Positions 1 to 64,000 of a stretch of DNA of 64,000 bases are shown one piece after another. This DNA comes from Kiritimatiellia bacterium. Lineage in GTDB: Bacteria > Verrucomicrobiota > Kiritimatiellia > RFP12 > JBMNHG01. The stretch's first letter is position 1, and every line of letters starts with the position of its first letter. A program made the translations under genes and the position numbers. The stretch is taken from the NCBI GenBank assembly GCA_045627705.1, contig JAZQOE010000124.1, positions 17,865-81,864 on the forward strand, given 5' to 3'. The notes beneath the pieces were generated by a model that was given only the letters and a program-made list of their open reading frames with translations, ran no database searches and had not been told where the DNA came from.

Positions 1-1
1 C

Positions 2-640
2 TATGAAATCCCCTACGAAACCTGGTGGGGCAACAACGGCGGCAGTTACAAGGTCGATGGATTTACCTATGAATGGTTGCCGCTATCCGAGGGACTTCCA
101 ATCAAGCGCGGCGATTCGATCGTTGGCGATGTGCGCCTGCGCCGCGACGCTGGATCTCTCCATGTGCTGGCGGATGCGTTGAGCATGGTCGGCAATGACG
201 CTTCAAGGGCGTCCGCCGATGCGGATTGGAATCAAATGGAAGGCGTTGAACTTCTGTTGGCGCCGGAGGACGATGCCGATGCCGCCCATGCGGTGCGAAT
301 CCTCCTGACTGCTGGCGGCGGCAAGCCAGTCGCGTTGCGGTGGGACAATGACGCCAACGAATGGCAACCCCTGCGTGGTGCCGCCGTGGCTGTTCTTCCG
401 CGTTGGCACGGCTACGGATGGCGCCTCGAGGCGGAGATTCCGCTTTCTATACTGCCAGCGGACCTTTGCGCCGAGACGCCGCAGACCTTCCGCCGCATGA
501 AGTCTGGCAGCCAGGATCTCGTAACCATGCATGAGGCGCGCCTTGATTTCCGTGGGACGCCATACGTGAATGCCGGGCTTCGCCTGCGTGGCGACGACGG
601 CAAGGTGCAGCGCTATCCCTGGAGAGGGAAGGTGAAGTAA
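2..640 (+). CDS. hypothetical protein, 5'-truncated at window edge (C-terminal ~213 aa present)
   Basis: Reading frame is open from position 2 and continuous with the listed ORF 77..640. No recognisable catalytic motif. Confidence 0.35.
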   Translation, partial: YEIPYETWWGNNGGSYKVDGFTYEWLPLSEGLPIKRGDSIVGDVRLRRDAGSLHVLADALSMVGNDASRASADADWNQMEGVELLLAPEDDADAAHAVRILLTAGGGKPVALRWDNDANEWQPLRGAAVAVLPRWHGYGWRLEAEIPLSILPADLCAETPQTFRRMKSGSQDLVTMHEARLDFRGTPYVNAGLRLRGDDGKVQRYPWRGKVK

Positions 641-655
641 GGGGAGGTTGGAATG

Positions 656-2413
656 TCACGGCAGACACCGCGCGAAGTTGTCCTGAACACGATGGCGCGC
701 GGCTGCCTCGGTCTTCACGTCATCGACAGTGCGCGTCGCGGGGTCGTAGTTTACGCCCACGTAGATGACGCGCCGTCCGTCCGCCGCGTAGGCGTCGGCG
801 TAGCGCTTTTCACGGCACTGCGCGAGCGCGGCATCCGCTGACTTCCCGTACTTGAACTCGATGACGTATATCGCCTTCTCCGTATTCACCACCGAATCGG
901 GACGGCCGAGCGAATGCTGCTCTTCGGAGACGGCCTCGGCGCGGGCGAATACCATGTACGCGAGGAAGTAGCGCTTGATCTCCTTCTCGTCCTTGTCCAG
1001 CCACTCGTGTGGGATCTTCGAAAACGCCGTGCGCAGGAGCGCCGTGAACTTGGCACCCGTCTCGTCGGCGAAGAGTTCAGCAGCCGTTTCTTCCGCCGTT
1101 ATCGAGAAGTCATCCAGCTCGAAGTCTCTGCCGAAGACCGATGAGACATAGCCGCGGTAGAGCGACGAACGCACCTCCTCGTTCGGAATACGCAGGACGA
1201 CGGTCTCGCCGTCGATGCGGCGGTCGATCGTGAGATACCCGCCATGGTAGAGCAGCGCCACTGTCGGTGCTTCCAAGGCATCCGGCGCGTCAAGGGAGAC
1301 CAACTTGAATTTCTTCGCGAAATCCACTGGCGCGGCATTTCTCGCCTTCAGCGCATCGAAGACCAGCGTCGATCCGGCTGTCGCCTCCCAGTAGTTGCCG
1401 AACGCCTGGTTTGAGAGGGCGTTGCCGAGCGACACGGGGTTGACGACCTTGACAGGTCTGCGGGGCGAGAACTGGTAGCCGTCGTACCAGCGCAGCAGTT
1501 CGGAAAAGGCTTCGCCATACGAGATGTTGTTCGCGTCCGCGCACGCCTGGATGTGCCCGTGGAAATATTTCTCCACTTCCTCGTGCGTGTAGCCGAGGAG
1601 ATCCGCCGCGCGCGCGTCGAGCGAGAGGTCCTTTGGATTGTTGAACGCCGAGAAGATCGAGGTCTTCGCGAACTTCGTGACGCCCGTCACCATCAGAAAC
1701 CGCATGTCGCCGCAGTGCGCCTTCGCCTGGATGTAGAAGTCGTGCAGTGCCTTGCGCACGTCGGGAAGTTCCGCGCGTTCCTTTTCCGAGTCGAGGAACT
1801 GCGCGATCGGAGCGTCGTATTCGTCGATCAGCAGCACATACCTGCCGTTCTCGGACTTGTTCGCAACGGCTTCCAGCAAATTCTTGAAATTCGCGCCGCT
1901 GGTCTTCGCCGGGTCAAAGGGAACGCCATGTTCCCGGCAATGCCCTTCGACGAAATTCAGGAGATTAGACTTGAAGTCCGCAAAGTTGGCGGCCGATGTC
2001 TGGGACATGTCGAGATGTATTACAGGATAGACTTCCTTCTCCCAGTCCCAGTCGGTCCGCTCGATGGCCAGTCCCTGGAACAGCTCGCGCCGCCCCTGGA
2101 AAAGCGCCTTCAGAGTCGAGATCATCAGCGACTTCCCGAACCGCCGCGGCCGAGGCAGGTAGTAGATGCTTCCGGCATCAGGGCGAACCAACTCGTAAAG
2201 TTGCGCCGTCTTGTCAACATAGACATATCCGCGCCCGATGATCGAAGGGAAATCGTAGATGCTCGTGTCGATCGTTTTCATTCCATCGTATCGTACCACA
2301 ATCCATACTCGGTACACCACCTTTGTGTCTGTAGGATGCGTTCTGATGTCGGCCTGCAGAGTCGCGATGGTGTAGAATCCATCGGAAATCTCCAATTTCG
2401 CCGGTTCAACCAT
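656..2413 (-). CDS. AAA-ATPase-like domain protein with C-terminal PD-(D/E)XK nuclease-like (DUF1703/PDDEXK_9-type) domain. The true start is probably the internal Met near 2284 (MKTIDTSIYDF...).
   Basis: N-terminal region YVYVDKTAQLYEL...YYLPRPRRFGKSLMISTLKALF matches the 'predicted AAA-ATPase' family signature (YVDKT...RPRRFGKS). The C-terminus IYVIEFKYGKSADAALAQCREKRYADAY...VIYVGVNYD matches the associated PD-(D/E)XK domain. Confidence 0.7.
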   Translation of the reverse strand: MVEPAKLEISDGFYTIATLQADIRTHPTDTKVVYRVWIVVRYDGMKTIDTSIYDFPSIIGRGYVYVDKTAQLYELVRPDAGSIYYLPRPRRFGKSLMISTLKALFQGRRELFQGLAIERTDWDWEKEVYPVIHLDMSQTSAANFADFKSNLLNFVEGHCREHGVPFDPAKTSGANFKNLLEAVANKSENGRYVLLIDEYDAPIAQFLDSEKERAELPDVRKALHDFYIQAKAHCGDMRFLMVTGVTKFAKTSIFSAFNNPKDLSLDARAADLLGYTHEEVEKYFHGHIQACADANNISYGEAFSELLRWYDGYQFSPRRPVKVVNPVSLGNALSNQAFGNYWEATAGSTLVFDALKARNAAPVDFAKKFKLVSLDAPDALEAPTVALLYHGGYLTIDRRIDGETVVLRIPNEEVRSSLYRGYVSSVFGRDFELDDFSITAEETAAELFADETGAKFTALLRTAFSKIPHEWLDKDEKEIKRYFLAYMVFARAEAVSEEQHSLGRPDSVVNTEKAIYVIEFKYGKSADAALAQCREKRYADAYAADGRRVIYVGVNYDPATRTVDDVKTEAAARHRVQDNFARCLP

Positions 2414-2502
2414 GCCATATTGACCCTGTCCGTATGTGCCGCCATGCGTCGAAATGCCGCCACCGTGAACCCATCGGCTTTGGAGTACGTTAAATATGGT
2501 GT

Positions 2503-3396
2503 ATGGTCAGTCGAGAGACAAATGGGTTTACGCTGGTTGAGCTGGCGCTGGTGGTGCTCCTTGTGGGCATTCTGGCCTCGCTTGCCGTCGTGCGCCTGGG
2601 TAATACCACTGCCATCGCAAAACGGCGCGCCGCGGAGGCGGATGTCTGTTCGTTGCGCAATGCGATGGTTGGATCGGATGCCATGGCGGGCTACCTCGGC
2701 GACATGGGCGCAATCCCCGGTTTTTCGCCCGCGTTGCTCCGCGTGGGCAATCTCCTCTGTGCAACGAATCTCTTCGGGGTGGGGGATGTGCGGCTTGATG
2801 CCGACGACGGATTTGCTCGGCAGGGAATCGCATCTGCATCCGCTTTCACTTCCTGGGATGACGAAGCGAATCGCGGGTGGCGCGGCCCATATCTTTCCGT
2901 CTCGGCGGGAATAACAACCCCCGAAGGCGAATCCCATCTTTTCCCGCATGCCGATGACATCCGCTTCGATGGCGATTCAACTTTTGCGGCGCGCCGTTTT
3001 TTCCCTTCCGTTTCGCATCTTTCGCTCCCCGCTGAATATCGCAATCCCGATGGCGGCAAGCGTTCCGTCTATGGCTTCGCCACGGAGCCTGCGATCGGCG
3101 ATCCATGGGGCAATCCATACGTTCTCCAGATCCCGCCACCACAGGCGTTCGCTTCGCCGGACACCGTTTCGGCGCGGACGCGCTTCCGCTATGCGCGTTT
3201 CGTCTCGGCCGGTCCAGACGGCATACTTTCTACGCCGTGCTTTCCCGTTGATGCCGCGACATGGGGTGAAGAAACCCGCCGTGTTTCGCGCTTGGCCGGA
3301 CGCGACGCCCGCGGCGCATCCGCCCGCGGTGACGACATCGTGCTTTTCATAAACCGTTCGGATGTCTTTGAGGAAGACGAGTCGATCGAGCCATGA
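2503..3396 (+). CDS. type II secretion / type IV pilus pseudopilin, GspG-like
   Basis: Prepilin leader MVSRETNG|FTLVELALVVLLVGILASLAV, with the class III signal peptide G|F cleavage site. C-terminal DPWGNPY and GPDG motifs are typical of GspG major pseudopilins. Confidence 0.75.
   Translation: MVSRETNGFTLVELALVVLLVGILASLAVVRLGNTTAIAKRRAAEADVCSLRNAMVGSDAMAGYLGDMGAIPGFSPALLRVGNLLCATNLFGVGDVRLDADDGFARQGIASASAFTSWDDEANRGWRGPYLSVSAGITTPEGESHLFPHADDIRFDGDSTFAARRFFPSVSHLSLPAEYRNPDGGKRSVYGFATEPAIGDPWGNPYVLQIPPPQAFASPDTVSARTRFRYARFVSAGPDGILSTPCFPVDAATWGEETRRVSRLAGRDARGASARGDDIVLFINRSDVFEEDESIEP
2619..2632. repeat. copy of the dispersed palindromic motif core (aaaacggcgcgccg) inside pseudopilin gene 1
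   Basis: gcaaaacggcgcgccgcgg. Encodes AKRRAA. Confidence 0.4.
2986..3002. repeat. copy of the dispersed palindromic motif (gcggcgcgccgtttttt) inside pseudopilin gene 1
   Basis: cttttgcggcgcgccgttttttcc. Encodes FAARRFFP. Confidence 0.5.
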
Positions 3397-4442
3397 AACA
3401 TCCCTTCCATTCCATTGCATCGCGCTTTCGCGACCTCCCGCCGCGCCACGCATTCACACTTATCGAACTAGTGGTCGTACTCGTCCTGATTGGCGTGCTG
3501 ACGCATCTGCTTGTCGGCGAAATGTCGCGCTTTCAAACCCGTCGTCTCAATGAAGCGGCGGACACCCAACTCGAATCCCTCCGCCTCGCAATCGCTGGTT
3601 CTCCCGATTACCGCGATGCGACTGGCGCGCGCATCCGCGAAGGCTTTGTCGCCGATATGGGCCGTGCCCCGCGCGCTCTTCGCATCTATCCCGATGATGC
3701 TGGTTCCCCGCTTTCCCTCCGCGAACTTTGGGAGCGCCCTTCCGATGTCGCGGAATTCGCGCTCCGCCCTGCGACAGCCGAGAATCTTCTGCCGTCATGC
3801 GCTTCTCTCGCCGACCAGGATGTCTGCGTTCCTTGTGGCTGGCGCGGTCCCTACATCCAGCTCCCGATTTCGCAGACGCGTCTTCGCGATCCATGGGGCA
3901 ATACGATCGAAACGCCTGACACTGCTTCCTCGCCGCGCATTTTCGGCGCCGATACGAACGCCGTCGTTTCCGAGGGCGAAGAGATCGTGTGGGTGCGACA
4001 CCTCGGCGCCGATGGACGCGACGATTCGCTTGCTGGAGCGCACGGCGCGTTCCATGCGCTCGATCGTGATCGTTGGCTCCGTGTCGATGCCGATTCGGAT
4101 GCCAGGCCCGCAACGAGTCTTCTCGTGACGACCCGAGTGCTTGATTCGACGGGTTGCGCCGATGCGATGTCTATCGGTCGAAGCGTAACGGGCGTCCTTT
4201 ACTCCCCATGTGGCAGCGCGATTACCGCGGCCGTCGAAACCGCGACACTCCCTGCGGGGGCGAGCGTCAACCTCCGTTTCAAGGGCCTCACTCCTGGTAC
4301 GCGCATTCTCCGTTTGCGCCTTGGCGGACTTGCGCCAGAAGACCCGATGATTGTGGGCGTCGTCCATTCACTTCGGTTGCAGCCTGGCGACAACTCATTC
4401 GTTGAAACCTTCCGCACGGACTCGCAGGTGGTGGCGCCATGA
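3393..4442 (+). CDS. prepilin-type N-terminal cleavage/methylation domain protein (second pseudopilin, GspG/GspH-like)
   Basis: AFTLIELVVVLVLIGVL N-terminal helix. DPWGNT and LGADGRDD motifs. The start overlaps the upstream stop (ATGA), indicating translational coupling. Confidence 0.65.
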   Translation: MKHPFHSIASRFRDLPPRHAFTLIELVVVLVLIGVLTHLLVGEMSRFQTRRLNEAADTQLESLRLAIAGSPDYRDATGARIREGFVADMGRAPRALRIYPDDAGSPLSLRELWERPSDVAEFALRPATAENLLPSCASLADQDVCVPCGWRGPYIQLPISQTRLRDPWGNTIETPDTASSPRIFGADTNAVVSEGEEIVWVRHLGADGRDDSLAGAHGAFHALDRDRWLRVDADSDARPATSLLVTTRVLDSTGCADAMSIGRSVTGVLYSPCGSAITAAVETATLPAGASVNLRFKGLTPGTRILRLRLGGLAPEDPMIVGVVHSLRLQPGDNSFVETFRTDSQVVAP

Positions 4443-5530
4443 AGAACAATGCGTTCGATATCGTCGTGGCGATTACGCCCGATGGCGTTTCCCGCCTTGA
4501 TCTGCCAGATGGCAAGTTGCTTTCTTCGAGCCAACGCGACGGAAGCCCCTCCGAGGCCCTTGCCATTGCGTTCGGCTTGGGGCGTGTCAAACGCAATGCC
4601 CGCGTGCTTGTGCTTTCGACGGACTTCTTTTCGCAGACGGTTCGTCTTCCACGTCGCCAGATCGCTGGCCTTTCCGCTGCGGAAATCGAGACGGCGCTAG
4701 CGTATGAGATCGAGCCTTTCTCGAACATCCCGCGCGATCAGGGGGTCGCCGCATTCCAGGCGTTGACTGATGAAGGCGCCGACACCTCATCCTGGCGCAC
4801 GGTGCAAATCGCCCGCGCGGACTGGGACTCGCTTGATGCCGCCGCCATTGCCGCAGACGCAAGGCTCGCGGGATGTGCGCCTTTGGCTTCGCTCCCCGCT
4901 TCGGACGAAGCGATTGCCGGCGCTTTGCTGCAATACGCTTCCGATGCACTTTCATCTCCGCCGCGCATCCCTGTCGCCGCCGTGGCATCCACCACCGCAA
5001 AATCGCAGGTAATGCCCAAGGTAGCCGCGACGCTTTACCTGCTAGTCGCAATCGCTTGCCTTCTCCACTACGTTTTTGTCCCGCGCATGCGTGACAACTT
5101 GCGTACGGATGTCGAAGAGCGCGAAGCCCTCGCGGCGGCAAACGCCACTATCGCGAATGAAATCCGCGCCATCGAAGCACGCTCCGAGCAACTCAAAAAG
5201 AACCTTGCGGCGCGCAACGATGCCGCGCTTTCCCTCTCCGCGTACCGCAAGGCATGGAGTTCGCTCCTCCATGATCTTGTTACGGCCTGTGGCGATGATG
5301 TGATGGTGCGGTCGATTTCCGGTGATGTCCTTTCTGGTGGCGTCATGGTCGAGGCGATTGCGACCGATGTCGATGCCCCCGCATCGTTCATGGTGCGACT
5401 TGCCGATTTGACCGCGAAAAATGGTTGGATGTTGACTCCACGCGATGTGCGCAACGAAACGAAGGGACCATCGTCCTTCCGCTTCTCATTGGAATTTTCC
5501 GGGAAGCCCGATAACGGAGGTGCGAAATGA
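4439..5530 (+). CDS. GspL / PilM-PilN-like inner-membrane assembly protein (cytoplasmic domain, one TM, coiled-coil periplasmic part)
   Basis: Architecture only: an N-terminal ~200 aa soluble domain, a TM helix VAATLYLLVAIACLLHYVFV, then a coiled-coil. Position between the pseudopilins and the GspM-like gene. The start overlaps the upstream stop. Confidence 0.4.
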   Translation: MKNNAFDIVVAITPDGVSRLDLPDGKLLSSSQRDGSPSEALAIAFGLGRVKRNARVLVLSTDFFSQTVRLPRRQIAGLSAAEIETALAYEIEPFSNIPRDQGVAAFQALTDEGADTSSWRTVQIARADWDSLDAAAIAADARLAGCAPLASLPASDEAIAGALLQYASDALSSPPRIPVAAVASTTAKSQVMPKVAATLYLLVAIACLLHYVFVPRMRDNLRTDVEEREALAAANATIANEIRAIEARSEQLKKNLAARNDAALSLSAYRKAWSSLLHDLVTACGDDVMVRSISGDVLSGGVMVEAIATDVDAPASFMVRLADLTAKNGWMLTPRDVRNETKGPSSFRFSLEFSGKPDNGGAK

Positions 5531-6117
5531 ATAGCGGCCTCAAGATTTCAAATCGCGACCGCATCTTCATGATGTTTGCGCCGATGGCCTTTCTCGCAGT
5601 CGGATACTGGTTCTTCATCGCAAGGCCAATTTCGTCTGAAATCGCTTTGCTCAAGCATCGGGACGCATCGTTGGGTACGGCAGAAGAAATCGCTGCCGTA
5701 CGTCCTGGACTAGAGAAGAAGCTCCAGGAAATTTCACAGTCGTTTTCTGCCGCAAAGGCGATGCAGGATGAAATCATCGCTTCTTCACAACCGGCATACG
5801 GCGGTGAACCGGCTGAGATGATGCGAATGCTTCGCGAACTTTTCCACAGGCATGGCGGCAATGTCGCGACGAGTTCGCTGCGTGACGATGAACTGCAATT
5901 CGGACAAACCGCCCCAGTATATGTGGACTTGCTGAAGAGCTTCTCGTCCGCTGCCCCGCACCACTGGATTTTCGAGGTCGAGTCCGACTATGCCGGCATG
6001 GCGGCTGCACTTGACGAGCTTGCCAATAGCCACCAATGCGTGATTGATTCGCTTTCGATGCGGCCCGACGACACTGGCGCGTCATCTTGCGTCTGGAGAC
6101 TTTCGCTATGGATGTGA
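5527..6117 (+). CDS. GspM / PilO-like bitopic membrane protein
   Basis: 196 aa with one N-terminal TM (IFMMFAPMAFLAVGYWFFI), a coiled-coil and a periplasmic C-terminus. Operon context. The start overlaps the upstream stop. Confidence 0.35.
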   Translation: MNSGLKISNRDRIFMMFAPMAFLAVGYWFFIARPISSEIALLKHRDASLGTAEEIAAVRPGLEKKLQEISQSFSAAKAMQDEIIASSQPAYGGEPAEMMRMLRELFHRHGGNVATSSLRDDELQFGQTAPVYVDLLKSFSSAAPHHWIFEVESDYAGMAAALDELANSHQCVIDSLSMRPDDTGASSCVWRLSLWM

Positions 6118-7253
6118 CCTCCAACACCGCGACTTCTTTCCTCGATTCGATTTTCGCCCTTTGCGAAGCTTCGGGCGCTTCGGATATCCATCTCGCTGCC
6201 GACCAGGTTCCGCGGATGCGAATACAGGGCGATCTCTCGCCCGTAAAAAACGGCGCGCCGCTTTCCGCCGCCGAGTGCGAGTCGATTGCGCTTGGCCTGG
6301 TTGCGACGACTCTTTCGGCGGACGCATCAGATCCGCAGACCGCTGCGCGTGCGGCACTGCGTGCGAGTTGCGCGGTCGATGGCGCGACGACATCGCCAGC
6401 GGGACACCGCTATCGCTTCAACGTCTTCCTCGAGAATTCCCATCCCGCGATCGCCTTGCGCCGTCTCGATGATCGTTTCCTTTCGCTTTCCGAGCTCGGG
6501 CTTCCGCTGGGGCTTGCTGATTTCTGTGTTCAGCCGTACGGGCTCGTGATTGTCACGGGGCCCACTGGTTCGGGCAAGAGCACCACGCTTGCGACGCTTA
6601 TCGACCAAATCAATCGCGAGCGTCATGGCCATATCGTTACCATCGAGGATCCAATCGAATATCTCCACAAGTCGCAGTCGTGCCTTGTGCGACAGCGTCA
6701 GATCGGACGTGACGCGAAGAGCTTCAACGCCGCGCTTGTCGAATCGTTGCGACAGGATCCAGACGTGATTCTTGTTGGCGAAATCCGCGAGATCGACACC
6801 ATCCGCACTGCGATCACAGCGGCGGAAACTGGGCATCTCGTATTCACGACGCTGCATGCGGGCGATTGCGTTGGTGCCATCGAGCGCCTTGTCTCGGTTT
6901 TTCCTGCGGATGAGCAGGACGGCATACGGCGTCAGCTCGCGATGGTCTTACGCGGTGTTTTCGCGCAGCATCTTCTGCCTCCTGCCGTGCCAGGCACACG
7001 GCGCGTCGCATGCGGCGAGCTGCTTCTCGTGAATACCGCGATTGCGAATCTGATCGCGACGGGACGCGATGCGCAGATTTATTCGGCGATTGAAAGCGGG
7101 CGTAAATTCGGCATGCGAACTCTCGACCAGGAGTTGGCGTTCCTTTGCTCAAGCGGAAAGATTACGGAGCAGACCGCTCTTGCGATGTCGCGGAATCCCG
7201 ATGTCCTTCGCAGTTGGATCCGCTCGGATGCGAATCGCGAGGATGCGAGATGA
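6108..7253 (+). CDS. pilT: type IV pilus retraction (twitching motility) ATPase PilT
   Basis: Walker A GPTGSGKSTTLA, Asp box TIEDPIEY, His box TTLHAGDCVGAIERL, and the PilT-specific AIANLIATGRDAQIYSAIESGRKFGMRTLDQEL (AIRNLIRE-type) motif. Start chosen at MDVTSNTATSFLDSIF. The listed ORF starts at 6087. Confidence 0.85.
   Translation: MDVTSNTATSFLDSIFALCEASGASDIHLAADQVPRMRIQGDLSPVKNGAPLSAAECESIALGLVATTLSADASDPQTAARAALRASCAVDGATTSPAGHRYRFNVFLENSHPAIALRRLDDRFLSLSELGLPLGLADFCVQPYGLVIVTGPTGSGKSTTLATLIDQINRERHGHIVTIEDPIEYLHKSQSCLVRQRQIGRDAKSFNAALVESLRQDPDVILVGEIREIDTIRTAITAAETGHLVFTTLHAGDCVGAIERLVSVFPADEQDGIRRQLAMVLRGVFAQHLLPPAVPGTRRVACGELLLVNTAIANLIATGRDAQIYSAIESGRKFGMRTLDQELAFLCSSGKITEQTALAMSRNPDVLRSWIRSDANREDAR
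6245..6261. repeat. copy of the dispersed palindromic motif (aaaaaacggcgcgccgc) inside pilT
   Basis: Exact 15-mer aaaaacggcgcgccg. Encodes VKNGAPLS. Confidence 0.5.
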
Positions 7254-8737
7254 GTCAGCAGTCATCAAAAATCGACCTCGATTCCATCCGCATCGACCCT
7301 GCATGGGCCATGCGGATTCCATCGGCGTTGGCGCTGCGTAGGCTTGCGCTTCCGCTTTGCGTCGTGGATGGATCGCTTGCCGTCGCGATGGCGGATCCTC
7401 GCGATACCGCGACAGCCGATGCCATTTCACGTGCGGCGGGCATGCCGGTTACGCCATGCGAGGCGGATTCCGCGCAACTTCGCGCTTGGCTTCTTCGCGT
7501 CTATGGCGATTCGCGTTCGTCACAGTCCGTCACCGCGGGCGCGCAATCTGCGCAGTCTGGCGATCCCATTGCGATTGTCGATGGTCTCCTTCGCGCGGCG
7601 GCATTGCGCCATGCGTCCGACATCCATCTCGATCCAATGCGCGACGAGGCCCGTGTGCGCCTCCGCGTGGACGGCCAGCTCGAGGATTGCACCCGCATTC
7701 CGCCGGACGTAGTTCCCGGCGTGTGTTCACGGATCAAAGTCATGAGCGGACTCGACATCGCGGAAAAGCGCGCGCCGCAGGATGGCGCTTTCACATGGCG
7801 TATGCAGGGTTCAGAGCTGCCGCCGTTCGATGTGCGTGTCGCAACGCTTCCAGTACGTTTCGGCGAACGCATCACAATGCGGCTTCTCGAGACTGGTGGC
7901 GAGCGCCTTTCGATCGACGATCTTGGAATGGGCGAAACCCATCGCGCGATTTTCGAAAGGCTGCTTGAAAGTCCGCATGGACTGGTGCTGCTTACTGGGC
8001 CGACAGGGTCTGGCAAGACAACGACACTCTATGCGGCGATCCAGGCGCTTCTCCGGCGCGCGCCGCTAAACATCCTCACGGTCGAGGATCCTGTCGAATA
8101 CGAAATCGATGGCATCGCGCAGGTCGAGGTCGATTCGAGCGACAAGGTGAATTTCACGAAGGCGCTCAGGAGTTTGCTGCGTCACGATCCCGATGTCGTG
8201 ATGATTGGCGAAATCCGCGATCCGGAATCACTCGATACAGCTGTCAAGGCCGCGTTGACAGGCCATCTTGTTCTCTCCACGCTCCATGCCAACGATGCGG
8301 TGGGCGCTGTGACACGACTGTCGGACATGCATCTCGAACCGCATCTGGCCGCCGCGACGCTGCGCCTGAGCGTCGCCCAACGGCTTGTGCGCCGGCTCTG
8401 TCCGCATTGCCGTGTCGCGCGCGAACTCGATCTGGCTGGCGCGACTTCGCTCGGGCAACCCGCGCTTGCCGGGCGAACCGTATGCGAGCCACGCGGGTGC
8501 CTGTCATGCGCCGGCCGCGGTTATGCCGGCCGTATCGGACTATTCGAGATGTTTTCGCCTGATGCGGAAATCGCCGCGATGATTTCGCGGGGTGTGCCAG
8601 GCGTTGAACTAGCCTCCGCATTGCGCGAGCGCAGCTTCGCTTCCCTTGCCGACGACGCAAGGGGCAAACTGTTCGCGGGCGACGCATCTCTCGCTGATAT
8701 CCTTCGTGTCACGTTCATTTCCGATACTACAATATAA
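7250..8737 (+). CDS. gspE: GspE/PilB-family secretion/pilus assembly ATPase
   Basis: T2SSE_N-type N-domain. Walker A LLTGPTGSGKTTTL. TVEDPVEYEI, LSTLHANDAVGAVTRL, and a tetracysteine motif CPHC...CLSCAGRGYAGRIGLFE. ATGA overlap with the pilT stop. The listed ORF (7145) has a spurious 5' extension. Confidence 0.85.
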   Translation: MSQQSSKIDLDSIRIDPAWAMRIPSALALRRLALPLCVVDGSLAVAMADPRDTATADAISRAAGMPVTPCEADSAQLRAWLLRVYGDSRSSQSVTAGAQSAQSGDPIAIVDGLLRAAALRHASDIHLDPMRDEARVRLRVDGQLEDCTRIPPDVVPGVCSRIKVMSGLDIAEKRAPQDGAFTWRMQGSELPPFDVRVATLPVRFGERITMRLLETGGERLSIDDLGMGETHRAIFERLLESPHGLVLLTGPTGSGKTTTLYAAIQALLRRAPLNILTVEDPVEYEIDGIAQVEVDSSDKVNFTKALRSLLRHDPDVVMIGEIRDPESLDTAVKAALTGHLVLSTLHANDAVGAVTRLSDMHLEPHLAAATLRLSVAQRLVRRLCPHCRVARELDLAGATSLGQPALAGRTVCEPRGCLSCAGRGYAGRIGLFEMFSPDAEIAAMISRGVPGVELASALRERSFASLADDARGKLFAGDASLADILRVTFISDTTI

Positions 8738-8757
8738 TTTTTCCGAGAGAACCCATG

Positions 8758-8780
8758 CTTAAGGGGACAGGCCTTTTAAG
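8758..8780. repeat. degenerate copy (19/23) of the 23-bp REP-like palindrome, in reverse orientation, between convergent gspE and truB
   Basis: cttaaggggacaggccttttaag compared with the reverse complement of the consensus, cttaaagggacagactatttaag. The flanking 'atgcttaa...tttaagag' extensions also match other copies. Confidence 0.45.
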
Positions 8781-8836
8781 AGTGTGTTGCGGCGCCACGC
8801 TTGCCGCCGACAAACATGCGTATGGGATGGCGGCGC

Positions 8837-9556
8837 TTATGCGTATTGCTGGCATGGGATGACATGCGCGGCGAGTTCGTCGGGCGTCATCCCCAGCGCT
8901 TCCTTGAGCGGAACGGCGTGTGAAAGGTCGAGGCTGCCGGACCTGATCCTGCGCAGTGAAGACATGCACGCGCCGCAGCCGAGTTTCAGCCCGACATCGT
9001 GGCAGAGCGTGCGGATGTATGTCCCCTTCGAGCATTTGACCTCGAACGAAACGCTCGGCAGCGCGAATTCTGTCGCCTTGAAACTGTAAACGTGGATGAA
9101 GCGAGGGTCGCGCTGCACGGTCTCCCCCTGATGCGCGAGCTTGTAGAGCGGCACGCCGTTCACCTTGATAGCCGAGACCATGGGAGGCGTCTGCATTTGG
9201 TCGCCGTGCATTGAGTCCATCGCCTGTGAAACCTCTTCGGCCGTTATCGACGATGTGTCTTTTTCCACAACCGTATCGCCATCGATGTCCTGGGTCGTTG
9301 TCTCGCGTCCGAGGAGCATCGTGCCGGTGTACATCTTGTCGCCGCCCATGACGCGGTCGGAAAGCGAAGTTCCCTTTCCGAGCAGGATCACGAGCAGGCC
9401 CGTGGCATTTGGGTCGAGCGTCCCGCCATGTCCGACCTTGCGCTGGCGGAGATGGCGCTTGATCACGGCGACGACATCGTGCGAAGTGAATTCGACAGGC
9501 TTGTCGATGAGGAGAAGTCCGTCGATGTCGGGGAGGGGAAGATATTTCAGGCCCAT
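8837..9556 (-). CDS. truB: tRNA pseudouridine(55) synthase TruB
   Basis: MGLKYLPLPDIDGLLLIDKP...GHGGTLDP...PPMVSAIKVNG...FEVKCSKGTYIRTL are canonical TruB motifs. The listed 509-aa ORF is a spurious 5' extension into the neighbouring gene. Confidence 0.85.
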   Translation of the reverse strand: MGLKYLPLPDIDGLLLIDKPVEFTSHDVVAVIKRHLRQRKVGHGGTLDPNATGLLVILLGKGTSLSDRVMGGDKMYTGTMLLGRETTTQDIDGDTVVEKDTSSITAEEVSQAMDSMHGDQMQTPPMVSAIKVNGVPLYKLAHQGETVQRDPRFIHVYSFKATEFALPSVSFEVKCSKGTYIRTLCHDVGLKLGCGACMSSLRRIRSGSLDLSHAVPLKEALGMTPDELAAHVIPCQQYA

Positions 9557-9646
9557 TATGATGCCTCGTCGCAGTTGTTGCGTGGTTGAGTGTCGGGTGA
9601 ATGAATCGGCCGAAAAAGCGAGGCGATGCGGGATCGCGATGGATTT

Positions 9647-9663
9647 CGCGGCGCGCCGTTTTT
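9647..9663. repeat. copy of the dispersed palindromic motif (cgcggcgcgccgttttt), intergenic between truB and the CofE-like gene
   Basis: Exact match to the core ggcgcgccgttttt. Confidence 0.5.
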
Positions 9664-9684
9664 GTCGTGGACGCGCTTTCGGAA

Positions 9685-10953
9685 TTATTCCGTGGCGTAG
9701 GTGTCGAAGTAACCCTGGATCCAGACGATGGGTGTGCCCTTGTCGCCGCTGCCGGAGGTGAGGTCGCAGAGCGAGCCGATCAGGTCGGTGAGGCGGCGCG
9801 GGGTCGTGCCCTGCGATTCCATCGAGCCTTTGAGGTTCGAGTCCTTCTCCTGGATGCGGTCGCGGATCGCGGCGGCGAGCGCGTCGCCGGAGAGTCCGGC
9901 AAACTGGTTGTCGGCAAGGTATTTCAGCTTCAGTTCGTTCGGCGTGCCGACGAGGCCCTTGGTGAATGCCGGGGATACGACGGGATCGGCGAGCTCCCAG
10001 ATCTTGCCGACGGGGTCCTTGAAGGCGCCGTCGCCATAGACCATCACTTCGACCGTCTTGCCAGTGGCGGCCTTGAGACCGGCCTGGATGGCATCGACGA
10101 GGGGCTGCGGGTTGCGCGGGAAGAGCTTGACCTTGTCCTCGGTGGCCTTGTTCGAACCGAGCAGTCCATAGTCGGGATTGAAGCCGCTGCCGTCGATGGA
10201 GGCGGTCATGATGTTGTCGAGGGCGAAGACGGAATTGGCGCCGGCCTTGCGGAGGATGTGCTTGCTCTTTTCGCGGGTGTGGATGTCGCACACGAGGACA
10301 TCCTTCGCGAAGTCGAGTGCGCGTTCGATGCGGTTGGTGAAGTGGACGTCTGCCTCGCAGCCGCATTCGCGGATGAGGTCGAGGTAGTATTTCACGTAAT
10401 CGACGCCCGTGAAGGGGTGGAGGTCGTAGCCGAACGCCTTGCGGTAGGTCGCCTCGTCGATCGTGTCGCGCCAGGGGTCGATGTCGCAGTCCAGGAGCTT
10501 GGCGGGATCGAAGAGGTGGTTGCCGACTTCGTCGCTCGGGAAACTGAGCACGAGATGTATCTTCTTCAGGCCTGTCGCGATGCCGCGGAGACAGATTGCG
10601 AAGGGGTTGCGGGAGAGGATCGGGAAGGTGAGTGCGATTTCGCCGGATGGGAACTTGGCGGCCACGTCCTTGGCGATCTGGGCGACCGTGGCGTAGTTGC
10701 CCTGGGCGCGCGCGACGACCGCTTCCGTGACGGCCACGACATCGCGGTCTCTGATCGGGGATTGTTCGGCCTGCGAGCAGGCGAGCACGGATTCGACGAC
10801 AATCTTCGCAACGTCGTCACCGGCCCTGAATACCGGGGCGCGCACGCCGCGGCTAACTGTACCAGCCATCCTCTTCATGGAATTTTCTCCGTGTTTCCGC
10901 GGCTTGGAACGCATGTTTGAAGGACGCCCTTCAATGTCAGCCAAATCGCGCAA
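9685..10953 (-). CDS. CofE-like gamma-glutamyl ligase family protein (COG1478-like, long form). Function in a non-methanogen is unknown.
   Basis: Loose match to the F420-0:gamma-glutamyl ligase fold motifs: an N-terminal ...FRAGDDVAKIV...DRDVVAVTEAVV, then GSGFNPDYGLLGSN, MVYGDGAFKDPVG and GTTPRRLTDLIG. Tentative. Confidence 0.35.
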   Translation of the reverse strand: MRDLADIEGRPSNMRSKPRKHGENSMKRMAGTVSRGVRAPVFRAGDDVAKIVVESVLACSQAEQSPIRDRDVVAVTEAVVARAQGNYATVAQIAKDVAAKFPSGEIALTFPILSRNPFAICLRGIATGLKKIHLVLSFPSDEVGNHLFDPAKLLDCDIDPWRDTIDEATYRKAFGYDLHPFTGVDYVKYYLDLIRECGCEADVHFTNRIERALDFAKDVLVCDIHTREKSKHILRKAGANSVFALDNIMTASIDGSGFNPDYGLLGSNKATEDKVKLFPRNPQPLVDAIQAGLKAATGKTVEVMVYGDGAFKDPVGKIWELADPVVSPAFTKGLVGTPNELKLKYLADNQFAGLSGDALAAAIRDRIQEKDSNLKGSMESQGTTPRRLTDLIGSLCDLTSGSGDKGTPIVWIQGYFDTYATE

Positions 10954-11186
10954 AACGGTGGACGATTATATTTGTGCCGCGCCCGCCCACGCAAGGATTT
11001 TCTGTGTCCGCGCTTTCAGCCTGACCGCTTCCCATACGTGAGACACTTTCATCGTCTCGTCGCCGAAATAGTTGATGACCTTTGCCTTCGGGAGATCGCT
11101 CTTTGGGCACAGGGCGCCCGCCATGTCGTTTTCTGGCTGGATAGTGATTCGATGGGGCAGGGCGGTTTGCCCAAAACAGTTGCGGG

Positions 11187-11229
11187 GCGCCGCGAAACGG
11201 GTCTCCATTTCGCGGCGCGCCGCTTTTTT
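11187..11229. terminator. GC-rich hairpin carrying the dispersed palindromic motif, downstream of giant gene 1 (bidirectional terminator candidate)
   Basis: gcgccgcgaaa-cgggtctcc-atttcgcggcgcgccgc followed by tttttt on the + strand. The A-run on the other side is weak. Confidence 0.4.
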
Positions 11230-11252
11230 ACGCCGTCAATTCAAACGGACGG

Positions 11253-14200
11253 TTATCGGATGAAGATAAGCGTGCCGGGATTGACGGTTTCGCTCTCGTA
11301 GCAGCCGAGGTCGACGATGTCTTCCCTGGCGCCGGCGCGGCCCTTCCAGATACGGGGCGAGCCATCCAGGTCGATCGTCGAGAGCACGTTTTCGTTGTTG
11401 CCCGCGTCGATGGCGAGGCTGTTCGAGCGCAAGTGCGCGTCGAAGGCGGGATCGCTCCAGAGGACCGACGTGTTCTTGAGACCGGGATTCATGAGCATTA
11501 CGTTCGCGCTGCTGTTGGTCTCGTAGCCGCGGCCTTCCTCGATGTTCCAGAGAATGGTGTCATAGAGGTACAGGTGCGTGCCGGGCTCGTGAATCATGGC
11601 GCCGTCGGGCGGGATGAACGAGAGGATGCCGTCGCAGATGATCGAATTGTAGAATCGCGGGAAGATGTAGCGGCCGTTGTAGCCGCCGGTGTTCCCGACG
11701 AAGGTGCAATTGCGGATGTGCGGGTAGGAGGCATACCCGTGGAAGACGCCGGCGGGGGTGTAGTTGCCCGCGAAGAGGCAGTCGTCGAAGGTGCAGGTCG
11801 GCGGATTCTTGTTGTCGTTGTTGAAGTAGTTGATTCCGAAGACCGCCCCTTCGCGGCCGCCGAGGAACTTGCAGCGGCGGACATTCAGCGAGCCACCGTT
11901 GCGTCCGAAGAGGGCCGAGGCGCGATAGGCGTCGCTGAGCTGGTTGTTGGACTGGGTGACGGCGTTGTTGCGGAATGTGCAGTCTTCGAGGGTCACGTAG
12001 ATGTTCACTTCCATGCCGCCGAAGACGGTCGCGTTGTCGCTGTCGTTGTCCGCAAAGAGACAGTTCTTCGCGGTGAACACCTGCTGGTTGTTCAGCACCT
12101 GCTTTTCGAGGTAGATGGCGGAGTGACGGACCATGTTCGTGAAGACGCAGTCGATTGCGGTCACATCGGCGTTGTCGCGCTGGGCGATGCCGCCGACGGC
12201 CGCCTTGTTGTTTACGGACTGCGTGAAGACCGAGTTGGTCACCACTGCCGTGGCCGATACGACATGGAGGGCCATCGAGCGGGTGTCGCGGAAGGAGAGG
12301 TTCGCGATGCGGACCGCTTCGGTTCCGGTTACTGACACCAGTGTATCGGCCGTATTGTCGCCGGTGAGGATGCAGCCTTCCGCCGCGGAGGTCGTGTCGC
12401 CATCGGCTGAGCAACCGATGAGGTCGATGCCCGCGGCATTGAGCGGGAAGGATTCCTGTGCGGTCGTGTAGTTGCCGGGGAGGAGACGGACTTCATCGCC
12501 GACCGCGAGATTCGAGATCGCGAAGGTCGCGGTGCGGAGCGGATCGTCCAGGGCGCCAGTCGCGGCGTCGGAGCCATCCTTCGGATCGACGTACAGGTAG
12601 CCGGGGTGTGCGATGACGGTGAGGATGATGGTGTCGGTGCCGGTTTCCTTGAAGATGAAGCCGCCGCCGATCGTCACCTCGATCGTGTTGATGCCGTTGC
12701 CGCCGGTGACGGTGAGGCTGCCGGACGAGGCATGCTCGTCAACATCGATGTAGGCATTGCCGTTCCATGCGGCCGAGCTGGTGCCGGTCTCGAACGGGCC
12801 GTTCACGACGATCGGCAGGCGGGTCGTGGCGAGGATGCCCTGCTCGAACAGGGAAACCGTGAACCCGCGGGTCGCGCCCTGGCGGAGGAAGAACCTGGTG
12901 TCGCCACCGATTGTCACGAGGTTCGACGACGGGAAGACGTCGATCGCGAACGGCGCGATGCCTTCGGAGGTCCCGGACTCGGAGAGGACCAGGCGAGTGA
13001 TGGTCTCGGCGCAATCCGAGGCGACAGTGACAGGCAGATCGACTGGGCCGGCGCCATCGGGGATCGTCAGCGTCTCTGGGCCGGAGAGACCTTCGCCGTA
13101 TTCGATAGCGACGGTGACGGGTCCGCTGGCGGCGGGGGAGACGGAGACCTTGGTCGTGTAGGTGCTGCCCTTGAACACGTAGAGGGCGCCAGGCACTGGA
13201 ATCTGGAAGGCCGGCACGGGCGAAGCGTGGAAGGTCGATTCGTAGCAGCCGAGGTCGGCGGTTTCGATGGCGTCGCCGTCGTTGTCGGCGATGCGGGCGT
13301 TGCCCGCGAGGTCAATCTTGGTGCTCGCCACGGAGTTTACGCCGGCGTCAATCGCGGGCGAATACGGGCGGGGACGCGCGTCGAAGGCGGGATCATCCCA
13401 GGATACATCGCAGTTTTCAATCCACGGATTGTCCGTCGATACTCCATAGCTCGCCTGTTCGTTGTATCCGTTGCCGAGATCGGTGTTCCAGAGGATGACG
13501 TTCTGGAGGCGGAGCCTCGTGGCATCGTCGTTCATGTCGGACGAAGAGTGCGTGAGTGCGCCAACGTCGCAGAGGATGCAGTTGCGCAGGTAGGTGTCGC
13601 AGACATATCCGGTGAAACCGCCGCCGCAGCGGATGAACGTGCAGTTGTCGATGAGCCAGTTGGTGGTGTAGCCATTGATGATGTGGTGCGTGACGGGGTT
13701 GTCCACGAAGAGCGAATCCTGGACGCTGCAGGAAGTGCTGGAGCTCGTGCCGAAGAGGGCGCGGCCGGTATTGCCGAAGAAGCGGCAGCGGGCGAGATGC
13801 GCGGAACTCCAATTTCCCCATGCGCCCCAGATGTAGATGCAGGCGGCGGCCTGGCCATCGTGCAGCTTCTGGCTCAAGGCGCTGTTCGTGGCGAAGAGCG
13901 TGTCGTCCACCCTGATGTCGAAGCGCGAACCCGAAGGGGCCGCGATCGCGCCGTAGGAATTGGAGTTGCCGTTGAAGGCGCAGTTCGTCGCGTTGAATGT
14001 CGCGTTGTTGTTCTCGCTGCACCAGACGGTGCCGATTCGGCGGATGGAGAGGAACTCGCATCCGGCGGCATTCGCGATGCCGTTGTTGCTGATCTGGATT
14101 GCGCCGGCGGCGTTGTAGTTTTCGACCGACTGCGTGAAGAGGATGTTTTCGAGACTGGCTTCGGCGGCGCTGACATCGACCAACGGGCCTGTGGTGTCGC

Positions 14201-16742
14201 GCAGGTGGAGTCCACGGATGGAAGAGACCGCGTTGCCGTCCGCGAAGGTGAAGAGTGACTGGGCCTCGTTGCCGCCATCGACCACGCGATCGGTACGGAG
14301 GGAGGTGCCGGAGGCGTCCCAGTCGAGGATGCTGACACCATTTGCCAGGCTAATCGGGAAGACTTCGCCGTTGGCCGCGGAGTAGATGCCCTCGCCGACA
14401 TAGACCGTGCCGCCGATTGAATCGACTTCGGCGAGCGCGCGGGTGATGGAGCGGAATGGCGCTTCGGGGCGGCCCGTTCCGGTGGAGTCGTCGCCAAGGG
14501 CGGAGACGAAGACGTCCGACCAGCGGGTCGAGGTGATGTTGGCGACGGCGCTATCGGTTAGGCCGGCGTTGTTCATCACGGTGAGGGTGACTTGGCCGGG
14601 GGTGGTGACCCTCGCGGGGGAGACCGTCATCTGGTAGATTCCGCTTTCGCCGCCGAGGGAACCGTTATCGATCATTTCGGGCGTGACAAGAGTGCCTTCG
14701 ACGCTGTCGAGCATGATCTCGATATCCTTTGCGATCGCGGTCGGGGTCTCGACGGAGTAGGTGATCGTATCGACGAAGCTGTTGATTTCTTCCTCGTTGA
14801 GGGCACGTTCGCGGACCCACAGGACGTTCGTGACAACGCACGACGATTCGGGAGCCGTGAAGGAAATGTTCCTGGGCGGGTTGAGGCTGTCGTAGAAGAT
14901 CCAGGCGGAATCGGAGATCGAACCAGGATCCGAGGAGGTCGTGAACTGGTATTCGGAACTGCCGGTGAAAACGGGAAGTCCGGCGACATTGAGCGTGGAC
15001 GACGCCGTGTAGTCCCCGCTGCCGGTGACTGGATCGACGAGGGAGAAGGAATAGGGCGAGAACTGATAGGTCAGGTCGTCGAAGTAGTTGCCGTCGGCAT
15101 CGGTGATGCGCAGCTGCATGTAGTCGCCGCCGCCGCCTTCCTGGAGCTTGATGGTGATCGAATTCAGACCGGGGTAGAGCCTGCCTTCGGAAACATATTC
15201 GCCACCGGATCCGCCATTGGACACCTGCAGGATTCCGTTGTTCCAGACGCGGATGCCGTCGTCGTTGTAGTGGCGGAACCAGACTTTACGCTCGACCTTG
15301 TCGGGCATGTTGATGTAGATGTGCCAATACTTGATGTAGTCTCCGCGGTCGGGGGTGGGACTCCAGCGTCCGCTTTCGTCGGGGCAGTCCATTTCTGTCC
15401 AGACAAGGCTGCCGCTTGTGGGTGTCGCCCCGAGGACGCCATCGTAAACGAGGCCGTCGTAGGGGTACTGGTGCGCCTGGCCGCCGAAATTAGCGAGCTG
15501 GTCGCCATCCACGCCGCCAGTAGCACCGGAGGCGATCCAATCGTCGTTGAAGTTCGCGCCGAGGTGGAGGAGGCGCTTGAAGTAGCTGTGGGGAAGAGGG
15601 GTGGCGGCATTGCCCATGCCGATTTCCGAAGCAGCGAAGCCGATCGCCGTGACATCGGCCGTGACGGCCGTCACATTGCCGGCGTTGTTGACGACGCTCG
15701 CCGTGACCTTGGTCGTTCCAAGCGCGGAAATGGAAGACGGCGTGACGCTCATCGCGAATACTCCGAGCGGATCGCCGTAGGACGCGATGACATCCAGGGC
15801 GGAAAGTTTGCGGGGCGTATCGCCCTTGTTCAGCATGAGCGTGATGTCGCGCGTGGTGACTGTCGGCGTCGCGGTCGTGTAGGCGATCGAGCCATTGACC
15901 GACACTGGTTCGGCGTCTGTCTCCCCCGTGCGGAACCAGGCGGTGAAAATCACGTCGCCATCGGTGGGCGGCGCAGGGAAATCGATGGTCTCGGCGGGGA
16001 TCGTCCCTGCGATGTATCCATTCCATTTGTTTGCGTCGGGCTGGGCTTCGCCGATGGTGATCTGGTACTGGGTCGCTCCGAAAACGACCGGCATTTCCGC
16101 GATTTCCACCGCATTCGTACCGGTCATGGACGTGTTGCCGGTGATGGGGTTGCGGAGCGCCAGGTTCTCGGCATGGTGCCCAATGATTTCAATTTCGAGG
16201 TAGCCGGTGTAGCCATTGTCCTGCGGCCCGAAATTGATTCGGATTGCCTTTGCCGCGGCGAAGATGAAGCCATCGTCGGGGTTGGCGAACTTGGCGAAGC
16301 AATTGGCGGAGTTGCCGTCGTATGCGAGGGCGCTGTCCGGGATCGTCTCCCAGGATTCATCGCCCTTCAACGCCTCGATCGAGACAATGTTGATTCCATC
16401 GCGTCCGCTGTCGTTCCACTGCGAGTAGATGTTGATGCCGGAAATGGCGCATAAGACATCGAATTCGTAGGTCAGCGAACCATTGTTGCCGATCGTATAG
16501 CGTTCGGGATTGCTGCTGCCGTACAGGCCATCGGTCAGGCGGTCTGTTCCACCAGTGCCTTCGGCTCCGGCGCTGCCGTTGGCCACGGCCGTCGGGGTTT
16601 TGCCCAATATCAGATTGTCTGCGGCCGGGGTGAAACCGCCGGACGAGAGCGTTGCCCCGGTTGTCCAGACATTTGCCGCGGACGCGCAAGCGGCTGAAAG
16701 CGCCGCGGCCGCGAATAAACGAGCGATAGAACGTAACGACAT
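11253..16742 (-). CDS. giant secreted beta-helix protein, paralog 1 (1829 aa). Signal peptide, discoidin-like N-domain, PA14-like domain, Ig-like modules, two right-handed beta-helix modules each ending in DLGCYE, and a C-terminal ...PGTLIFIR tail.
   Basis: Signal peptide MSLRSIARLFAAAALSAACASA. PA14-like segment LLHLGANFNDD...NDDGIRVWNNGIL...IKLQEGGGGDYMQL. Beta-helix modules begin with YVDPKDGSDAATGALDDPLRTATFAI (DUF1565-like). Choice-of-anchor-Q-like motifs DPAFDARPRPYSPAIDAG...DLGCYE. The terminus reads VDLGCYESETVNPGTLIFIR. Confidence 0.8.
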   Translation of the reverse strand: MSLRSIARLFAAAALSAACASAANVWTTGATLSSGGFTPAADNLILGKTPTAVANGSAGAEGTGGTDRLTDGLYGSSNPERYTIGNNGSLTYEFDVLCAISGINIYSQWNDSGRDGINIVSIEALKGDESWETIPDSALAYDGNSANCFAKFANPDDGFIFAAAKAIRINFGPQDNGYTGYLEIEIIGHHAENLALRNPITGNTSMTGTNAVEIAEMPVVFGATQYQITIGEAQPDANKWNGYIAGTIPAETIDFPAPPTDGDVIFTAWFRTGETDAEPVSVNGSIAYTTATPTVTTRDITLMLNKGDTPRKLSALDVIASYGDPLGVFAMSVTPSSISALGTTKVTASVVNNAGNVTAVTADVTAIGFAASEIGMGNAATPLPHSYFKRLLHLGANFNDDWIASGATGGVDGDQLANFGGQAHQYPYDGLVYDGVLGATPTSGSLVWTEMDCPDESGRWSPTPDRGDYIKYWHIYINMPDKVERKVWFRHYNDDGIRVWNNGILQVSNGGSGGEYVSEGRLYPGLNSITIKLQEGGGGDYMQLRITDADGNYFDDLTYQFSPYSFSLVDPVTGSGDYTASSTLNVAGLPVFTGSSEYQFTTSSDPGSISDSAWIFYDSLNPPRNISFTAPESSCVVTNVLWVRERALNEEEINSFVDTITYSVETPTAIAKDIEIMLDSVEGTLVTPEMIDNGSLGGESGIYQMTVSPARVTTPGQVTLTVMNNAGLTDSAVANITSTRWSDVFVSALGDDSTGTGRPEAPFRSITRALAEVDSIGGTVYVGEGIYSAANGEVFPISLANGVSILDWDASGTSLRTDRVVDGGNEAQSLFTFADGNAVSSIRGLHLRDTTGPLVDVSAAEASLENILFTQSVENYNAAGAIQISNNGIANAAGCEFLSIRRIGTVWCSENNNATFNATNCAFNGNSNSYGAIAAPSGSRFDIRVDDTLFATNSALSQKLHDGQAAACIYIWGAWGNWSSAHLARCRFFGNTGRALFGTSSSTSCSVQDSLFVDNPVTHHIINGYTTNWLIDNCTFIRCGGGFTGYVCDTYLRNCILCDVGALTHSSSDMNDDATRLRLQNVILWNTDLGNGYNEQASYGVSTDNPWIENCDVSWDDPAFDARPRPYSPAIDAGVNSVASTKIDLAGNARIADNDGDAIETADLGCYESTFHASPVPAFQIPVPGALYVFKGSTYTTKVSVSPAASGPVTVAIEYGEGLSGPETLTIPDGAGPVDLPVTVASDCAETITRLVLSESGTSEGIAPFAIDVFPSSNLVTIGGDTRFFLRQGATRGFTVSLFEQGILATTRLPIVVNGPFETGTSSAAWNGNAYIDVDEHASSGSLTVTGGNGINTIEVTIGGGFIFKETGTDTIILTVIAHPGYLYVDPKDGSDAATGALDDPLRTATFAISNLAVGDEVRLLPGNYTTAQESFPLNAAGIDLIGCSADGDTTSAAEGCILTGDNTADTLVSVTGTEAVRIANLSFRDTRSMALHVVSATAVVTNSVFTQSVNNKAAVGGIAQRDNADVTAIDCVFTNMVRHSAIYLEKQVLNNQQVFTAKNCLFADNDSDNATVFGGMEVNIYVTLEDCTFRNNAVTQSNNQLSDAYRASALFGRNGGSLNVRRCKFLGGREGAVFGINYFNNDNKNPPTCTFDDCLFAGNYTPAGVFHGYASYPHIRNCTFVGNTGGYNGRYIFPRFYNSIICDGILSFIPPDGAMIHEPGTHLYLYDTILWNIEEGRGYETNSSANVMLMNPGLKNTSVLWSDPAFDAHLRSNSLAIDAGNNENVLSTIDLDGSPRIWKGRAGAREDIVDLGCYESETVNPGTLIFIR

Positions 16743-16784
16743 ACAAGTGCTCCTTGTGATGAAAACCCAACGTAAGTATCTGCA

Positions 16785-16814
16785 TTTTACGACTTGTGAA
16801 GGGTGAATCGCAAG
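16785..16814 (-). promoter_or_regulatory. candidate sigma70-type promoter of giant gene 1 (TTGCGA-N18-TAAAAT on the minus strand), with RBS AAGGAG before the ATG
   Basis: Reverse complement reads cttgcgattcacccttcacaagtcgtaaaatgc. Similar -35 'cttga/cttgc' boxes sit upstream of the other paralogs. Confidence 0.3.
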
Positions 16815-16928
16815 AAAATTCGCTTTGGGTTTGTCAAACGAACATCGGAAGTGCTATCATGACAAACTCTTTGAGATCAGCCGGCGTGCTTCTCGCCGGC
16901 CACTGAACCGCCTATCGAGGAAATAACC

Positions 16929-19193
16929 ATGGACGACACTGCCGCGACACCGAATGCAACCACGCAAGACCTTGAATCCGCATTTCTGGAGGCAATCGCC
17001 AAGACCCCGATACCGGTCGATGAATGCTTCGCGCAACTGAAGGCGATCGCCGCCCAGAAGCCAGATGTCGCGGGAAAATGCATCATCCTCCTTCGCGACC
17101 AGTTGATCGAGTCCGGTCTTGCCGAACCTCTCGCCGAGCTTTACACGATGTGGTCCTGCTCGGCTGGCGACCGTCCGGCCGCGAAGGATTGCCTTGCGAA
17201 TCTCAAGAAAGTCACGCGCGACCGCCTCTGGAACGCCATCGCGGATTCCTGCGCCTTCGGTGCGCCGAAGGTGGATGTCTCGGAGTCGATGCGCCGCTTC
17301 AATCTTCTCCGGGCGTGCAAGCCGGGCGTGACCTGCCTCGACAAGACATGGGGCGTCGGCATAATCAGGAAGATGGACGACTTCTACAAGCGCATGACCA
17401 TCGACTTCGCTTCGAAGAAGAACAACGTTATGCCCTTTGCGATCGCGGCCGAGGCGATTTCGCTTCCCTCGCCGTCGCACATTCTCGTGCAAGTCCACAA
17501 CGACGCCGCCGGCTATGCCGCGAAGGTCAAGGATCATCCCGGGCAGGTCGTTCGCGACGCACTTGCCAGCATGGGGCAGATGACCCTCGCCCGCCTCGAG
17601 ATTTTCCTCACCGAAAACAAGATCGTCTCCAACTGGAAGTCCTTCTGGGACAAGGCCCGCAAGGAACTCAAGGACGACCCGTGCGTCGAGATTCCCGCCA
17701 AGCGCAACGATCCGCTGGTGATTCACGAGGTCGCCCCGCAGATTGGCGATGGCGCATGGTTCCAGGCGCTCGGCGCGACGCTCGACATCGAAAAGATCCT
17801 CGAGCAGATTCTCAAGCTGGAATCCGAGACCGCAGGCAAGCAGCTTTCCGGCTTCGAGAAGGAAGTCGTCGATGGCCGTCTCGCCTTCGCGCTCAAGGGC
17901 GCGCGAAACGCGGACCATGCGCTTTACGCCCGCCTGGCGATTGTCGCCGGCCGGCTTGGCCTCGAGAATCCGTCCGTCGCCGAAACGCGCGCCCAGCTTT
18001 GGGCGGACGACAACTACATCGCCGCCGGCGAAAAGCTTTCCTCCCGCGATGTCGCGCATCTCGTGGCGTTCCTTCTCGCCGATGGCGACGAAGCGGCATG
18101 CAAGCTTCTCGGCTCGATCGAGAAGATGAACTATGCGATGGCGTCCGAAGTGCTCAACCAGCTCAAGGAGCGCGGTGCCGACGATCCCGCATACTGCAGG
18201 CTCCGCGACACCGTCTGGAGCATCCTCTCGCGCTCCAATCCCCCTGCGATCATCCTGGTATGGGTGCTCCGCAACCTTTGGAGCCTCCGCGACAAGAAGA
18301 CCCTTGAAACCGTCAACGGCTGGAGGCTTCCGTCGAACTATGTGCTGCTTGGCCATGCGCTTGCGGTCTCCGAGAATCCGAATCTCACGGGCGAACTGCT
18401 CCACATGCGCAACACGATCGACAACCTTCTCTCGCCAGAGGTGAAGAAGGATGCACCCGCCGAATCGAAGAGCGCGGTCCGCGACTGGTTCAGGACCATC
18501 TTCGTGTCGCTCGCCGAAAACGAGCAGGAGGCGATTTTCGCGCATGTCCGCGGGTCGGATGCGTGGGAACCGGCGATGCAGCGCGGCATGATCGGCCGCA
18601 TGATCAAGGCGAACGAGAATCTCAAGGCGAACAAGGTCGCGAGCGAGGATGCCGCGGCAAGCCAGGCTTTGGCCGGACGCTGGACATCGCTTCGTTCCCG
18701 CAAGGAGCGCGAGATGGCGCTCGACCATCTCGTCAAGGTCGAGATACCCGAAAACGTCAAGGCGATCGAATACGGCCGTTCCCTCGGCGACTTGCGCGAG
18801 AACTTCGAGTACCAGTCCGCGAAGGACACGGAGCGCGTGCTCCACGCCCGCCGCGAAAGCTGGGAAGAGGATCTCCGCAATGTCCGCGGCACAGATTTCG
18901 CGGAAGTCGTTCCGGAGGTCGTCGGCATGGGCGCCCGCGTCACGCTCCGCTTCGAGGATGGTTCGACGCGCGTCTGCAGCGTCCTCGGCGAGTGGGACCA
19001 CGACGAAGCCCTCGCGATCTACTCCAACCTCAGCGGTCTCGCAAAGAGCATCGAGGGCAGGAAGGCCGGCGACGCGGCCGTCATTCCGACCGAGGATGGC
19101 GAGAAGGCCGTGACGATCGTGGCCGTCGAGCCGCTCGACGCGACGGTGCGCGCATGGATTGTTTCCGAGCCCGCCGCGACGGCCGCGGAATAA
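16929..19193 (+). CDS. large (754 aa) protein with a C-terminal GreA/GreB-like transcript cleavage factor domain fused to a ~600-aa N-terminal domain of unknown function
   Basis: C-terminal SLGDLRENFEYQSAKDTERVLHARRESWEEDL (GreA GDLsENAEY.AAKe motif) followed by ARVTLRFEDGSTRVCSVLGEWDHDEALAIYSNLSGLAKSIEGRKAGDAAVIPTEDGEKAVTIVAVEP, an FKBP-like Gre C-domain. Confidence 0.55.
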   Translation: MDDTAATPNATTQDLESAFLEAIAKTPIPVDECFAQLKAIAAQKPDVAGKCIILLRDQLIESGLAEPLAELYTMWSCSAGDRPAAKDCLANLKKVTRDRLWNAIADSCAFGAPKVDVSESMRRFNLLRACKPGVTCLDKTWGVGIIRKMDDFYKRMTIDFASKKNNVMPFAIAAEAISLPSPSHILVQVHNDAAGYAAKVKDHPGQVVRDALASMGQMTLARLEIFLTENKIVSNWKSFWDKARKELKDDPCVEIPAKRNDPLVIHEVAPQIGDGAWFQALGATLDIEKILEQILKLESETAGKQLSGFEKEVVDGRLAFALKGARNADHALYARLAIVAGRLGLENPSVAETRAQLWADDNYIAAGEKLSSRDVAHLVAFLLADGDEAACKLLGSIEKMNYAMASEVLNQLKERGADDPAYCRLRDTVWSILSRSNPPAIILVWVLRNLWSLRDKKTLETVNGWRLPSNYVLLGHALAVSENPNLTGELLHMRNTIDNLLSPEVKKDAPAESKSAVRDWFRTIFVSLAENEQEAIFAHVRGSDAWEPAMQRGMIGRMIKANENLKANKVASEDAAASQALAGRWTSLRSRKEREMALDHLVKVEIPENVKAIEYGRSLGDLRENFEYQSAKDTERVLHARRESWEEDLRNVRGTDFAEVVPEVVGMGARVTLRFEDGSTRVCSVLGEWDHDEALAIYSNLSGLAKSIEGRKAGDAAVIPTEDGEKAVTIVAVEPLDATVRAWIVSEPAATAAE

Positions 19194-19236
19194 CCCATTT
19201 CCTTTCACAGCTTCCGTATTCCCGCGTGTACCTTGA

Positions 19237-20163
19237 ATGCCGAATGTCCGAAATAGACGCAACCGCCGCATCTGGCGCTGCCGCGATTTCGAGTTGCATC
19301 TCGATGATGGCCCATTCCTGATGGGCATCGTCAATGCGACGCCCGACTCGTTCCATGCGGCGTCGCGCGGGGTGACGGCGAACGCCGCCGTTTCGCTTGG
19401 CGTTCGCCTTGTGTGCGAAGGCGCGGACATCATCGATGTCGGCGGGGAATCGACCCGTCCCGGCGCGCGGCACATATCGGAAGCGGAAGAAACAAGGCGT
19501 GTCGTCCCGGTCATTGCCGGCCTTCGCGAGCAAGTCGATCTCCCGATTTCCATCGATACCAGCCATGCGTCCGTGGCGCGCGCCGCGATCGAAGCTGGCG
19601 CGTCGATCGTGAACGACGTTTCCGCCGGCGCCGATCCCGAAATGGCGGAAGTCGTACGCGAATCAGGCGCGGGCTGGATACTCATGCGGTCGTGCGTACC
19701 GCCCGGCACCCCGGGCAAACCATGCGACGGCGACTTCGCCGAGGATTGCGCGCACTGCGTGGCATGCGATGCGGCGGAGTATCTTTCCGCCCGTGCCAAT
19801 GCAGCGCTTGCCGCTGGCGTCGAACGGGGCCGCATCGCGCTTGATCCTGGTGTCGGGTTCACGAATTCCGCCGAGATGGACATCCATCTCATCGCGGCTA
19901 TCGCAAAGCTTGCGAAGCTTGGATATCCCGTTCTGGCCGGGGTTTCGCGCAAGCGCTTCATCGCCGGAATCGCGGGAGATGGCGCGGCGGCGGAGGATCG
20001 TCTTGCCGGCAGCATCGCCGCCGTTCTCGCGTGCGCGCGAAGGGGTGCGCACGTGCTGCGCGTGCACGACGTGCGCGAGACGCGCCAGGCGCTGGCCGTT
20101 GACCGCGCGGTTGCCGCCGCTGAAAAAACGGCGCGCCGTTTTTCCGGGAAGGAGGCGTGTTGA
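19237..20163 (+). CDS. folP: dihydropteroate synthase
   Basis: LMGIVNATPDSFHAAS (the ILNVTPDSFSDGG motif). ADIIDVGGESTRPG. ISIDTSHASVARAAIEAGASIVNDVSAG. GVGFTNS...VSRKRFI. Confidence 0.85.
   Translation: MPNVRNRRNRRIWRCRDFELHLDDGPFLMGIVNATPDSFHAASRGVTANAAVSLGVRLVCEGADIIDVGGESTRPGARHISEAEETRRVVPVIAGLREQVDLPISIDTSHASVARAAIEAGASIVNDVSAGADPEMAEVVRESGAGWILMRSCVPPGTPGKPCDGDFAEDCAHCVACDAAEYLSARANAALAAGVERGRIALDPGVGFTNSAEMDIHLIAAIAKLAKLGYPVLAGVSRKRFIAGIAGDGAAAEDRLAGSIAAVLACARRGAHVLRVHDVRETRQALAVDRAVAAAEKTARRFSGKEAC
20123..20143. repeat. perfect 21-bp palindrome aaaaaacggcgcgccgttttt at the 3' end of folP, 22 bp before the cdaA start
   Basis: Exact self-complementary copy of the dispersed motif. Encodes EKTARRF in folP. 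Confidence 0.6.
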
Positions 20164-20165
20164 CC

Positions 20166-20993
20166 ATGCATGGTTTTATTGGAACCTTTCTTGGCGCTGC
20201 CCTGCAAATCCTGCTGATAACAGTGGCCGTCCACCAGTTGATCAGGCTCTTCCGCGGCACGCGCAGCGCACAGATATTGCTGGGTGTGGTGATAGTGCTG
20301 ATCCCCGTGCTGTTCTTCACGCAATGGCTGCACCTCGACGTCCTCGCATGGGTGTTCAAGTGGGTGCTGCTCTATCTCGTCTTTGCGCCACTGGTGATAT
20401 TCCAGCCCGAACTCCGACGCGCCCTGGCCCGTCTCGGCAGGGGAGGATTCGCGCAGGAGAGCAAGGAGAAGCGCCAGGACCGCGTGGAGCTGCTTGCCTC
20501 TGTGGCGGAGCGTCTTTCGTCGCGCCATCACGGCGCGATTATCGCGATCGAGCGCAACGACCGGCTTGGCGAATACGAATCCAACGCCACGATCATCGAC
20601 TCACCGTTGCAGCCCGACCTGCTGGTCAGCATCTTCTTCCCCAACGCCCCGCTCCATGATGGCGGCGTCATCGTCAAGGGCGACCGCATCCACGCCGCCC
20701 GATGCATCTTCCCGCTAGCCGAAAGCAACGACCCGCACCTCGTCCGCCATGGCACCCGCCACCGCGCGGCGCTCGGCCTCTGTGAGGCGACCGATGCGCT
20801 TGTGCTCGTGGTTTCCGAGGAGACGGGGGAGATCCGCATCTACTGCGAGAAGCATGCGACAAAGCCGCTCGATTCGCACAACCTGCGCCGTTGCCTGGCC
20901 GCGACGCTTCCCGCGGAGGTCACGGAGGCATGGCGCTTCCTGCTGTCGCTTGGCGTTGACGATCCGGCCGCGCTCGGGAGGGACATGCCATGA
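20166..20993 (+). CDS. cdaA: diadenylate cyclase CdaA (DisA_N domain with N-terminal TM helices)
   Basis: Three N-terminal TM helices. DisA_N motifs LHDGGVIVKGDRI and GTRHRAALGLCEATDALVLVVSEETGEI. RBS GGAGG 11 nt upstream of ATG 20166. The listed ORF starts at GTG 20157. Confidence 0.8.
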   Translation: MHGFIGTFLGAALQILLITVAVHQLIRLFRGTRSAQILLGVVIVLIPVLFFTQWLHLDVLAWVFKWVLLYLVFAPLVIFQPELRRALARLGRGGFAQESKEKRQDRVELLASVAERLSSRHHGAIIAIERNDRLGEYESNATIIDSPLQPDLLVSIFFPNAPLHDGGVIVKGDRIHAARCIFPLAESNDPHLVRHGTRHRAALGLCEATDALVLVVSEETGEIRIYCEKHATKPLDSHNLRRCLAATLPAEVTEAWRFLLSLGVDDPAALGRDMP

Positions 20994-22207
20994 AGTCCGT
21001 CACCTCTTCAATCGCGGCGTTTGCGCGCGACATGTTCGCGAAATATTCCGAATGGTTCCGGCGCGAGTGGAAGTACATCATCCTCTCCCTCGGAATCGCG
21101 ATGGCCGCGTTTTTCCTCATCCAGGGCGAAGTCATCCATTCGACGACGCTCGACGTGCCTGTCGTGATGGCGGATTATTCCGAGGGGCTTTGGCGCACGA
21201 AGGTTCCGGAGAAGAAGGACTTCGAGGCGAGTCCGGACTTGCGGACCGTCAAAGTCGAATTCCGCGGGGACGCAAACGAACTCGCCGCGCTTGGCGCCGG
21301 CGCCAACATTTCGATCAGGATTCCATATCCGTCGCAAAAGAAGCGGACGGAAGCGCTGGAAGGCGATGGCAAGGTCAAGGTCTTTCTCAGACGCAGATTC
21401 GTGGATGGCGCACGCACCCGCGACGCGCGCCCGGTCGAATTCGATCCGGACTACGTGTTCGTCACGATCGACGAATCCGAAGAGTACGAGTTCAATGTCG
21501 AGCCGGCGATAACCGGGTCTCCGGCCACGAACCATGTAGTCAATGTGAAGCGCGACATCCAGTTCGACACGATGACGGTGAAAGTGCGCGGACCCAAGTC
21601 ACGCCTCAAGCGCCTGAGCGAGGAAGGCGTCGCCCTGCGGACCGACCCCATCGACCTGGAAGGCAGGGCGCAGAATTTCGAGGCGCGCGTGAAGGTGCGC
21701 CCCCCTGTCGATGTGCCGGATGCGAAGGTCGATCCCTCCGAAGTATTCGTGAAGGTGACGGTTGGCGAAGTCCAGGGGGCGCAATCGCTGATCGGCGAGA
21801 TTTCGAATGTGCCGGTCCGCGTGACGCAGGAGACCGGTGGACTTGGAGTATCGTGGATTGCCGATCCCGCTTTCGTGATGCTCCGCGTTCGCGGGAACAC
21901 GAACAGCGTCGCGGCGATCCAGTCCGAACATTCGAAACTCTTCGCGGTCGTCCACGCGGAAAACGGCGACGATGCCAGCAAGAGCCATCGCGTCTGGACA
22001 TTCCTCCCGGAGGAATTCAAGGACACGGTCCAGATTGTAAGCGTAGTGCCGCAGTCCGTGACGCTGCGGCGAATCGAGCGGGAAGAGTCGCCCGCCGAAC
22101 CAACCGACGGCACTACGGATGCGGATGGCACCGCAAACGACGAACAGCGGCCTGCGAAGGAAGAATCCGTTGAAACACCCGCATCGCGCGAGGCGCCTGC
22201 GGAATAA
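20990..22207 (+). CDS. cdaR: CdaA regulatory protein CdaR-like (YbbR-type repeats)
   Basis: Immediately downstream of cdaA, overlapping with ATGA. One N-terminal TM, then repeated beta-rich YbbR-like segments. Call is based on synteny plus architecture. Confidence 0.55.
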   Translation: MKSVTSSIAAFARDMFAKYSEWFRREWKYIILSLGIAMAAFFLIQGEVIHSTTLDVPVVMADYSEGLWRTKVPEKKDFEASPDLRTVKVEFRGDANELAALGAGANISIRIPYPSQKKRTEALEGDGKVKVFLRRRFVDGARTRDARPVEFDPDYVFVTIDESEEYEFNVEPAITGSPATNHVVNVKRDIQFDTMTVKVRGPKSRLKRLSEEGVALRTDPIDLEGRAQNFEARVKVRPPVDVPDAKVDPSEVFVKVTVGEVQGAQSLIGEISNVPVRVTQETGGLGVSWIADPAFVMLRVRGNTNSVAAIQSEHSKLFAVVHAENGDDASKSHRVWTFLPEEFKDTVQIVSVVPQSVTLRRIEREESPAEPTDGTTDADGTANDEQRPAKEESVETPASREAPAE

Positions 22208-22220
22208 CCGCATTCCGAAA

Positions 22221-24917
22221 ATGAACACACTTTATGCAAAACGAGGCAAGGCCGCATCCATCAGGAAAACCTGGAAGATGCGCTTCCTTGGCTTCATCAT
22301 CCTCCCTTGCGTGATCCTGCCGATTCTCTCGATGGTGTTGTACGACGCCAAGGACGTTCCATGGGTGCAGGATCCACCGAACAATCCGATCAACAATCCG
22401 CTTGGCCCGGTGGGCGCCTACACGGCCTGGGTCGGCTATTTCCTTTTCGGGTTCGCATCGTGGCTGGGTCCGATCTGGATGGCGGTGTATGGTTTCATGC
22501 TCGCTTCGAGCAAGGCCGTTGGACGCCTGTTCAAGCGGCTGATCTGGTGCCTGCTTTCCATCGCCTCCGCGGCCAGCATCGTGCAATTCGCCAATTCCAG
22601 CCTTGCCGAACAGTGCAAGTCAATCGAACTCGACTCATCCGGCGGGATCATCGGCAGATTCATGATGGACGAAGTGCTTGTCCGCTTCGTTGGACCGGTC
22701 GGGGGAATCTTCATCGCGGCCGTTCTGCTGTTGCTGTCGGTTGCGATCTTCGCCGGTTTCGGCAACATCGGAATCTTCTTCAACTGGATTGGCGAAAAGT
22801 GGAGCGACGCCAGGATGCGCCGTCTCGACCAGGCGGAAAAGGATCGCATAATCGCCGAACGCGAGCGCAAGGCCGAGGAGAAGGCCGAGCGTGAACGCGA
22901 ACGCGAGGAGGCGCGGGCGGAGAAGGAACGCCTCCGCGAGGAGGCCCGCGCCGAGAAGGAGCGCATCCGCGAGGAGAAGGAACGCGAGCGCGAAGAGCGC
23001 AGGCGCGAACAGGAAGAACGCGATCGCGAGGAGCGCGAGCGTGAAGAGCGCCGCCGCGAGGAAATCATCAGGGCCGAGGAACAGCGCGCCGCGGAAGAAC
23101 GCGCCCGCGCCGAAGCCGCGGCGGAAGAGGACGACGACGAAGGCGGCCGCCTCGAATCGGATTCGATCGACATGCGGCCTCGCGACTACGAACCGGAACA
23201 GCCGGTCCAGCCCGCTCCGCGCGCCCCTGCGCCGGTCTCGGCCACGCCTGCCGCCCCCGAAGCGCCATACGAACTTCCTTCGACCCGTCTGCTCGCGCCT
23301 GTCCCGGAATCGACGGCGGTCTATGGCGATACCGACGAAAAGCAGCGTATCCTTGTCGAGACGCTCCGCGAGTTCCGTCTCGAGGTCGAGGTCACGCACG
23401 TCGAGCGCGGTCCGGTTGTGACGACCTTCGAGCTTCTTCCCGCCTCCGGCATCCGCCCCGAGCAGATTGCCGCCATGGCCAAGACCATCGAGATGCGCCT
23501 TCGCGCAACGGGCATCCGCATCGAGGCGCCAATCCCCGGCAAGGGCGTGGTCGGCGTGGAAATCCCGAACGAAAAGGCGTGCGCCGTGACTGTGCGCGAA
23601 ATCCTCGAGGGCCCAACATGGAAGGAGGCCGAGAAGAAGATGTTCCTGCCGATGCTGCTCGGCAAGGATGCGAGCGGCCACGACCTCGTCTGCGACCTCG
23701 CTTCGATCCCGCACCTTCTCATCGCCGGTGCTACGGGTTCCGGCAAATCCGTCTGCACAAACGCGATTCTCACGGGTCTCCTGATGTCGCGCACGCCAGA
23801 CCAGTTGCGCCTCATCCTCGTCGATCCGAAGGTCGTCGAATTCTCCGGCTACAATGCCATCCCGCATCTCGTCGTGCCAATCATCACCGATCCGAAGAAG
23901 GTTTCGCTCGGCCTGGTATGGGCCATCCAGGAGATGGAGAAGCGCTACCAGATTCTCGCGAAGGCCGGCGTGAAGAACATCGCGTCGTACAACGCCCGCG
24001 CCATGCAGGTCCAGCAGGACTTCTTCGACAACGGCGCCCAGCCGCCCCCGAAGCAGGAGAAGATGCCGTATATCGTGATCGTCATCGACGAACTTGCGGA
24101 CCTGATGCTCCAGGTCGGCCGCGAAATCGACGACTCCATCTCACGCCTCGCGGCAAAGGCCCGCGCTGTCGGCATACACCTCATCCTCGCGACGCAGCGA
24201 CCGACGGTGAATGTCGTCACGGGCACCATCAAGGCGAACATCGCCGGCCGCATCGCCTTCCAGGTCGCGTCACAGGTCGATAGCAAGACAATCCTCGACG
24301 GCAAGGGCGCGGAGTCGCTCATCGGCCATGGCGACATGCTCTTCCTAAATCCGCGCGCAAGCAAGGTCATCCGCGCGCAGGGCGCGTACATCGGCGACGA
24401 AGATGCCGAGGCTGTCACCAAGTTCATCCGCGCACAGGCCGCCCCGCGATACCTGCAGGAGGTCCAGGACCAGCTTGATGCCGCCGACAACGAAGAACAG
24501 CAGTCCCAGTCGCGCTATCGCCGCGGCGGCGGCCCGTCGCGCCCTGCGCCGTCATCCGGCGGCGGATCGCAGCGCACGCCGTCCGCGCAAGGCGGCGCGC
24601 CGCTTCCCGCCGACCCCGGTGACCAGGATTTCGGCGGCGACGACGCGGATGCCGACGAAATCCTCTACCAGCGCGCGCTCCAGGTCGTGCGCGAGACGCA
24701 TCGCGCATCGACATCTTCCATCCAGCGCCGCCTCCGCATCGGCTACACCCGCGCCGCGCGTCTCGTGGATCTCATGGAGGAACGCGGCATAGTCGGCCCG
24801 CCACGCGGTTCCGACCCGCGCGAAATCCTGGTCGATCTCGATGGCGAGGTGCCGAACAATGCGGCGACTGGCTTTGACGACGATAGCGCCGATGATTCCA
24901 TCGACGAAGGGAACTAA
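22221..24917 (+). CDS. ftsK: DNA translocase FtsK/SpoIIIE
   Basis: N-terminal TM helices. A long charged E/R/K-rich linker. Motor domain with LLIAGATGSGKSVCTNAIL, VDPKVVEFSGY, IVIVIDELADLM and LILATQRPTVNVVTGTIKAN. C-terminal winged-helix gamma domain (LYQRALQVVRE...SIQRRLRIGYTRAARLVDLME). Start chosen at MNTLYAKRGK. The listed ORF starts at 22119. Confidence 0.85.
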   Translation: MNTLYAKRGKAASIRKTWKMRFLGFIILPCVILPILSMVLYDAKDVPWVQDPPNNPINNPLGPVGAYTAWVGYFLFGFASWLGPIWMAVYGFMLASSKAVGRLFKRLIWCLLSIASAASIVQFANSSLAEQCKSIELDSSGGIIGRFMMDEVLVRFVGPVGGIFIAAVLLLLSVAIFAGFGNIGIFFNWIGEKWSDARMRRLDQAEKDRIIAERERKAEEKAEREREREEARAEKERLREEARAEKERIREEKEREREERRREQEERDREEREREERRREEIIRAEEQRAAEERARAEAAAEEDDDEGGRLESDSIDMRPRDYEPEQPVQPAPRAPAPVSATPAAPEAPYELPSTRLLAPVPESTAVYGDTDEKQRILVETLREFRLEVEVTHVERGPVVTTFELLPASGIRPEQIAAMAKTIEMRLRATGIRIEAPIPGKGVVGVEIPNEKACAVTVREILEGPTWKEAEKKMFLPMLLGKDASGHDLVCDLASIPHLLIAGATGSGKSVCTNAILTGLLMSRTPDQLRLILVDPKVVEFSGYNAIPHLVVPIITDPKKVSLGLVWAIQEMEKRYQILAKAGVKNIASYNARAMQVQQDFFDNGAQPPPKQEKMPYIVIVIDELADLMLQVGREIDDSISRLAAKARAVGIHLILATQRPTVNVVTGTIKANIAGRIAFQVASQVDSKTILDGKGAESLIGHGDMLFLNPRASKVIRAQGAYIGDEDAEAVTKFIRAQAAPRYLQEVQDQLDAADNEEQQSQSRYRRGGGPSRPAPSSGGGSQRTPSAQGGAPLPADPGDQDFGGDDADADEILYQRALQVVRETHRASTSSIQRRLRIGYTRAARLVDLMEERGIVGPPRGSDPREILVDLDGEVPNNAATGFDDDSADDSIDEGN

Positions 24918-24953
24918 CACACTTTCATCGCCCCAAACAGGGAGAACCACATC

Positions 24954-25979
24954 ATGTCACTTGGCGAAACACTTAGGAAGGCACGCGAGGAACGAGGGCT
25001 GTCAGTCGCCGATGTCGCGCAATCCACGCGCCTTCTGTCCCGCCAGATTTCGGCAATCGAAAACGAAGATTTCTCCGGTATCACCGCGGCAATCTACGGC
25101 AAGGGATTCATCAAGCTCTACGCGGAATGCGTGGGCGTCGATCCCGCGCCGCTTTGCGCAGAGTTCACGGAAATCTACAACGGCAGCCGCCCGCCAGTCA
25201 TCGCCCGCCGCACCATTCCGCAGACATCTCCGGTGCAGCGCCCTGTCGTGCGCACGATCCAACGCCAGCCAGTCCAGGAAACACCCGCGCCGGTTCCTCC
25301 ATCGCCTGCGCCAGTCGAAAAGCCCGTCGCAAACGCCCAGGATGAATCGGCCCGGACGGAACCAGCCGCCATCACACAGCCCGCCCCCGCCGCACAAGGG
25401 GATCAGACTGCGACATTGGGCGAGGCCGCGCCATCCCTCGGCGAACTCTTCGATGCGGCGGCGCGCACGCAGGCGGCGTCAGCGCCGGCCACTCGCGTCG
25501 CGACTCCTTCACTTCGCCAGCATGGACCGGTCACGCAACCTGCGACGACAGTCCGACCCGCCGCGGCCCCGCAACCTCCTGTCCGCCGCCGCATCCCATC
25601 GGGTGCGCCACAGCAGACTCCAGCTCCGGCGTCGCAACCAGCCGCAGCCCCGCAGCAACGGCGTCCGGCATGGAATCCCCAAAAGGCAACGCCAGCCGAC
25701 GCCACCAGGGAGAACGCGCCGCGCGAACCCTTCTTGCCCGCAAGACTCCTGTCGAACAAATGGGCTGTCGCCGGACTGTGCGCCCTCATCGCGGTACTGG
25801 TCGTTGTCGGGGCCATCGTCTCATCGAACGTCCGTACTTCTCCGGCGCAAGCGCAGCAAGGCTCGCAGGGTGTCGGCGCGGCAGACCAGGCCATGCCTTC
25901 AAATGTTCCGGATTCCGCGATGATTCCTCCCGGACTCAACGAACGCGTGGTCCCGCCGCCTTCCCCATACATGGAGTAG
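24954..25979 (+). CDS. rodZ: RodZ-like cytoskeleton protein (XRE-type HTH, Pro/Ala-rich linker, single TM)
   Basis: N-terminal LGETLRKAREERGLSVADVAQSTRLLSRQISAIENEDFSGITAAIYGKGFIKLYAECVGVD matches the RodZ N-domain. Pro-rich spacer. TM VAGLCALIAVLVVVGAIV. Confidence 0.55.
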   Translation: MSLGETLRKAREERGLSVADVAQSTRLLSRQISAIENEDFSGITAAIYGKGFIKLYAECVGVDPAPLCAEFTEIYNGSRPPVIARRTIPQTSPVQRPVVRTIQRQPVQETPAPVPPSPAPVEKPVANAQDESARTEPAAITQPAPAAQGDQTATLGEAAPSLGELFDAAARTQAASAPATRVATPSLRQHGPVTQPATTVRPAAAPQPPVRRRIPSGAPQQTPAPASQPAAAPQQRRPAWNPQKATPADATRENAPREPFLPARLLSNKWAVAGLCALIAVLVVVGAIVSSNVRTSPAQAQQGSQGVGAADQAMPSNVPDSAMIPPGLNERVVPPPSPYME

Positions 25980-25985
25980 CGCGCC

Positions 25986-27338
25986 ATGGACGCACCGACA
26001 ATCGGCTTCATCTCCCTCGGCTGCGCGAAGAACCTGGTCGATTCGCAGGTGATGGCCGGTGCCCTCATGGATGCCGGCATCGCGCTCGCGGCGGTTGACG
26101 AGGCCGACGTAATACTCGTAAACACCTGCGCATTCGTCCAGGACGCGCGCGACGAGGCGATGCGCAACATCGACTGGGCCTGCGGACAAAAGACCGCGGG
26201 CAACTGCCGCGCCGTGATCGTCGCCGGCTGCCTTCCCCAGCGATACAAGGGTGCGCTTGCGAAAGTCTTCCCGCAAGTCGATGCATTCATCGGCGTCGAT
26301 GAACTCGACCTGATTGGCGAAGTCGCGCTCGCCGCGCTGAAACGACGCAAGCGCTCCGCCGCCGAAGTTCGCGTTGGCGAAGGCCTCCCATGCAGGGTGT
26401 TCAATCCCACGCGCCCAGCATTGCGCTTCTCCGGCGAGCATTGCGCCTTCCTGAAGATCGCCGAAGGATGCATGCACGCATGCGCATACTGCGCGATTCC
26501 AGGCATACGCGGACGACAGCGCTCGCGCACGCTTCCAGACATTGTCAACGAGGCAAGGGCGTTGCTCGACACAGGCGTGAAGGAACTCACGCTCATCGCA
26601 CAGGACACGACCGCGTACGGACGAGACAAGAAAAACGGCGCGCCGCGTCTCCCGGAACTGCTCCGCGCGCTTGACGCCCTCGATGGCGACTTCTGGCTTC
26701 GTCTGCTCTACGGTCATCCGGGCACTGTTGACGATGCGCTTCTCGATGCGATGTCGTCATGCCGCCACGTTGTCCCATACCTCGATCTTCCAATCCAGCA
26801 TAGTTCCCCCGCGATCCTGCGCGCCATGCACCGCGCCGATACGGTAAAGGCTGTCGCCGATCTTCCACGACGCCTTCGCGCCGCCATTCCTTCCATCACC
26901 CTTCGCACGACATGCATGGTTGGCTTCCCCGGAGAAGGCGAAGAGGAGTTCGATCAGCTGCTGGACTACGTGGGAGAAGCGCGTTTCGACGCCCTTGGCG
27001 CCTTTGTGTTCTGTCCGGAAGAGGACACCCCGGCCTACGGGTTGCCGATTCCTCCCGCGGAGGTTTCGGAGGCGCGCCGCGAAAAACTGCTCGCCCTGCA
27101 GCAGCGGATCATGCGCGAAAACCACAGGGCGCTTGTCGGGCGGACCGATCGCGCATTGCTGTTGCAACCGCCGTCCCGCAAGGGTGGCGCGTGGCTTGCT
27201 CGCACAACACGTCAGGCGCCAGAAGTCGATGGTTGGACGCGCGTGAGCAGCGTACCGTCATCCGCCAAGCCAGGCGATTTCATTTCCGTCCGCTACACTG
27301 GCGGACATGGATGCGACCTTACCGCGTGCATCTGTTAA
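25986..27338 (+). CDS. rimO: ribosomal protein S12 methylthiotransferase RimO (radical-SAM MTTase with TRAM domain)
   Basis: IGFISLGCAKNLVDSQVM (MTTase N-domain). Radical-SAM CxxxCxxC (CMHACAYCAIP). C-terminal TRAM-like region. Confidence 0.8.
   Translation: MDAPTIGFISLGCAKNLVDSQVMAGALMDAGIALAAVDEADVILVNTCAFVQDARDEAMRNIDWACGQKTAGNCRAVIVAGCLPQRYKGALAKVFPQVDAFIGVDELDLIGEVALAALKRRKRSAAEVRVGEGLPCRVFNPTRPALRFSGEHCAFLKIAEGCMHACAYCAIPGIRGRQRSRTLPDIVNEARALLDTGVKELTLIAQDTTAYGRDKKNGAPRLPELLRALDALDGDFWLRLLYGHPGTVDDALLDAMSSCRHVVPYLDLPIQHSSPAILRAMHRADTVKAVADLPRRLRAAIPSITLRTTCMVGFPGEGEEEFDQLLDYVGEARFDALGAFVFCPEEDTPAYGLPIPPAEVSEARREKLLALQQRIMRENHRALVGRTDRALLLQPPSRKGGAWLARTTRQAPEVDGWTRVSSVPSSAKPGDFISVRYTGGHGCDLTACIC
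26631..26645. repeat. copy of the dispersed palindromic motif (aaaaacggcgcgccg) inside rimO
   Basis: Exact 15-mer. Encodes KNGAP. Confidence 0.5.
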
Positions 27339-27412
27339 CTGCTCCATAAGATGGCTAACAAGGGACGCATCCCGATTTCTTCTGATGAAAGCAGCCAAAT
27401 GTTCGTTTCCGG

Positions 27413-27437
27413 AAAATCGGGGTCTGTCCCTATTTCC
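27413..27437 (+). repeat. left copy of an inverted repeat (core CGGGGTCTGTCCC) flanking the GH63-like gene
   Basis: aaaatcggggtctgtccctatttcc. The reverse-complement partner lies at 29252..29275. Confidence 0.5.
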
Positions 27438-27454
27438 ACAACAAGCCTGATGCA

Positions 27455-29197
27455 TTGGAACTTGCAATGAAACTTGACTTTTCGACTACGCCGTTTAGCG
27501 CACCGGGTTCCTATCTCGCGATTTCTCGTCACGCCAAGGGCGATCGCTGGCAGGCTTCCGCGGATGGCCTTTATCTCCGCACTGTCCATGCCAACGTATC
27601 CACGCCATTCATCTGTCGCTTTGTGCCGATTTGCGACGGAATGCCGATCGAAGATTTCACTTGCGAGATGGATCCCGCCGAACTGCGGGTTTCCACCCAA
27701 TCGGGCGAAATCCGATTCTGCTTCGCAAGCGAACGCACAATCCTTATGCGCACGCAAGGCGCGGGTCTTTCCGTCCGCCTTGATTTCCTTGCCGAGGGAA
27801 CGGTATTCAATCACTTCACGGAAATGCCGTGCGACGGCCGGACGCTTTGGATGGCGAATGCCGACAAGAATCTCTCGCGCTTCGTGCTTGACCCGCAGCG
27901 CGGCGCTCTTTCGATCGATCAGGAGTGGAAGATTTCCAGTTCCCTGCGGATGGCCGCAGAGATTGCGCCTGCGCCAGGCGAGGGCAGCGCACAGCTGGCC
28001 ATTCACGAGGTGCGCACGGAATGGGATGGCAAACCTCTGCCGAAAGATTACGATGGAGCGCGGGCCTTGCAGGCTGCCTCATTCGAAAAGTTCCTCGATG
28101 CGATGCCAAGCGTGCCAGCGGGATTCGCCAACGCCAGGATTGTGGCCTCGCACCTTCTCTGGTCAACATACGTGCTCGCGGAGGGATTCCTTCTCCGCCC
28201 CGCGCTGTATATGTCGAAGAACTGGATGACGCGCGTCTGGAGCTGGGACCACTGCTTCAATGCGCTTGCGCTGAATGTGCATCTACCGGAATTGGCATGG
28301 AGCCAGTTCATGGTCCTATTCGATCTGCAGGATCCAACGACAGGCGCGGTGCCTGACTGCGCTTGCGACGGCCAGGTCTTCTGGGGCTTTTGCAAACCGC
28401 CGATCCATGGTTGGGCATTGCGCCGCATGATGGCGGAACATGACATTCCACCGTCGCATCTCGCGGAAGCATACGACCGCATCGGGCGTTGGACGGAATG
28501 GTGGTTCTCCCGCCGCGACCTCGACCACAACGGCCTCTGCGAATACAACCACGGCAACGATTCAGGATGGGATAATTCGACGGCCTTTGCGCTTCCTCCT
28601 CCAGTCGAACTCCCGGACTTGCAGGCGTTCCTTGCAATCCAGATGGATGTCCTTGGCGAACTCGCGGAGAAACTGGACAGGCGCGACGAGGCCGCGGCAT
28701 GGCGCAAACGTTCCGATGAACTTATCGCGCACATGGCCGCGAACTGCTTTGACGCCGATGGAATGCCTATCGCGCGCCGCGCCTACTCCCGCGAGGTTGT
28801 TCCGTGCGACAGTCTGATACTCTACCTGCCGATTCTGCTCGGCAAGCGGTTGCCAGAGCGCATCCGCGCCACGCTCGTGCGCGAGCTGTCATCGGACCGC
28901 TTCCTTACCGAATGGGGCTATGCTACCGAAAGTCCGAAGAGCCCCGCATACGAATCCGATGGCTACTGGCGCGGTCCAATCTGGGCGCCAAGTACGCTGC
29001 TCATTCTCGATGGCCTTCGCGCATGCGGCGAGGAAGCGCTTGCCCGCCGCGTGGCCGAACGATTTGCGCTCATGTTCGCGAGGAGCGGCAGCGCGGAAAA
29101 CTTCGACGCCCAAACAGGCGAAGGCCTCCGCGACAGGGCATACACCTGGACCGCGAGCGCCTTCCTCGTTATCGCGCACGACTATCTGGGCTCGTAG
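27455..29197 (+). CDS. six-hairpin (alpha/alpha)6 glycoside hydrolase, GH63/MGH1-like
   Basis: WSWDHCFNALAL, EYNHGNDSGWDNS and GYWRGPIWAPSTLL are typical of mannosylglycerate hydrolase / GH63 / trehalase-type (alpha/alpha)6 glycosidases. The family assignment is tentative. Confidence 0.5.
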   Translation: MELAMKLDFSTTPFSAPGSYLAISRHAKGDRWQASADGLYLRTVHANVSTPFICRFVPICDGMPIEDFTCEMDPAELRVSTQSGEIRFCFASERTILMRTQGAGLSVRLDFLAEGTVFNHFTEMPCDGRTLWMANADKNLSRFVLDPQRGALSIDQEWKISSSLRMAAEIAPAPGEGSAQLAIHEVRTEWDGKPLPKDYDGARALQAASFEKFLDAMPSVPAGFANARIVASHLLWSTYVLAEGFLLRPALYMSKNWMTRVWSWDHCFNALALNVHLPELAWSQFMVLFDLQDPTTGAVPDCACDGQVFWGFCKPPIHGWALRRMMAEHDIPPSHLAEAYDRIGRWTEWWFSRRDLDHNGLCEYNHGNDSGWDNSTAFALPPPVELPDLQAFLAIQMDVLGELAEKLDRRDEAAAWRKRSDELIAHMAANCFDADGMPIARRAYSREVVPCDSLILYLPILLGKRLPERIRATLVRELSSDRFLTEWGYATESPKSPAYESDGYWRGPIWAPSTLLILDGLRACGEEALARRVAERFALMFARSGSAENFDAQTGEGLRDRAYTWTASAFLVIAHDYLGS

Positions 29198-29251
29198 CAA
29201 TGAAATACATGGATGGCAACAAGTTTAGGTAAGAGGTAAAAGGTTGGCGGG

Positions 29252-29275
29252 GGCAATGGGGACAGACCCCGTTTC
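29252..29275 (-). repeat. right (inverted) copy of the repeat flanking the GH63-like gene
   Basis: ggcaatggggacagaccccgtttc is the reverse complement of gaaacggggtctgtccccattgcc. The 13-bp core is identical to the copy at 27418..27430, and the small hairpin GGGG-acaga-CCCC is preserved. Confidence 0.5.
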
Positions 29276-29326
29276 GTGCGCTTCTTCCCTTGAACAATTC
29301 GGGTTTCGCGGATAATCTTTGGAAAA

Positions 29327-31249
29327 ATGCGTTCGTTCCTGAAATTCATGTCGGGACTTGTAAAGGTTGTCCTATGCATGATCGGGTTGCTGGTTGTTGT
29401 GCTGGCACTTTTCCTGAATGCCTGCTCGCGGCGAGTCCCCGATGCCCTTGCGCGCCGTATCGAGGATGCGCTTTGCACGGATGCGATCTGCGTTCGCTTC
29501 GATACCGCCGCATTCAATTTGTTCGAGGGCATCACCTTCAATCGTATGCGGCTCTACGCGCGTGGAATGCTCGGCCAGCCGCTTGTGGAAGTCGATAGCC
29601 TTCATGTCGGGCTAACCCTACGCTTTGGAAGTTCGATACCGGAATGTATCGATTCGCTTTCATTGCGCGGCCTTGATTTCGCAGAGTTCCCCGATTTCGA
29701 CAGACTGGGCGGCCTGTTGGCCGATACCGCGGAGGATGCCGGCGATGATCCCGGGTCTTCAGCGTATTCTTGGATGATGCGCCCAATCGACTTGGATATC
29801 CGCGATTTCAATTTCCTCGGCACTAGAATCGAGACTGTCACATCGCGTGTCACGCTGCGCGGGCGCATCTTCCACTTCGATGATTTCCGGTTGCACTGGG
29901 CCGGTGAAAACTGGCCCGAACACGCCATCGGAGAATTGACGCACAATATCGACGAGGGTTCATTCCGTTTTTCGCTCGACGGATATGCCACCCCAAAACC
30001 GCTTTATCCTATTTTCCATGCGATCGGTGCGAACGGCGTGGTGAGGTTTTGCGAAGACTTCTCGAATTTCCATTCGCCCCTTGAGACGAAGTTCGAGCTT
30101 TTGCAGCGCGACATGGCTTCTCCGACGGAGATTAAGGTGTCGTTGGACGGAGGAGGCTTCGACTATCTTGGCATGCCACTTGCGCATGCCCGCGCCGTGG
30201 TGACCTATTCCGAGGGCGGCATTAGAAACCAGGTGAAGGTCAAGTCGCTTTTCGCGGAGCATGGCACAGGCGTTGTTTCCGGCGATATGGAACTCGATCC
30301 AGATTGCGAGTGCCTGTCGATGAACCTGAAATCCACGGTCGCTGTTCCGGTGGTTGCAAGGGTGATCTCCGACTTCAATGCCGAACTTGCGTCGAATGTC
30401 GTCGCGGCGATTTCATTCGATGCGCCACCAACAATCACTGCTTCGGGGAAGGTGAGCTTGGACGGAAGCGAGACCGTCGATCTGCGCGGGCATATTACGT
30501 CGGTCCATCCGTTTACGGTCATCGACGTGCCCGTGGAGAGCGCCGACAGCGATTATGCCCTGACCGAGAAATACTGCGATTTCCCGAACATGTCCGCGTC
30601 TGCGTTCGGCGGGATGGTGACAGGGCTTGTGCATCTTGCGGAAATTCCCGGCACCACGAACCAAGAGTGGATGGTGCATGGCGTGGGGGAGGGGACAGGC
30701 CTCAAATTCGGGGACTTCTGCCGCGATTTGTTCGCGTACACGAACTCTTTTGGCGGCGTGCTCAATGGCACATTCGACCTTTCCGCTCCGCTTGAGCGCG
30801 GGGCTTTCCCCACTGGATTCGGACATGCCAGGGTGCATGACGGCATAATCGCGCGCATTCCGCTCTTCGCAGGCTTTACCGACTATCTCGCCGAGAATAT
30901 CCCAGGTATCGACACTGTCGTCACACAGTCTGATTTGTCGGGTGATTTTGTCTGCACCAATCGCCAGTTCCGTACGGAGAATCTTCTTGTCGAAGGCGGA
31001 TTCTTTAGCATGCGCGCGAGTGGCCGCTATCGCGACATCGACCATTCGCTTGATTTTGTCGCCAAGGTTCGTCTCCTTCGCGAGAAGACGCTTGCAGGCA
31101 AGCTTATCCGAATCGTCACCTTCCCATTTAACAAGTTCCTTGAATTCCGCGTGTTCGGCACTGCGGAAGAACCGAGGTGGGCGTACATTGGCATTTTGGA
31201 CCGCGTGATCGATATCTTCCGTGGCGAAGACGAAGAAGCCGACGAATAG
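29327..31249 (+). CDS. membrane-anchored hypothetical protein, possibly AsmA-family-like
   Basis: N-terminal TM VKVVLCMIGLLVVVLALFL. 640 aa, beta-rich. The C-terminal ...RVFGTAEEPRW is reminiscent of AsmA/TamB-type C-termini. Weak. Confidence 0.3.
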   Translation: MRSFLKFMSGLVKVVLCMIGLLVVVLALFLNACSRRVPDALARRIEDALCTDAICVRFDTAAFNLFEGITFNRMRLYARGMLGQPLVEVDSLHVGLTLRFGSSIPECIDSLSLRGLDFAEFPDFDRLGGLLADTAEDAGDDPGSSAYSWMMRPIDLDIRDFNFLGTRIETVTSRVTLRGRIFHFDDFRLHWAGENWPEHAIGELTHNIDEGSFRFSLDGYATPKPLYPIFHAIGANGVVRFCEDFSNFHSPLETKFELLQRDMASPTEIKVSLDGGGFDYLGMPLAHARAVVTYSEGGIRNQVKVKSLFAEHGTGVVSGDMELDPDCECLSMNLKSTVAVPVVARVISDFNAELASNVVAAISFDAPPTITASGKVSLDGSETVDLRGHITSVHPFTVIDVPVESADSDYALTEKYCDFPNMSASAFGGMVTGLVHLAEIPGTTNQEWMVHGVGEGTGLKFGDFCRDLFAYTNSFGGVLNGTFDLSAPLERGAFPTGFGHARVHDGIIARIPLFAGFTDYLAENIPGIDTVVTQSDLSGDFVCTNRQFRTENLLVEGGFFSMRASGRYRDIDHSLDFVAKVRLLREKTLAGKLIRIVTFPFNKFLEFRVFGTAEEPRWAYIGILDRVIDIFRGEDEEADE

Positions 31250-31277
31250 CGCGTTGCGACAATTTCGAGAAACCCCC

Positions 31278-31306
31278 TTGCTTGATTTCCAGAATTATTG
31301 TAAATT
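31278..31306 (+). promoter_or_regulatory. candidate sigma70 promoter of giant gene 2 (TTGCTT-N17-TAAATT), with RBS AAGGAG 8 nt before the ATG
   Basis: cttgcttgatttccagaattattgtaaatt. The same 'cttgatt' theme appears upstream of paralogs 3 and 4. Confidence 0.35.
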
Positions 31307-31345
31307 GGCCAAAGTCGATTCGGTTCCCCTGTAAGGAGTTGCGTT

Positions 31346-34300
31346 ATGTCGTTCAATAAATCCCGCTCGTGTCGGTTGTTCGCCGGCGCAGTTGCCGCCT
31401 TGGCGGCGTTGTTGCCATCGGTTTCCCGTGGCGATGTCGCATTGTCGGGCCAGTTGCCATCCGGATACTGGACAGACTTGCTTCACCTCGGCTCAAATTT
31501 CAATACCGATGATTTGGTCCAGGGTGGCGACGATTGGCTTGCGGGGTGGGGTGGCCAGGCTAACCAGCACCCTTATCCCGGGCAGAAGTACACCGATCTG
31601 CGGACTTCCGGCTCCACGGCTACTCCGGGTTCCCTTGTCTGGACACCGTCTTCTTTCGATGGTGGCATCTGGCAGCCAAGCAACCGCGATTCATACACGA
31701 AATTCTGGCATGTCTATGTCATCGTGCCGGGGACCAGTCCCCGCGAGGTGTATTTTTATACTCGGCAGGATGACGATGTCCGCGTCTGGAACAATGGCAT
31801 CCTGGCTTTCGAAAGCATCGGCTGGGATAACAATGCCGAGAAGGGGCCTTTCCCCGCAGTATTGGTTCCCGGGCAAAATTCGATAACCATCAGGCTCGAC
31901 GAGGGCACCGGCGGCGACTACATGGCTATCCGTGTAACCGACCGCAATAACAACCCATACAGCGATCTCACCTATTCGCTCGTCCCTAGTCCGGAGTTTT
32001 GCGATCCGCTCGCAGGCATTTCGGGGTTTACCTCGACCAACGCCGCCAAGGTTGCGTTCCTGCCTTCTTTGCCGACTGCCACCGAATACCAGTTGTCGCT
32101 TTCCAATGACCCCGCCGAGCTGGATACCAACGGCTGGCTCGCTTATACCGAGGGCTTGCAGCCTGATTCTATCATCGACTTCCCCAAGCCGGCCACAAGC
32201 CTGGCTTCGATTGCCATCTATGCCTGGTTCCGCACCAATGGGGACGACTCCACCATTGAGTCCGTCTCAAATTCAATCCTCTACAATGTCACCCCTCCCG
32301 TGGCCGTGACAAAGGATATCGTTGTCCCAATCAACCCCGCGGCCGGCCGCGAAATCCTGCCCATCGAAATCGATGCCGGTTCACATGACGACTTTGTCGG
32401 CGTGCGCAGCATGGCGGTCTCCCCCGGCAAGATCACCGGCAGCGGACCCGTCACTCTCACCGTTTACAATTCCCTCGGCGTCGCCGGTACCGCCACGGCC
32501 CAAATTACCGCCGTTCCCGCCGAAGGCCCGCTTCCCCACGGCAATTGGACGACAATGCTCCACCTGGGTACCATTTTCAACCAGGATGACCTTTCGAATT
32601 CCGGCGGCATCGATGCCGACCATCTCGAATCGTATGGCGGACAGGCCAACCAGAAGCCTTACCATGGCCTCACATACGATGGTCTTCCAACGGCCCTGCA
32701 TGGTACCGCTCCGCTCACTTGGACGGCTTCCTACGATTCCGATGGCCACTGGGAGCCTTCCGGCCGCGACAACTATATCAAGTATTGGCATGTCTATCTC
32801 AATGTCCCCGGCCCGACAAACCGTACCGCGCGCTTCAATTTCCTCCATGACGATAACGTCCGCGCCTGGAATAACGGTTCGCTTTTCTACTCCCGAAATT
32901 ACGATGGCGCATGGCATTCCGTCGATACTCCTCTCGTTCCCGGCTTGAACTCCATTACTTTCAAGCTTGAAGAGGGCGGCGGCGGCGACTATTTCGAGGT
33001 CAACATGACCGACACCGCCGGCAATTTCATGGATGATGTCACCTTCCAGCTTGATCCTACTGAGTTCAAGATCGAGAACCCGATTACGGGCAGCGTCGAT
33101 TTCCTCGGCACAAACGCCCTCCGCGTGGCCAAGATGCCACGCGATCCCGGCGCGACTGCCTACCAGTTAACGCTCAGCGGCGATGAGGCTTCGATCGATT
33201 CCGACAATTGGCTCGAATACTTCCCCGGCATGACTCCTTCCGATTTGTTCTCTTTCGCCGAGCCAGCCGCCGACGGTCCGATTACGATCCACGCCTGGAT
33301 GCGTTCCTCCATCGGTACGAACCACTACGAGGGCCCGTCGATCACCTACACCCACGACGTCCCGATCGTCAAAGTGAAGCCGGCCGACCTCGACATCGAC
33401 CCCGTCAACGGCACCACCGTGCTGCCTTCGGATATCGATGATGGCACTTCCGATCCTGTCTCCGGGATCTATTCGCTCTCGGTCGTGCCACCTGTAATCT
33501 ACGAACCCACGGATGTCACGCTCGTCGCGATGAACAACGCCGGCCTCGTTTCCACCGCCACGACCTCGGTCGCCCCGTCGTTCTGGGCGGCTCTCGATGT
33601 CGTCGGCGACGATACCGCATACTCCACCCTCGAAGCCAGCTTCCAGGCCGTCGCCTACGGTTCCCCCGCGGCGACTGCCACGGTGTTCTGCTCGTGGAAT
33701 TTCGGCGATGGTTCCGCCGCCGTCGAAGGCCAGGACCTTTTCTCCACCACGCACCTCTATGATCGCCCCGGCGCATTCGATGTCTCGCTGACGATGACCA
33801 GCGCCCTCGGCGATGTCTCGGTAACCAATATCGTCAAGGCGATCAAGATTCTTGGCGACCGCTTTGTCGCTTCCGCCGATGCCGGCGCAGGCGTTTATCC
33901 GTACACCGACGAAACCCTCGCCAGCTCCGACATCGCCGCCGTAGTCGCCGCCGCGCAGCAGGCTTCCGCCGCCGGCGCCGAAGGCGTGGTCGTCGAGGTC
34001 GGGCCGGGCAGCTACGATCTTACGACGCAGATCGACCTCGTCGAGCCTATCACCCTCCTCGGCGTCGCCGGCCCCGCGGACACGCATCTGCGGCAGACCG
34101 TCGATCAGCTGTGCGTTGTCACCGTCTCCACGAATGCCACCGTCGCCGGTCTCACGCTCCACGGCAAGTTTATCTCCAATGACAACCGCGTTGGCGGCGG
34201 CATCCGCATGACTTCCGGCGTCGCCACCAATATCGTCGTCACCGATTGTACGGGCGGTGGCCACGCCATAGGCCCGCTGTATGGCTCCGCCTATCTCGAT

Positions 34301-36370
34301 GGCGATGCGTACATGGTTGACAGCTCAGTCGTCAACAACCGCAACTGGTACAATGGCGGCGCCCTCTGGATCAAGGGCTCCGCCATCGCGGACCGCTGCG
34401 AAATTGCCTACAACTACGGAAGCGCCCAGCACCACTCCGGCGATGGCGGCGCGGGCGTTCGCATGGAGTCCGGCACCGTCCGCAACTGCTTCATCCACCA
34501 CAATGAATCCATCTACCACGCCGGTGGCGGCGTTCGCATAGACAATGGTCTCCTGGAGAACTGCACGATCGTGGCCAACCAGGTCGGCGCGTCCGACAAT
34601 GTGTCCGGCATGGGCGCCGGTGGCGTCCGCCACAACGGCGGCACCGTCCGCAACTGCATAATCTACGGCAACCATGACTATGCCGGAACCCCGTCCGATT
34701 ACGCCGGTACTGGCGGCGCCACCTATTCCTGCGCCCCCGAACTCGTGAGCGGCACGGGCAACATCGCGCTCGATCCGCTGTTTGCCGATGTCGCGTCGGG
34801 CGACTATCGCCCCCAGGCATCGTCGCCATGCGTCGATTCCGGCACGGCCATCGATCCTTCGGTTGCGCTCGACTTCTCTCTTGGCGCGCGCGTTGTCGAT
34901 GGCAACGGCGATGGCACCCCCGCTATCGACATGGGATGCTTCGAGTACGTCCGCGACACCTCGATCTTCGACTGCTCGTTTGTTGTCGAAGGCGACTCCG
35001 CCGCGCTTGGTTCTCTTGACGCATCCTTCACGGCCACGCTCTACGGAAGCTTTGCCGCCACGTCTTCCGTGACTTGCGCCTGGGATTTCGGCGATGGCTC
35101 CGAATTGGTCACCGGCCACAATCTCTTCGAGGTCGGGCACAAGTACGATTCGCTCGGGCTTTTCACGGTGACCCTCTCCGTGGTCAACTCGCTTGGCGAA
35201 TCGGTCTCCTTCGCCCGCCCCGACTGCATCTGCGTCCTTTCCTCCCAAGTCTATGCCGCGACCAATGGCGCCGCGATCTTCCCGTACGCTACTCCCGAAA
35301 CCGCGGCGACCGACCTCGGCGAGGCGTTCAAGGTCGTGCCGCGCGCATTCGACTGCGGCGCCACTTCCGCCGTTGTCTCGATCGGACCCGGCGAATTCAC
35401 GATTTCGTCGGAGTTCGCGCTTGACAAGCCAATCACCGTCATCGGCTCCGGACGCGACGCCACCCACGTGCGGCAGGTCTCCGACGACCAGCGCGTTTTC
35501 GTGATATCCGATCCCGCCGCGATTGTCTCCAGCCTCACGGTCCATGGCAAATATACCCCGAACAACCGCTGGGGCGGCGGTATCCATCTGACTGGCGGCA
35601 TGGCCACCAATGTCGTCGTCACCGGCTGCACAGGCGGCGGCCACGCGATTGGCGGACTCTGCGGTTCGGTCTATCTCGGCGGCAGCAACGCCACCCTCGT
35701 CGATAGCCTTGTCATCAGCAACCGCTATGATTATAACGGCGGCGGCGTCTGGCTTGAGAGCGACAGCGCGCTCGTGGACCGCTGCGAGATCGCATGGAAC
35801 CGCGGTTCGATGCAGCACCACTCCGGCGACGGCGGCGGCGGCGTCCGCATTTGGGTGGGTACCGTCCGCAACTGCCTCATTCACCACAATACGTCCATCT
35901 TCCATCCGGGTGGCGGCGTCCGCAACTATTTCGGCACGCTCGAGAACTGCACCATCGTCGATAACTCCGTCGAACAGAATGGCATCGGCAATGGCGGGGG
36001 CGTCTTCCAGCAGGGCGGTACCGTCCGCAATTGCATCATCGCCGGCAACCGCTGCGACGATACGAACCAGGGCGGCGTCAATGCTGGTCCCGAAGACTAC
36101 CACATGCACGACAGCCAGTATGTAGCCAACACCTGCGCCCCCGAAGTTCCGGAGGAGAACGGCAACATCCGTCTCGCGCCCGTATTCAAGGACGCCGCGA
36201 ATTGCGACTACCACATCGGCTTCTCCAGCCCGACTGTCGGCGCCGGCTCCTTCGTCGAGTGGATGGACGGCGCCGTCGATCTCGATGGCGAAATCCGCGT
36301 CCTCGGCCGTGCGGTTGACATGGGTTGCTACGAGACCCGCCTCCCCGGTACGCTGATCTTCATCAGATAG
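31346..36370 (+). CDS. giant secreted beta-helix protein, paralog 2 (1674 aa). Signal peptide, two PA14-like domains, Ig-like modules, two beta-helix modules ending in DMGCFE/DMGCYE, and a C-terminal LPGTLIFIR.
   Basis: Signal peptide MSFNKSRSCRLFAGAVAALAALLPSVSRG. PA14-like DLLHLGSNFNTDD...QDDDVRVWNNGILAF...IRLDEGTGGDYMAI, duplicated as TMLHLGTIFNQDD...HDDNVRAWNNGSLFY...FKLEEGGGGDYFEV. Beta-helix and choice-of-anchor-Q-like motifs DPLFADVASGDYRPQASSPCVDSG...IDMGCFEY and VDMGCYETRLPGTLIFIR at the terminus. Confidence 0.8.
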   Translation: MSFNKSRSCRLFAGAVAALAALLPSVSRGDVALSGQLPSGYWTDLLHLGSNFNTDDLVQGGDDWLAGWGGQANQHPYPGQKYTDLRTSGSTATPGSLVWTPSSFDGGIWQPSNRDSYTKFWHVYVIVPGTSPREVYFYTRQDDDVRVWNNGILAFESIGWDNNAEKGPFPAVLVPGQNSITIRLDEGTGGDYMAIRVTDRNNNPYSDLTYSLVPSPEFCDPLAGISGFTSTNAAKVAFLPSLPTATEYQLSLSNDPAELDTNGWLAYTEGLQPDSIIDFPKPATSLASIAIYAWFRTNGDDSTIESVSNSILYNVTPPVAVTKDIVVPINPAAGREILPIEIDAGSHDDFVGVRSMAVSPGKITGSGPVTLTVYNSLGVAGTATAQITAVPAEGPLPHGNWTTMLHLGTIFNQDDLSNSGGIDADHLESYGGQANQKPYHGLTYDGLPTALHGTAPLTWTASYDSDGHWEPSGRDNYIKYWHVYLNVPGPTNRTARFNFLHDDNVRAWNNGSLFYSRNYDGAWHSVDTPLVPGLNSITFKLEEGGGGDYFEVNMTDTAGNFMDDVTFQLDPTEFKIENPITGSVDFLGTNALRVAKMPRDPGATAYQLTLSGDEASIDSDNWLEYFPGMTPSDLFSFAEPAADGPITIHAWMRSSIGTNHYEGPSITYTHDVPIVKVKPADLDIDPVNGTTVLPSDIDDGTSDPVSGIYSLSVVPPVIYEPTDVTLVAMNNAGLVSTATTSVAPSFWAALDVVGDDTAYSTLEASFQAVAYGSPAATATVFCSWNFGDGSAAVEGQDLFSTTHLYDRPGAFDVSLTMTSALGDVSVTNIVKAIKILGDRFVASADAGAGVYPYTDETLASSDIAAVVAAAQQASAAGAEGVVVEVGPGSYDLTTQIDLVEPITLLGVAGPADTHLRQTVDQLCVVTVSTNATVAGLTLHGKFISNDNRVGGGIRMTSGVATNIVVTDCTGGGHAIGPLYGSAYLDGDAYMVDSSVVNNRNWYNGGALWIKGSAIADRCEIAYNYGSAQHHSGDGGAGVRMESGTVRNCFIHHNESIYHAGGGVRIDNGLLENCTIVANQVGASDNVSGMGAGGVRHNGGTVRNCIIYGNHDYAGTPSDYAGTGGATYSCAPELVSGTGNIALDPLFADVASGDYRPQASSPCVDSGTAIDPSVALDFSLGARVVDGNGDGTPAIDMGCFEYVRDTSIFDCSFVVEGDSAALGSLDASFTATLYGSFAATSSVTCAWDFGDGSELVTGHNLFEVGHKYDSLGLFTVTLSVVNSLGESVSFARPDCICVLSSQVYAATNGAAIFPYATPETAATDLGEAFKVVPRAFDCGATSAVVSIGPGEFTISSEFALDKPITVIGSGRDATHVRQVSDDQRVFVISDPAAIVSSLTVHGKYTPNNRWGGGIHLTGGMATNVVVTGCTGGGHAIGGLCGSVYLGGSNATLVDSLVISNRYDYNGGGVWLESDSALVDRCEIAWNRGSMQHHSGDGGGGVRIWVGTVRNCLIHHNTSIFHPGGGVRNYFGTLENCTIVDNSVEQNGIGNGGGVFQQGGTVRNCIIAGNRCDDTNQGGVNAGPEDYHMHDSQYVANTCAPEVPEENGNIRLAPVFKDAANCDYHIGFSSPTVGAGSFVEWMDGAVDLDGEIRVLGRAVDMGCYETRLPGTLIFIR

Positions 36371-36392
36371 CCGGTTCCCGGTCGCAAAAAAA

Positions 36393-36439
36393 CGGAGCGC
36401 CGCGAAATGCCCCCGCATTTTCGCGGCGCGCCGTTTTTT
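36393..36439 (+). terminator. rho-independent terminator of giant gene 2 (built from the dispersed palindromic motif)
   Basis: aaaaaaacggagcgccgcgaaatgc-cccc-gcattttcgcggcgcgccg followed by tttttt. Confidence 0.7.
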
Positions 36440-36467
36440 CTTCGCTCGCCAGCGCAATCTTTTCCGC

Positions 36468-36496
36468 TTGATTTAAATAATGATACCATCTATACT
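36468..36496 (+). promoter_or_regulatory. candidate sigma70 promoter of giant gene 3 (TTGATT-N17-TATACT)
   Basis: cttgatttaaataatgataccatctatact. RBS caGGAGaacagctATG. Confidence 0.4.
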
Positions 36497-36541
36497 TGCG
36501 CTAATTGATGGCTTGGGTTCATCAATGTCAGGAGAACAGCT

Positions 36542-39500
36542 ATGTCCATGCGTTTCGTTTCGCAAGTGCTCGCGGCGGCGGCCGCTGGCCTTTTCCTTTG
36601 TGCGTCGGCCAAGGCCGATGTCGCGATGACCGGTCCTCTGCCCAATGGGTACTGGACGGACCTCCTCCATCTGGGAGCCAACTTCCAGACCGATATGTTT
36701 ACCTCCAATGGCCCCAACCTTGATACCGACCTTCTTTCTGGTTATGGCGGTGAAGCCAACCAGGAACCTAGCGACGGCCTTGTCTATGCCGGCCTATCGA
36801 GTGTCAAGAGCACATCGCAGGAGCCGAGCGGCCAGCTTACCTGGACGGCGATGCACGATTCCGATGGCATTTGGCAGCCTAGCAATGTCGATAATTACAT
36901 CAAATACTGGCACACATATCTGATTGTTCCAGGCGCCACGGCCCGCGGCGCCAAGATCTACACTCGCCAGGATGACGACCTCCGCATCTGGATCAACGGC
37001 GCAGTTGCCGTCAACAGCCCCGGTTATTCCGACAACGAGAAGGGCCCGTTCGATATTACCCTCCAGCCGGGCATGAATTCGGTTACCATCAAGCTCGTAG
37101 AGGGTGGCGGCGGCGACTACATGGCCGTCCGGATGACCGATACAAATGGCCAGTATTTCGATGATATCACATACGCGTTGTTTCCCGCGAAGCTGACGCT
37201 CGTCAACCCTGTCACCGGCAGCGAAGGCTACATCTCCGGCGATAGCGTCAAGATCTCCAGGTTCCCGTCTGTCGCCGACGCGGTTTCCTACCAGTTCACG
37301 CTTTCCGACGATCCATCGTCCGTTTCCGGCGCCGCGTGGAAGCCGTATGTGAATGGCATGATCCCCGAAGACGAAGTCTCCATCACTCCGCCGGCGGCAA
37401 GCGGCGATGAGGTCACGGTCTATGCGTGGTTCCTCCATTCCGACGGCACCCTTTCCTGCGATTCGGATTCAATCGTCTGGACATCCGCCGCCCCGACGGC
37501 AAAGGCCAAGGCATCGCTCTCGATCCCTATCAATGTCACGGCCGGCACTGTCATTGCGCCCGAACTGGTGGATGACGGCTCCGAAAGCGGCGACATCGGC
37601 ATCTACTCGGTGTCTGTCTCCCCGGACCGCATCTACGGCGACACTGATGTGACGCTCACGGTCATGAACAACGCCGGCGTCATCGCCACCGATACCGTGA
37701 GGGTCTCCCTCTCTTCCAAGCTCGACATCCATGTTTCGAACAGTGGCGACGACACCACCGGCGACGGCACGGTCGGCAACCCATACGCCACGATCCAGAA
37801 GGCGGTCTCCGTGGTTGCGGACGGCGGGGCGATCTACCTGGCCTCCGGCACCTACTTCGACGGAGAGTCGTATCCCTACGCCGTTTCAGGCATCTCCATC
37901 TGCAAGGAACCCGGCGACGCCGGCACTGCCATCCTCGATGGCGGCAACGCTTCCGGCAATCTCTTCACCGTGTCTTCCGGCTCGCTCGCCCTTGTCGACC
38001 TCGTTATGATGGGCACGACCGACGAACTCGTCTTCGCCACGCAATCCGCCCTCGCCGTCACAAACTGCGTCTTCACCCAGACCCAGCAGAACCGCGTTGG
38101 CTATAAGACGGGCGCCATCGAGCTGAACACGCATTCCTCCCTCGACGCATTCGGCTCCACCTTCCGCGACATGACCGTGACGGCAGTGATCCGCCTGTCC
38201 GGCAGCAATTCGGAAGGCAGCGTTGTCACCCTGCGCAACTGCCTGTTCGAGAACAACGCTGTCGGTTGCGACCTCGGCAGCAACAACCATGAGGGCAGCC
38301 TGATCTATACCCGCGTCAATGGCGGCTCGGCCTTCAACTTCTACGACACGGTCTTCCGCAACAACTCCACGTATGATTGGGGAGTACACGACGCATACAT
38401 GTCCCCGATCGTCTATTCGGACTTCACGCCCCTGGACATCGACCGCTGCCAGTTCATCGGCAACAGCGGCGGCAACCTGATCGGCATCTGCTACGCCAAC
38501 GGCGACGTCCGCAACTCGCTCTTCGTCGAAAATCGCACGCCTTACTCCATCGCGCACGGCTATTCCTCCACCGTCTCGTTCCGCAACTGCACCTTCGTGC
38601 GTGGCACGGGCGGTTTCACCGGCTACAGGGCCCATTCCGAACTCTACAACTGCATCCTCTACGGGCTGGACCACTTGAACCATCGGGATCCGCATGGTGC
38701 CAGTGCCGATTATCTGACGCTCCATGATTCCTTCATCTACGGCATCGACATGGCTTCCAGCGCCGAGCTCGGCTACTTTATCGGCGGCAGCTCGAATGTG
38801 ACGATCGGCACCGACCCGCTGCTCGCCAATGTGGACGTCCTTCCGTCCGACGCCGGCTTCGATGCCCGCCCGCTTCCCTACAGCCCCGTGATCGACGCCG
38901 GCGACAACTCCGCCATCCGCGCCAGCGCGACCGATCTCGCCGGCAGCCCCCGCGTGGCCAACAACTCGGACGCCTCCTCCGCGACAGTCGATCTCGGATG
39001 CTACGAATCGCTCTTCCACGCCGCCATCCAGCCGACCTTCCAGTTCCCGGTCCCCGGATCGCTCAGCGGCTACCGCGGCGTGACATACCAGGTTCCTGTC
39101 ACCATTTCCCCAGCCGTTTCCGGTTCCGTCTCCGCCCAGATCAGCTACGGCGAGGGCGTGACCGGTCCCGCCACCCTTGAGTTCCCCAATGGCGCAGGTC
39201 CCGTCACCCTCGAGCTCGAACTCCTCTCCGGCGACGCCACTTCCGCTCGCGTCACCATCACCGAAAGCGGCATCTCCCAGGGTGTGCTTCCCGGCAGATT
39301 CGATGTGTTCATGGACGACATCGTGATCACCGTTGGCGGCGTGACGAACATCTACGTCCGCGAAGGCACCAGCTTTGACATTCCGGTCTCCCTCGCCCTC
39401 GAGGGCGCAGTCGCCCCTGGCGACGTAGCCTTCGCGATCGACTCGGTTTCGGGATCCGGTACCAGCCAGGCCTCATGGATCGGCGGCGAAGCCGTGGTTC

Positions 39501-42500
39501 CCGCAGGCGCACACAGTTCGACCGGCTCCATCCATATCGAGGCCGGCAGCGGCATCAACGAAATCGTCCTTACCTCCGGCGCGACCTTCGCCGAGACCGG
39601 CACCGGGACAGTCGCGCTACGCGTCATCGCCTATCCCGGCTTCCTCGTGGTGGATCCGGAGAATGGCGATGACGATGCGAGCGGCACCATCGGAAATCCG
39701 ATGCGCACTATCGACCGTGCTCTGTCGGTACTTTCCGCGGGCGATGAAATCCACCTGCTTCCGGGCACTTACAATGCTTCCAACGTGGCATTCCCCATTG
39801 AGCCAGGCACGATCGCCCTCGTAGGCTGCGACTCTACCGGCGCTCTCGCCGAAGACAGCTCGCTGTGCGTCATCGATGGCGCGAACGCCGTGAAGAACCT
39901 CGTGAAGTATGTCGGAGTCTCCGGTTCCTCCACCGGCCGCATCGCGAACGTGTGGCTGCGCAATTCCATGGAGGAAGCAGTCTATTGCGAAGACTCCGAT
40001 GTCGTCGTGAGCAACGACTTCTTCACGCAGTCCGCCCCCAAGGGCGAGAATGGCGGCGCCCTCCGCGTCCACAATATCAGCCATGTCGAAGCCGATGATT
40101 GCTGCTTCAGTGGCATGGTCCGCCGCGCCGTCGTCAATTGCACGGCGGTTGACTCATCGGCCGCAAAGAGTTTCACGGCGCGCCGCTCGGTCTTCATCGA
40201 CAACACGAACTACCAGGCTTCGATCGGGGCGAACGATGGCGGTCCGTTTACAATCACCGTCGAGGATTCCGACTTCATCCGCAACTGCGGCAATGCCAAT
40301 ACGGGCGTCCATGACGCCTACGCTTCCGCCGTCGCTTATGTCAACAACGACCACCTGATCATGGATCGCTGCCGCTTCTTCGGCAACACCGGCAACCATA
40401 TAATCGGCCAGGAATACATGGGCAACTACACCTGCCGTATTTCGAACTCGCTGTTCGTCGAGAATAACAACAACAAGTCCGCCTTCCACGGCTATTCCGG
40501 TCACATCGAGATCCACAACTGCACCTTCCTGCGCAACTCCGGCGGCTATGCCGGCCGCATTATCACGACGGCCATATACAATGGCATTTTCGTTGATGAT
40601 GGCGCACTTTCCAAGGCCGATACGGGAGATGGCGATGAATCCTCGAGAATCCAGCTCCACGACTGCATTGTCCACAATATTACCGGGGGCCAGAGATTCA
40701 ACGCCGCCGCCAGCACCGGCGTCGTGGATGTCGAACCCAAGCTGGCGAACGCTGGAGTCGCATGGGACGCCGAAGGCTTTGACGCCCGCCCGCTTCCCTA
40801 CAGCCCTGCAATCGATGCGGGCGACAACGCCTTCGTCCAGGGCGAGTACGACCTTGCCGGCAATCCCCGCATTGCCGACAACACGGATTCCGGCTCCGCT
40901 GTCGTGGATTTCGGCTGCTACGAGTCGCTTTTCCATGCGGAAGTTGAGCCGACCTTCCGCGTTCCGCTGCAAGGCTCCATCGCCGGCTACCGCGGCGTGA
41001 CTTACTCGATCCCGATATCTATCGCCCCCGCCGTGTCCGGTCCCGTCGAGGCGGTTGTCACATACGGTCCCGGCCTTGCCGGCCCGGAGACACTCTCCTT
41101 TGAGGATGGCGCCGATACAGTTATCCTCGCGCTCGAGGTGCTCGATTCCGATGCGACCTTTGCGCAGGTCGTCATCAGCGAGTCTGGCACCGAGCACGGC
41201 ATCCTCGATGGCGTCTATGACATCTTCATGGATGATCTGGTCGTGTCTGTTGAAGGAAAGTTGAACTTCTTCGTCCGCGGAGGAGCCGAGATTGACATCC
41301 CGTTCTCCCTGGCGCTTGATGGCGCTGTCGCCCCCGGTGACGTTGCGTTCACGGTTTCGGCGATCCAGGGCGATGGTACCAGCACGGCCGAATGGGTCGG
41401 CGGCGAACCGCTTATCCCCTCCGGCTATCACAGCTCGACTGGCGCAATCCACGTGGTTGGCGGGTCCGGGCTGAACACCGTGCGAGTCACAACCTCCGCT
41501 TCCGCCTTCGCCGAAACGGATCAGCCGATTGCCGATATCGGGATCGTAGCCCACCCTGGCTACCTCTATGTCGATCCCGTGAACGGAAGCAATGCGAATA
41601 TCGGTTCGCTGGAGCAGCCCCTCGCGACCATCGGCTTCGCGCTCTCCGTGCTAAACGCTGGCGACGAGGTCAGGCTGCTTCCCGGCACCTACTCGGCCGC
41701 CGCCGAAGCCTTCCCGTACCAGCCCGGCATGATTCGGATTGTCGGTTGCGATGCGACTGGCGCTCCCGCCGAAGATCCATCGCTGTGCGTGATCGATGGC
41801 GGCAATGCCGTTGCAAGCCTCTTCCGCTACGAGCTCGTTTCCGGTGATATGGCTGGGCATATCGCGAATGTCTGGTTGCGCGAATCCATCTCCCAGGCCA
41901 TCTACTGCATTGATTCCGATCTCGTGGTAAGCAACGCCTTCTTCACGCAGGGCGTCGGCAACCTCGACGAGTGCGGTGGCATCCGTGCCCACAATGTCTG
42001 CAATACCGAAATGATCGACTGCTGCTTCAGCGGTATGGTGCGCCGCGCCGCGGTCCAGTGTTCCTCCGATGGCGGTACCGGCCCACTGGTTGTCCGTAAC
42101 TGCCAGTTCATCGACAACACGCTGGGTTACGCCTCCGTCGCGTACTACGACGGTGGCAATCGCGGGTTCTCGGCCACGCTTGTCGATTGCGATTTCATCC
42201 GCAATGTCGGCCAGCCCGGCCGCGGTCTCCCCGACTGCTCCGCCTGCGCAGCCGCCTATGTGAACGACAACGCCCTGTACATCGATCGCTGCCGCTTCCT
42301 CGGCAACGGCGGCAACCAGGTGATTGGCGGACGCAACACGCCGTGTTCCATCGCGAACTCGCTCTTCGCCGGCAATAACACGACGGACAGCAACTTCAAG
42401 GGCTGGAACACCAGGCCGCCTGTCGTGAACTGCACATTCGTCGGCAACAGCGGCGGCTACGATGGCTACGGCTTCAGCCCATACTTCCGCAACTGCGTGT

Positions 42501-42877
42501 TCTACAAGGATGGCGCAATCAGCAAGGATAGCAACGATAGCGGTCACTCCTACATCCGCGACTCGCTGGTCTTCGGCGATCCGGTCGAGGGCGACCTCGG
42601 CTATGTCGAGGAAGCCGTCGGAACGGTTGTGACCGGCGTTGACCCGCTCCTCAAGAACGCGGATGTCGCCTGGGATGCCGAAGGCTTCGACGCCCATCTG
42701 AAGAATAACAGCCCGGCTATCGATGCCGGCAACGTCGATCTGGTCTCCGGCGATCTCGACCTCGATGGCACCGCCCGCCTGAAGTATGGCCACACGAAGA
42801 AGTTTGGCCTCAAGGTCGATTTTGGATGCTACGAAGCCACCGTCCCCGCCGCCGGCACGCTTATCTTCCTCAAGTAG
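36542..42877 (+). CDS. giant secreted beta-helix protein, paralog 3 (2111 aa). Signal peptide, PA14-like domain, Ig-like modules, three beta-helix modules (two forming a tandem ~640-aa duplication), and C-terminal ...AAGTLIFLK.
   Basis: Signal peptide MSMRFVSQVLAAAAAGLFLCASAKA. PA14-like DLLHLGANFQTD...QDDDLRIWINGAVAV...IKLVEGGGGDYMAV. Repeated module boundaries VDLGCYESLFHAAIQPTFQFPVPG (~38990) and VDFGCYESLFHAEVEPTFRVPLQG (~40905). Terminal VDFGCYEATVPAAGTLIFLK. Confidence 0.8.
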   Translation: MSMRFVSQVLAAAAAGLFLCASAKADVAMTGPLPNGYWTDLLHLGANFQTDMFTSNGPNLDTDLLSGYGGEANQEPSDGLVYAGLSSVKSTSQEPSGQLTWTAMHDSDGIWQPSNVDNYIKYWHTYLIVPGATARGAKIYTRQDDDLRIWINGAVAVNSPGYSDNEKGPFDITLQPGMNSVTIKLVEGGGGDYMAVRMTDTNGQYFDDITYALFPAKLTLVNPVTGSEGYISGDSVKISRFPSVADAVSYQFTLSDDPSSVSGAAWKPYVNGMIPEDEVSITPPAASGDEVTVYAWFLHSDGTLSCDSDSIVWTSAAPTAKAKASLSIPINVTAGTVIAPELVDDGSESGDIGIYSVSVSPDRIYGDTDVTLTVMNNAGVIATDTVRVSLSSKLDIHVSNSGDDTTGDGTVGNPYATIQKAVSVVADGGAIYLASGTYFDGESYPYAVSGISICKEPGDAGTAILDGGNASGNLFTVSSGSLALVDLVMMGTTDELVFATQSALAVTNCVFTQTQQNRVGYKTGAIELNTHSSLDAFGSTFRDMTVTAVIRLSGSNSEGSVVTLRNCLFENNAVGCDLGSNNHEGSLIYTRVNGGSAFNFYDTVFRNNSTYDWGVHDAYMSPIVYSDFTPLDIDRCQFIGNSGGNLIGICYANGDVRNSLFVENRTPYSIAHGYSSTVSFRNCTFVRGTGGFTGYRAHSELYNCILYGLDHLNHRDPHGASADYLTLHDSFIYGIDMASSAELGYFIGGSSNVTIGTDPLLANVDVLPSDAGFDARPLPYSPVIDAGDNSAIRASATDLAGSPRVANNSDASSATVDLGCYESLFHAAIQPTFQFPVPGSLSGYRGVTYQVPVTISPAVSGSVSAQISYGEGVTGPATLEFPNGAGPVTLELELLSGDATSARVTITESGISQGVLPGRFDVFMDDIVITVGGVTNIYVREGTSFDIPVSLALEGAVAPGDVAFAIDSVSGSGTSQASWIGGEAVVPAGAHSSTGSIHIEAGSGINEIVLTSGATFAETGTGTVALRVIAYPGFLVVDPENGDDDASGTIGNPMRTIDRALSVLSAGDEIHLLPGTYNASNVAFPIEPGTIALVGCDSTGALAEDSSLCVIDGANAVKNLVKYVGVSGSSTGRIANVWLRNSMEEAVYCEDSDVVVSNDFFTQSAPKGENGGALRVHNISHVEADDCCFSGMVRRAVVNCTAVDSSAAKSFTARRSVFIDNTNYQASIGANDGGPFTITVEDSDFIRNCGNANTGVHDAYASAVAYVNNDHLIMDRCRFFGNTGNHIIGQEYMGNYTCRISNSLFVENNNNKSAFHGYSGHIEIHNCTFLRNSGGYAGRIITTAIYNGIFVDDGALSKADTGDGDESSRIQLHDCIVHNITGGQRFNAAASTGVVDVEPKLANAGVAWDAEGFDARPLPYSPAIDAGDNAFVQGEYDLAGNPRIADNTDSGSAVVDFGCYESLFHAEVEPTFRVPLQGSIAGYRGVTYSIPISIAPAVSGPVEAVVTYGPGLAGPETLSFEDGADTVILALEVLDSDATFAQVVISESGTEHGILDGVYDIFMDDLVVSVEGKLNFFVRGGAEIDIPFSLALDGAVAPGDVAFTVSAIQGDGTSTAEWVGGEPLIPSGYHSSTGAIHVVGGSGLNTVRVTTSASAFAETDQPIADIGIVAHPGYLYVDPVNGSNANIGSLEQPLATIGFALSVLNAGDEVRLLPGTYSAAAEAFPYQPGMIRIVGCDATGAPAEDPSLCVIDGGNAVASLFRYELVSGDMAGHIANVWLRESISQAIYCIDSDLVVSNAFFTQGVGNLDECGGIRAHNVCNTEMIDCCFSGMVRRAAVQCSSDGGTGPLVVRNCQFIDNTLGYASVAYYDGGNRGFSATLVDCDFIRNVGQPGRGLPDCSACAAAYVNDNALYIDRCRFLGNGGNQVIGGRNTPCSIANSLFAGNNTTDSNFKGWNTRPPVVNCTFVGNSGGYDGYGFSPYFRNCVFYKDGAISKDSNDSGHSYIRDSLVFGDPVEGDLGYVEEAVGTVVTGVDPLLKNADVAWDAEGFDAHLKNNSPAIDAGNVDLVSGDLDLDGTARLKYGHTKKFGLKVDFGCYEATVPAAGTLIFLK

Positions 42878-42904
42878 CAATCCATCGCCAACCTAAAATA
42901 ATCG

Positions 42905-42947
42905 GTGCGCCGCGGAATGCCCAACATTCCGCGGCGCACTGTTTTCG
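42905..42947 (+). terminator. rho-independent terminator of giant gene 3
   Basis: gtgcgccgcggaatg-cccaa-cattccgcggcgcac followed by tgttttcg. Confidence 0.7.
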
Positions 42948-42986
42948 TATGTCTCCGATTTCGCATATATTTATGTCATTTCAACA

Positions 42987-43009
42987 CTTAAATAGTCTGT
43001 CCCTTTAAG
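42987..43009 (+). repeat. solo copy of the 23-bp REP-like palindrome, ~210 bp upstream of carB
   Basis: cttaaatagtctgtccctttaag is identical to the copies at 52594 and 53708. Confidence 0.6.
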
Positions 43010-43133
43010 CAGATTGTCGGCTGGATGGACATTCGGTTGAGGTTCAAAAATTGAAAAGGAATCATGAATCAAGTTGCCGTGGGGGCGGGTCTGTGGCAAA
43101 ATGGAATTCCGTGCGGATGCGTGTCCCCCGTGG

Positions 43134-43176
43134 CATTTCGCGGCGCGCCGCTTGTTTTTGCGGCGCGCCGTTTTTG
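43134..43176. repeat. tandem pair of the dispersed palindromic motif in the carB 5' region
   Basis: catttcgcggcgcgccgcttgttttt then tgcggcgcgccgtttttg. The left arm is a degenerate copy of the terminator-type element (gtgtcccccgtggcatttcgcgg). Confidence 0.5.
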
Positions 43177-43218
43177 TGCGCTCACCACTGGAACCCCTCA
43201 ACCGCGGAAAGGTCTTGC

Positions 43219-46200
43219 ATGGAAGCGTCGTCGAAGATTCAGAAAGTCCTCATCATTGGCTCCGGCCCCATCGTCATCGGCCAGGCGTGCGAGTTCGACT
43301 ATTCCGGTACGCAGGCTTGCAAGGCGCTTCGCGCATGCGGCTACAAGGTCGTTCTCGTAAATTCAAATCCCGCGACGATCATGACTGACCCCGTGATGGC
43401 CGACGCGACCTACATCGAGCCGCTCAATGCCGACCGTCTCGAGCAAATCATCGCGAAGGAACGCCCCGATGCAATCCTCCCGAATCTCGGTGGTCAGACA
43501 GGTCTCAACCTTTCGATGGAACTTGCGAAGAAGGGCATCCTCGACCGCTACGGCGTGAAGGTCATCGGTGTCAACCTCGATGCCATCGAACGCGGCGAGG
43601 ACCGCGAGGTCTTCAAGGACACGATGCAAAAGCTCGGTATCGAAACGCCAAAGAGCGGCATCGTCCATACTGTCGAGGAGGCGAAGAATCTCGTCCTCGA
43701 TGAGATCGGCTTCCCCGTGGTCGTCCGCCCCGCCTACACCATGGGCGGTTCCGGCGGCGGTTTCTGCTACAACGTCGAAGAGCTTGAGACGATTTGCGCG
43801 CGTGGTCTCGACGCTTCGCTCACGCACCAGTGCCTTATCGAGGAGTCCATCCTCAACTGGGAGGAACTCGAGGTCGAAGTCGTGCGCGACGCGAAGAACC
43901 AGATGATCTCGGTGTGCTTCATCGAGAACATCGACGCGGTCGGCGTCCACACTGGCGACAGCTTCTGCGCCGCGCCGTTCCTGACAATTTCGAAGGACCT
44001 CGAGGAGCGCCTGAAGCGCGACGCATTCAAGATCGTCGAGGCAATCGGCGTGATCGGCGGCTGCAACGTGCAGTGGGCGCATGATCCGAAGACCGGCCGC
44101 GTCGTAATCATCGAGATCAATCCGCGCACTTCCCGCTCGTCCGCGCTCGCATCGAAGGCGACAGGCTTCCCGATTGCGCTCGTCTCCGCCAAACTCGCGG
44201 CGGGCATGACGCTCGACCAGCTTCCATACTGGCGCGACGGGTCGCTTGAGAAGTACACGCCCGATGGCGACTACATCGTTCTTAAGTTCGCCCGATGGGC
44301 CTTTGAGAAGTTCCGCGCCGTCGAAGACCATCTCGGCACGCAGATGAAGGCCGTGGGCGAGGTGATGTCGATCGGCAAGACCTACAAGGAGACCTTCCAG
44401 AAGGCGATTCGCGCACTGGAGCGCGGCCGCGCCGGACTCGGTTTCGCAAAGGACTTCCACGAGCGCTCCCTCGACGATTTGCTGAAGATGCTCGCGATCG
44501 CGAATTCCGAGCGTCACTTCCAGATGTACGAGGCGCTCCGCAAGGGCGCGACCAACGAACAGATCACACACCTTACCGGCGTGAAGGATTACTTCGTCCA
44601 GCAGATGCGCGAACTCGTCGAGGAAGAGGATCGTATCCTCCAGTCGATCGGCCGTCTCCCGCCCGACGACCAACTCGTGCAGGCGAAGAAGGACGGCTTC
44701 AGCGACAAGTACCTTGCGCAGATCCTGAAGGTTTCAGAGAAGTCCATCCGCGACCGCCGCACCGCCCTCGGTTGCGTCGAGAAGTGGTTCGCCGTCCCCG
44801 TTAGCGGCGCCGAAAACCAGGCGTACTACTATTCGACGTACAACTGGGACAATGCTTCCGGCAACTCTGGCAATTCCGCCTTTGGCGAGGTCAAGGTTTC
44901 CGCGAATCCCAAGAAGGTCATGATCCTCGGCGGCGGCCCGAACCGAATCGGCCAGGGTATCGAGTTCGACTACTGCTGCACGCATGCGGCGATGGCGATG
45001 CGCCAGGCCGGATACGAGACCATAATGGTCAACTGCAATCCCGAGACGGTCTCCACCGACTACGATACTTCCGACAAGCTTTACTTCGAGCCTGTGACGG
45101 TCGAAGACGTCCTGCAGATCTACCAGTCGGAAAAGCCAGAGGGCGTGATCGTGCAGTTTGGCGGACAGACTCCGCTCAACATCGCGCGTGGTCTCGAGGA
45201 GGCAGGCTGCCACATCCTTGGCACTTCCGTCGATTCCATTGACGCCGCCGAAGACCGCGATCTATTCCACTCCATCATGGACCGCCTCGGCATCCCCATG
45301 CCGGAGTCGATGATGGCGAGCGATCTCGACGCGGCGCTTTCCTGCGCGGCCAAGCTCGGCTACCCGCTCATCATCCGTCCGTCGTTCGTTCTTGGCGGAC
45401 GCGGCATGGAGGTGATCTACGACGAGATCATGCTCCGCGAGTATGTCGCAAAAGCCGTGGGTGTGACTCCCGACCGTCCGCTCTACCTCGACCGCTTCCT
45501 GCACCATGCGCTCGAATGCGAGGCGGATGCGCTTTCCGATGGCACAGACATCTTCATTCCTGCCATCATGCAGCACATCGAGCTTGCTGGCATCCACTCT
45601 GGCGACTCCGCATGCGTGCTGCCTCCGGTGTCGATCTCCGACAGCAACCGCGACACCATTCTGGACTACACGCGCCGCATCGCTTCCGAGCTGAAGGTCG
45701 TTGGCTTGATGAACATGCAGTTCGCGATCGAAGACGACAAGGTCTATGTGATCGAGGCCAATCCGCGCGCCTCGCGCACTGTCCCGTTGGTGTCGAAGGT
45801 CGGCGGCGTTTCGATGGCGCGTATCGCGACGCAGCTCATGATCGGTCAGACGGTGAAATCGCTCGGCCTGAATCATCGCCATGTCGTGCCGTATTTCGGC
45901 GTGAAGGAAGCGGTGCTTCCATTCGAGAAGTTCCCGGAAGTCGATCCCGTCCTCGGACCGGAAATGCGTTCGACGGGCGAAGTGCTTGGCCTCGCGAATA
46001 CCTTTGGCCTTGCCTATTTCAAGAGCCAGGAAGCGGTTGGTTCACCGTTGCCGACCGAGCCAGGTGGAAAGCTGCTCATCTCGCTTTCCGAGAAGCAGCC
46101 CGATGCTGTCCGTGCGGCGAAGAATTTCGCGAGCCTCGGCTTCGAGCTTGTTGGGACGACGGGCACTGTCGCCTTCCTGCGCAAGAATGGCGTCGAAGCC

Positions 46201-46470
46201 ACGGAAATCGCAAAGATCGGCGAGGGCCGCCCAGACGTGCTCGACGCGATCAAGAACCGCGAAGTGAATCTGATCGTGAATACGCCGTCAGTGCGCCGCG
46301 ACGCGCGCGCCGACGATTCGCGCATCCGCCAGGCCGCGATCAAGTACCGCGTGCCTTACCTCACCACCATCGCGGCCGCGCTCGCGGCTTCGGAGGGCAT
46401 CCGCGCCGCGCGTGACGGCTTGGGTGCCGTGAATTCCCTGCAGAATTACCACGCGACCATCCGCGGGTAG
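43219..46470 (+). CDS. carB: carbamoyl-phosphate synthase large subunit
   Basis: KVLIIGSGPIVIGQACEFDYSGTQACKALRACGYKVVLVNSNPATIMTDP. Two ATP-grasp halves (second starts KVMILGGGPNRIGQGIEFDYCC). C-terminal MGS-like domain. Start chosen at MEASSKIQK (1083 aa). The listed ORF has a 5' extension. Confidence 0.9.
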   Translation: MEASSKIQKVLIIGSGPIVIGQACEFDYSGTQACKALRACGYKVVLVNSNPATIMTDPVMADATYIEPLNADRLEQIIAKERPDAILPNLGGQTGLNLSMELAKKGILDRYGVKVIGVNLDAIERGEDREVFKDTMQKLGIETPKSGIVHTVEEAKNLVLDEIGFPVVVRPAYTMGGSGGGFCYNVEELETICARGLDASLTHQCLIEESILNWEELEVEVVRDAKNQMISVCFIENIDAVGVHTGDSFCAAPFLTISKDLEERLKRDAFKIVEAIGVIGGCNVQWAHDPKTGRVVIIEINPRTSRSSALASKATGFPIALVSAKLAAGMTLDQLPYWRDGSLEKYTPDGDYIVLKFARWAFEKFRAVEDHLGTQMKAVGEVMSIGKTYKETFQKAIRALERGRAGLGFAKDFHERSLDDLLKMLAIANSERHFQMYEALRKGATNEQITHLTGVKDYFVQQMRELVEEEDRILQSIGRLPPDDQLVQAKKDGFSDKYLAQILKVSEKSIRDRRTALGCVEKWFAVPVSGAENQAYYYSTYNWDNASGNSGNSAFGEVKVSANPKKVMILGGGPNRIGQGIEFDYCCTHAAMAMRQAGYETIMVNCNPETVSTDYDTSDKLYFEPVTVEDVLQIYQSEKPEGVIVQFGGQTPLNIARGLEEAGCHILGTSVDSIDAAEDRDLFHSIMDRLGIPMPESMMASDLDAALSCAAKLGYPLIIRPSFVLGGRGMEVIYDEIMLREYVAKAVGVTPDRPLYLDRFLHHALECEADALSDGTDIFIPAIMQHIELAGIHSGDSACVLPPVSISDSNRDTILDYTRRIASELKVVGLMNMQFAIEDDKVYVIEANPRASRTVPLVSKVGGVSMARIATQLMIGQTVKSLGLNHRHVVPYFGVKEAVLPFEKFPEVDPVLGPEMRSTGEVLGLANTFGLAYFKSQEAVGSPLPTEPGGKLLISLSEKQPDAVRAAKNFASLGFELVGTTGTVAFLRKNGVEATEIAKIGEGRPDVLDAIKNREVNLIVNTPSVRRDARADDSRIRQAAIKYRVPYLTTIAAALAASEGIRAARDGLGAVNSLQNYHATIRG

Positions 46471-46508
46471 GGCTGGCTTCCCGCCGGTCCTTGCGCCTGG
46501 TTCGCGTC

Positions 46509-48470
46509 CTACTTGCCAATGACAAGTTCAAAGGGGCCGCAGGGGAGATCGTCTGCGCCGCGAAGGTTGCAGGCTGGATAGTCGTCCCAGGCATAGCGCA
46601 CCTTCTCAGGCTCCATGCCATCGGGAATCGCGATGCGTACGGTATCGCCCATGATCGATGCCTCGGCAGAGGCGAACTTGCCATCGGCGCCACCCAACTG
46701 GAATCCAGCAAGCACTGTATCCTCGAAGGCGGTGAGCGCCGAATCCTTCGGGAAGGAAACGACGACGGCGCCATTGACGATTTCCGCGGAGACGGGAATC
46801 GGACCTGCCGCGGCAATGCCCGTTTCGCCGTATGTGCGGACGCGCGCCAGCCGCGCGAGGCGTTCGCCCACGGACTTCTTGTTCTTTGGATGGATGTCGT
46901 TGTGGTCGCCGATGTCGATGGTTACAGCCGTCCCGCAGTTCCCTAGCGTTTCGCCGAGACGCATCTGCATCCACCGCATCGCGGCCCACTTGCTTTCGAC
47001 GGGTTCTTCGTGTGTCTTCTGATACGCGGCGAGCTGGACGATGTAGAAGGGCAGTCCGTCGGGCGAGACGAAGCGCTTCCGCCAATCCTCGACCAGCGCC
47101 GTAAGGACCTTGCCATACAATTCAACATGGTCGATGTCGGAGCATCCCTGGTACCAGATCGCTCCCTTCAACGCCATCGGGCAAAGCGGATTGACCATTG
47201 CGTTGTAGCACGCGGCGATAGTCCATGAATCGGCCCCGCCATCCTTCGGCTTCGCGGGGTAGGTGATTCCCTTCGATGAACGCCATTCGCCGGCAAGCGG
47301 AACCGCCTCCATGTCTGGAAGCGCGATGCGAAGCGAATTCGGCTTCTCCGATAGGAATCCACCATTTCCGCCCTCGTCATCGATGCGCACCGCGATGAGG
47401 TTTTCGCCCTCGTGGAGCAAGCCGTCCGGAATCTTGTAGGAGCGCCCGATTCCAAACACTGCGGTACTGCCTACAAGTTCGCCGTTCACGTATGCCTTGT
47501 CGGAATCGTCCAGCACGCCGAGCTTGAGCGATGCACCCGCGGCCGCTGCCTGCTCGGTGGTGAGCGTTATGGTGCGACGGTACCAGACGCAGCCGTCGAA
47601 GGCGCGGTTGAACTGCTTTTCGAAGGATTGCGGAAGCCTTACGGTCTTCCACTCGGAATCATCGAAATCAAGCTTTTCGGCACCGATGTCGCCGGCGGCC
47701 TTGCACTCGGCCTTCCATTGCGACATTCTCTTGCGATAGCCTTGCAATCCGCCCTCGGCCTCGTAGGCGTCGCGTCGTTCGTGCATTTTCGCGATGGATT
47801 TCTTGCACTGCGGATCGGCGGTGGCGTATGCGTCTTCGGAAAGCCATGTCTTGATTGGCGACCCGCTCCAGCATGCGCTGATCAATCCGATCGGGACATC
47901 GGGAAGGGCGGCGCGCAACGACTGACCAAAGAAGAAACCGCATGCGGAGAAGGTCTTCGACACATCTGGATCGCAGGTCTTCCACTCGCACGGACGGCGC
48001 ATGGTCGCGAGAGGTTCGTAGGATGTCGCGCGCAGGCTGGTGTAGAAGCGCAGGAGTTTATCCTTGCGCTTCTCGATGTCGTGCTTGCCGGTTGTCAATC
48101 CCCACGAATAGCACATCTCCATGTTCGATTGACCGGAGCACAGCCAGATGTCGCCAATCGCGATATCCTTGAGCACCACGGCCTCGACGCCATTTGTTGA
48201 AAGCGACAGTCTGTGTCCGATGCCCGGTTGCGTCTGCGGCGGAAATTCCACGCGCCATACGCCATCGTCACCCGCTACGGTTGAAACCGCCGTTTCATCG
48301 AGCGTGACCGCGATCTTTGTGTCGGCATCGGCGCTTCCCCATATCGGCAGCTTGCAATCGCGTTGCAACACCGCGTGACTGGTGAACGGCGCACCGAACG
48401 CGGCATCGGCCGAAAGTGCATTTGCAGCGGCCAAAGCGACTGCCATGGTAATTGCAATAACTTTGTTCAT
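46509..48470 (-). CDS. sialate O-acetylesterase family protein (SGNH/DUF303-type carbohydrate esterase) with signal peptide
   Basis: Signal peptide MNKVIAITMAVALAAANALSA. IWLCSGQSNMEM catalytic motif of 9-O-acetylesterases. Confidence 0.7.
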   Translation of the reverse strand: MNKVIAITMAVALAAANALSADAAFGAPFTSHAVLQRDCKLPIWGSADADTKIAVTLDETAVSTVAGDDGVWRVEFPPQTQPGIGHRLSLSTNGVEAVVLKDIAIGDIWLCSGQSNMEMCYSWGLTTGKHDIEKRKDKLLRFYTSLRATSYEPLATMRRPCEWKTCDPDVSKTFSACGFFFGQSLRAALPDVPIGLISACWSGSPIKTWLSEDAYATADPQCKKSIAKMHERRDAYEAEGGLQGYRKRMSQWKAECKAAGDIGAEKLDFDDSEWKTVRLPQSFEKQFNRAFDGCVWYRRTITLTTEQAAAAGASLKLGVLDDSDKAYVNGELVGSTAVFGIGRSYKIPDGLLHEGENLIAVRIDDEGGNGGFLSEKPNSLRIALPDMEAVPLAGEWRSSKGITYPAKPKDGGADSWTIAACYNAMVNPLCPMALKGAIWYQGCSDIDHVELYGKVLTALVEDWRKRFVSPDGLPFYIVQLAAYQKTHEEPVESKWAAMRWMQMRLGETLGNCGTAVTIDIGDHNDIHPKNKKSVGERLARLARVRTYGETGIAAAGPIPVSAEIVNGAVVVSFPKDSALTAFEDTVLAGFQLGGADGKFASAEASIMGDTVRIAIPDGMEPEKVRYAWDDYPACNLRGADDLPCGPFELVIGK

Positions 48471-48577
48471 TCTTTTCTCCGTCTAGATTCTCAATGGACA
48501 AAACACGTTTTACAACACATTGGAATCGCTCGCCATGGAAAAGTGCGTTAGCGCGCACCCGTTATGAGATATAAAAT

Positions 48578-48596
48578 GTCGCCTGGCAGGCGACAC
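48578..48596. promoter_or_regulatory. 19-bp perfect palindrome TGTCGCCTG-g-CAGGCGACA in the divergent esterase/recA intergenic region (candidate operator)
   Basis: Perfect 9-bp arms, preceded by a tataaaa-like element, ~160 bp upstream of the recA ATG. Confidence 0.3.
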
Positions 48597-48753
48597 ATGG
48601 CGAAGAGGCAAATGCTATCCTCCCGCCATGTTCAACGTACGGACCATCTCTCGCCGACTTGGCGCAAACGCGACAATTCCGTTTTCCTTTTGCCAGTGCG
48701 GCAAATGGTATGGTACGATTCTCAACAAAATCACAATCATTCGGGAGTTCATC

Positions 48754-49812
48754 ATGGCTGAAAAGAAAGCTGTCACCAACCAACTCGATGCCGTCCTCGC
48801 CTCGATCCGCAAGGAGTTCGGCGAGAATTCAATCATGCGCCTCGGCGATACCGACGTCTCGAAAAATGTCGATGTAATCAGCACCGAAGCCTTCTCGCTC
48901 GACCTCGCCCTCGGTGTCGGCGGTCTTCCGCGCGGCCGCATCATCGAAATCTACGGCCAGGAGTCTTCCGGCAAGACCACCCTCTGCCTCCATGTGATCG
49001 CCGCTGCGCAGCGCGCAGGCGGCATCGCCGCGTTCGTCGATGCCGAGCACGCGATGGATCCAAGCTACGCCAAGCGTATCGGCGTGAAGCTCGACAACCT
49101 CCTCGTTTCCCAGCCCTCTTCTGGCGAAGAGGCCCTCACTATCACCGAGTCGCTCGTGAAGAGCGGATCTCTCGATGTCGTGGTGGTGGATTCAGTCGCG
49201 GCGCTCGCTCCGCAGGCCGAACTCGATGGCAGCATGGGCGATTCGCATGTGGGCTTGCAGGCCCGCCTGATGTCCCAGGCGATGCGCAAACTCACCGGCG
49301 CCCTGGCCACGACGAAGACCCTCTGTATCTTCACGAACCAGATCCGCGAAAAGATTGGTGTGATGTTCGGCAACCCGGAAACAACTCCCGGCGGCCGCGC
49401 TCTGAAGTTCTATTCCTCCGTGCGCCTCAATGTCCAGAAGATCGGCACGATAAAGGACGCCGGTGGAACGGTCGTCGGTTCCCGTACGCGCGTGAAGGTC
49501 GTCAAGAACAAGGTCGCTCCGCCCTTCACCGAGGCAGAGTTCGACATCCTCTACGATCGCGGAATCTCGTGGGAAGGCTCCGTGCTCGATGCCGCGCTCA
49601 ACGCGAATGTCGTCACGAAGAAGGGCTCGTGGCTCTCCTTCGGGTCCGATCTGATCGGACAGGGCGCACTCGCCGCGACTGAATTCCTCCGCTCGAATCC
49701 CGCTGTCTGCCAGCAGGTGATCGAGAAGATCAAGGAGGTCAATCCCGCCGCCGCCAACATCAAGGGACGCCCGGTCGAGGAAACGGCGGAAGCCGCCCCC
49801 GAAGAAGAGTAA
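48754..49812 (+). CDS. recA: recombinase RecA
   Basis: [47 protein letters not shown] and VVVDSVAAL. Start chosen at MAEKKAV (352 aa). The listed ORF has a 5' extension. Confidence 0.9.
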
Positions 49813-49908
49813 CCACCGCTTCGCTTGCGGCCCGCACGGTTGACGCCGGGCGGGCCGTTTCTATTTTGGCCCCGATTGACACAATCTCGCGCGAGGACTG
49901 TTCCTGAC

Positions 49909-50805
49909 ATGCCAGCGATCTATTGGATTTTCACCGTATTCATCACTCTTTTCGGTGCATGCATCGGCAGTTTCCTGAACGTTTGCATCTGGCGTATTCC
50001 ACTGGGGATGTCCATCGTGTCGCCGGGTTCGCACTGTCCGAAGTGCAATCATCCGATTCCATGGTGGCAGAATATCCCCATGTTCAGTTGGTTTGCCCTG
50101 CGCGGGAAATGCCACTATTGCAAGGCGCCGATTTCGTTCCGCTATCCGTTTGTCGAAACGTTGACCGCCGCCCTGTTTCTGCTTGTCTGGCTCAAATTCC
50201 TTGCGCCACTGGTAGATCCGCAGCTGCCTTATTCTTGGGCCACGAATGTACCTACCCATCCGCTTCTCGGTACGACGCCGTTCAATGATATCCGCGGACT
50301 GCCCATCTATCTGCTGATGGTTGTCGGACTCGTCTTCGGATCGTTCGTCGATATCGACCACCTGATTTTGCCAGACCGCGTAACAATCGGCGGCATAATC
50401 CTCGGCCTTGTCTCCTCCCCGCTTGTTCCGGAACTCCAGTGCGCGGCGACATGGCAGCAAGCGCTCATCCGTTCCGCAATCGGCTTCGCCGTCGGCTTTG
50501 GAGGACTGTGGCTCGTATCATTTCTTGGCTCGCTAGCCTTCCGAAAAGAGGCGATGGGCTTCGGCGATGTCAAGCTCATGGGCGCGATCGGCGCGCTTTG
50601 CGGCTGGCAATCCGTTGTCTTCACGCTGATCGCCGGTTCGTTCCTTGGTTCGTTCGTCGGCATCGCGCTCATGGCCGCGAAAAAGCGCGACCTGCAGGGA
50701 CGCATTCCATTCGGCCCATTCCTCGCCATCGGCGCAATCGCCTGGATTTGCTGGGGACAAACCTTGTTCAACCTCTACATGCGCCTTCTGTCCCCGCGCG
50801 TGTAG
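49909..50805 (+). CDS. pilD: prepilin peptidase (A24 family; PilD/GspO)
   Basis: Zn-binding CPKCNHPIPWWQNIPMFSWFALRGKCHYCKAPIS. Catalytic GFGDVKLMGAIGA. Polytopic membrane protein. Start chosen at MPAIYWIF. Confidence 0.8.
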   Translation: MPAIYWIFTVFITLFGACIGSFLNVCIWRIPLGMSIVSPGSHCPKCNHPIPWWQNIPMFSWFALRGKCHYCKAPISFRYPFVETLTAALFLLVWLKFLAPLVDPQLPYSWATNVPTHPLLGTTPFNDIRGLPIYLLMVVGLVFGSFVDIDHLILPDRVTIGGIILGLVSSPLVPELQCAATWQQALIRSAIGFAVGFGGLWLVSFLGSLAFRKEAMGFGDVKLMGAIGALCGWQSVVFTLIAGSFLGSFVGIALMAAKKRDLQGRIPFGPFLAIGAIAWICWGQTLFNLYMRLLSPRV

Positions 50806-50834
50806 CCATTTGGGAATAATCTGACGAGGACATC

Positions 50835-51590
50835 ATGGACACAGAATTTTCAATAAGCGATGGCGACGATATCGCCATCAATGTTCAGAAGGCGCAAGAA
50901 CGCATCGCCGCCGCGTGTGCGCGTGCGGGGCGTTCACCCGACGAAGTTGAGATTATCGCCGTGACAAAAACCCACGGCCCCGAAGTCGTACGCGACGCAT
51001 GGCGTGCGGGACTACGGCGCTTTGGGGAAAACCGCGTCCAGGAAGCGGCGTGGAAAATTCCAGAATGCGGATCTGGTCCTGAATGGCATTTGATCGGGCA
51101 CCTCCAGCGCAACAAGGTCACGCACGCGCTTCCGTTGTTTCCCGTGATCGAGGCGGTAGATTCCGTGCGCTTGCTTGATGCCATTATTGCTGCCGCCGAA
51201 GAAACCGGGGACAGACCCGAAATCCTGTTCGAGGTGAATGTGTCGGGCGAGGCGAGCAAGTTCGGGTTGAAGCCTGGTGAAGTGCCGGCGATTGTCGAAC
51301 GCGCGCTGGCGAATTCGAATATCACGGTCGGCGGACTGATGACCATGGCGCCATTCGCCCCTGAACCCGAAAAGACGCGTCCAGTCTTCGCCGGATTGCG
51401 CGAACTGCGCGACCAGCTCCAAGATGAATTTGGAATCGTGCTGCCCCACCTTTCGATGGGGATGAGCAACGATTACGAAATCGCGGTCGAAGAAGGCGCC
51501 ACCTGGGTCCGTCTAGGCACATGCCTCTTTGGGCAGCGCCCGAAGTGGAAGCCCGTCCGCGAAAACGACTTCGACTACGAAAACCAGTAG
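50835..51590 (+). CDS. yggS: YggS-family pyridoxal-phosphate homeostasis protein
   Basis: IIAVTKTH, FGENRVQE, GHLQRNK and SMGMSNDYEIAVEEGATWVRLGTCLFG. Confidence 0.8.
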   Translation: MDTEFSISDGDDIAINVQKAQERIAAACARAGRSPDEVEIIAVTKTHGPEVVRDAWRAGLRRFGENRVQEAAWKIPECGSGPEWHLIGHLQRNKVTHALPLFPVIEAVDSVRLLDAIIAAAEETGDRPEILFEVNVSGEASKFGLKPGEVPAIVERALANSNITVGGLMTMAPFAPEPEKTRPVFAGLRELRDQLQDEFGIVLPHLSMGMSNDYEIAVEEGATWVRLGTCLFGQRPKWKPVRENDFDYENQ

Positions 51591-51596
51591 TCGGAT

Positions 51597-52646
51597 TTAG
51601 TTCCCAGCAATCGGCGCCGCGACGATTTCGTAGAGGAACGATGCGTCGTTCATGTCTGTGATCAAGGCCTCGTAGCCGACGCAGGCAAGGCGCTCGCCTA
51701 GCCCTTGCGCTTCTTCCCATGAACCAAAGTTCGCGCCGAAACATAGATTCACGCCATAGAAGCGAACTGGCACACCTGGATTCTTCTCAAATTCAAAGTG
51801 CGGACCGCGCGCGACAATTCGACCGTGCGTACCTGCAGGCTTGTCTCGCGGGACAATAGCCGAAAAATCCAGTGACGAACCAGGAATAATGTCGCGGTAA
51901 GGACGCATCGGTATCCAGTCGTCGGAAGGAGTTATCCGGCACGGCCCGACATTGCCTGCAATTGTAAACGGACGCGATCCGGAAATCTTGAGGTCAAGCG
52001 ATGATGTTGCTCCCGCGTGATGAGGAGAAGTGCCGAAGGCGATGCGGATTTCAAGGATATTGGCATTCCATGTGCGGTTGTCCTGGAGCATCATGAAAAC
52101 GGGCTTTGCCGATGATATCGCAAGACTGGTCTTGCCGCTCGCGTTGACCACCTCGAACGAATCCGTGGTCGCTGTGATAATCTGTGGCTTCTCTCCACGT
52201 TCAAGCGGGATGTCTCGCCATTCGTTGCCGGCACGGACGCGGCCACCGAAGAAACTATGCGGAAGACATGTACGTAGGCAGAGGCCATTTGATTCGAAAT
52301 CGCGATCTGGCGTGCCTTCGTAATGCACGGATATCGCGCCATCGGAATCGGCGCCAACCCTGACGATGCCATTGACACAAGTTCCAGCGTCATCGCATTT
52401 TGGAATCGAGAATGGCATCGATCCATCGGCAGAGCCAGTTGTACGGAAGTCCACTGTTGCCGTGGCTGCCGACCAGTTCAATCGATAGACGCATGGCGCA
52501 AACGATAGCCCAAGTTCTTCCAAGGCCAGTTCGCCGCCCGAATACAAATTCGCCGCGACCGCGTTCGCGGCAAACATAATTATTCCTGCTACTCTTAAAT
52601 AGTCTGTCCCTTTAAGCATTTTCCGCAAGTTTTTCATTTGAGTCAT
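51597..52646 (-). CDS. hypothetical protein (possibly secreted). The start codon is uncertain because a REP-like element lies in the first 20 codons. Alternative start near 52577.
   Basis: Long ORF with high-GC codon usage. The N-terminus MTQMKNLRKMLKGTDYLRVAGIIMFAANAVAA is signal-peptide-like, but codons 11-18 are the translated REP element. Confidence 0.4.
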   Translation of the reverse strand: MTQMKNLRKMLKGTDYLRVAGIIMFAANAVAANLYSGGELALEELGLSFAPCVYRLNWSAATATVDFRTTGSADGSMPFSIPKCDDAGTCVNGIVRVGADSDGAISVHYEGTPDRDFESNGLCLRTCLPHSFFGGRVRAGNEWRDIPLERGEKPQIITATTDSFEVVNASGKTSLAISSAKPVFMMLQDNRTWNANILEIRIAFGTSPHHAGATSSLDLKISGSRPFTIAGNVGPCRITPSDDWIPMRPYRDIIPGSSLDFSAIVPRDKPAGTHGRIVARGPHFEFEKNPGVPVRFYGVNLCFGANFGSWEEAQGLGERLACVGYEALITDMNDASFLYEIVAAPIAGN

Positions 52647-53730
52647 CCTCTTCCTTTGCAGTCGCTTACGCCATCGTCACCGGGTTATTTTGTAGCCGTC
52701 TTGCGGAGCAGATTCTTATCCCGTTCCACTCCCTGCACATCCCGATGCCGTAGCCGCCCGTCTTCCTGCCCTCGCTGAAGTGACCCGCGAACTTTTCGAC
52801 CACTCCATTCACGAATTCCTTCGTCCCGACCGCGAAGCCCTTCGTAAAATGCCTCACCTTGCAGCGCAGCATCACCGGCAATTCGAGCTTGCCATGCCCC
52901 GCCAGCACTTTCCGCACTTCCTCGTGGTCGAGTGTATCCACACCCTTCGCATACAGCAGCGCACGGTACTGCGGCGCGACCGCCCCGAAGTCTGGCTTGT
53001 TCGCTTCTGGCCTGTAAATCCTTGTAATGCACAATCGCGCGTACCTGTCGCCAGCGACAGCCGCGCCATAGCTACTCCAGCGGTAGTCCTTTGGATCCTC
53101 AACTATCTGCGCACGGATCGGGTTGAGTTCGATGTACGCAGCCACAGCGGCGAGCGACCCGCCGCCTTCGACGAAAGTGCTGCCGAAGCGGCCTTGCCAG
53201 AGTGTTCCCTCGTGCCCCTCGTGATGGGCGCGGTACCATACCGAGAAGCGCTGCTTAAGGCACTGCATGAAAGGCGAGATGTCGCCCATGCGCCTCCGCA
53301 GCATCTCCTGCTCAGTCTCCAATCGGTTGATCCAATTGTGCTTGCGGTATTCGTCCCACTGGCATTTCAGCTCCGCCGCGTTCATCGAGCCATAGAGAAT
53401 TTCGACACGCTCCAGCAATATTGCCTCCGTAAGCTCGATCGCCTTCGGCACATGCACGAGCACGTGGAAGTGGTTCGACATCACGCAGTACGCCAGGACC
53501 TCCAGCCCGGAGAACGCCGCGACCTTCCGCAGCATCCTCACGAACATCTCCTTCTCCGCGTCCCCGAACGCCATCTTCTTGAACGCGCACCTGCTCACCA
53601 GGTGGTAGTATCCCTCGCCTTCGTTCTTTGCTCTTGCCTTGCGCATGGTTTTCTCCTTTGCACGCATGATACGCCGCAACTTGCGGACATGTCAATGCTT
53701 AAATAGTCTGTCCCTTTAAGAGTTTTGGTG
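52594..53730 (-). mobile_element. candidate IS200/IS605-like (RAYT-like) unit: a Y1 transposase gene bounded by two identical 23-bp REP-like palindromes in direct orientation
   Basis: Copies at 52594..52616 and 53708..53730 are identical (cttaaatagtctgtccctttaag), placed 50 bp beyond the stop and 62 bp upstream of the start of the transposase gene. A Y1 HUH transposase lies between them. Confidence 0.45.
52666..53646 (-). CDS. IS200-like Y1 (HUH) transposase / REP-associated tyrosine transposase-like protein with extended C-terminal domain
   Basis: GYYHLVSRCAFKKMAFG...VLAYCVMSNHFHVLVHVP. HUH motif (HFHVL) in the N-terminal ~140 aa. RBS AAGGAG 8 nt upstream of the Met at 53646. The listed ORF starts at 53679. 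Confidence 0.65.
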   Translation of the reverse strand: MRKARAKNEGEGYYHLVSRCAFKKMAFGDAEKEMFVRMLRKVAAFSGLEVLAYCVMSNHFHVLVHVPKAIELTEAILLERVEILYGSMNAAELKCQWDEYRKHNWINRLETEQEMLRRRMGDISPFMQCLKQRFSVWYRAHHEGHEGTLWQGRFGSTFVEGGGSLAAVAAYIELNPIRAQIVEDPKDYRWSSYGAAVAGDRYARLCITRIYRPEANKPDFGAVAPQYRALLYAKGVDTLDHEEVRKVLAGHGKLELPVMLRCKVRHFTKGFAVGTKEFVNGVVEKFAGHFSEGRKTGGYGIGMCREWNGIRICSARRLQNNPVTMA

Positions 53731-53821
53731 TAAATTCTGAAATCTGATTTCTTTGCCAAGCCGTTTGTGATACGATGGAACACAATCCGCGATATTGTAC
53801 AATGCGGCATGGAGTCAAGCG

Positions 53822-54907
53822 ATGGCTGTTTCTGTCTGTATCGACAACCTAGTCAAGAAATTCGGCGATTTTACCGCTGTAAACGATGTAAGTCTCCACA
53901 TCGAGCCGGGCGAGATTTTCTTCATGCTCGGCCCTAGCGGATGCGGCAAGACGACGCTCCTTCGCTGCGTTGCCGGTTTTCATACTCCAGATAGCGGGCG
54001 GATCACAATAGGCGACCGCGACATCACTTCGCTTCCGCCATACGTCCGCGATACCGGCATGGTTTTCCAGAGTTATGCGCTTTGGCCTCACATGACGATT
54101 GCGCAAAATGTCGCTTTCGGCCTGGAAATGCGCAACGTGCCGAAGTTCGAGATCGAGCGCCGCGTGAAGACCGCACTCGACCATGTGAAGATCGCAGACC
54201 GCGCAGATTCGAAGCCGAACCAGCTTTCAGGCGGACAGCAACAGCGCGTCGCGCTTGCGCGCGCCCTTGTCATCGAGCCAAAGTGCCTGCTCCTCGACGA
54301 ACCGCTTTCGAATCTCGACGCCAAGTTGCGCCTTGAGATGCGCATCGAGATCCGCCGTATCTGCAAGGATGCCGGCCTTACCGCGCTATATGTCACGCAT
54401 GACCAGAAGGAGGCGCTGGCAATTGCGGACCGTCTCGCCGTCATGCGCGAGGGTTGTCTTCAGCAGGTCGGTTCGCCCGCCGAGGTCTATCGCAATCCCG
54501 CGAACCGCTTTGTCGCTGGCTTTATCGGCGAAGCGAATTTCATCGATGGCAAGGCCGTTTCCACATCGAACGGACGCCTTGCGCTCGAGACTCCGATCGG
54601 CGTATTCGAGGCTCGCATTCCGATGACAGTCGCGGATGCTTCGTCGGCAAGCGCGATTTGCGTTCGTCCAGAAAGCCTGCATCTTCTGCCCGCCGATGCG
54701 GCTCCAGGCGTGAACAGGATGCGCGGTCGCATTATCCAATCCGTATATCAAGGCGAAATCGCGCAGCACGTGGTCGCAGTCGATATCCCGAACGGCGCGC
54801 CGCTTGAGTTCAAGGTTTGCGAACTCGCCCCGATGGCCGGTATCGCCGAGCGCAATGGCGCGGAAGTCATGCTTTCGTTCGAGGCGGAGCAGGCGACGGC
54901 AGTGTAG
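53822..54907 (+). CDS. ABC transporter ATP-binding protein (PotA/FbpC/MalK-type importer ATPase with C-terminal TOBE-like domain)
   Basis: Walker A GPSGCGKTT, ABC signature LSGGQQQRVALARAL, Walker B LLLDEPLSNLD, H-loop VTHDQ. Confidence 0.8.
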   Translation: MAVSVCIDNLVKKFGDFTAVNDVSLHIEPGEIFFMLGPSGCGKTTLLRCVAGFHTPDSGRITIGDRDITSLPPYVRDTGMVFQSYALWPHMTIAQNVAFGLEMRNVPKFEIERRVKTALDHVKIADRADSKPNQLSGGQQQRVALARALVIEPKCLLLDEPLSNLDAKLRLEMRIEIRRICKDAGLTALYVTHDQKEALAIADRLAVMREGCLQQVGSPAEVYRNPANRFVAGFIGEANFIDGKAVSTSNGRLALETPIGVFEARIPMTVADASSASAICVRPESLHLLPADAAPGVNRMRGRIIQSVYQGEIAQHVVAVDIPNGAPLEFKVCELAPMAGIAERNGAEVMLSFEAEQATAV

Positions 54908-54946
54908 CGTTTTCAGGCCATAGTGACGATTTCAAGGAGGCAAAGC

Positions 54947-55987
54947 ATGTCAGACAAGCGGATTATCAATGCAGTGGCCCCGATTCGCATTTGCGATCTC
55001 GGCGGTTGGTCCGACACTTGGTTCGCGAAACGCGGCAAGATTCTCAACATGGGCGTATATCCATACGTCCAGTGTCAGATGAGCGTATCGCCTGCGGAAG
55101 GGAGCGAAGGGCGCCTGACAATCTTTGCCGAGAACTATGGCGACCGCTACACCATCAATCCGCAGGAGGTCGTCTATGCGCGCCATCCGCTTCTCGAGGC
55201 ATGCGTTGAAATCATGAAGATTCCGCAGGGGCTTGATATCGAGGTCAACCTCTATTCGTCGGTGCCCGGCGGATCTTCGACCGGCACGTCGGCGGCTGTC
55301 ACCGTCGCGTTGATTGGCGCGCTGGACATGCTCACGCCTGGCCGCATGACGCCGCACGAAGTCGCGGCGAAGGCCCACGAGGTCGAGACCGTCCTGCTCA
55401 ACCAGCAAAGCGGCATCCAAGACCAGCTTTGTTCGGCTTTCGGCGGCGTCAACTTCATCGACATGCACGAGTATCCGCATTCGTCCGTTTCGCCGATCCA
55501 TATCCCAAACAGCACATGGTGGGAACTCGAGTCCCGCATATCGCTTGTATTCGTCGGTCACACCCACCACTCGTCGAAGGTGCATGAAAGCGTGATCGAG
55601 GAGCTTCGCGCCGCCGGCGATACCGGCGGGGCGAAACTCGATGCGCTGCGCAAGTGCGCGGAGGACGGCCGCGACGCCTTGTTCGCGGGCGACTTCGCGG
55701 CCTTTGGACGCGCCATGGCGGCGAATACCGATGCCCAGGCGAATCTGCACCCAGCCCTCGTCTCGAAGACAGCGCAGAAGATCATCGATGTCGCGAAACA
55801 GCATGGGGCGCTTGGCTGGAAGGTCAACGGCGCTGGTGGCGATGGAGGTTCGCTCACGCTCCTCAGCGCGCCCTCCCGCTCGCAGCAACGCGCCATGCTA
55901 CGCGAGATAGAGCAGCTGGGCGATGGTGTACGGGTGATCGACACCTATCTCAGCCGCTATGGATTGCGCGTCTGGGAAGGGCTCTGA
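54947..55987 (+). CDS. GHMP-family sugar kinase (HddA/fucokinase-like)
   Basis: APIRICDLGGWSDT N-terminal motif. Glycine-rich ATP loop PGGSSTGTSAAVTVALIGAL. Confidence 0.6.
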   Translation: MSDKRIINAVAPIRICDLGGWSDTWFAKRGKILNMGVYPYVQCQMSVSPAEGSEGRLTIFAENYGDRYTINPQEVVYARHPLLEACVEIMKIPQGLDIEVNLYSSVPGGSSTGTSAAVTVALIGALDMLTPGRMTPHEVAAKAHEVETVLLNQQSGIQDQLCSAFGGVNFIDMHEYPHSSVSPIHIPNSTWWELESRISLVFVGHTHHSSKVHESVIEELRAAGDTGGAKLDALRKCAEDGRDALFAGDFAAFGRAMAANTDAQANLHPALVSKTAQKIIDVAKQHGALGWKVNGAGGDGGSLTLLSAPSRSQQRAMLREIEQLGDGVRVIDTYLSRYGLRVWEGL

Positions 55988-56040
55988 TCCACTTCGGGAA
56001 AAGCATTTCAAGCCATCCGTAAAACTGATCGCGCATACCC

Positions 56041-56793
56041 ATGTCCTTCCTTCCCTCGCTTTCTTCCCTGCCGTTTTCGCTGCCCATCGCCGGCGTGGTA
56101 CTCGCATACCAGCAGTCCGATGGTTTCGGCAAGTTCATCGTTATCATGCAGCTGTGTTTTTCCGCGATCGCGCTCGCGGTGTTCATCGAGAAATTCAAGG
56201 CGTTTCGGAAAATTGCCTTTTTTGTCGGAAGATTCCGCAATCTGTTCGACAGTTCAGCCGATTCCCTGAAGCTCTACAACCCCAATGCTTCCACGGCGTC
56301 GCTCGAGTCAAACCCGGCCGAGGCGATCTATCGCGTCGCCTGCTCCAGGGTCACCGAAATCATGAGTCCCGCAGGTATCGAAAGCTGGAGGAACAATGCC
56401 CCGACGGTCGCGGGGCTTGCCGATACCGAAATCGATGTCATCGACACTTCCATCGAAAACACCCTCCTTGACCAGGAAGGCATCCTTGAAAGTGGAATGA
56501 CGATTCTCGCGGTCGCGGTTTCGGCATCTCCATTGCTCGGCCTCTTTGGAACCGTGTGGGGCGTTCTCAACGCATTCCAGTCGATGGGCAGAAGCGGAAG
56601 CGCGCTTCTTTCGGATGTCGCTCCAGGAATTTCATCCGCGATGCTTACCACCGTCGTAGGCCTCTTCGTCGCAATCCCCGCATCGATCGCCTACAATGTC
56701 CTTGGGTCGAAGATCAAATCGATCCAGAATCAACTCGAAGGCTTCGCCGATGACCTGAAAAGCCGCATCGCCTTCGAGTTCAAGCAGCGCTAG
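56041..56793 (+). CDS. MotA/TolQ/ExbB proton-channel family protein
   Basis: Three TM helices. GLFGTVWGVLNAF and TTVVGLFVAIPASIAYN motifs. Confidence 0.7.
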   Translation: MSFLPSLSSLPFSLPIAGVVLAYQQSDGFGKFIVIMQLCFSAIALAVFIEKFKAFRKIAFFVGRFRNLFDSSADSLKLYNPNASTASLESNPAEAIYRVACSRVTEIMSPAGIESWRNNAPTVAGLADTEIDVIDTSIENTLLDQEGILESGMTILAVAVSASPLLGLFGTVWGVLNAFQSMGRSGSALLSDVAPGISSAMLTTVVGLFVAIPASIAYNVLGSKIKSIQNQLEGFADDLKSRIAFEFKQR

Positions 56794-56835
56794 GGATGAT
56801 CCGCCGCATGCCGATTCGCCACGCGGTCGCCGTTC

Positions 56836-57624
56836 ATGGAAGCATCCAAGACCATGCCTGAAACCGGAAAACAAAGTGATCGCGTTGCGCTGGTGACTGG
56901 CGGGGCGCGCCGCCTTGGGCGCGCGATTTCGCTGGCGTTCGCCAATGCCGGCTATGGGGTCGCGATCCACTGCAACAAGTCAGTCGCCGAGGCGGAAGCG
57001 CTCGCCGATGAAATCAACCGGCGCCATGCGGCAACCGCCCCGCGGGCATGGGTCGTCCGCGGCGATCTCGCAATCCCGTCAGAATGCGATGCGGTGATCG
57101 GCCGCGCAATCGAAAGCGTCGGCCGCCTTGACGTGCTTGTGAACAACGCCGCGTCTTTCGCGCTTGTCTCGCTTGCGGATTCGCGCCCCGAAGATTTCGA
57201 GTCGCAGTACAAGTTGAACGCGCTCGCGCCCGCGCTTCTTTCGCGCAAGTTCAGCGAATATGTCCTCTCGGCCGCAAACAGCGAAAGCGCGCGAACGCAT
57301 CGCGCGATCGTGAACATCATCGACCAGCGCATCGCGCATCCACGCGCGAACTGCATCCCATACGAAATGTCGAAGATAGCGCTGGAAGGCTTCACCCGCG
57401 CCGCCGCCGTTGAACTGGCGCCGCTCATCACGGTGAACGCCGTCGCTCCAGGCGCAGTGCTCGCGCCATCCGCGGAATGCGGCGCACATGAGCCGGCTGG
57501 CAAAGCGCTGCTCGGGCATCATCCCACTCCAGGGGCAATTGCCGAGGCGGTCGTATGGCTCGCGGAGAATCCATTTGTCACGGGGCAGACGATATTCGTC
57601 GATTCCGGGCAACACCTGCTTTGA
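56836..57624 (+). CDS. SDR-family oxidoreductase, pteridine reductase (FolM/PTR1)-like
   Basis: VALVTGGARRLGRAI: the TGxxxRxG variant of the Rossmann motif is characteristic of FolM/PTR1. NNAA. The catalytic Y...K is present as YEMSK. Confidence 0.6.
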   Translation: MEASKTMPETGKQSDRVALVTGGARRLGRAISLAFANAGYGVAIHCNKSVAEAEALADEINRRHAATAPRAWVVRGDLAIPSECDAVIGRAIESVGRLDVLVNNAASFALVSLADSRPEDFESQYKLNALAPALLSRKFSEYVLSAANSESARTHRAIVNIIDQRIAHPRANCIPYEMSKIALEGFTRAAAVELAPLITVNAVAPGAVLAPSAECGAHEPAGKALLGHHPTPGAIAEAVVWLAENPFVTGQTIFVDSGQHLL

Positions 57625-57648
57625 TTTCCGAACCATGGGCCATCACGC

Positions 57649-59245
57649 AATGAAAACTACAAAAGTCTTTCTCGCTCCAATCGACATTCGCGCCGAAGAT
57701 CCCGACGCGAGGATGGCGGAAATTATTTCCGCGATCAACGAGGCACGCGGACAAGGCGCCAAGCTCGTGGTATTGCCTTCGCTGGTCGATCTCTATGAAG
57801 ATGAAGCCGATAAAATCGCTGCGTCTTCGCAGGGTATCGCGGTTGTAATCGGCGGAGACTATTCGTGCATCGTCATAAAAAACGGCGCGCCGTTTTTTGT
57901 TGGAGAAGGCGAGCTGGCCGAAATCGAGGGACTGGGGCGCGTGGCGCTTCTCCCAAATTCGTCCGAAGATATCTTCATTCCCCGTGATGCCGATGCAGCA
58001 ATCATTTCGGGCTGCGAACCCTTCGCCCGCGGCGAAATCGACAGGCGCGCGTGGTGGTTGTCGAGACTCGCCCGCAAAATCACGATTCCATTCATCTATG
58101 TCAATGCGATTGGCGTTCGCGACGAGGGGAAGGTCGTACGCGCATACGATGGCGCGACAATGGTTTTTGGCGCCGATGGCGCGCGCCTTGATGTTTCAAA
58201 GCCGTTTGACGGCAAGCGGGCGATCGCCACGATCAAGGCGGATGGGACCGTCGATGGCGCGACGTGCGAAGAGCCGAGCGATGGCATCCCGGAAGTTGTC
58301 GCCGCGTTGCGCTATGGCATTTTGCGCTTCCTTTCCGCGCTTCGCATCAAGCGCGTGGTAATCGGCGTCTCCGGCGGAATCGACTCTGCGGTTTCGGCCG
58401 CGCTGTATGGTTCGATCCTTCCGCCCGAAGATATCCTGCTCGTCGGCATGCCCGGTCCATTCACATCGGCGACAACCCGCAATCTCGGCCGTTCGCTGGC
58501 CTCCAACCTCGGCGCGCGCTTCGCTGAAATGCCGATTGGCCCCGCGGTCGATCTCACGCGCTCCGAATTCGCGAATCTCATGAGCGAGGGTCCTGGCGAC
58601 AACACCCCTGGCGCATGGACGCTCTCGCCGTTTGCCATCGAAAACGTGCAGGCGCGCGACCGCGGCTCGCGTGTTCTCGCGGCGGCGGCGGCGGCCTTTG
58701 GCGGTGTCGTGAGCTGCAACGCCAACAAGGCGGAAATCACCATCGGCTACGGCACGCTCTATGGCGACATCCTTGGCTGGCTGGCGTGTCTGGGCGATTT
58801 GTGGAAGGGCGACGTTTACGCTGTCGGCAGGGAACTCAACGAGTCGCACTACAACCGTGAATTGATTCCCGAAGGCATCTTCAAGATCAAGCCCTCGGCG
58901 GAGCTGAGCGAGAAGCAGGCCGTCGAAAAGGGACTAGGCGATCCGCTCGTGTATCCGTATCACGACAAGCTGTTCCGTTCGTGGGTCGAGCATGAGGATG
59001 TCTTCAACGATTCTCTAGAAGCGTATCGTGGCGGAAGACTCGCGAAAGAAATCGGCTACGATGGAGACATTGCAAAGCTCTTCGCAAACGAAGACGAGTT
59101 TGTCGCCGACCTCACGCGCTGGTGGAAACTCTATCGTGGACTCGCCGTCGCGAAACGAATGCAGGCGCCACCCATTTTCGCCGTCACAAACGCACCCTTT
59201 GGCGCCGTCCCCGAATCCCAACTCGCGCCCGTCTTTCCGAAGTAG
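57649..59245 (+). CDS. nadE: glutamine-dependent NAD+ synthetase (degenerate N-terminal CN-hydrolase-like domain plus C-terminal NAD synthetase domain)
   Basis: PP-loop VVIGVSGGIDSAV. EITIGYGTLYGD. The N-terminal ~260 aa resemble a nitrilase-type domain (KLVVLPSL). Start chosen at MKTTKVFLA. The listed ORF 57488 overlaps the SDR gene. Confidence 0.7.
57877..57898. repeat. perfect 22-bp palindrome aaaaaacggcgcgccgtttttt inside nadE
   Basis: Exact self-complementary copy. Encodes IKNGAPFF. Confidence 0.6.
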
Positions 59246-59377
59246 ATGTGCGGCGAGTTGAATACGCAGGAGTATTCGCACGCTTGGCGAAATGTGGAAC
59301 CGCGCAGGGTCTTTGGGGCGACAGCCCCCAGCACCACTTGTTAGCTGTTCACTGTTATCTGTTCACTGTTATCTCCA

Positions 59378-61078
59378 ATGAAATCCATCATGGCTTGCAT
59401 AACCAGCCTGTGTCTCGCTTCCGCGCCATGCGTCGCGCTTTCCGCCGACGCCTTCGCTACGATGCGAACGAACATGGCGCATTACCTGGTTGACCAGCTT
59501 CTCAACGCCCCGATTGCGCCAGGTGATTCCGATGCGCTGCATGTGCCGCCTTTCGACGGCGATGGCGTCTGGAACGATGTTGACTATGCGTCACGGCGTT
59601 CGAGCACATGGCCGGCGAAGCTTCATCTGCGTCGGATGTACGGACTCGCCGCGCAGGGTGCCCCCGAATCGCGCTCGGCAGCGATCGAGGCGCTCGCCGC
59701 ATGGGTACGCCTCGATCCGCAAAGCGACAACTGGTGGAACCAGGAGATTGGCACTCCGAAATCGCTATGCGAAACGATGATCCTCCTTGGCGACGACCTG
59801 CCCGCCGAACTGCGCGATGCGGTCCGTCCGATCCTCGATCGTTCAAAGCCGGGCCGTACCGGACAAAACCGCACGTGGCTCGCGGGCATACACGCGATGA
59901 AGGGAATGATCTACGGCGACGCCAACGCGGTAGCGGCGGCGCACAGGACGCTCCTCGACGAACTGAAGATCGTCGGTCTTGGGACCGAAGGCCTGCAGGA
60001 TGATTTCACCTTCCACCAGCATGGCCCCCAGATGCAGCTTGGCACATACGGGCTTTCGTTCTTCCGCGAGATGACGAAGTGGGCGACTGTCTTCGACGGC
60101 ACGCCATACGCATTCCCATCCGACAAGCTTGCACTTCTCGAGCACTTCTTCACCGATGCGCTTCAATGGCCGGTTTATTGCGGCACAATGGATTTCTCGG
60201 CGTGCGGGCGCCAGATAGTCGGCGATTACCCGGCAACGAAAGCGCATTCGGTATTCGCCGGCGCCGTCGCCCTCAAGCGCATCGGATGCCTTGCCGATTT
60301 CGATCCCGACAAATTTGGAACGCTCGCCGGTTCACGATACTTCCCGAGCAGCGCCTACCTTGTGCACCGTGCGCCAGAATTCTTCTTCGCCTTGCGAATG
60401 TGCGCGCCCGATATCGTCGGCGCGGAAACCGTAAACAGCGAGAACCTTCTTGGACGCTACACTGCCGATGGCGCCACCTACTTCCGCACTGCGGGAAACG
60501 GATTCATCGATGCCATCCGAATGTGGGACTGGAGCTTTATTCCAGGCACGACGGAGGCAATCAAGAAGAAGCCGGATCTCAAGGTCCATGGCAGACGCAA
60601 CCAGGATGGCGGAAGCGCGACTGGCGCGGTCGAAGACGGGATTGCAACGGCCGAGATGAGTTTCCGCGCGTCGGAATTCGTCGCGGACAAACGATGGCGC
60701 TGCGCAGGCAACGGCTTTGAAGCCACGGGGTCTGGCATTTCTTCGGAAAGCGTCTGGCGCATTGTCACCACCATCGACCAGCGGTTGGTGCAAGGGACCG
60801 TAACCATCGTGGGCGCCGACGGCATTCGCATGCCGCTTGCCGATGGCGATCAAGTCATCCCGATGCCCGCGCACATCGAGCATGCGGGAATCGCCTACGA
60901 CATCGCTTCCGCCGATGGCGAACTACATGTCGGGCAATCCATGCGCCGTGGCAGCTGGCGCCGCATCAATGCCGCGGCATCAAATGAGCCCGTCGAGGGC
61001 AAGATGCTCCTCATCTATATCGATCATGGCGTTCGTCCGAGCGGCGCAGGTTATAGATATTCCGTGACAGCCAAATAA
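59378..61078 (+). CDS. polysaccharide lyase family 8-like protein (chondroitin AC / hyaluronate / xanthan lyase family) with signal peptide
   Basis: Signal peptide MKSIMACITSLCLASAPCVALSA. (alpha/alpha) toroid-like N-half with NRTWLAGIHAMKG and FHQHGPQMQLGTYGLSF, reminiscent of the PL8 catalytic region. Beta-sheet C-half. Assignment is tentative. Confidence 0.45.
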   Translation: MKSIMACITSLCLASAPCVALSADAFATMRTNMAHYLVDQLLNAPIAPGDSDALHVPPFDGDGVWNDVDYASRRSSTWPAKLHLRRMYGLAAQGAPESRSAAIEALAAWVRLDPQSDNWWNQEIGTPKSLCETMILLGDDLPAELRDAVRPILDRSKPGRTGQNRTWLAGIHAMKGMIYGDANAVAAAHRTLLDELKIVGLGTEGLQDDFTFHQHGPQMQLGTYGLSFFREMTKWATVFDGTPYAFPSDKLALLEHFFTDALQWPVYCGTMDFSACGRQIVGDYPATKAHSVFAGAVALKRIGCLADFDPDKFGTLAGSRYFPSSAYLVHRAPEFFFALRMCAPDIVGAETVNSENLLGRYTADGATYFRTAGNGFIDAIRMWDWSFIPGTTEAIKKKPDLKVHGRRNQDGGSATGAVEDGIATAEMSFRASEFVADKRWRCAGNGFEATGSGISSESVWRIVTTIDQRLVQGTVTIVGADGIRMPLADGDQVIPMPAHIEHAGIAYDIASADGELHVGQSMRRGSWRRINAAASNEPVEGKMLLIYIDHGVRPSGAGYRYSVTAK

Positions 61079-61095
61079 CTTGCCTCTCATTTGCA

Positions 61096-61124
61096 TTGAT
61101 TTGGATCGTGCATAAGGCTAACAT
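61096..61124 (+). promoter_or_regulatory. candidate sigma70 promoter of giant gene 4 (TTGATT-N17-TAACAT), RBS GGAGG
   Basis: cattgatttggatcgtgcataaggctaacat, then ttGGAGGagttgtttccATG. Confidence 0.35.
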
Positions 61125-61168
61125 TCCAACATCAAGGTAAATGGTGCCTTGTTGGAGGAGTTGTTTCC

Positions 61169-64000
61169 ATGAATGTGTCGAGGTCGTTGATGGCCGCCCT
61201 TGTCGCGGGCGCGCTTCTTTCCATCCCGTCCATTTCGCATGCCGAACTGGGCGACTATCAAGAATTCACCGACAAGGAAAACTGGTCGGCAACCGTCAGT
61301 GGCAACGGCGACGGCCAAGGTGCCGCCGCGATCATCAACGGCAATGAGACGGACATGTGGCAGTGCGACTGGCGAGGGGACGCATGGTTCTGCATCGACC
61401 TCGGCTCGCGCCGCACCATCCGCGCCTTCAAATATCGTCCGCGCCAGGCAGACCACAGCATCAAGGACTACAAGCTCTGGGTGCTCGATGCGCCTGTCAC
61501 ATCATACGACGATGTCAACGCGCTTCCCAATTCCCATGCTCCCGCATCGGCTGGTGTCCTGCCGTTCACCAACGACCCGACATACATCGAAGTTGAGTCC
61601 CCGCAGGTCGGCCGCTATGTCGTAATGCAGTCGTTCACGACCTACGAGCACAGCGCCGGTTGCCGCGAGTTCTGGCTATACGGCGAAAACGCCGCCACGC
61701 CCTGCTTCGTCTTTTGGCCGGCATCGAAGCGCGTCTATGCCATGGAATCGGCCGACTTCGCGCTTTCGGCGACAGACCATGACACCGGTTCGCTTTCCGC
61801 CGATTTCTCGCTGAGCGATCCCAATGGCGCAATCGCATCCGTCGTCCTGGGCAATGCGGACATTACCGCCGGCGGCGCGGATGTCGCCACGTTCACGGCT
61901 GGGGTCTGCGACCAGGGTACGCTTGCGGTAACGGCCTCGGCCAATATCGGCACGGCCACAATGACGCTCTCCGAAGGCTCGTCGTCGTTCGGCGCCATCT
62001 CGCGTTCCGCGCAGATTGAATCCGTCGCGCGCGTGGTGCGTCTCGTCGGTAGCCCGAACATCGGCGTGGGAATCGGCTCGTCCGTGACGCGCACCATCCA
62101 GATTGTCGATTCCGAACTCGCCGCCCCCGGCGCAATCACGCTTTCGGCCGGCGCGCCCTCAAATCCTTCGGCGTCTGTCTCCGGTGATGCCTCGATCGCC
62201 GATGGAGCATTCGCCTCCTCCGGCTCCATCATCCTTACCGGCGAAAGCGAAGGCTCCGCCACGGTACTGCTTACCCTCGGCAACGACTTCGTCTTCGAGG
62301 AAACCGGCACCTCCACGCTTTCCCTCATGGTCGCGACCCTCGGCGACACGATCTACGTCGCGCCCAACGGAGACGATTCGAACATCGGCACCGAGAACCT
62401 TCCCCTTCGCTCCATCTCCGCCGCCGCGACTCTCGCAATGGACAGCGGCGCCGACATCGTGATCGCCGCCGGCCTTTACGACGCCGCCCACGGCGAAACA
62501 TTCCCGATCCTTCCTCCGAACGGAATCGAAATCCGCGGCGTCGCGGGTGCGACGCGCACCCCCGCCGATTCGACCATCATCGACTGCGGTGGCACTGGCG
62601 GCTGCTTCTCCTTCCCGGCAGTCCATTCCGCCACGGCCGGACTCCTCTCCAACCTCGTGATCACCAACGCCGCGCACTTCGCCGTGAAGGGCAACCTCTG
62701 GTACGGCACGATGGAGAACTGCATTGTCGATGGCGTGACCGCCTCCTCTGGCGACGACGCGATCTTCTCGATCGACTCCCTTGACTACAGCACCAGCCTG
62801 CTCTTCACGAACTGCGTCTTCCGCAACGTCACCACCTCGGGCGAGTACTGGATGCGCTTCAGCTACAGGTACGGCCCGATCTCCTTCGCCGACTGCTCCT
62901 TCGAGAACCTCTCGATCACCGGCGGCAATAGTTATACCGCCAAGACTGGACCGATCGTGATGTATTCGACATACTGCAACGGAACGAATGACTCGACTGT
63001 GAAGTTCCTGCGCTGCACATTCGACAACCTCAACGTTTACCGTACCTCGGGCAATTACAGCTCCGACGGCGGATACTTTGAAAACGGCGTGATCAACCCG
63101 TGGGCGAAGACATGGGTGGACCGCTGCGTCTTCCGCCACGCTTCCGCCCCATTCGCCTATTTCGGCGGAAACCGCAACGAGACGCACATCTACAACTCGC
63201 TCTTCTACGACATCGATTGCGGAGAATGGGGCGTTGCGCATGTCTTCTACGGCGCCGAACTCGATGTGCGCAACTGCACCTTCGACCAGGTGAGCACGGT
63301 CTTCCATACCGATGGCAACCACGCCATCACGACCGTCCACAACCTCTCGATCTCTTCCGCTTCGAGGCTGAACTCGATGGACAAGTCCCGCCTCGTGCTC
63401 AAGAGCTGCAATGTCTTCGACACGCCGGTCGCGGACATGTACGACGTGTTCTACGACACTACGTCGAGCGAAAACGTGACATCCTACGCGCCGGACTACG
63501 TCGCCGCGTACGACAGCGCGAACCCCGGCGCCGAGAACTACCGCCTCTGGTCGTACAGCGAACTGATCGATATCGGCGACAATTCCGCCATCAACGGCGA
63601 CTATGCCCTCGACCTCGCCGACAAGCCGCGCGCGTACAGCGCAGCCGGCACGGCGGTCGTCGATCTCGGCGCGTACGAGTCCCGTTTCGGTGCGCCCGAC
63701 ACAGTCTCCTTCTACACGCCTTCGACAATCTTCCATGGGTTCGTCGGTGAATCCGTAACGATTCCAGTAAGCATCAACCCCGCGCCGGAAACCACGACTC
63801 CTGTCCAAGCCGCCGTCGCGCTTGGCGCGGACCTTTCGACCGAGACCCCAACGCTCGCATGGGCCACGGGCACCGAGGTCAACCAGTTGACGGTCACGGC
63901 CGCGGACGCCTTGACGGACGGCGATGGCGAGCGCATGCTGGTCACGGTTTCGGAAAACGGAACGTCGGTCGGCATCGAGCCTCTCGCTGTTGGCGTGTAC
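61169..64000 (+). CDS. giant secreted beta-helix protein, paralog 4 (3'-truncated at window end, >943 aa). Signal peptide, discoidin (F5/8 type C)-like domain, Ig-like and beta-helix modules, and a canonical DLGAYE motif.
   Basis: Absent from the ORF track because no stop lies within the window. The frame is open from ATG 61169 to 64000. Signal peptide MNVSRSLMAALVAGALLSIPSISHA. Discoidin-like IINGNETDMWQ...WFCIDLGSRRTIRAFKYRPRQ...IKDYKLWV. DUF1565-like IYVAPNGDDSNIGTENLPLRSISAA. VVDLGAYESRFGAPDTVSFYTPS. Next module begins as in paralogs 1-3. Confidence 0.75.
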   Translation, partial: MNVSRSLMAALVAGALLSIPSISHAELGDYQEFTDKENWSATVSGNGDGQGAAAIINGNETDMWQCDWRGDAWFCIDLGSRRTIRAFKYRPRQADHSIKDYKLWVLDAPVTSYDDVNALPNSHAPASAGVLPFTNDPTYIEVESPQVGRYVVMQSFTTYEHSAGCREFWLYGENAATPCFVFWPASKRVYAMESADFALSATDHDTGSLSADFSLSDPNGAIASVVLGNADITAGGADVATFTAGVCDQGTLAVTASANIGTATMTLSEGSSSFGAISRSAQIESVARVVRLVGSPNIGVGIGSSVTRTIQIVDSELAAPGAITLSAGAPSNPSASVSGDASIADGAFASSGSIILTGESEGSATVLLTLGNDFVFEETGTSTLSLMVATLGDTIYVAPNGDDSNIGTENLPLRSISAAATLAMDSGADIVIAAGLYDAAHGETFPILPPNGIEIRGVAGATRTPADSTIIDCGGTGGCFSFPAVHSATAGLLSNLVITNAAHFAVKGNLWYGTMENCIVDGVTASSGDDAIFSIDSLDYSTSLLFTNCVFRNVTTSGEYWMRFSYRYGPISFADCSFENLSITGGNSYTAKTGPIVMYSTYCNGTNDSTVKFLRCTFDNLNVYRTSGNYSSDGGYFENGVINPWAKTWVDRCVFRHASAPFAYFGGNRNETHIYNSLFYDIDCGEWGVAHVFYGAELDVRNCTFDQVSTVFHTDGNHAITTVHNLSISSASRLNSMDKSRLVLKSCNVFDTPVADMYDVFYDTTSSENVTSYAPDYVAAYDSANPGAENYRLWSYSELIDIGDNSAINGDYALDLADKPRAYSAAGTAVVDLGAYESRFGAPDTVSFYTPSTIFHGFVGESVTIPVSINPAPETTTPVQAAVALGADLSTETPTLAWATGTEVNQLTVTAADALTDGDGERMLVTVSENGTSVGIEPLAVGVY

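What the first reader, a model, noticed from the sequence alone, without database searches (positions are those of the whole stretch)
2503..8737. Compact translationally coupled pilus/T2SS-like operon containing both a retraction ATPase (PilT) and an assembly ATPase (GspE/PilB), but no secretin or platform gene
Six consecutive genes: pseudopilin, pseudopilin, GspL/PilMN-like, GspM/PilO-like, pilT and gspE/pilB. They are joined by overlapping stop/start codons (ATGA at 3393, 4439, 5527 and 7250, and an overlap at 6108-6117). Classical type II secretion systems lack a PilT retraction ATPase. Finding pilT immediately upstream of the GspE-type ATPase inside a pseudopilin/GspLM operon indicates a retractile type IV filament system of hybrid T2SS/T4aP composition. 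A GspF/PilC platform and a secretin are not present in the 64 kb. They must be encoded elsewhere or are absent. The prepilin peptidase pilD lies separately at 49909..50805. This machinery may be the exporter or anchor for the giant beta-helix proteins, or a DNA-uptake pilus. See the dispersed-motif finding.
Basis: partly seen in the sequence, partly recalled or inferred. Interest (0 to 1): 0.65.

Follow-up and report, generated by a model that had tools for sequence, protein, structure and literature searches.

The report
Pilus-motor operon missing platform and pore
This is a real six-gene operon for the subunits, scaffold and two motors (build and retract) of a type IV filament machine that mixes secretion-system-like parts with a pilus retraction motor. 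The same cluster recurs across Kiritimatiellia, Lentisphaerae and Verrucomicrobiota, and this lineage has moved the membrane platform and outer-membrane pore genes elsewhere.

Summary
Six + strand genes (2503-8737) overlap at every junction and all six match NCBI-called proteins exactly. They encode two GspG-like pseudopilins, a GspL-type protein, a GspM/PilO-like protein, a true PilT-family ATPase and a GspE/PilB assembly ATPase. The 64 kb holds no platform or secretin gene, by Pfam scan and by tblastn.

The operon is not a one-off. The same order P1-P2-L-M-T-E occurs in about 45 fetched loci, including Kiritimatiellia and Lentisphaerae MAGs and a Verrucomicrobiota chromosome. In most contigs that read past E, a GspF-like platform follows, and usually a GspD-like secretin after it. 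The window, its two closest relatives and two rumen contigs stop after E.

The shortened operon is under purifying selection (dN/dS 0.08-0.27). One contig whose only window-matching housekeeping gene, a GHMP kinase, is 79% identical carries an orphan platform gene of this clade among housekeeping genes. F is therefore probably encoded elsewhere.

Every component leans towards T2SS models but falls below equivalog cut-offs. PilT is above its cut-off, with AIRNLIRE replaced by A[IV]ANLIATG.

Verdict: a new variant of a known kind. Its function (pilus or secretion) is unresolved, and the link to the giant proteins is unsupported.

The parts
2503..3396 (+). P1: GspG-like pseudopilin, 297 aa. The prepilin site is MVSRETNG|FTLVE.
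   Evidence: It matches N_methyl / IV_pilin_GFxxxE. Nine of 13 family members hit Pfam T2SSG (best E 2.2e-4; the window copy only 0.29). The motifs RGWRGPY, DPWGNPYVLQ, VSAGPDG and RGDDIVLF are conserved. dN/dS is 0.15 against L001.
3393..4442 (+). P2: a second GspG-like pseudopilin, 349 aa. It has a 20-aa leader, Ala at position -1 (PPRHA|FTLIE) and a C-terminal extension of about 130 aa.
   Evidence: It scores 25.5 bits on N_methyl, above the 21.2 cut-off. The motifs GWRGPY, DPWGN and HLGADG are conserved. It is a paralogue of P1 by hhalign (E 8.9e-20 over the N-terminal 70 aa). dN/dS is 0.10.
4439..5530 (+). L: a GspL-type bitopic alignment protein, 363 aa. It has a cytoplasmic truncated actin-like domain (aa 1-171), a TM segment plus long helix (about 191-284) and a periplasmic ferredoxin-like domain (288-353).
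5527..6117 (+). M: a GspM/PilO-like bitopic protein, 196 aa, with an N-terminal TM segment, a coiled coil and an alpha-beta-beta x2 domain.
   Evidence: Twenty-two of 32 family members hit Pfam T2SSM (best 4.8e-6), 6 hit T2SSM_b and none hit PilO. The AF2 model has pLDDT 69.6. Foldseek matches Myxococcus PilO (E 1.3e-5), P. aeruginosa PilO and the PulM C-terminal domain (TMt 0.70-0.72).
6108..7253 (+). T: a PilT-family retraction ATPase, 381 aa. The Walker A, Asp, Walker B and His boxes are intact. AIRNLIRE is replaced by AIANLIATG.
   Evidence: It scores 369.7 bits on TIGR01420, above the 319.1 cut-off. Its best solved relatives are all PilT (Geobacter 5zfq 284.5 bits), against 212 bits for PilU and about 100 for GspE/PilB. 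The motif is family-wide in 18 loci. dN/dS is 0.075.
7250..8737 (+). E: a GspE/PilB-type assembly ATPase, 495 aa, with an N-terminal MshEN/N1 domain, a T2SSE core and a CxxC...CxxC zinc motif.
   Evidence: Pfam gives T2SSE E 4.8e-112 and MshEN 5.5e-15. It scores GspE 455.9 bits (cut-off 630) and PilB 427.7 bits (cut-off 676). It is equidistant from solved Myxococcus PilB (318.8 bits) and Vibrio GspE (316.5 bits). dN/dS is 0.084.
49825..50805 (+). PilD/GspO prepilin peptidase, encoded separately directly after recA. It is the presumed processing enzyme for P1 and P2.
   Evidence: Pfam gives A24_N_bact E 5.9e-37 and Peptidase_A24 E 8.1e-20. The functional link to the operon is inferred.

Best explanation
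The six genes are the pilin, alignment and motor module of a type IV filament (T4F) machine. This type is conserved in Kiritimatiellia, Lentisphaerae and Verrucomicrobiota. Its complete gene cluster is P1-P2-L-M-T-E-F-D, often with a third pilin. In this sub-lineage the cluster has been cut after E, and the platform F (and presumably the secretin D) is encoded at another locus.

Proposed mechanism. The separately encoded PilD cleaves and methylates P1 (after Gly8) and P2 (after Ala20). L and M form the inner-membrane alignment complex through their periplasmic ferredoxin-like domains. The cytoplasmic actin-like domain of L docks the N-terminal domain of the E hexamer. E, acting through the platform F, lifts pilins out of the membrane into a growing helical fibre. 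The PilT-family hexamer T then replaces E on the platform and drives disassembly, which makes the fibre retractile.

I commit to a dynamic, retractable pilus-like fibre built from T2SS-like parts as the most likely output. What is shown: gene identities, folds, conservation, purifying selection, the usual adjacency of F and D in relatives (read here as ancestral), and an orphan F on a contig that appears closely related. What is inferred: the protein contacts, the use of a remote F and D, retraction itself and the biological role.
For: Identities and folds of all six products come. The order P1-P2-L-M-T-E is conserved in every locus fetched. F directly follows E in L005, L009, L010, L011, L013, L016, L017, L020, L021, L023, L039, L043 and L046. 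D follows in L005, L009, L010, L011, L016, L017, L039 and L043. These loci include a Verrucomicrobiota chromosome, a Lentisphaerae MAG and Kiritimatiellia MAGs. The window version is intact and under purifying selection (dN/dS 0.08-0.27 against L001), with conserved overlaps. An orphan F of the same clade, 54-56% identical to cluster-linked Fs, sits between a Mur ligase gene and a 2-hydroxyacid dehydrogenase gene in L047. The GHMP kinase of L047 is 78.7% identical over its full length to window 54956-55984. The T ATPase has all catalytic boxes and aligns end to end with solved PilT. PilD is present in the window.
Against: The L047 link rests on one shared housekeeping gene. Only two pilins are present, and no obvious major pilin. 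Relatives often have a third pilin. The AIRNLIRE motif is held to mark PilT and is predicted to sit at the PilT-PilC interface (10.1101/2025.10.30.685630; PMC6762196). Here it has lost both arginines and the glutamate, so canonical retraction function is not guaranteed. All component HMM scores lean towards T2SS, which fits secretion as well as a pilus.
Confidence: 0.6

Rival explanations
1. It is a type II secretion system in function. P1 and P2 form a short periplasmic endopilus that pushes folded enzymes through a GspD-like secretin, and the integrated PilT actively resets the piston. This would be a T2SS that kept the retraction motor other T2SS lost.
Against: All Gsp scores are far below the equivalog cut-offs. 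No GspC and no GspH-I-J-K minor pseudopilins were found. The pseudopilins are 2-2.5 times the size of GspG. Classical T2SS, as usually described, lack a dedicated PilT, and none turned up in the literature searched here. The so-called T2SS of Bacteroidetes shows that HMM-level T2SS resemblance can mislead.
Confidence: 0.3
2. The shortened cassette is an accessory paralogous module. The genome also holds a complete P1-P2-L-M-T-E-F-D cluster, and this F/D-less copy plugs alternative pilins and motors into that shared platform and secretin.
For: Other Kiritimatiellia MAGs carry complete clusters whose T and E are only 63-64% identical to the window's. That divergence is compatible with either orthology or old paralogy. 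F/D-less versions arose at least twice: in the window clade, and in the rumen loci L028 and L037.
Against: No genome was shown to hold two copies. The orphan F in L047 fits simple relocation of the single F better.
Confidence: 0.15
3. The operon is a decaying remnant left after loss of F and D, and it no longer builds anything.
For: There is no platform or secretin in 64 kb. F is indispensable in all studied T4F systems (established knowledge).
Against: All six ORFs are intact, and the overlaps are preserved in three diverged genomes. dN/dS is 0.08-0.27 with dS above 1. The catalytic motifs are intact.
Confidence: 0.03

Closest known systems
Classical type II secretion system (Gsp/Pul/Eps/Xcp)
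   Same: It has GspG-like pseudopilins with the W-GPY, DPWGNPY and GxDG hallmarks. It has a single fused bitopic GspL-type protein with an actin-like cytoplasmic domain and a ferredoxin-like periplasmic domain. It has a GspM-like partner and a GspE-like ATPase of about 490 aa with an N1-type domain and a zinc motif. In relatives, F and D score best on the GspF and GspD models. The prepilin peptidase is encoded apart.
   Different: It contains a PilT-family ATPase inside the operon. It lacks GspC and the GspH-I-J-K tip pseudopilins. Its pseudopilins are 297-349 aa, against about 140 aa. The gene order is G-G'-L-M-T-E-F-D rather than C-D-E-F-G-...-L-M. Every score is below the equivalog cut-off. 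In this window F and D are absent from the locus.
Type IVa pilus machine (Pseudomonas, Myxococcus, Thermus)
   Same: It pairs a PilB-like with a PilT-like ATPase. It has PilM-like, PilN-like and PilO-like elements (Myxococcus PilN profile hit E 4.3e-12; PilM and PilO fold hits). Multi-locus organisation with pilD elsewhere is normal for T4aP. PilB-PilT-PilC adjacency is known in Myxococcus (own knowledge).
   Different: PilM is truncated to about 170 aa and fused to PilN. No PilP was found. The pilins are GspG-like rather than T4a pilins. T precedes E. The AIRNLIRE motif of PilT is A[IV]ANLIATG. The secretin and platform in relatives score better as GspD and GspF.
Bacteroidetes (Cytophaga-type) 'T2SS' and chlamydial 'generic' T2SS, as discussed by Denise et al. 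2019 (PMC6668835)
   Same: These are T4F systems that do not fit the T2SS/T4aP dichotomy and are classed as generic or misplaced by standard models. The chlamydial system is likewise from the PVC group.
   Different: The chlamydial system lacks GspL/M and minor pilins, whereas this one has L and M plus PilT. Its relationship to the Bacteroidetes system was not tested here.
Akkermansia muciniphila Amuc_1098-1102 pilus-like cluster
   Different: The secretins of related loci score only 46-54 bits on the Amuc_1098 family model, whose cut-off is 750. To my knowledge that cluster has no motor ATPases. It is not the same family.

Membership tests
Type IV filament superfamily | Pilins with a class III signal peptide (G/A|F-x-x-x-E plus a hydrophobic helix) | tested here: met
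   P1 has TNG|FTLVE and P2 has RHA|FTLIE. TIGR02532 scores are above the cut-off, and Pfam N_methyl passes its cut-off for P2.
Type IV filament superfamily | GspE/PilB-family hexameric assembly ATPase | tested here: met
   Pfam T2SSE E 4.8e-112. It matches solved PilB and GspE at about 317 bits.
Type IV filament superfamily | GspF/PilC polytopic platform protein | tested here: not met
   It is absent from the 64-kb window. It is present next to E in 13 related loci. It occurs as an orphan gene on one contig that appears closely related.
Type IV filament superfamily | Prepilin peptidase | tested here: met
   Window 49825-50805 carries A24_N_bact + Peptidase_A24.
Type II secretion system | GspE and GspG reach the NCBIfam equivalog cut-offs | tested here: not met
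   GspE scores 455.9 against a cut-off of 630.25. GspG scores 33 and 27 against 88.85.
Type II secretion system | GspL (fused cytoplasmic actin-like domain, TM and periplasmic domain) and GspM | tested here: inconclusive
   The architecture and folds match. T2SSM hits 22 of 32 family members. However, there is no Pfam T2SSL hit in 92 members, and the window M scores 14.7 bits against a cut-off of 27.8.
Type II secretion system | GspC and the minor pseudopilins GspH, I, J and K | tested here: not met
   None is present in the operon or in complete clusters of relatives. There are only 2-4 GspG-like pilins.
Type II secretion system | No dedicated PilT retraction ATPase | tested here: not met
   A PilT-family gene lies inside the operon in every locus.
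Type IVa pilus | PilT/PilU-family retraction ATPase | tested here: met
   TIGR01420 scores 369.7 bits, above the 319.1 cut-off. PilT structures are the best PDB hits.
Type IVa pilus | AIRNLIRE motif of PilT | tested here: not met
   It aligns to AIANLIATG. Five of eight positions are kept and R, R and E are lost. The change is family-wide.
Type IVa pilus | PilB equivalog, and separate PilM, PilN, PilO and PilP | tested here: not met
   PilB scores 427.7 against a cut-off of 675.65. A half-PilM is fused to PilN. No PilP was found.
Type IVa pilus | PilQ-type secretin | not testable with these tools
   There is no secretin in the window. In relatives D scores GspD 172 against PilQ 118, both below their cut-offs.

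The most novel reading that the evidence does not exclude
This could be a PVC-wide lineage of type II secretion-like machines that never lost the PilT retraction motor. That would make it a natural secretion piston with a powered reverse stroke, and a living intermediate between type IVa pili and T2SS. It has its own PilT subfamily (A[IV]ANLIATG), possibly co-adapted to a GspF-like platform. It may also be the machine that handles the very large families of prepilin-like proteins in PVC bacteria.
Probability: 0.25. Interest if true: 0.8.

Novelty: new variant of a known kind. Interest (0 to 1): 0.5.

Why it matters
T2SS are thought to derive from type IVa pili with loss of PilT (PMC6668835). 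How the T2SS endopilus is disassembled without a retraction motor is an old open question. A conserved, compact cluster combining GspG/L/M/E/F/D-like parts with an integral PilT gives a concrete system in which to test it. Possible tests are to delete T or E, image by cryo-ET, and compare secretome with piliation in a cultivable Kiritimatiellales or Verrucomicrobiota strain. The cluster also supplies a distinct PilT subfamily for probing what the AIRNLIRE motif does at the platform interface. For annotation, it shows that ORF3 and ORF4 are the L and M components of this machine: ORF3 belongs to a 505-cluster family and ORF4 to a family of at least 32 clusters, and both go almost unrecognised by Pfam. 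It also shows that an operon without F and D is a split system rather than a defective one. If it is simply the local form of a type IVa pilus, the result is a useful but ordinary annotation.

Tried and rejected
- Exact look-ups of window proteins to recover the rest of the source contig failed. The window's own genome could therefore not be searched for F and D.
- P0005 was tried as a handle on the L002 MAG but came from a 2-kb metagenome contig.
- The 92-sequence ORF3 alignment was too divergent for pattern scanning. A 22-sequence subset worked.
- The ORF4 family profile against PDB sequences gave nothing meaningful. hhalign of ORF4 against ORF3 matched only the TM and coiled-coil region at 62% probability.
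- The promoter and terminator scan of 2200-9000 found no more sites than shuffled sequence.
- Literature searches for Kiritimatiellota, PVC pili or T2SS with PilT found no description of this cluster.
- Divergent secretin or platform candidates among the Pfam-less ORFs (29327-31249, 20749-22173, 51597-52646, 62159-63808) were read and rejected.
- A c-di-GMP-binding MshEN motif in E was looked for by eye and not seen. No claim is made.
- No ATPase phylogeny with reference sets was built, because reference sequences could not be imported. HMM and PDB bit-score comparisons were used instead.
Full report
**Observation.** The window carries six consecutive + strand ORFs: 2503-3396 (297 aa), 3393-4442 (349 aa), 4439-5530 (363 aa), 5527-6117 (196 aa), 6108-7253 (381 aa) and 7250-8737 (495 aa). 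Reading the junctions confirms ATGA stop/start overlaps at 3393, 4439, 5527 and 7250, and a 10-nt overlap at 6108-6117. Five of the products (P1, P2, L, T, E) were looked up and exist exactly, with these starts, as NCBI-called proteins on one 86,553-nt contig. The gene models therefore do not depend on my ORF calling.

**What the six proteins are: the pilins.** P1 and P2 carry the prepilin cleavage/methylation motif (Pfam N_methyl, TIGR02532). The sites are TNG|FTLVE for P1 and, unusually, RHA|FTLIE with Ala at -1 for P2. Their globular parts are not recognised directly. Alignments of orthologues show the GspG hallmarks (W-GPY, DPWGNPY, GxDG, DDI) separated by large insertions. Nine of 13 P1 orthologues hit Pfam T2SSG, with a best E of 2.2e-4.

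**What the six proteins are: ORF3 and ORF4.** ORF3 has no Pfam hit, but an exhaustive profile search finds a family of 505 cluster representatives.
- The family profile matches Myxococcus PilN at E 4.3e-12 over the TM and periplasmic half.
- A confident AF2 model (pLDDT 93.5) shows a 170-aa actin-like cytoplasmic domain, a TM segment plus long helix, and a ferredoxin-like periplasmic domain.

ORF3 is thus a fused half-PilM plus PilN, which is the GspL architecture.

For ORF4, 22 of 32 family members hit Pfam T2SSM and none hit PilO. Its moderate-confidence model (pLDDT 69.6) resembles PilO and the PulM C-terminal domain.

**What the six proteins are: the ATPases.** The fifth gene is a genuine PilT-family ATPase. 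It scores 369.7 bits on TIGR01420, above the 319.1 cut-off. All of its best solved relatives are PilT, at 284 bits against about 100 bits for GspE or PilB. The sixth gene is a GspE/PilB assembly ATPase. It is equidistant from solved PilB and GspE (318.8 and 316.5 bits) and falls below both equivalog cut-offs.

**Absence of platform and secretin.** Pfam scans of every plausible ORF in the 64 kb found no T2SSF or Secretin domain. The four ORFs without Pfam hits do not look like either protein. tblastn with F and D proteins from five related loci gave only noise at E<=1. A prepilin peptidase lies at 49825-50805, directly after recA. Only two prepilin-motif ORFs exist in the whole window.

**Relatives.** The six-gene cassette is a conserved unit.
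- Two close relatives carry the same six genes with near-identical lengths and the same overlaps. They are L001, a metagenome contig, and L002, a Kiritimatiellia MAG. Amino-acid identity to the window runs from 33-56% for M to 77-85% for E. Their flanks are unrelated housekeeping genes.
- Fetching more distant ORF3-family members and scanning metagenomes gave about 45 loci. tblastn shows the order P1-P2-L-M-T-E in all of them.
- Where the contig continues, a GspF-like gene follows E within a few bases in L005, L009, L010, L011, L013, L016, L017, L020, L021, L023, L039, L043 and L046.
- A secretin follows in L005, L009, L010, L011, L016, L017, L039 and L043, often with a third pilin nearby.
- These loci include a 7.8-Mb Verrucomicrobiota chromosome, where PGAP calls the proteins 'PilN domain-containing', 'GspE/PulE', 'T2SS F family' and 'GspD'. 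They also include a Lentisphaerae MAG and Kiritimatiellia MAGs.
- In these complete clusters F scores GspF 279 against PilC 261, and D scores GspD 172 against PilQ 118. Both are below their cut-offs.

**Why F and D are missing here.** The window, L001 and L002, and independently the rumen contigs L028 and L037, end after E.

The shortened operon is not decaying. Against L001, dN/dS is 0.15, 0.10, 0.27, 0.22, 0.075 and 0.084 for P1, P2, L, M, T and E. dS is 1.0-1.5, which is near saturation, so these ratios are approximate.

A search with the F protein of the nearest F-bearing relative found P0221. It is 54-56% identical to cluster-linked Fs. It sits alone between a Mur ligase gene and a 2-hydroxyacid dehydrogenase gene on an 80.6-kb contig (L047), with no T, E or D nearby. 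The GHMP kinase two genes upstream of it is 78.7% identical, over its full length, to the window's GHMP kinase at 54956-55984. That is about the same divergence as between the window and L001 or L002.

This is indirect evidence, resting on one shared marker gene. It is nonetheless positive evidence that lineages close to the window's keep the platform gene at a separate locus. I infer, but could not show, the same for the secretin.

**Mechanism.** From established knowledge of T4F machines I propose the following.
- PilD processes P1 and P2.
- L and M form the inner-membrane alignment complex, and L docks E.
- E polymerises pilins through the remote platform F.
- T exchanges with E and depolymerises the fibre.

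T keeps the Walker A, Asp, Walker B and His boxes. The AIRNLIRE motif is conserved in PilT, absent in PilU and predicted to lie at the PilT-PilC interface (PMC6762196; 10.1101/2025.10.30.685630). Here it reads AIANLIATG, and it reads A[IV]ANLIATG across 18 loci. That could reflect co-adaptation to a GspF-like platform, or a modified function.

**Classification and novelty.** Every component leans towards the T2SS model, yet none reaches an equivalog cut-off. GspC and GspH-K are absent, and a PilT is integral to the operon. The system is therefore neither a classical T2SS nor a classical T4aP. Denise et al. [quoted passage not shown] They infer loss of PilT in T2SS. They also note that non-proteobacterial systems (Chlamydiae, Bacteroidetes) are classed as generic or are misplaced. 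The non-chlamydial PVC phyla (Planctomycetes, Verrucomicrobia) are not mentioned in its main text. My literature searches found no description of this cluster. I rate it a new variant of a known kind.

**Function.** Whether it makes a retractile surface pilus (my leaning, because to my knowledge PilT-containing systems that have been characterised are pili) or a secretion endopilus with a powered reverse stroke cannot be decided from sequence.

Giant repeat proteins lie near the cluster in the window (11253-16742, minus strand), in L005 and in L037. They are absent near it in L001, L002, L039, L043 and L046. There is no conserved linkage. Such proteins appear frequent in the PVC contigs examined here.

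Noticed in passing
window 3393-3455 (P2 leader); also L001, L002, L011, L037: P2 has Ala instead of the near-universal Gly at position -1 of the prepilin cleavage site (PPRHA|FTLIE), after a 20-aa leader. Other members of the family have Gly there, and P1 of L005 also has Ala.
   Followed up: partly
window 6108-7253, motif at about aa 312-320; 18 related loci: The PilT-family ATPase of this cluster carries A[IV]ANLIATG where canonical PilT has AIRNLIRE. Both arginines and the glutamate are lost across the family.
   Followed up: partly
L028 3924-5027 and L037 3825-4925; by coverage also L016, L020, L021, L023: A rumen-metagenome clade of the same cluster has a short assembly ATPase of about 366 aa that lacks the N-terminal MshEN/N1 domain. 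In L028 and L037 no platform gene follows E.
   Followed up: partly
L039 11358-11902 (also L040-L042): A RelB/YafQ toxin-antitoxin pair is inserted on the opposite strand between the platform gene and the third pilin/secretin of an otherwise complete cluster.
   Followed up: no
L047 7650-11236 and window 54923-55987: An orphan platform gene of this clade sits after a GHMP kinase and a Mur ligase gene. The GHMP kinase is 78.7% identical to the window's. In the window, however, that kinase is followed by an ExbB/MotA gene, so local synteny differs.
   Followed up: partly
window 656-2413 (-); L046 13559-14510: A gene with AAA-ATPase_like (PF09820) + PDDEXK_9 domains lies directly upstream of the operon on the opposite strand. 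Another PF09820 gene lies near the cluster in a Kiritimatiellae MAG. This is probably coincidence.
   Followed up: no
window 11253-16742 (-), 16857-20531 (-), 31346-36370 (+), 36542-42877 (+): There are four giant ORFs of 1224-2111 aa. Three carry DUF1565, beta-helix or PKD domains and one has no Pfam hit. Giant repeat proteins also flank the cluster in L005 (PATR, 2564 aa) and L037 (2170 aa), but not in five other loci.
   Followed up: partly
window 52666-53679 (-): A 337-aa ORF has an IS200-like Y1 transposase domain covering only residues 24-87. The rest is unassigned.
   Followed up: no
window 29327-31249 (+): A 640-aa protein has a single N-terminal membrane segment and no Pfam hit at E<0.001. 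It was checked only to exclude a divergent secretin.
   Followed up: partly
[not shown]
   Followed up: no

Follow-up and report, generated by a model that had tools for sequence, protein, structure and literature searches.

So far, exact words that are kept inside genes have been described for the uptake signals of Haemophilus and Neisseria as well as for the cyanobacterial palindrome HIP1, whose origin is still debated. To our knowledge, sequence-specific uptake signals have been established in two proteobacterial families only, and all the uptake sequences that we know of are asymmetric. Those of the Pasteurellaceae (USS) consist of a 9-bp core, AAGTGCGGT or ACAAGCGGT, with AT-rich flanks, and that of the Neisseriaceae (DUS, GCCGTCTGAA) is bound by the minor pilin ComP. 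The traits described for USS and DUS are a strong consensus, oppositely oriented close pairs, a preference for noncoding DNA together with many coding copies, a non-insertion origin, AT-rich flanks, and subclade-specific types (PMC1626085). HIP1 (GCGATCGC) is an 8-mer that lies on the orphan methylase targets GATC and CGATCG (PMC4390886), and a recent preprint ties it to transformation efficiency (bioRxiv 10.1101/2024.09.10.611283).

Here, we analyze a palindromic 12-mer, RCGGCGCGCCGY, in a 64,000-nucleotide stretch of DNA from a Kiritimatiellia bacterium, which we refer to in its full length as the window. We know of no report of such a pattern in this phylum. Like USS, the motif has a short core of exact sequence whose consensus is very strong, AT-rich flanks, many in-gene copies that arose by substitution, close inverted pairs, and subclade-specific types (PMC1626085), but its core is a 10- to 12-bp palindrome instead of an asymmetric word, its density is several-fold lower (below those of H. 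influenzae and Neisseria), and its host belongs to a different phylum without known competence; the likeness is one at the sequence level. DUS are likewise overrepresented 10- to 12-mers with in-gene copies, dialects limited to related species, and inverted pairs used as terminator stems after genes; unlike the motif, they are asymmetric and have no flanking motifs (PMC1626085). HIP1 resembles the motif in being palindromic, hyperabundant in coding and noncoding DNA, and clade-wide and, according to one study, in being conserved beyond protein requirement (PMC5861425). It has no link to terminators, however, and is denser (300-2700 per Mb [PMC4390886], compared to roughly 220-290 per Mb), and the 8-mer contrasts with a unit of 12-20 bp that has runs of A and T. 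REP/BIME elements likewise are hairpin-forming, GC-rich repeats found at the ends of genes, and the window contains a RAYT-like gene, but REPs are extragenic, imperfect palindromes. Finally, the four hairpins described below have the architecture of bidirectional intrinsic terminators (A tract, GC hairpin, T tract), which, in contrast to the motif, have no one genome-wide sequence and are not conserved in coding regions.

RESULTS

The exact core, CGGCGCGCCG, occurs 14 times in the window. This bears out the overrepresentation noted in the original prediction (1.3-2.1 expected): dinucleotide shuffles give 1.32 copies, with 0/100 reaching 14, and Markov-1 to Markov-3 models give 1.4-2.1. Eleven copies had been listed; all 11 positions carry the palindrome, and their coding or intergenic assignments and reading frames were correct. 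The real count is higher, with nine copies in genes, where six had been placed in open reading frames, and five between genes. The three cores that had been missed, because they have no A or T runs, lie at 24593 (ftsK), 40176 (2111-aa protein), and 54793 (ABC ATPase) (Table 1). The predicted form with an A run before and a T run after the core holds as the full 18-mer AAAACGGCGCGCCGTTTT at two sites only, 20125 and 57879; the remaining copies have a run on a single side or none.

Each of the 14 cores has a purine before it and a pyrimidine after it (R...Y), and thus the invariant unit is the 12-mer RCGGCGCGCCGY, a perfect 12-bp palindrome with no asymmetric orientation that is often lengthened by A and T runs. 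When the window and relatives were pooled (112 kb), the purine at -1 was present in 64/64 half-sites. The oriented 12-mer CGCGCCGTTTTT is the top overrepresented word of the window, with 10 occurrences on both strands compared to 0.03 expected under Markov-3. The excess is confined to the exact word: one-mismatch variants of the core are at background (9 in the window), with ∼6.7 copies expected for exact and one-off forms jointly, and none of the other 10-mer palindromes made up of G and C alone has more than 3 copies. Nor is there an enrichment of the inner palindromes, CGCG occurring 959 times (∼1100 expected), GCGCGC 96 times (∼100-137 expected), and GGCGCGCC only 4 times outside the 10-mer, which makes a short methylase site unlikely. 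Enrichment was sampled over ∼100 kb (the window and protein-anchored samples of relatives), and the core density is 1 per 3.5-4.6 kb.

The coding copies occupy all three reading frames. Synonymous-codon shuffling, which keeps the proteins fixed, predicts 1.31 cores in coding sequence compared to the 9 observed, and 0.16 oriented 14-mers compared to 8; neither count was reached in any of 500 shuffles. Two copies lie in one pseudopilin gene, whose product has the prepilin N terminus GFTLVE and N_methyl/GspG-type matches.

Table 1. Positions of the motif copies and associated hairpins in the window
Feature	Position	Sequence	Location	Frame or fold (kcal/mol)
Gene copy	2619..2633	AAAA-CGGCGCGCCG-C	pseudopilin gene 2503-3396	A-K-R-R-A-A
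Gene copy	2986..3002	G-CGGCGCGCCG-TTTTTT	pseudopilin gene 2503-3396	A-A-R-R-F-F
Gene copy	6245..6264	AAAAAA-CGGCGCGCCG-CTTT	PilT-like ATPase gene (6087/6108-7253)	V-K-N-G-A-P-L-S
Intergenic copy	9643..9663	ATTTCG-CGGCGCGCCG-TTTTT	between cofE-like gene (9685-10953, -) and truB (8837-9577, -)	
Hairpin H1	11182..11229	arms GCGGGGCGCCGCGAAA / TTTCGCGGCGCGCCGC, then T6	between 1829-aa gene and cofE-like gene, both - strand	-35.4 (+ strand), z -4.4; -37.0 (- strand), z -3.7
Gene copy	20123..20143	A6-CGGCGCGCCG-T5, full palindrome	folP (19237-20163), final 14 codons; cdaA start (20157) 14 nt further on	
Gene copy	24592..24603	bare 12-mer GCGGCGCGCCGC	ftsK variable linker	G-G-A-P
Gene copy	26631..26646	AAAAA-CGGCGCGCCG-C	rimO radical-SAM domain	K-N-G-A-P
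Hairpin H2	36387..36439	A7-CGGAGCGCCGCGAAATGC / GCATTTTCGCGGCGCGCCG-T6	17 nt past stop of 1674-aa gene	-35.9, z -4.55
Gene copy	40175..40186	bare 12-mer ACGGCGCGCCGC	2111-aa beta-helix protein gene	T-A-R-R
Hairpin H3	42903..42941	diverged arms CGGTGCGCCGCGGAATG / CATTCCGCGGCGCACTG	26 nt past stop of 2111-aa gene	-34.4, z -6.6
Hairpin H4	43140..43175	cores 43141 and 43161, 20 nt apart, mutually paired, then T5	stem end 48 nt upstream of carB ATG (43219)	-33.9, z -4.55
Gene copy	54792..54803	bare 12-mer ACGGCGCGCCGC	ABC-transporter ATPase gene (53795-54907)	N-G-A-P
Gene copy	57877..57898	A6-CGGCGCGCCG-T6, full palindrome	nadE (true start 57650)	I-K-N-G-A-P-F-F

Among orthologous coding sites, 5 genomes share the codon position of the motif in rimO and 4 share it in nadE, with other synonymous sites scrambled. 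In rimO, GGC GCG CCG is identical in all 5 genomes, whereas identical codon columns otherwise make up just 15% of those comparable; the rimO of the window has one extra codon, which is the source of its A run. In nadE, the site reads AAAACGGCGCGCCGYTTT in 4 genomes, and AAAACGGCGCGCCG is the sole one of 36 comparable three-codon windows that is codon-identical in all four, with the amino acids around it differing between the genomes. Distant NadE proteins carry AEDG[KR] at this place, and the nadE peptide was therefore remodelled to carry the motif. The ftsK linker of the relative L076 contains a copy, GGC GGC GCG CCG, in the same linker as the window copy, and there are gains and losses by point change, the L076 ftsK core, for example, being one-off in the window. 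The rimO, ftsK, and nadE alignments show substitutions and no inserted element, the sole length change being the rimO codon. The word was thus created in place by substitutions (plus one codon in rimO) and not by insertion of an element, reshaping the local peptide in rimO and nadE.

Restriction of the motif to this region, which would have spoken against the original prediction, does not hold, since the core is enriched at other loci of related genomes: protein-anchored samples gave 5 cores compared to 0.69 expected in L076 and 6 compared to 0.65 in a second relative, L093, with all 6 of the latter within called genes. In a scan of 185,579 species genomes, at least about 15 of the 74 listed loci with the 18-mer belong to one Kiritimatiellia metagenome-assembled genome (MAG), whose RimO is 73% identical to that of the window; many unrelated genomes among the matches listed have one copy of the 18-mer each. 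Pairs of copies at a spacing of 19-40 nt occur in this MAG, and most full copies with A run, core, and T run lie ∼25 nt or less past a stop codon, as judged by eye. Carriers of the motif have a RimO at least 73% or a NadE at least 62% identical to that of the window, and no core was found in 35 kb of two more distant Kiritimatiellia-like loci (RimO identity of 58-60%) with a GC content of 0.66-0.68, like that of the window. The motif is a feature of a small group of Kiritimatiellia, being present in close relatives and absent from the more distant loci.

The intergenic copies form or adjoin strong terminator-like hairpins. Close inverted pairs build H1, H2, and H4, and H3 is a variant: the right arm of H1 contains an exact core (11213-11222), H2 pairs an exact core on the right with a one-off copy on the left, both cores of H4 lie upstream of the true carB start, and H3 belongs to the same arm family with no exact core. 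H1 to H3 have arms of ∼17 nt in common and differ in their loops. In H2, H3, and H4, a stable GC stem-loop with a T run lies just downstream of a gene, whereas the uninterrupted T run of H1 (core 11213) and that of the copy at 9649 are antisense to both neighboring genes. Single palindromes fold weakly (-10.4 and -10.7 kcal/mol; z of -1.9 and -0.8) into a 3-bp GC stem with A-U pairs that use up the U tract. No match to an Rfam family was found.

DISCUSSION

Our analysis shows that RCGGCGCGCCGY, often in the form A5-core-T5 or ATTTCG-core, is a word specific to one clade, a lineage of Kiritimatiellia, and that it is maintained as a nucleotide sequence in its own right, both in housekeeping genes and at gene ends. 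The best reading may be that the word is a signal for uptake or self-recognition, of the DUS/USS type, and also provides terminator stems; we would put the probability of this reading at roughly 40%. A protein would recognize the exact duplex sequence, fragments carrying the word would be preferentially bound or taken up by cells, and recombination would fix motif-creating mutations wherever the protein tolerates the resulting peptides (K-N-G-A-P, A-R-R, or R-R-A, in variable loops, linkers, and tails), with established sites being retained. Since the core is self-complementary, nearby copies, or a copy and a near-copy, could pair as 10- to 18-bp GC stems, which together with the A and T runs would form bidirectional terminator-like hairpins after genes; this role would account for the intergenic excess.

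The original prediction saw in this pattern the hallmark of DUS and USS. The sequence-level signatures that it named are indeed present, along with several others, but the core is palindromic and, unlike in the DUS system, neither of the two window pseudopilins has a ComP_DUS-type domain, even at an E of ≤1. A perfect palindrome is a better match for a symmetric dimer than for a minor pilin. The adjacent pilT operon, taken as a hint of competence, provides no evidence, type IV pilus/T2SS-like genes being common; the window encodes pseudopilins, PilT-like and PilB-like ATPases, a prepilin peptidase, and recA, has no comEC, comEA, dprA, or secretin gene, and a literature search on competence in the class Kiritimatiellia found nothing. 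That the motif represents the first uptake (self-recognition) signal outside the Proteobacteria, palindromic, 12-20 bp long, and in a lineage of the PVC superphylum, is a suggestion that we make tentatively and consider doubtful. If it is true, this uncultured group would be naturally transformable, would take up DNA in a sequence-specific way, and would have a receptor for a symmetric site. With a third case, independent of the other two and from a distant phylum, there would be a new system in which to ask if uptake bias or selection is what spreads such words, and the symmetric site, the A/T-run extensions, and the letter-for-letter conservation in rimO and nadE would be useful features in this respect.

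The main alternative is that an abundant DNA-binding protein of symmetric structure binds the motif or that the motif is the product of a HIP1-like process linked to methylation or repair, with sites kept by selection or biased repair and the terminator stems as a by-product. This explanation is possible, if on balance improbable. A binding site under selection would be just as likely to be conserved at orthologous positions, and such nucleotide-level conservation in coding DNA is what one study reports for HIP1 (PMC5861425); the perfect dyad symmetry, R...Y flanks included, the use of all three reading frames, and the location of all six L093 cores in called genes agree with it as well. However, HIP1 is built on methylase sites (PMC4390886), whereas CGCG, GCGCGC, and GGCGCGCC alone are not enriched here, and HIP1 has neither runs of A and T nor a preference for gene ends. 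The 12-20 bp of the motif exceed the length of a type II methylase site, and in none of the scanned window proteins was a methyltransferase domain detected. The reading as a protein-binding site is also weakened because the sites of the known site-specific nucleoid proteins (Noc, SlmA, MatP, and ParB) are 10-100 times sparser than the motif.

It is unlikely that the motif acts at the RNA level, as a stereotyped stem of the bidirectional intrinsic terminators of this clade or a hairpin for an RNA-binding protein, with incidental coding copies. Such a role would fit the four hairpins of -34 to -37 kcal/mol, which have A/T runs, lie after or between genes, contain exact cores in three of the four cases, and make up the majority of the strong terminator-like hairpins of the window, as well as the position of the full copies past stop codons in the MAG and the fact that a palindrome yields the same RNA from either strand. 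Yet 9 of the 14 cores lie in genes, two of these sites being conserved letter for letter across genomes, and a terminator within rimO or nadE would be expected to be selected against and not retained. Moreover, a hairpin needs complementarity and not one particular sequence, but one-mismatch forms do not rise above background, and the enrichment extends to none of the other GC-only 10-mer palindromes. The weak folds of single palindromes, the antisense T runs at 9649 and 11213, and the lack of an Rfam match also argue against it.

The original prediction had allowed for a REP-type element. A mobile element of the REP/BIME or miniature type, propagated through insertion or a RAYT (Y1) transposase, is very improbable and, for the coding copies, is contradicted by their in-gene, substitution-based origin. 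The shared arms and differing loops of H1 to H3 and the RAYT-like gene at 52666-53679 (Pfam Y1_Tnp, E of 2e-14; NCBIfam REP_Tyr_transpos, 63 bits, below the cutoff of 80) are what such an element would predict, but REPs are extragenic and 9 of 14 cores are in coding sequence and in frame, the alignments contain no insertion beyond the rimO codon, the motif has no GTAG-type 5' tetranucleotide, and the RAYT-like gene is flanked by another exact 23-mer, CTTAAATAGTCTGTCCCTTTAAG. Chance or composition in a GC-rich genome, where GGC, GCG, and CCG are favored codons and Gly-Ala-Pro peptides are common (12 in the window), is refuted by the dinucleotide and synonymous-codon shuffles, by the ≤3 copies of each of the other GC-only palindromes, and by the GC-matched distant relatives without a core.

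Sequences of this Kiritimatiellia clade can readily be binned and assigned to their host with the motif as a marker, and in organisms without genetic tools the motif is a candidate tag that would make DNA transformable. In annotation, terminator predictors will call the motif sites inside genes.

Results

The 64-kb window has 14 copies of the 10-mer palindrome CGGCGCGCCG, hereafter the core, compared to 1.4 to 2.1 copies expected under Markov-1 to Markov-3 models and a mean of 1.32 in dinucleotide-preserving shuffles, of which 0/100 reached 14. The original prediction had counted 11 copies; all are among these cores, and the three that it missed (24593, 40176, and 54793) are not bordered by runs of A or T. 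When all words of the window were surveyed without bias (Markov-3), CGCGCCGTTTTT ranked first, with 10 copies on both strands compared to 0.03 expected; the complete A-core-T 18-mer, AAAACGGCGCGCCGTTTT, is found at two sites only. A purine precedes and a pyrimidine follows all 14 window cores, and R...Y flanks are seen in 64 of 64 half-sites when the window is pooled with the sampled relatives, so that a 12-bp palindrome, RCGGCGCGCCGY, is the invariant unit. There are two classes of half-site, A-run (AAAA-) and G (TCG-, ACG-, or AAG-). Sequences one mismatch away from the core do not rise above background (9 observed; for these and the exact copies combined, ~6.7 would be expected), and every other 10-mer palindrome made of G and C only has 3 copies or fewer in the window. 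The inner palindromes are not enriched there either: CGCG occurs 959 times compared to ~1100 expected, GCGCGC 96 times compared to 100 to 137, and GGCGCGCC only 4 times outside the 10-mer.

After gene calls had been checked by Pfam, NCBIfam, and PDB matches, 9 cores lay in real coding sequence and 5 were intergenic; a database protein of 531 aa with 100% identity confirmed 57650 as the true start of nadE. The coding cores are read in all three frames, with (K)NGAP or GGAP in 5/9. Shuffling synonymous codons within each of 35 genes gave expectations of 1.31 cores and 0.16 oriented 14-mers in coding sequence, compared to 9 and 8 observed (0/500 shuffles in both cases); the coding copies are therefore not explained by codon usage or peptide content. 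Just before the GC core of the nadE and pilT-like copies, the A run read in the K-N frame produces a zero-frame heptamer, A AAA AAC, which has the pattern of a slippery site for −1 frameshifting; the motif probably generates it incidentally.

Features of the window and of the related locus L076
Feature	Position	Strand	Remarks
Core CGGCGCGCCG	2623, 2987, 6251, 9649, 11213, 20129, 24593, 26636, 36424, 40176, 43141, 43161, 54793, 57883
GFTLVE-type pseudopilin gene	2503-3396		2 coding cores
PilT-like ATPase; folP (last codons); ftsK (linker); rimO			1 coding core each
2111-aa beta-helix protein; ABC ATPase; nadE			1 coding core each
A AAA AAC before core	6243-6252 (pilT-like), 57874-57884 (nadE)
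H1	11182-11223		Strong hairpin
H2	36387-36439		Strong hairpin
H3	42903-42941		Arms diverged, no exact core
H4	43140-43171 (to 43175 with T5)		Two cores 20 nt apart, mutually paired, then T5
Pilus or T2SS-like operon	2503-8737		2 large pseudopilins, 2 unassigned ORFs, PilT-like ATPase, PilB/GspE ATPase with MshEN domain
GreA/GreB-domain gene	16929-19193		754 aa
recA, prepilin peptidase gene	48628-50805		Peptidase PilD-type (A24)
RAYT-like gene	52666-53679	−	337 aa, IS200-like Y1 transposase domain (Pfam E 2e-14)
23-mer CTTAAATAGTCTGTCCCTTTAAG	42987-43009, 52594-52616, 53698-53720		3 exact copies
TCTGTCCC, further sites	25034, 27423, 29259, 50787, 51208
GCAGTTGCGGACG	34477-36034, 40276, 42484 (−)		≤1 mismatch
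AAAAACGGCGCGCCG (MAG rimO)	L076 11358-11372

The RimO of the window matches an NCBI protein at 100% identity, and its named relatives are Kiritimatiellia. A scan for the 18-mer across 185,579 species, each represented by one genome, returned at least 74 loci; the source species is not among the matches listed, of which ~15 come from one metagenome-assembled genome (MAG), Kiritimatiellia bacterium SBF912LR0HQ0163 (GC 0.66 to 0.70), and every other genome has 1 or 2. This MAG's RimO shares 73% identity with that of the window, and synteny with the window is seen at the MAG's locus L076 (greA fusion, cdaA, ybbR, ftsK, HTH_25, and rimO). Judged by eye from stop and start codons, the MAG's full A-core-T copies lie mostly just past stop codons and are sometimes paired, 19 to 40 nt apart. 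In samples anchored on proteins and not on the motif, L076 (21 kb) holds 5 cores compared to 0.69 expected, and L093 (12 kb, from a relative with a 74%-identical NadE) holds 6 compared to 0.65, all six in called genes, among them pheT, nadE, and the genes for a CCA/poly(A) polymerase and an SDR. Zero cores occur in 35 kb of GC-similar, distant Kiritimatiellia-like loci (L091, RimO 60% identical, GC 0.68; L092, 58%, GC 0.66), and loci still more distant have at most 1 each. The word is therefore clade-specific, not a GC effect and, in keeping with the original prediction, not confined to this region. The top words of L091 and L092 are ordinary coding repeats, not alternative dialects. A metagenome scan with RimO found distant relatives only (≤55% identical), and the viral scans were uninformative, with the 18-mer on one contig only and one 15-mer match per contig among the matches listed. 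Ten of the ~59 listed non-Kiritimatiellia 18-mer loci (L006, L007, L029, L044, L053, L058, L060, L062, L071, and L075) are from other PVC bacteria, namely, Lentisphaeria, Victivallales, Verrucomicrobiae, Chthoniobacterales, and Planctomycetota, a share that appears to exceed their share of species.

Alignments with related genomes show that it is the DNA sequence of the motif itself that is maintained, and that it was created in place. In rimO, GGC GCG CCG stands at the same place in 5/5 genomes (88 to 73% protein identity), where only 15% of comparable amino-acid-invariant, at least fourfold-degenerate codon columns are identical in all five; the preceding CGC is also common to the four relatives, and the window's gene, one codon longer here, reads AAG AAA AAC compared to AAA CGC or similar in the relatives, which gives the A run. 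In nadE, (A)AAAACGGCGCGCCGYTTT occupies the same position in 4/4 genomes (62 to 74% identity), of 36 comparable three-codon windows, only GAP uses the same codons in every one of the four, and the identical 14-nt run is the gene's second longest, though the amino acids around it differ. More distant NadE proteins, the MAG's included, have AEDG[KR] at the motif site, and thus the subclade's peptide was remodeled to [KE]NGAP[FL][FY]. In the ftsK linker, which is poorly conserved, GGC GGC GCG CCG is present in both the window and L076, and one L076 ftsK core is a one-off sequence at the corresponding window site. None of the rimO, nadE, and ftsK alignments contains an inserted element. A C-terminal extension of the MAG's rimO, absent from the window, includes AAAAACGGCGCGCCG 14 nt past the stop of the convergent downstream gene, so that one copy lies both in a coding tail and at a neighboring gene's end.

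Four terminator-like hairpins of the window, H1 to H4, are strong (−34 to −37 kcal/mol, z −3.7 to −6.6). H1 to H3 have like arms (CGGnGCGCCGCGrAAT...ATTyCGCGGCGCnCCG) and unrelated loops, and a 5′ extension, (GC)ATTTCG, is frequent on intergenic copies. Single full palindromes fold weakly (−10.4 and −10.7 kcal/mol, z −1.9 and −0.8). The T run at 9649 is antisense to both neighbors, truB and a cofE-like gene (both on the − strand), and the uninterrupted T run at 11213 is also on the antisense strand. Rfam and tRNA scans found nothing. H4 ends 48 nt before the ATG of carB (43219), in the leader of a pyrimidine-pathway gene; given this placement, H4 could be an attenuator rather than the upstream gene's terminator. 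The upstream gene already has H3.

Discussion

The palindrome belongs to a known kind of phenomenon, the clade-specific, hyper-abundant oligonucleotide, as do the DNA uptake signals of Neisseria (DUS) and Pasteurellaceae (USS) and the cyanobacterial iterated palindrome HIP1, but it is set apart from these by its long palindromic form, its A/T-run extensions, and its occurrence in a new phylum. Literature searches turned up the core sequence only in cloning primers (AscI sites) among the papers listed, and they retrieved no account of uptake sequences or iterated palindromes in Kiritimatiellia or Verrucomicrobia.

What remains after the exclusions discussed below would be sequence-specific recognition of a symmetric duplex of 12 to 20 bp. 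As described for USS and DUS (PMC1626085), uptake sequences combine a sharply defined consensus and AT-rich flanking DNA with closely spaced inverted pairs that act as terminator stems; their many coding copies arose by substitution, in segments where the protein is tolerant, and their distribution is clade-specific. Because the full trait set matches, we tentatively rank first, with a probability of about 0.4, an uptake or self-recognition signal, which would act through a putative recognition protein and an uptake bias. These two are inferred, whereas enrichment, distribution, conservation, and origin in place are demonstrated. The DUS-like reading of the original prediction thus fits in its traits but sits less easily with three observations: the perfect symmetry of the motif, a density lower than that of known uptake sequences, and a window in which no receptor or competence gene was detected beyond generic pilus parts. 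The same three keep the second-ranked explanation, slightly less probable in our view, close behind: that the motif is a selected site bound by an abundant dimeric protein or the product of methylation or repair of a HIP1-like kind. A role in RNA or termination alone would suit H1 to H4 but explains neither the persistence of exact copies, full A6-core-T6 included, within rimO and nadE nor the use of a single sequence where any complementary stem would do. A miniature mobile element or a REP/RAYT system (a REP-type element was one alternative in the original prediction) is at odds with the in-frame copies in genes, and the repeat on either side of the window's gene for a RAYT-like protein (RAYT, REP-associated tyrosine transposase) is another one, an exact 23-mer. 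As the inner palindromes show no enrichment, a short methylase site is improbable, and chance, composition, and codon usage are excluded by the shuffle and Markov counts and the synonymous-codon shuffles.

Other features of the window

The 23-mer CTTAAATAGTCTGTCCCTTTAAG is unrelated to the palindrome. All three copies are intergenic, upstream of gene starts, and the two that flank the RAYT-like gene are in direct orientation; it could be the REP of this RAYT or a promoter/operator element. Its core, TCTGTCCC, has 8 copies compared to 1.3 expected. The best NCBIfam match of the RAYT-like protein, which is longer than typical RAYTs, is the REP-associated tyrosine transposase, at 63 bits under a cut-off of 80. 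Another over-represented word, GCAGTTGCGGACG (6 occurrences compared to 0.24 expected), is unrelated to the palindrome and is a repeated coding segment of giant PKD/beta-helix surface proteins of 1674 and 2111 aa. The window has no secretin gene; recA is directly followed by the prepilin peptidase gene, separate from the pilus or T2SS-like operon. In the 754-aa protein, the GreA/GreB domains are only C-terminal (residues 593 to 734), after a long N-terminal extension, and an HTH_GRAD domain is recorded for the gene's syntenic counterpart in the MAG.

Follow-up and report, generated by a model that had tools for sequence, protein, structure and literature searches.

What are four giant, repeat-built proteins for in a member of the Kiritimatiellia, and how would proteins of this size be brought to the cell surface and kept there? 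Kiritimatiellia abound as degraders of polysaccharides in gut, sediment and hypersaline mat habitats. The window analysed here, a stretch of 64,000 nucleotides from a Kiritimatiellia bacterium, carries four such genes, p1 to p4. We consider it probable that these are old paralogs encoding giant, Sec-exported surface proteins of the lectin or adhesin type, with a lineage-specific tag at the C-terminus.

Four giant genes and their domain order

Three complete genes and one truncated gene had been predicted to fill about 30% of the window. All four ORFs were confirmed at the positions and strands given in Table 1, and together they take up 31% of the window (19,683 nt). Full-length p4 was found by protein search as P0187 (1506 aa), from which it is seen that the second beta-helix module of p4 and its tail, AGTFIFIK, lie beyond the window end. 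As read from the sequence, the N-termini of p1 to p4 appear Sec-like, in agreement with the signal peptides originally proposed.

In p1, the signal peptide is followed by a domain of ~170 aa, an Ig-like module, a PA14-like domain and another Ig-like module, and then by beta-helix module 1, an Ig-like linker, beta-helix module 2 and the C-terminal tail. The order in p3 is signal peptide, PA14-like domain, Ig-like module, and three beta-helix modules with Ig-like linkers of ~200 aa before the tail. In p4, taken from P0187, it is signal peptide, F5/8 type C (discoidin) domain, Ig-like region, beta-helix 1, linker, beta-helix 2 and tail. The proposal that all four share one architecture failed on p2. 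Here the signal peptide is followed by two units of PA14-like plus Ig-like domains, then by two units of a PKD domain plus a shorter and different beta-helix with a period of ~470 aa, and finally by the tail.

Table 1. Positions of the giant genes, their domains, tails and adjoining hairpins in the window.
Feature	Position	Strand	Residues	Remarks
p1	11253..16742	-		complete, 1829 aa; ORF, GC3 0.82, full-length ortholog P0158
p1 N-terminal ~170-aa domain	16158..16676	-	23-195	conserved in P0009, P0010, P0021, P0167
p1 PA14-like	15045..15617	-	376-566	alignment A1, PDB PA14 profile match, fold matches
p1 beta-helix module 1	13227..14531	-	738-1172	DUF1565-type cap to choice-of-anchor Q end ...GCYES
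p1 beta-helix module 2, terminal	11280..12617	-	1376-1821	
p1 tail PGTLIFIR-COOH	11256..11279	-		
GC-rich hairpin, GCGCCGCGAAAT + inverted copy	11187..11218	-		just 3' of p1
p2	31346..36370	+		complete, 1674 aa; ORF; identical to P0005
p2 PA14-like a	31433..31993	+	30-216	alignment A1, PDB PA14 profile match
p2 PA14-like b	32519..33067	+	392-574	alignment A1, PDB PA14 profile match
p2 repeat 1, PKD + short beta-helix	33602..34990	+	753-1215	PKD_4/PKD Pfam matches
p2 repeat 2, PKD + short beta-helix	35021..36343	+		borderline choice-of-anchor Q end
p2 tail PGTLIFIR-COOH	36344..36367	+		
Hairpin, GCGCCGCGAAAT...inverted copy, then T-run	36397..36429	+		between p2 and p3
p3	36542..42877	+		complete, 2111 aa; ORF; identical to P0001
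p3 PA14-like	36617..37189	+	26-216	domain used for structure model
p3 beta-helix module 1	37709..39019	+	390-826	
p3 beta-helix module 2	39641..40936	+	1034-1465	DUF1565, Beta_helix, choice_anch_Q matches
p3 beta-helix module 3, terminal	41537..42850	+	1666-2103	
p3 tail AGTLIFLK-COOH	42851..42874	+		
Terminator-like hairpin, 17-bp stem	42903..42941	+		after p3
p4	61169..>64000	+		open frame cut by window end
p4 discoidin (F5/8 type C)	61289..61648	+	41-160	Pfam 42.7 bits vs cut-off 28.2
p4 beta-helix module 1	62342..63691	+	392-841	DUF1565 match; aligns with other modules

Two or three repeats of a ~640-aa module, running from a DUF1565-like start to a choice-of-anchor Q end, had been proposed for every member, and this holds for p1, p3 and p4 but not for p2. 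The ~640-aa period is evident from the module starts (aa 738 and 1376 in p1; aa 390, 1034 and 1666 in p3), and identity between the modules of p1 and p3 is 31-48%, with 48.5% for module 2 against module 3 of p3. DUF1565 (Pfam PF07602, gathering cut-off 20.3) scored 64 bits in p1, 77 in p3 and 39 in p4, and was not found in p2 by the Pfam search. Choice-of-anchor Q (NCBIfam NF041518, cut-off 25 bits) scored 41.8 in p1, 66.5 over three stretches in p3 and 29.9 in full-length p4, while p2 came just under the cut-off at 24.9 bits. The two C-terminal repeats of p2 share 46% identity over 468 aa, the first of them shares 28% identity with the C-terminal half of the p3 modules, and the N-terminal repeat units that contain the PA14-like domains are 41% identical to each other.

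Old paralogs in a lineage-specific set

The pairwise identities support the prediction that the four genes form a paralogous family. They are 24-43% among the paralogs overall, with 36% over ~1500 aa for p1 against p3 in the all-vs-all comparison and 24-27% for p4 against p1 and p3. Orthologs in other genomes were found for p1 (P0158 of a Kiritimatiellia MAG, 64.6% identity over the full length), p3 (P0002, also Kiritimatiellia, 51%) and p4 (P0188, 73%). Since each of these paralogs is closer to its foreign ortholog (51-73%) than to the paralogs in its own genome (24-43%), the duplications must be old, and the view that the family is expanding was not upheld.

Word-indexed homologue searches yielded 6, 2 and 3 proteins, and the breadth of the family became visible through an exhaustive HMM search, in which 14,653 library proteins matched the beta-helix/choice-of-anchor-Q giants at E<=1e-3, the largest being ~8000 aa long with 21 modules. 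The nearest relatives that bear a taxon name are all Kiritimatiellia, and the combination of a PA14-like head with an Ig-like module was seen in Kiritimatiellia-type relatives only. Bacteroidota relatives share 25-31% identity over ~250 aa, and other relatives have dockerin-like or other C-terminal domains at the end. The products of p1 to p4 are of an ordinary surface-protein kind, typical of lineage-specific lectin-headed beta-helix giants. Since they are typical of this lineage set, they represent a new domain combination and not a new principle.

A short C-terminal tail on unrelated secreted proteins

The most unusual feature of p1 to p4 is the C-terminal tail of 8 residues. The pattern G-T-(four hydrophobic residues)-[RK]-COOH ends all four paralogs and every complete close homologue, and 39 of the 157 library-search proteins end in the tail. 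It is also independent of architecture. Unrelated carriers include the FG-GAP protein adjoining P0002, and also P0006, and when metagenomes were scanned with a DNA pattern for the tail, 42 of the 80 matches fell at the 3' terminus of long coding ORFs. Among these 42 there were 15 complete ORFs with a length of 1000 aa or more, which fell into at least 13 unrelated clusters with PATR, LamG, metallophosphoesterase, FGE-sulfatase, lectin and other domains; PA14-like and beta-helix profiles were absent from all of them. Kiritimatiellia is the source of all tail-bearing proteins that have a taxon name, which are a minority of the carriers. The tail was not mentioned in the original prediction.

The tail looks like an undescribed, lineage-specific sorting or anchoring tag, a function that we infer from sequence. 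We tentatively propose, as a serious possibility, that the tail together with the preceding strand and Pro/Gly turn (~20 residues) constitutes an undescribed class of Kiritimatiellia sorting or anchoring signal, by which dozens of Sec-exported giants in each genome would be marked for crossing the outer membrane or for attachment to it. It seems rather unlikely that the tail is instead the last beta-strand of a recurrent C-terminal capping hairpin, stabilising beta-rich proteins that are exported by other means such as type II secretion. Such a hairpin would fit the fixed spacing of the tail at 10-15 aa after GCYE, and is suggested by the hydrophobic strand and Pro/Gly turn that precede the tail in unrelated proteins. 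Furthermore, a comparison of 48 tail-bearing loci revealed no recurring neighbour and no candidate for a sorting enzyme, and the window has type II secretion/type IV pilus-like genes of its own.

However, a pure strand role would not predict such position specificity and independence of fold. The tail is always found at the extreme C-terminus, with no internal occurrence of the motif at 55,135 positions, and those internal beta-helix modules that likewise end in GCYE are free of it. The terminal Arg/Lys is nearly invariant (36 of 39) and accompanied by Gly at -7 (34 of 39). The carriers of at least 13 unrelated architectures nearly all have signal peptides, and in the Bacteroidota homologues the place of the tail, after GCYES, is the site of the T9SS-type C-terminal domain. 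That domain, a beta-sandwich of ~80-100 aa, is absent from the window proteins, in which 10-15 residues follow GCYE. NCBIfam sorting-domain models gave no match to the C-termini at E<=10. Among the papers of the literature library searched, none connected Kiritimatiellia with sorting signals, with exosortase/PEP-CTERM, or with proteins of the PA14, beta-helix or surface kind, and a broader search on Kiritimatiellia secretion and cell surface gave none among the best matches listed.

Should a sorting function be borne out, the tail would stand out among such signals by its small size and by doing without a membrane-spanning segment. It provides a simple sequence handle with which the likely surface or secreted giants can be listed from genomes, and a starting point toward the export or anchoring machinery.

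Putative lectin-type heads on beta-helix modules

Among the three kinds of domain on which the original prediction was built, PA14, discoidin and beta-helix, Pfam found F5/8 type C and DUF1565 above cut-off but gave no match for PA14 (PF07691), either in the whole proteins at E<=0.01 or in the isolated domains at E<=10. Because of this, the PA14 assignment was made through the PDB profile search and structure, and both of these speak for the PA14-like heads that had been proposed in p1 to p3. The modelled domain is predicted to adopt the PA14 beta-sandwich fold, and the domains of Flo1, Flo5 and Epa rank among the best fold matches. An Asp-Asp pair (D119, D120) is invariant in the eight PA14-like copies of alignment A1, and in the PDB profile search this pair lines up with the DDG found in the PA14 domains of RsgI3 and Lap. 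In lectin-type PA14 domains the DDG/DD...W..G signature is the Ca2+/sugar-binding DcisD motif.

The discoidin domain (PF00754) attributed to both p1 and p4 was confirmed in p4 and found no support in p1. For p1, no match was obtained by BLASTP, PDB phmmer/profile searches or Pfam, the last of these also being applied to five homologues, and hhalign of the N-terminal domain of p1 against the p4 discoidin domain gave a probability of 0.1%.

In the alignment of 12 beta-helix modules, conservation falls largely on ladder positions of Gly, Asn, Phe and Cys. The AF2 model of the terminal module of p3 has a pLDDT of 63 and a beta-helix over residues 40-340, its last 100 aa, tail included, being unreliable (pLDDT about 25-37). 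The model matches right-handed beta-helices in a generic manner, the adhesin PfbA among them. An adhesin or glycan-binding role at the surface is the most economical reading of these proteins, which would then be located at the surface and bind sugar. What stands of the adhesin or polysaccharide-binding surface family originally envisaged is a set of giant, modular, Sec-exported paralogs with carbohydrate-binding-type heads, Ig-like spacers and beta-helices.

Since the beta-helix fold is common to many polysaccharide lyases and hydrolases, an enzymatic role has also to be weighed. The beta-helix modules would then be lyases or glycosidases, the PA14-like and discoidin domains would be CBMs that target them, and the tail would tether or export the enzyme. 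We regard this as doubtful. The beta-helix model does match GH87, PL6, GH28, PL9, mannuronan epimerases and phage tailspike depolymerases, but at low TM-scores (0.33-0.44), a range that also takes in the adhesin PfbA. The N-cap resembles PL9 rhamnogalacturonan lyase and tailspikes in sequence, and there are Pel9A-like matches in Pfam; the sequence matches to enzyme families are, however, limited to this cap, at residues ~10-105 of the 450 aa that make up a module. Pel9A-like_beta_helix covers positions 11-61 of its 370 profile positions, and the PDB profile matches are confined to the N-cap, with no catalytic residues identified. No obvious acidic or Ca2+ cluster is conserved across the 12 modules, and two or three near-equivalent modules joined by Ig-like linkers are more stalk-like. 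The Kiritimatiellota in culture specialise in breaking down polysaccharides, sulfated ones among them, which counts in favour of an enzyme, as do a PL8 lyase gene that ends 90 bp before the start of p4 and GH63-like and SASA esterase genes nearby.

For the surface lectin or adhesin that we favour, the following course can be envisaged. The giant protein would be exported by Sec, and its tail with the preceding beta-strand would act as a lineage-specific tag that directs outer-membrane crossing or retention. The Ig-like spacers and the two or three right-handed parallel beta-helix modules may form a long rigid rod, for which p2 has PKD domains and shorter helices instead of DUF1565-to-choice-of-anchor-Q modules. 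This beta-helix/Ig rod would keep the head at the N-terminus at a distance from the cell, and the head, a divergent PA14-like and presumably lectin-type domain in p1 to p3 and a discoidin domain in p4, would bind polysaccharide or another surface.

Genome setting

The suggestion that high G+C or assembly produced the long ORFs is effectively refuted, since although the window has 60% G+C and does contain long spurious ORFs, p1 to p4 have gene-like codon-position GC (GC3 0.76-0.82, GC2 ~0.48), significant domain matches, full-length homologues of 51-73% identity in independent assemblies, internal repeats at the protein level and terminator hairpins directly after their stop codons. One such spurious ORF, 16857..20531(-) of 1224 aa, was rejected on its codon-position GC and its overlap with real plus-strand genes.

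The giants had been placed, together with neighbouring glycosidase, esterase and lyase genes, in a local glycan capture system. Such genes are present in the window but are scattered amid housekeeping genes, those between the giants being TruB, GreA-like, FolP-like, FtsK, RimO-like, CarB, RecA, NadE and similar, and every one of the giant genes is followed by a separate terminator hairpin. Since the neighbours are mostly housekeeping genes, we conclude that there is no glycan-utilisation operon here, and no contiguous, co-oriented run of carbohydrate-active, binding and transport genes, as in a polysaccharide utilisation locus, was found in the window. PL8 and p4 are the sole adjacent and co-oriented pair of a carbohydrate-active gene and a giant. 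The similar promoters that had been noted amount to a weak likeness, a short GCTTGATTT motif common to p2 and p3 only. A 640-aa membrane-anchored protein encoded upstream of p2 (29327-31249) was considered as a dedicated partner and rejected, as it has no Pfam match and no homologue at the other loci.

Comparison with known systems

Both the right-handed parallel beta-helix and the motif of its N-terminal cap are common to the window giants and to PL9 Pel9A/rhamnogalacturonan lyase, PL6, GH28, GH87 and phage tailspikes, but there is no family-level sequence match past the cap, and the tandem modules differ. The DUF1565-type cap region of p1, p3 and p4 also partly matches the Leptospira LIC10774/LIC10365 family (NCBIfam NF047854), at 50-100 bits against a cut-off of 380 bits and over ~60-100 of the 358 profile positions.

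The proposed logic of head, stalk and C-terminal anchor is that of the fungal Flo/Epa adhesins, and the conserved Asp-Asp pair of the window proteins lies where PA14 domains have their 'DD' motif. The Flo/Epa adhesins are, however, eukaryotic proteins whose stalk is Ser/Thr-rich and whose anchor is of the GPI type, and the sequence kinship is limited to the PA14 core. The PA14-bearing RTX adhesins compared here are MpIBP of Marinomonas primoryensis and Lap of Marinobacter hydrocarbonoclasticus. RTX adhesins are not known to carry a Sec signal peptide; they are secreted by the type I route, are anchored N-terminally and have Ig-like (BIg) repeats, not beta-helices, whereas the window giants have a Sec signal, an N-terminal head and a putative C-terminal tag.

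The Bacteroidota giants, which are T9SS cargo, resemble the window proteins in their DUF1565-like start, their Asn-ladder beta-helix and their ...SPAIDAG...DLxGxxR...VDxGCYE end. After GCYES they have a T9SS-type C-terminal domain of ~85 aa or a further module; in the window giants, by contrast, 10-15 residues follow GCYE and end in G-T-(4 hydrophobic)-R/K.

Like LPXTG, PEP-CTERM, GlyGly-CTERM and MYXO-CTERM, the tail forms the very last residues of many secreted proteins that are unrelated to each other but belong to one lineage. Tripartite sorting signals consist of a signature motif, a hydrophobic segment of TM length and an Arg-rich cluster, the shortest described being 20 aa (10.1101/2023.06.07.544157). 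The tail has a motif (here G-T), a hydrophobic stretch and a basic end in the same order, and both it and the tripartite signals occur with 'choice-of-anchor' domains. With 4-5 hydrophobic residues and a single R/K, however, the tail is too short to span a membrane and falls outside the tripartite class. If our proposal is true, the tail would do the work of a T9SS C-terminal domain or a PEP-CTERM signal at a length far below that of a membrane span.

Results

Genes and relatives of the giant proteins

The genes of the four giant paralogs, p1 to p4, together comprise 19,683 nt, or 31% of the window (see table), in agreement with the original prediction, which had placed giant genes at these positions over about 30% of the sequence. 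The ORF list, the gene-like codon-position GC (GC3 0.76-0.82 and GC2 ~0.48 in the giant ORFs) and deposited counterparts all uphold this. The p2 and p3 products are identical to the database proteins P0005 and P0001, and p4 corresponds to residues 1-943 of P0187 (1506 aa), all three being encoded on one 86.5-kb NCBI contig. Since p2, p3 and p4 match deposited proteins and the GC pattern is gene-like, a frameshift or assembly artefact is excluded for practical purposes. The N-termini fit the Sec signal peptides predicted for each paralog, being tripartite to the eye in 4/4 (basic, hydrophobic, small-x-small site), with putative cleavage, for example, between CASAKA and DV and between SISHA and EL. 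A further ORF of 1224 aa was rejected as spurious, since it has no domains, an atypical codon-position GC and overlapping real plus-strand genes.

Identity is 36% between p1 and p3 and 24-27% between p4 and either of these, and for p2 the shared identity (38-43%) is confined to the head region. Outside the window, p1 is 64.6% identical over its full length to P0158 ("Kiritimatiellia bacterium"), p3 is 51% identical to P0002 from the same MAG, and p4 is 73% identical to P0188. Since each of the three is nearer to its counterpart in another genome than to any paralog, the duplications predate the lineage split, and judged by these identities the family is old and not, as had been proposed, recently expanding. 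This related MAG (GCA_050950285.1) has at least 7 members. When the terminal module served as query in an exhaustive HMM search, 14,653 proteins matched at E<=1e-3, of which 173 reached E<=1e-30; numerous matches are giant (up to ~8000 aa and up to 21 modules). This breadth means that multi-module beta-helix/choice-of-anchor-Q proteins are widespread and of a kind already known. A PA14-like head turned up in the close relatives alone.

Domain architecture

As regards its two to three repeats of a ~640-aa module, the common architecture originally assigned to all four proteins holds for p1, p3 and p4 but not for p2. Pfam DUF1565 matched p1, p3 and p4 and not p2, and Beta_helix/Pel9A-like matched p3. 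The NCBIfam choice-of-anchor Q model scored 41.8 bits in p1, 66.5 bits in p3 (three stretches), 29.9 bits in full-length p4 and 24.9 bits, against a cut-off of 25, in p2. Alignment of 12 modules (two from p1, three from p3, one from p4 and six from homologues) delimited a unit of ~430 aa that begins (V)YV(D)P.NG.D...G....P..T...A and ends ...SPAIDAG...DL.G..R....VDLGCYES; with the ~200-aa Ig-like linker that comes next, this makes up the ~640-aa period in p1 and p3. Modules 1 and 2 of p3 are 41% identical across 640 aa, modules 2 and 3 48.5%, and the p1 pair 33%; full-length p4 has two such modules. In p2, two (PA14-like + Ig-like) units with a mutual identity of 41% precede a pair of (PKD + shorter beta-helix) units; the latter share 46% identity over 468 aa, and Pfam matched both PKD copies. 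Similarity of these short helices to the p1/p3 modules (28% identity) is limited to the C-terminal half of the modules.

Modelled with AF2, the terminal module of p3 is a beta-helix of moderate confidence (pLDDT 63; good at residues 40-340, unreliable over the last 100). Fold matches with TM 0.33-0.44 were GH87, PL6, AlgE epimerases, GH28, tailspikes, the adhesin PfbA and PL9, and sequence-level PDB matches covered the N-terminal cap only. As modelled, the module resembles right-handed parallel beta-helices in general, enzymes and adhesin alike.

Pfam PA14 matched neither the giant proteins nor the isolated domains at E<=10, and the PA14 assignment was reached by profile and structure only. 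For p1 to p3 the original term PA14-like is therefore right as a fold and motif but not as a Pfam assignment, the heads being a divergent subfamily that Pfam misses. Two aspartates (D119 and D120 in A1, our alignment of PA14-like domains) never vary, and they line up with the signature DD of PA14. In the Flo, Epa and MpIBP lectins this pair is the Ca2+/sugar-binding DcisD motif, and its invariance would be consistent with a lectin function of the heads. Discoidin domains had been predicted in p1 and p4; Pfam F5/8 type C matched p4 only. The N-terminal ~170 aa of p1 form a conserved domain common to P0009, P0010, P0021 and P0167 (motifs LTDG, W.D.GRD and ENGY.GY.EIE) with no match in Pfam or PDB and, by hhalign, no relation to the discoidin domain of p4, leaving discoidin unverified there; a galactose-binding-like fold could apply.

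Genomic neighbourhood

The glycosidase, esterase and lyase genes near the giants are real, but they do not form the local glycan capture system proposed for them. The giants are interleaved with housekeeping-type genes (TruB, F420-ligase-like, GreA-like, FolP-/CdaA-like ORFs, FtsK, RimO-like, CarB, RecA, NadE and similar), each complete giant gene (p1, p2, p3) has its own GC-rich hairpin directly 3', and p1 as well as p3 has a promoter-like site of its own. The sole adjacent co-oriented pair is the PL8 lyase and p4, 90 bp apart, and PL8 is the only carbohydrate-active neighbour plausibly co-transcribed with a family member. The predicted similarity of promoters amounts to upstream regions that are weakly alike.

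Near-identical GC-rich palindromes (GCGCCGCGRAAT and an inverted copy) are located after each of p1, p2 and p3, and others lie near carB (11 pattern matches versus 4.2 expected). Shared terminators are one possible explanation and a REP-like element another, and the IS200/Y1-transposase-like gene might encode a REP-associated tyrosine transposase. The gene directly upstream of p2, in the same orientation, encodes a protein of 640 aa with a membrane anchor at its N-terminus; Pfam gave no match even at E<=1, and none of the other fetched loci contained a homologue. A type II secretion/type IV pilus-like set, including two proteins with N-terminal methylation motifs and a weak T2SS-M-like protein, lies apart from its prepilin peptidase and could be the export route of the giant proteins.

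Features of the window discussed in the text
Feature	Position	Strand	Remark
p1	11253..16742	-	1829 aa, ORF list
p1 N-terminal domain	16158-16676	-
p1 tail	11256-11279	-	PGTLIFIR
p2	31346..36370	+	1674 aa, ORF list
p2 tail	36344-36367	+	PGTLIFIR
p3	36542..42877	+	2111 aa, ORF list
p3 tail	42851-42874	+	AGTLIFLK
p4	61169 to window end	+	frame stays open
Glycosidase	27455-29197		GH63/MGH1-like
SASA esterase	46509-48470	-
PL8 lyase	59378-61078	+	signal peptide
Spurious ORF	16857..20531	-	1224 aa
Genes under spurious ORF	16929-19193 (GreA-like)	+	then FolP-like, CdaA-like, YbbR-like ORFs
Palindrome sites	11187-11218, 36397-36429, 42903-42941, 43135-43171, 9643-9654
Transposase-like gene	52666-53679	-	IS200/Y1
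640-aa protein	29327-31249	+
T2SS/T4P-like set	2503-8737	+
T2SSE-family ATPases	6087-7253, 7145-8737
Prepilin peptidase	49825-50805	+

A shared C-terminal tail

All four proteins end in a tail of G-T-(4 hydrophobic)-R/K-COOH, that of full-length p4 being AGTFIFIK, and every complete close homologue has the same ending (e.g. GTLLLVR, GTLLMLK, GTILIVR, GTLFILR). The searches together supplied a pool of 157 proteins, made up almost entirely of the best matches of the exhaustive HMM search; 39 of the 157 carry the tail, with Gly at -7 in 34, Thr/Ser at -6 in 27, hydrophobic residues at -5 to -2 and Arg/Lys at -1 in 36. The tail lies 10-15 residues past GCYE; internal modules with the same GCYE end are without it, and the motif G[TS]-(4 hydrophobic)-[RKQH] occurred at none of the 55,135 internal positions that ~90 proteins of Kiritimatiellia loci provide. 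In Bacteroidota relatives GCYES is followed by a T9SS-type C-terminal domain of ~85 aa or a further module, and other relatives have dockerin-like or other C-terminal domains; the tail is thus one alternative in a "choice of anchor" situation. In distant relatives of the beta-helix module, dockerin-like ends (DVNxDGxINILDLIFVRN...C; P0026, P0029, P0051, P0092) and a domain ending ...(F/Y)YR(I/V)xxx (P0045, P0046, P0050, P0066, P0070 and others) recur, and the choice-of-anchor-Q family may use these as anchors too. In the Kiritimatiellia MAG, a secreted protein of 590 aa (L027:1119-2891, minus strand) ends ...DPTLLILL, lacking the terminal basic residue, and could carry a degenerate or variant tail.

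The tail is also found on unrelated proteins; outside the window, tail loci are L001:9550-9576, L005, L006, L025, L027, L028 and L029-L108. The gene immediately upstream of P0002 encodes an FG-GAP protein with the ending AGTLLLVR, and P0006, which has a PA14-like head on an otherwise different body, ends SGSLFRLR. A metagenome scan with the back-translated tail pattern GGCACGMTNHTSHTSNTSCGNTAR gave at least 120 matches. Among 80 scan loci examined, 42 matches were the very end of long coding-type ORFs, 15 of these being complete ORFs of at least 1000 aa, and 14 of 18 complete tail-bearing ORFs had signal-peptide-like N-termini. By BLAST the scan proteins fall into at least 13 clusters, none related to the paralogs of the window, and their domains include PATR repeats, LamG, metallophosphoesterase, FGE-sulfatase, PKD, InlB B-repeat, legume-lectin, glycine-rich, FN3 and discoidin domains; the PA14-like and beta-helix module profiles matched no tail-bearing scan protein. 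Nine of ten gene calls from scan loci were exact members of a public protein collection, the sole named cluster among them being Kiritimatiellia. In the scan proteins the tail comes after a hydrophobic strand (-15 to -10) and a turn, in which position -9 is often Pro; this suggests a terminal hairpin of ~20 residues.

Discussion

It is the shared tail, rather than the proteins themselves, that raises interest, as a possible undescribed Kiritimatiellia signal. The original prediction was largely sound in its coordinates and the general nature of the proteins and over-generalised in the architecture of p2, the discoidin of p1 and the detection of PA14. No NCBIfam model matched tail-bearing C-termini at E<=10, the libraries searched held no literature tying Kiritimatiellia to sorting signals or surface proteins, and to our knowledge the tail has not been described before. 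Known small C-terminal sorting signals are tripartite, with a signature motif, a helix of membrane-spanning length and an Arg cluster, and the shortest described is 20 aa (10.1101/2023.06.07.544157). The elements of the tail follow the same order, but with no more than 4-5 hydrophobic residues and a single basic one it cannot belong to this class. Compared with the T9SS C-terminal domain it is far too short, though that domain occupies the equivalent position in homologues. This equivalence, together with the strict terminal position, the near-invariant Gly and terminal basic residue and the independence from protein architecture, speaks for a signal, and we consider it rather unlikely that the tail is a purely structural terminal strand. 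It may, we propose, serve in sorting or anchoring as a signal that has so far gone undescribed. Since no conserved neighbour gene accompanies tail-bearing proteins across 48 loci and the tail region of the p3 model is unreliable, its mechanism is one that we infer.

For the giant proteins, the adhesin or glycan-binding surface family originally suggested is a reasonable reading. The main alternative sees catalytic depolymerases in the beta-helix modules and carbohydrate-binding modules in the heads. The lifestyle of the lineage, the PL8-p4 adjacency and the fold matches make it plausible; no catalytic signature was identifiable, and we consider it rather unlikely. The giant proteins are rather better explained, we think, as Sec-exported and surface-associated or secreted, with a lectin-type head, a stalk and a C-terminal tag. 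After Sec export, the N-terminal PA14-like or discoidin domain would be presented on a rigid rod of beta-helices and Ig-like domains, and the lineage-specific C-terminal tag would orient the protein with the head outward. Such a head-stalk-tag design would be the same as that of the PA14 adhesins of yeasts and analogous to that of bacterial RTX adhesins with PA14 domains.
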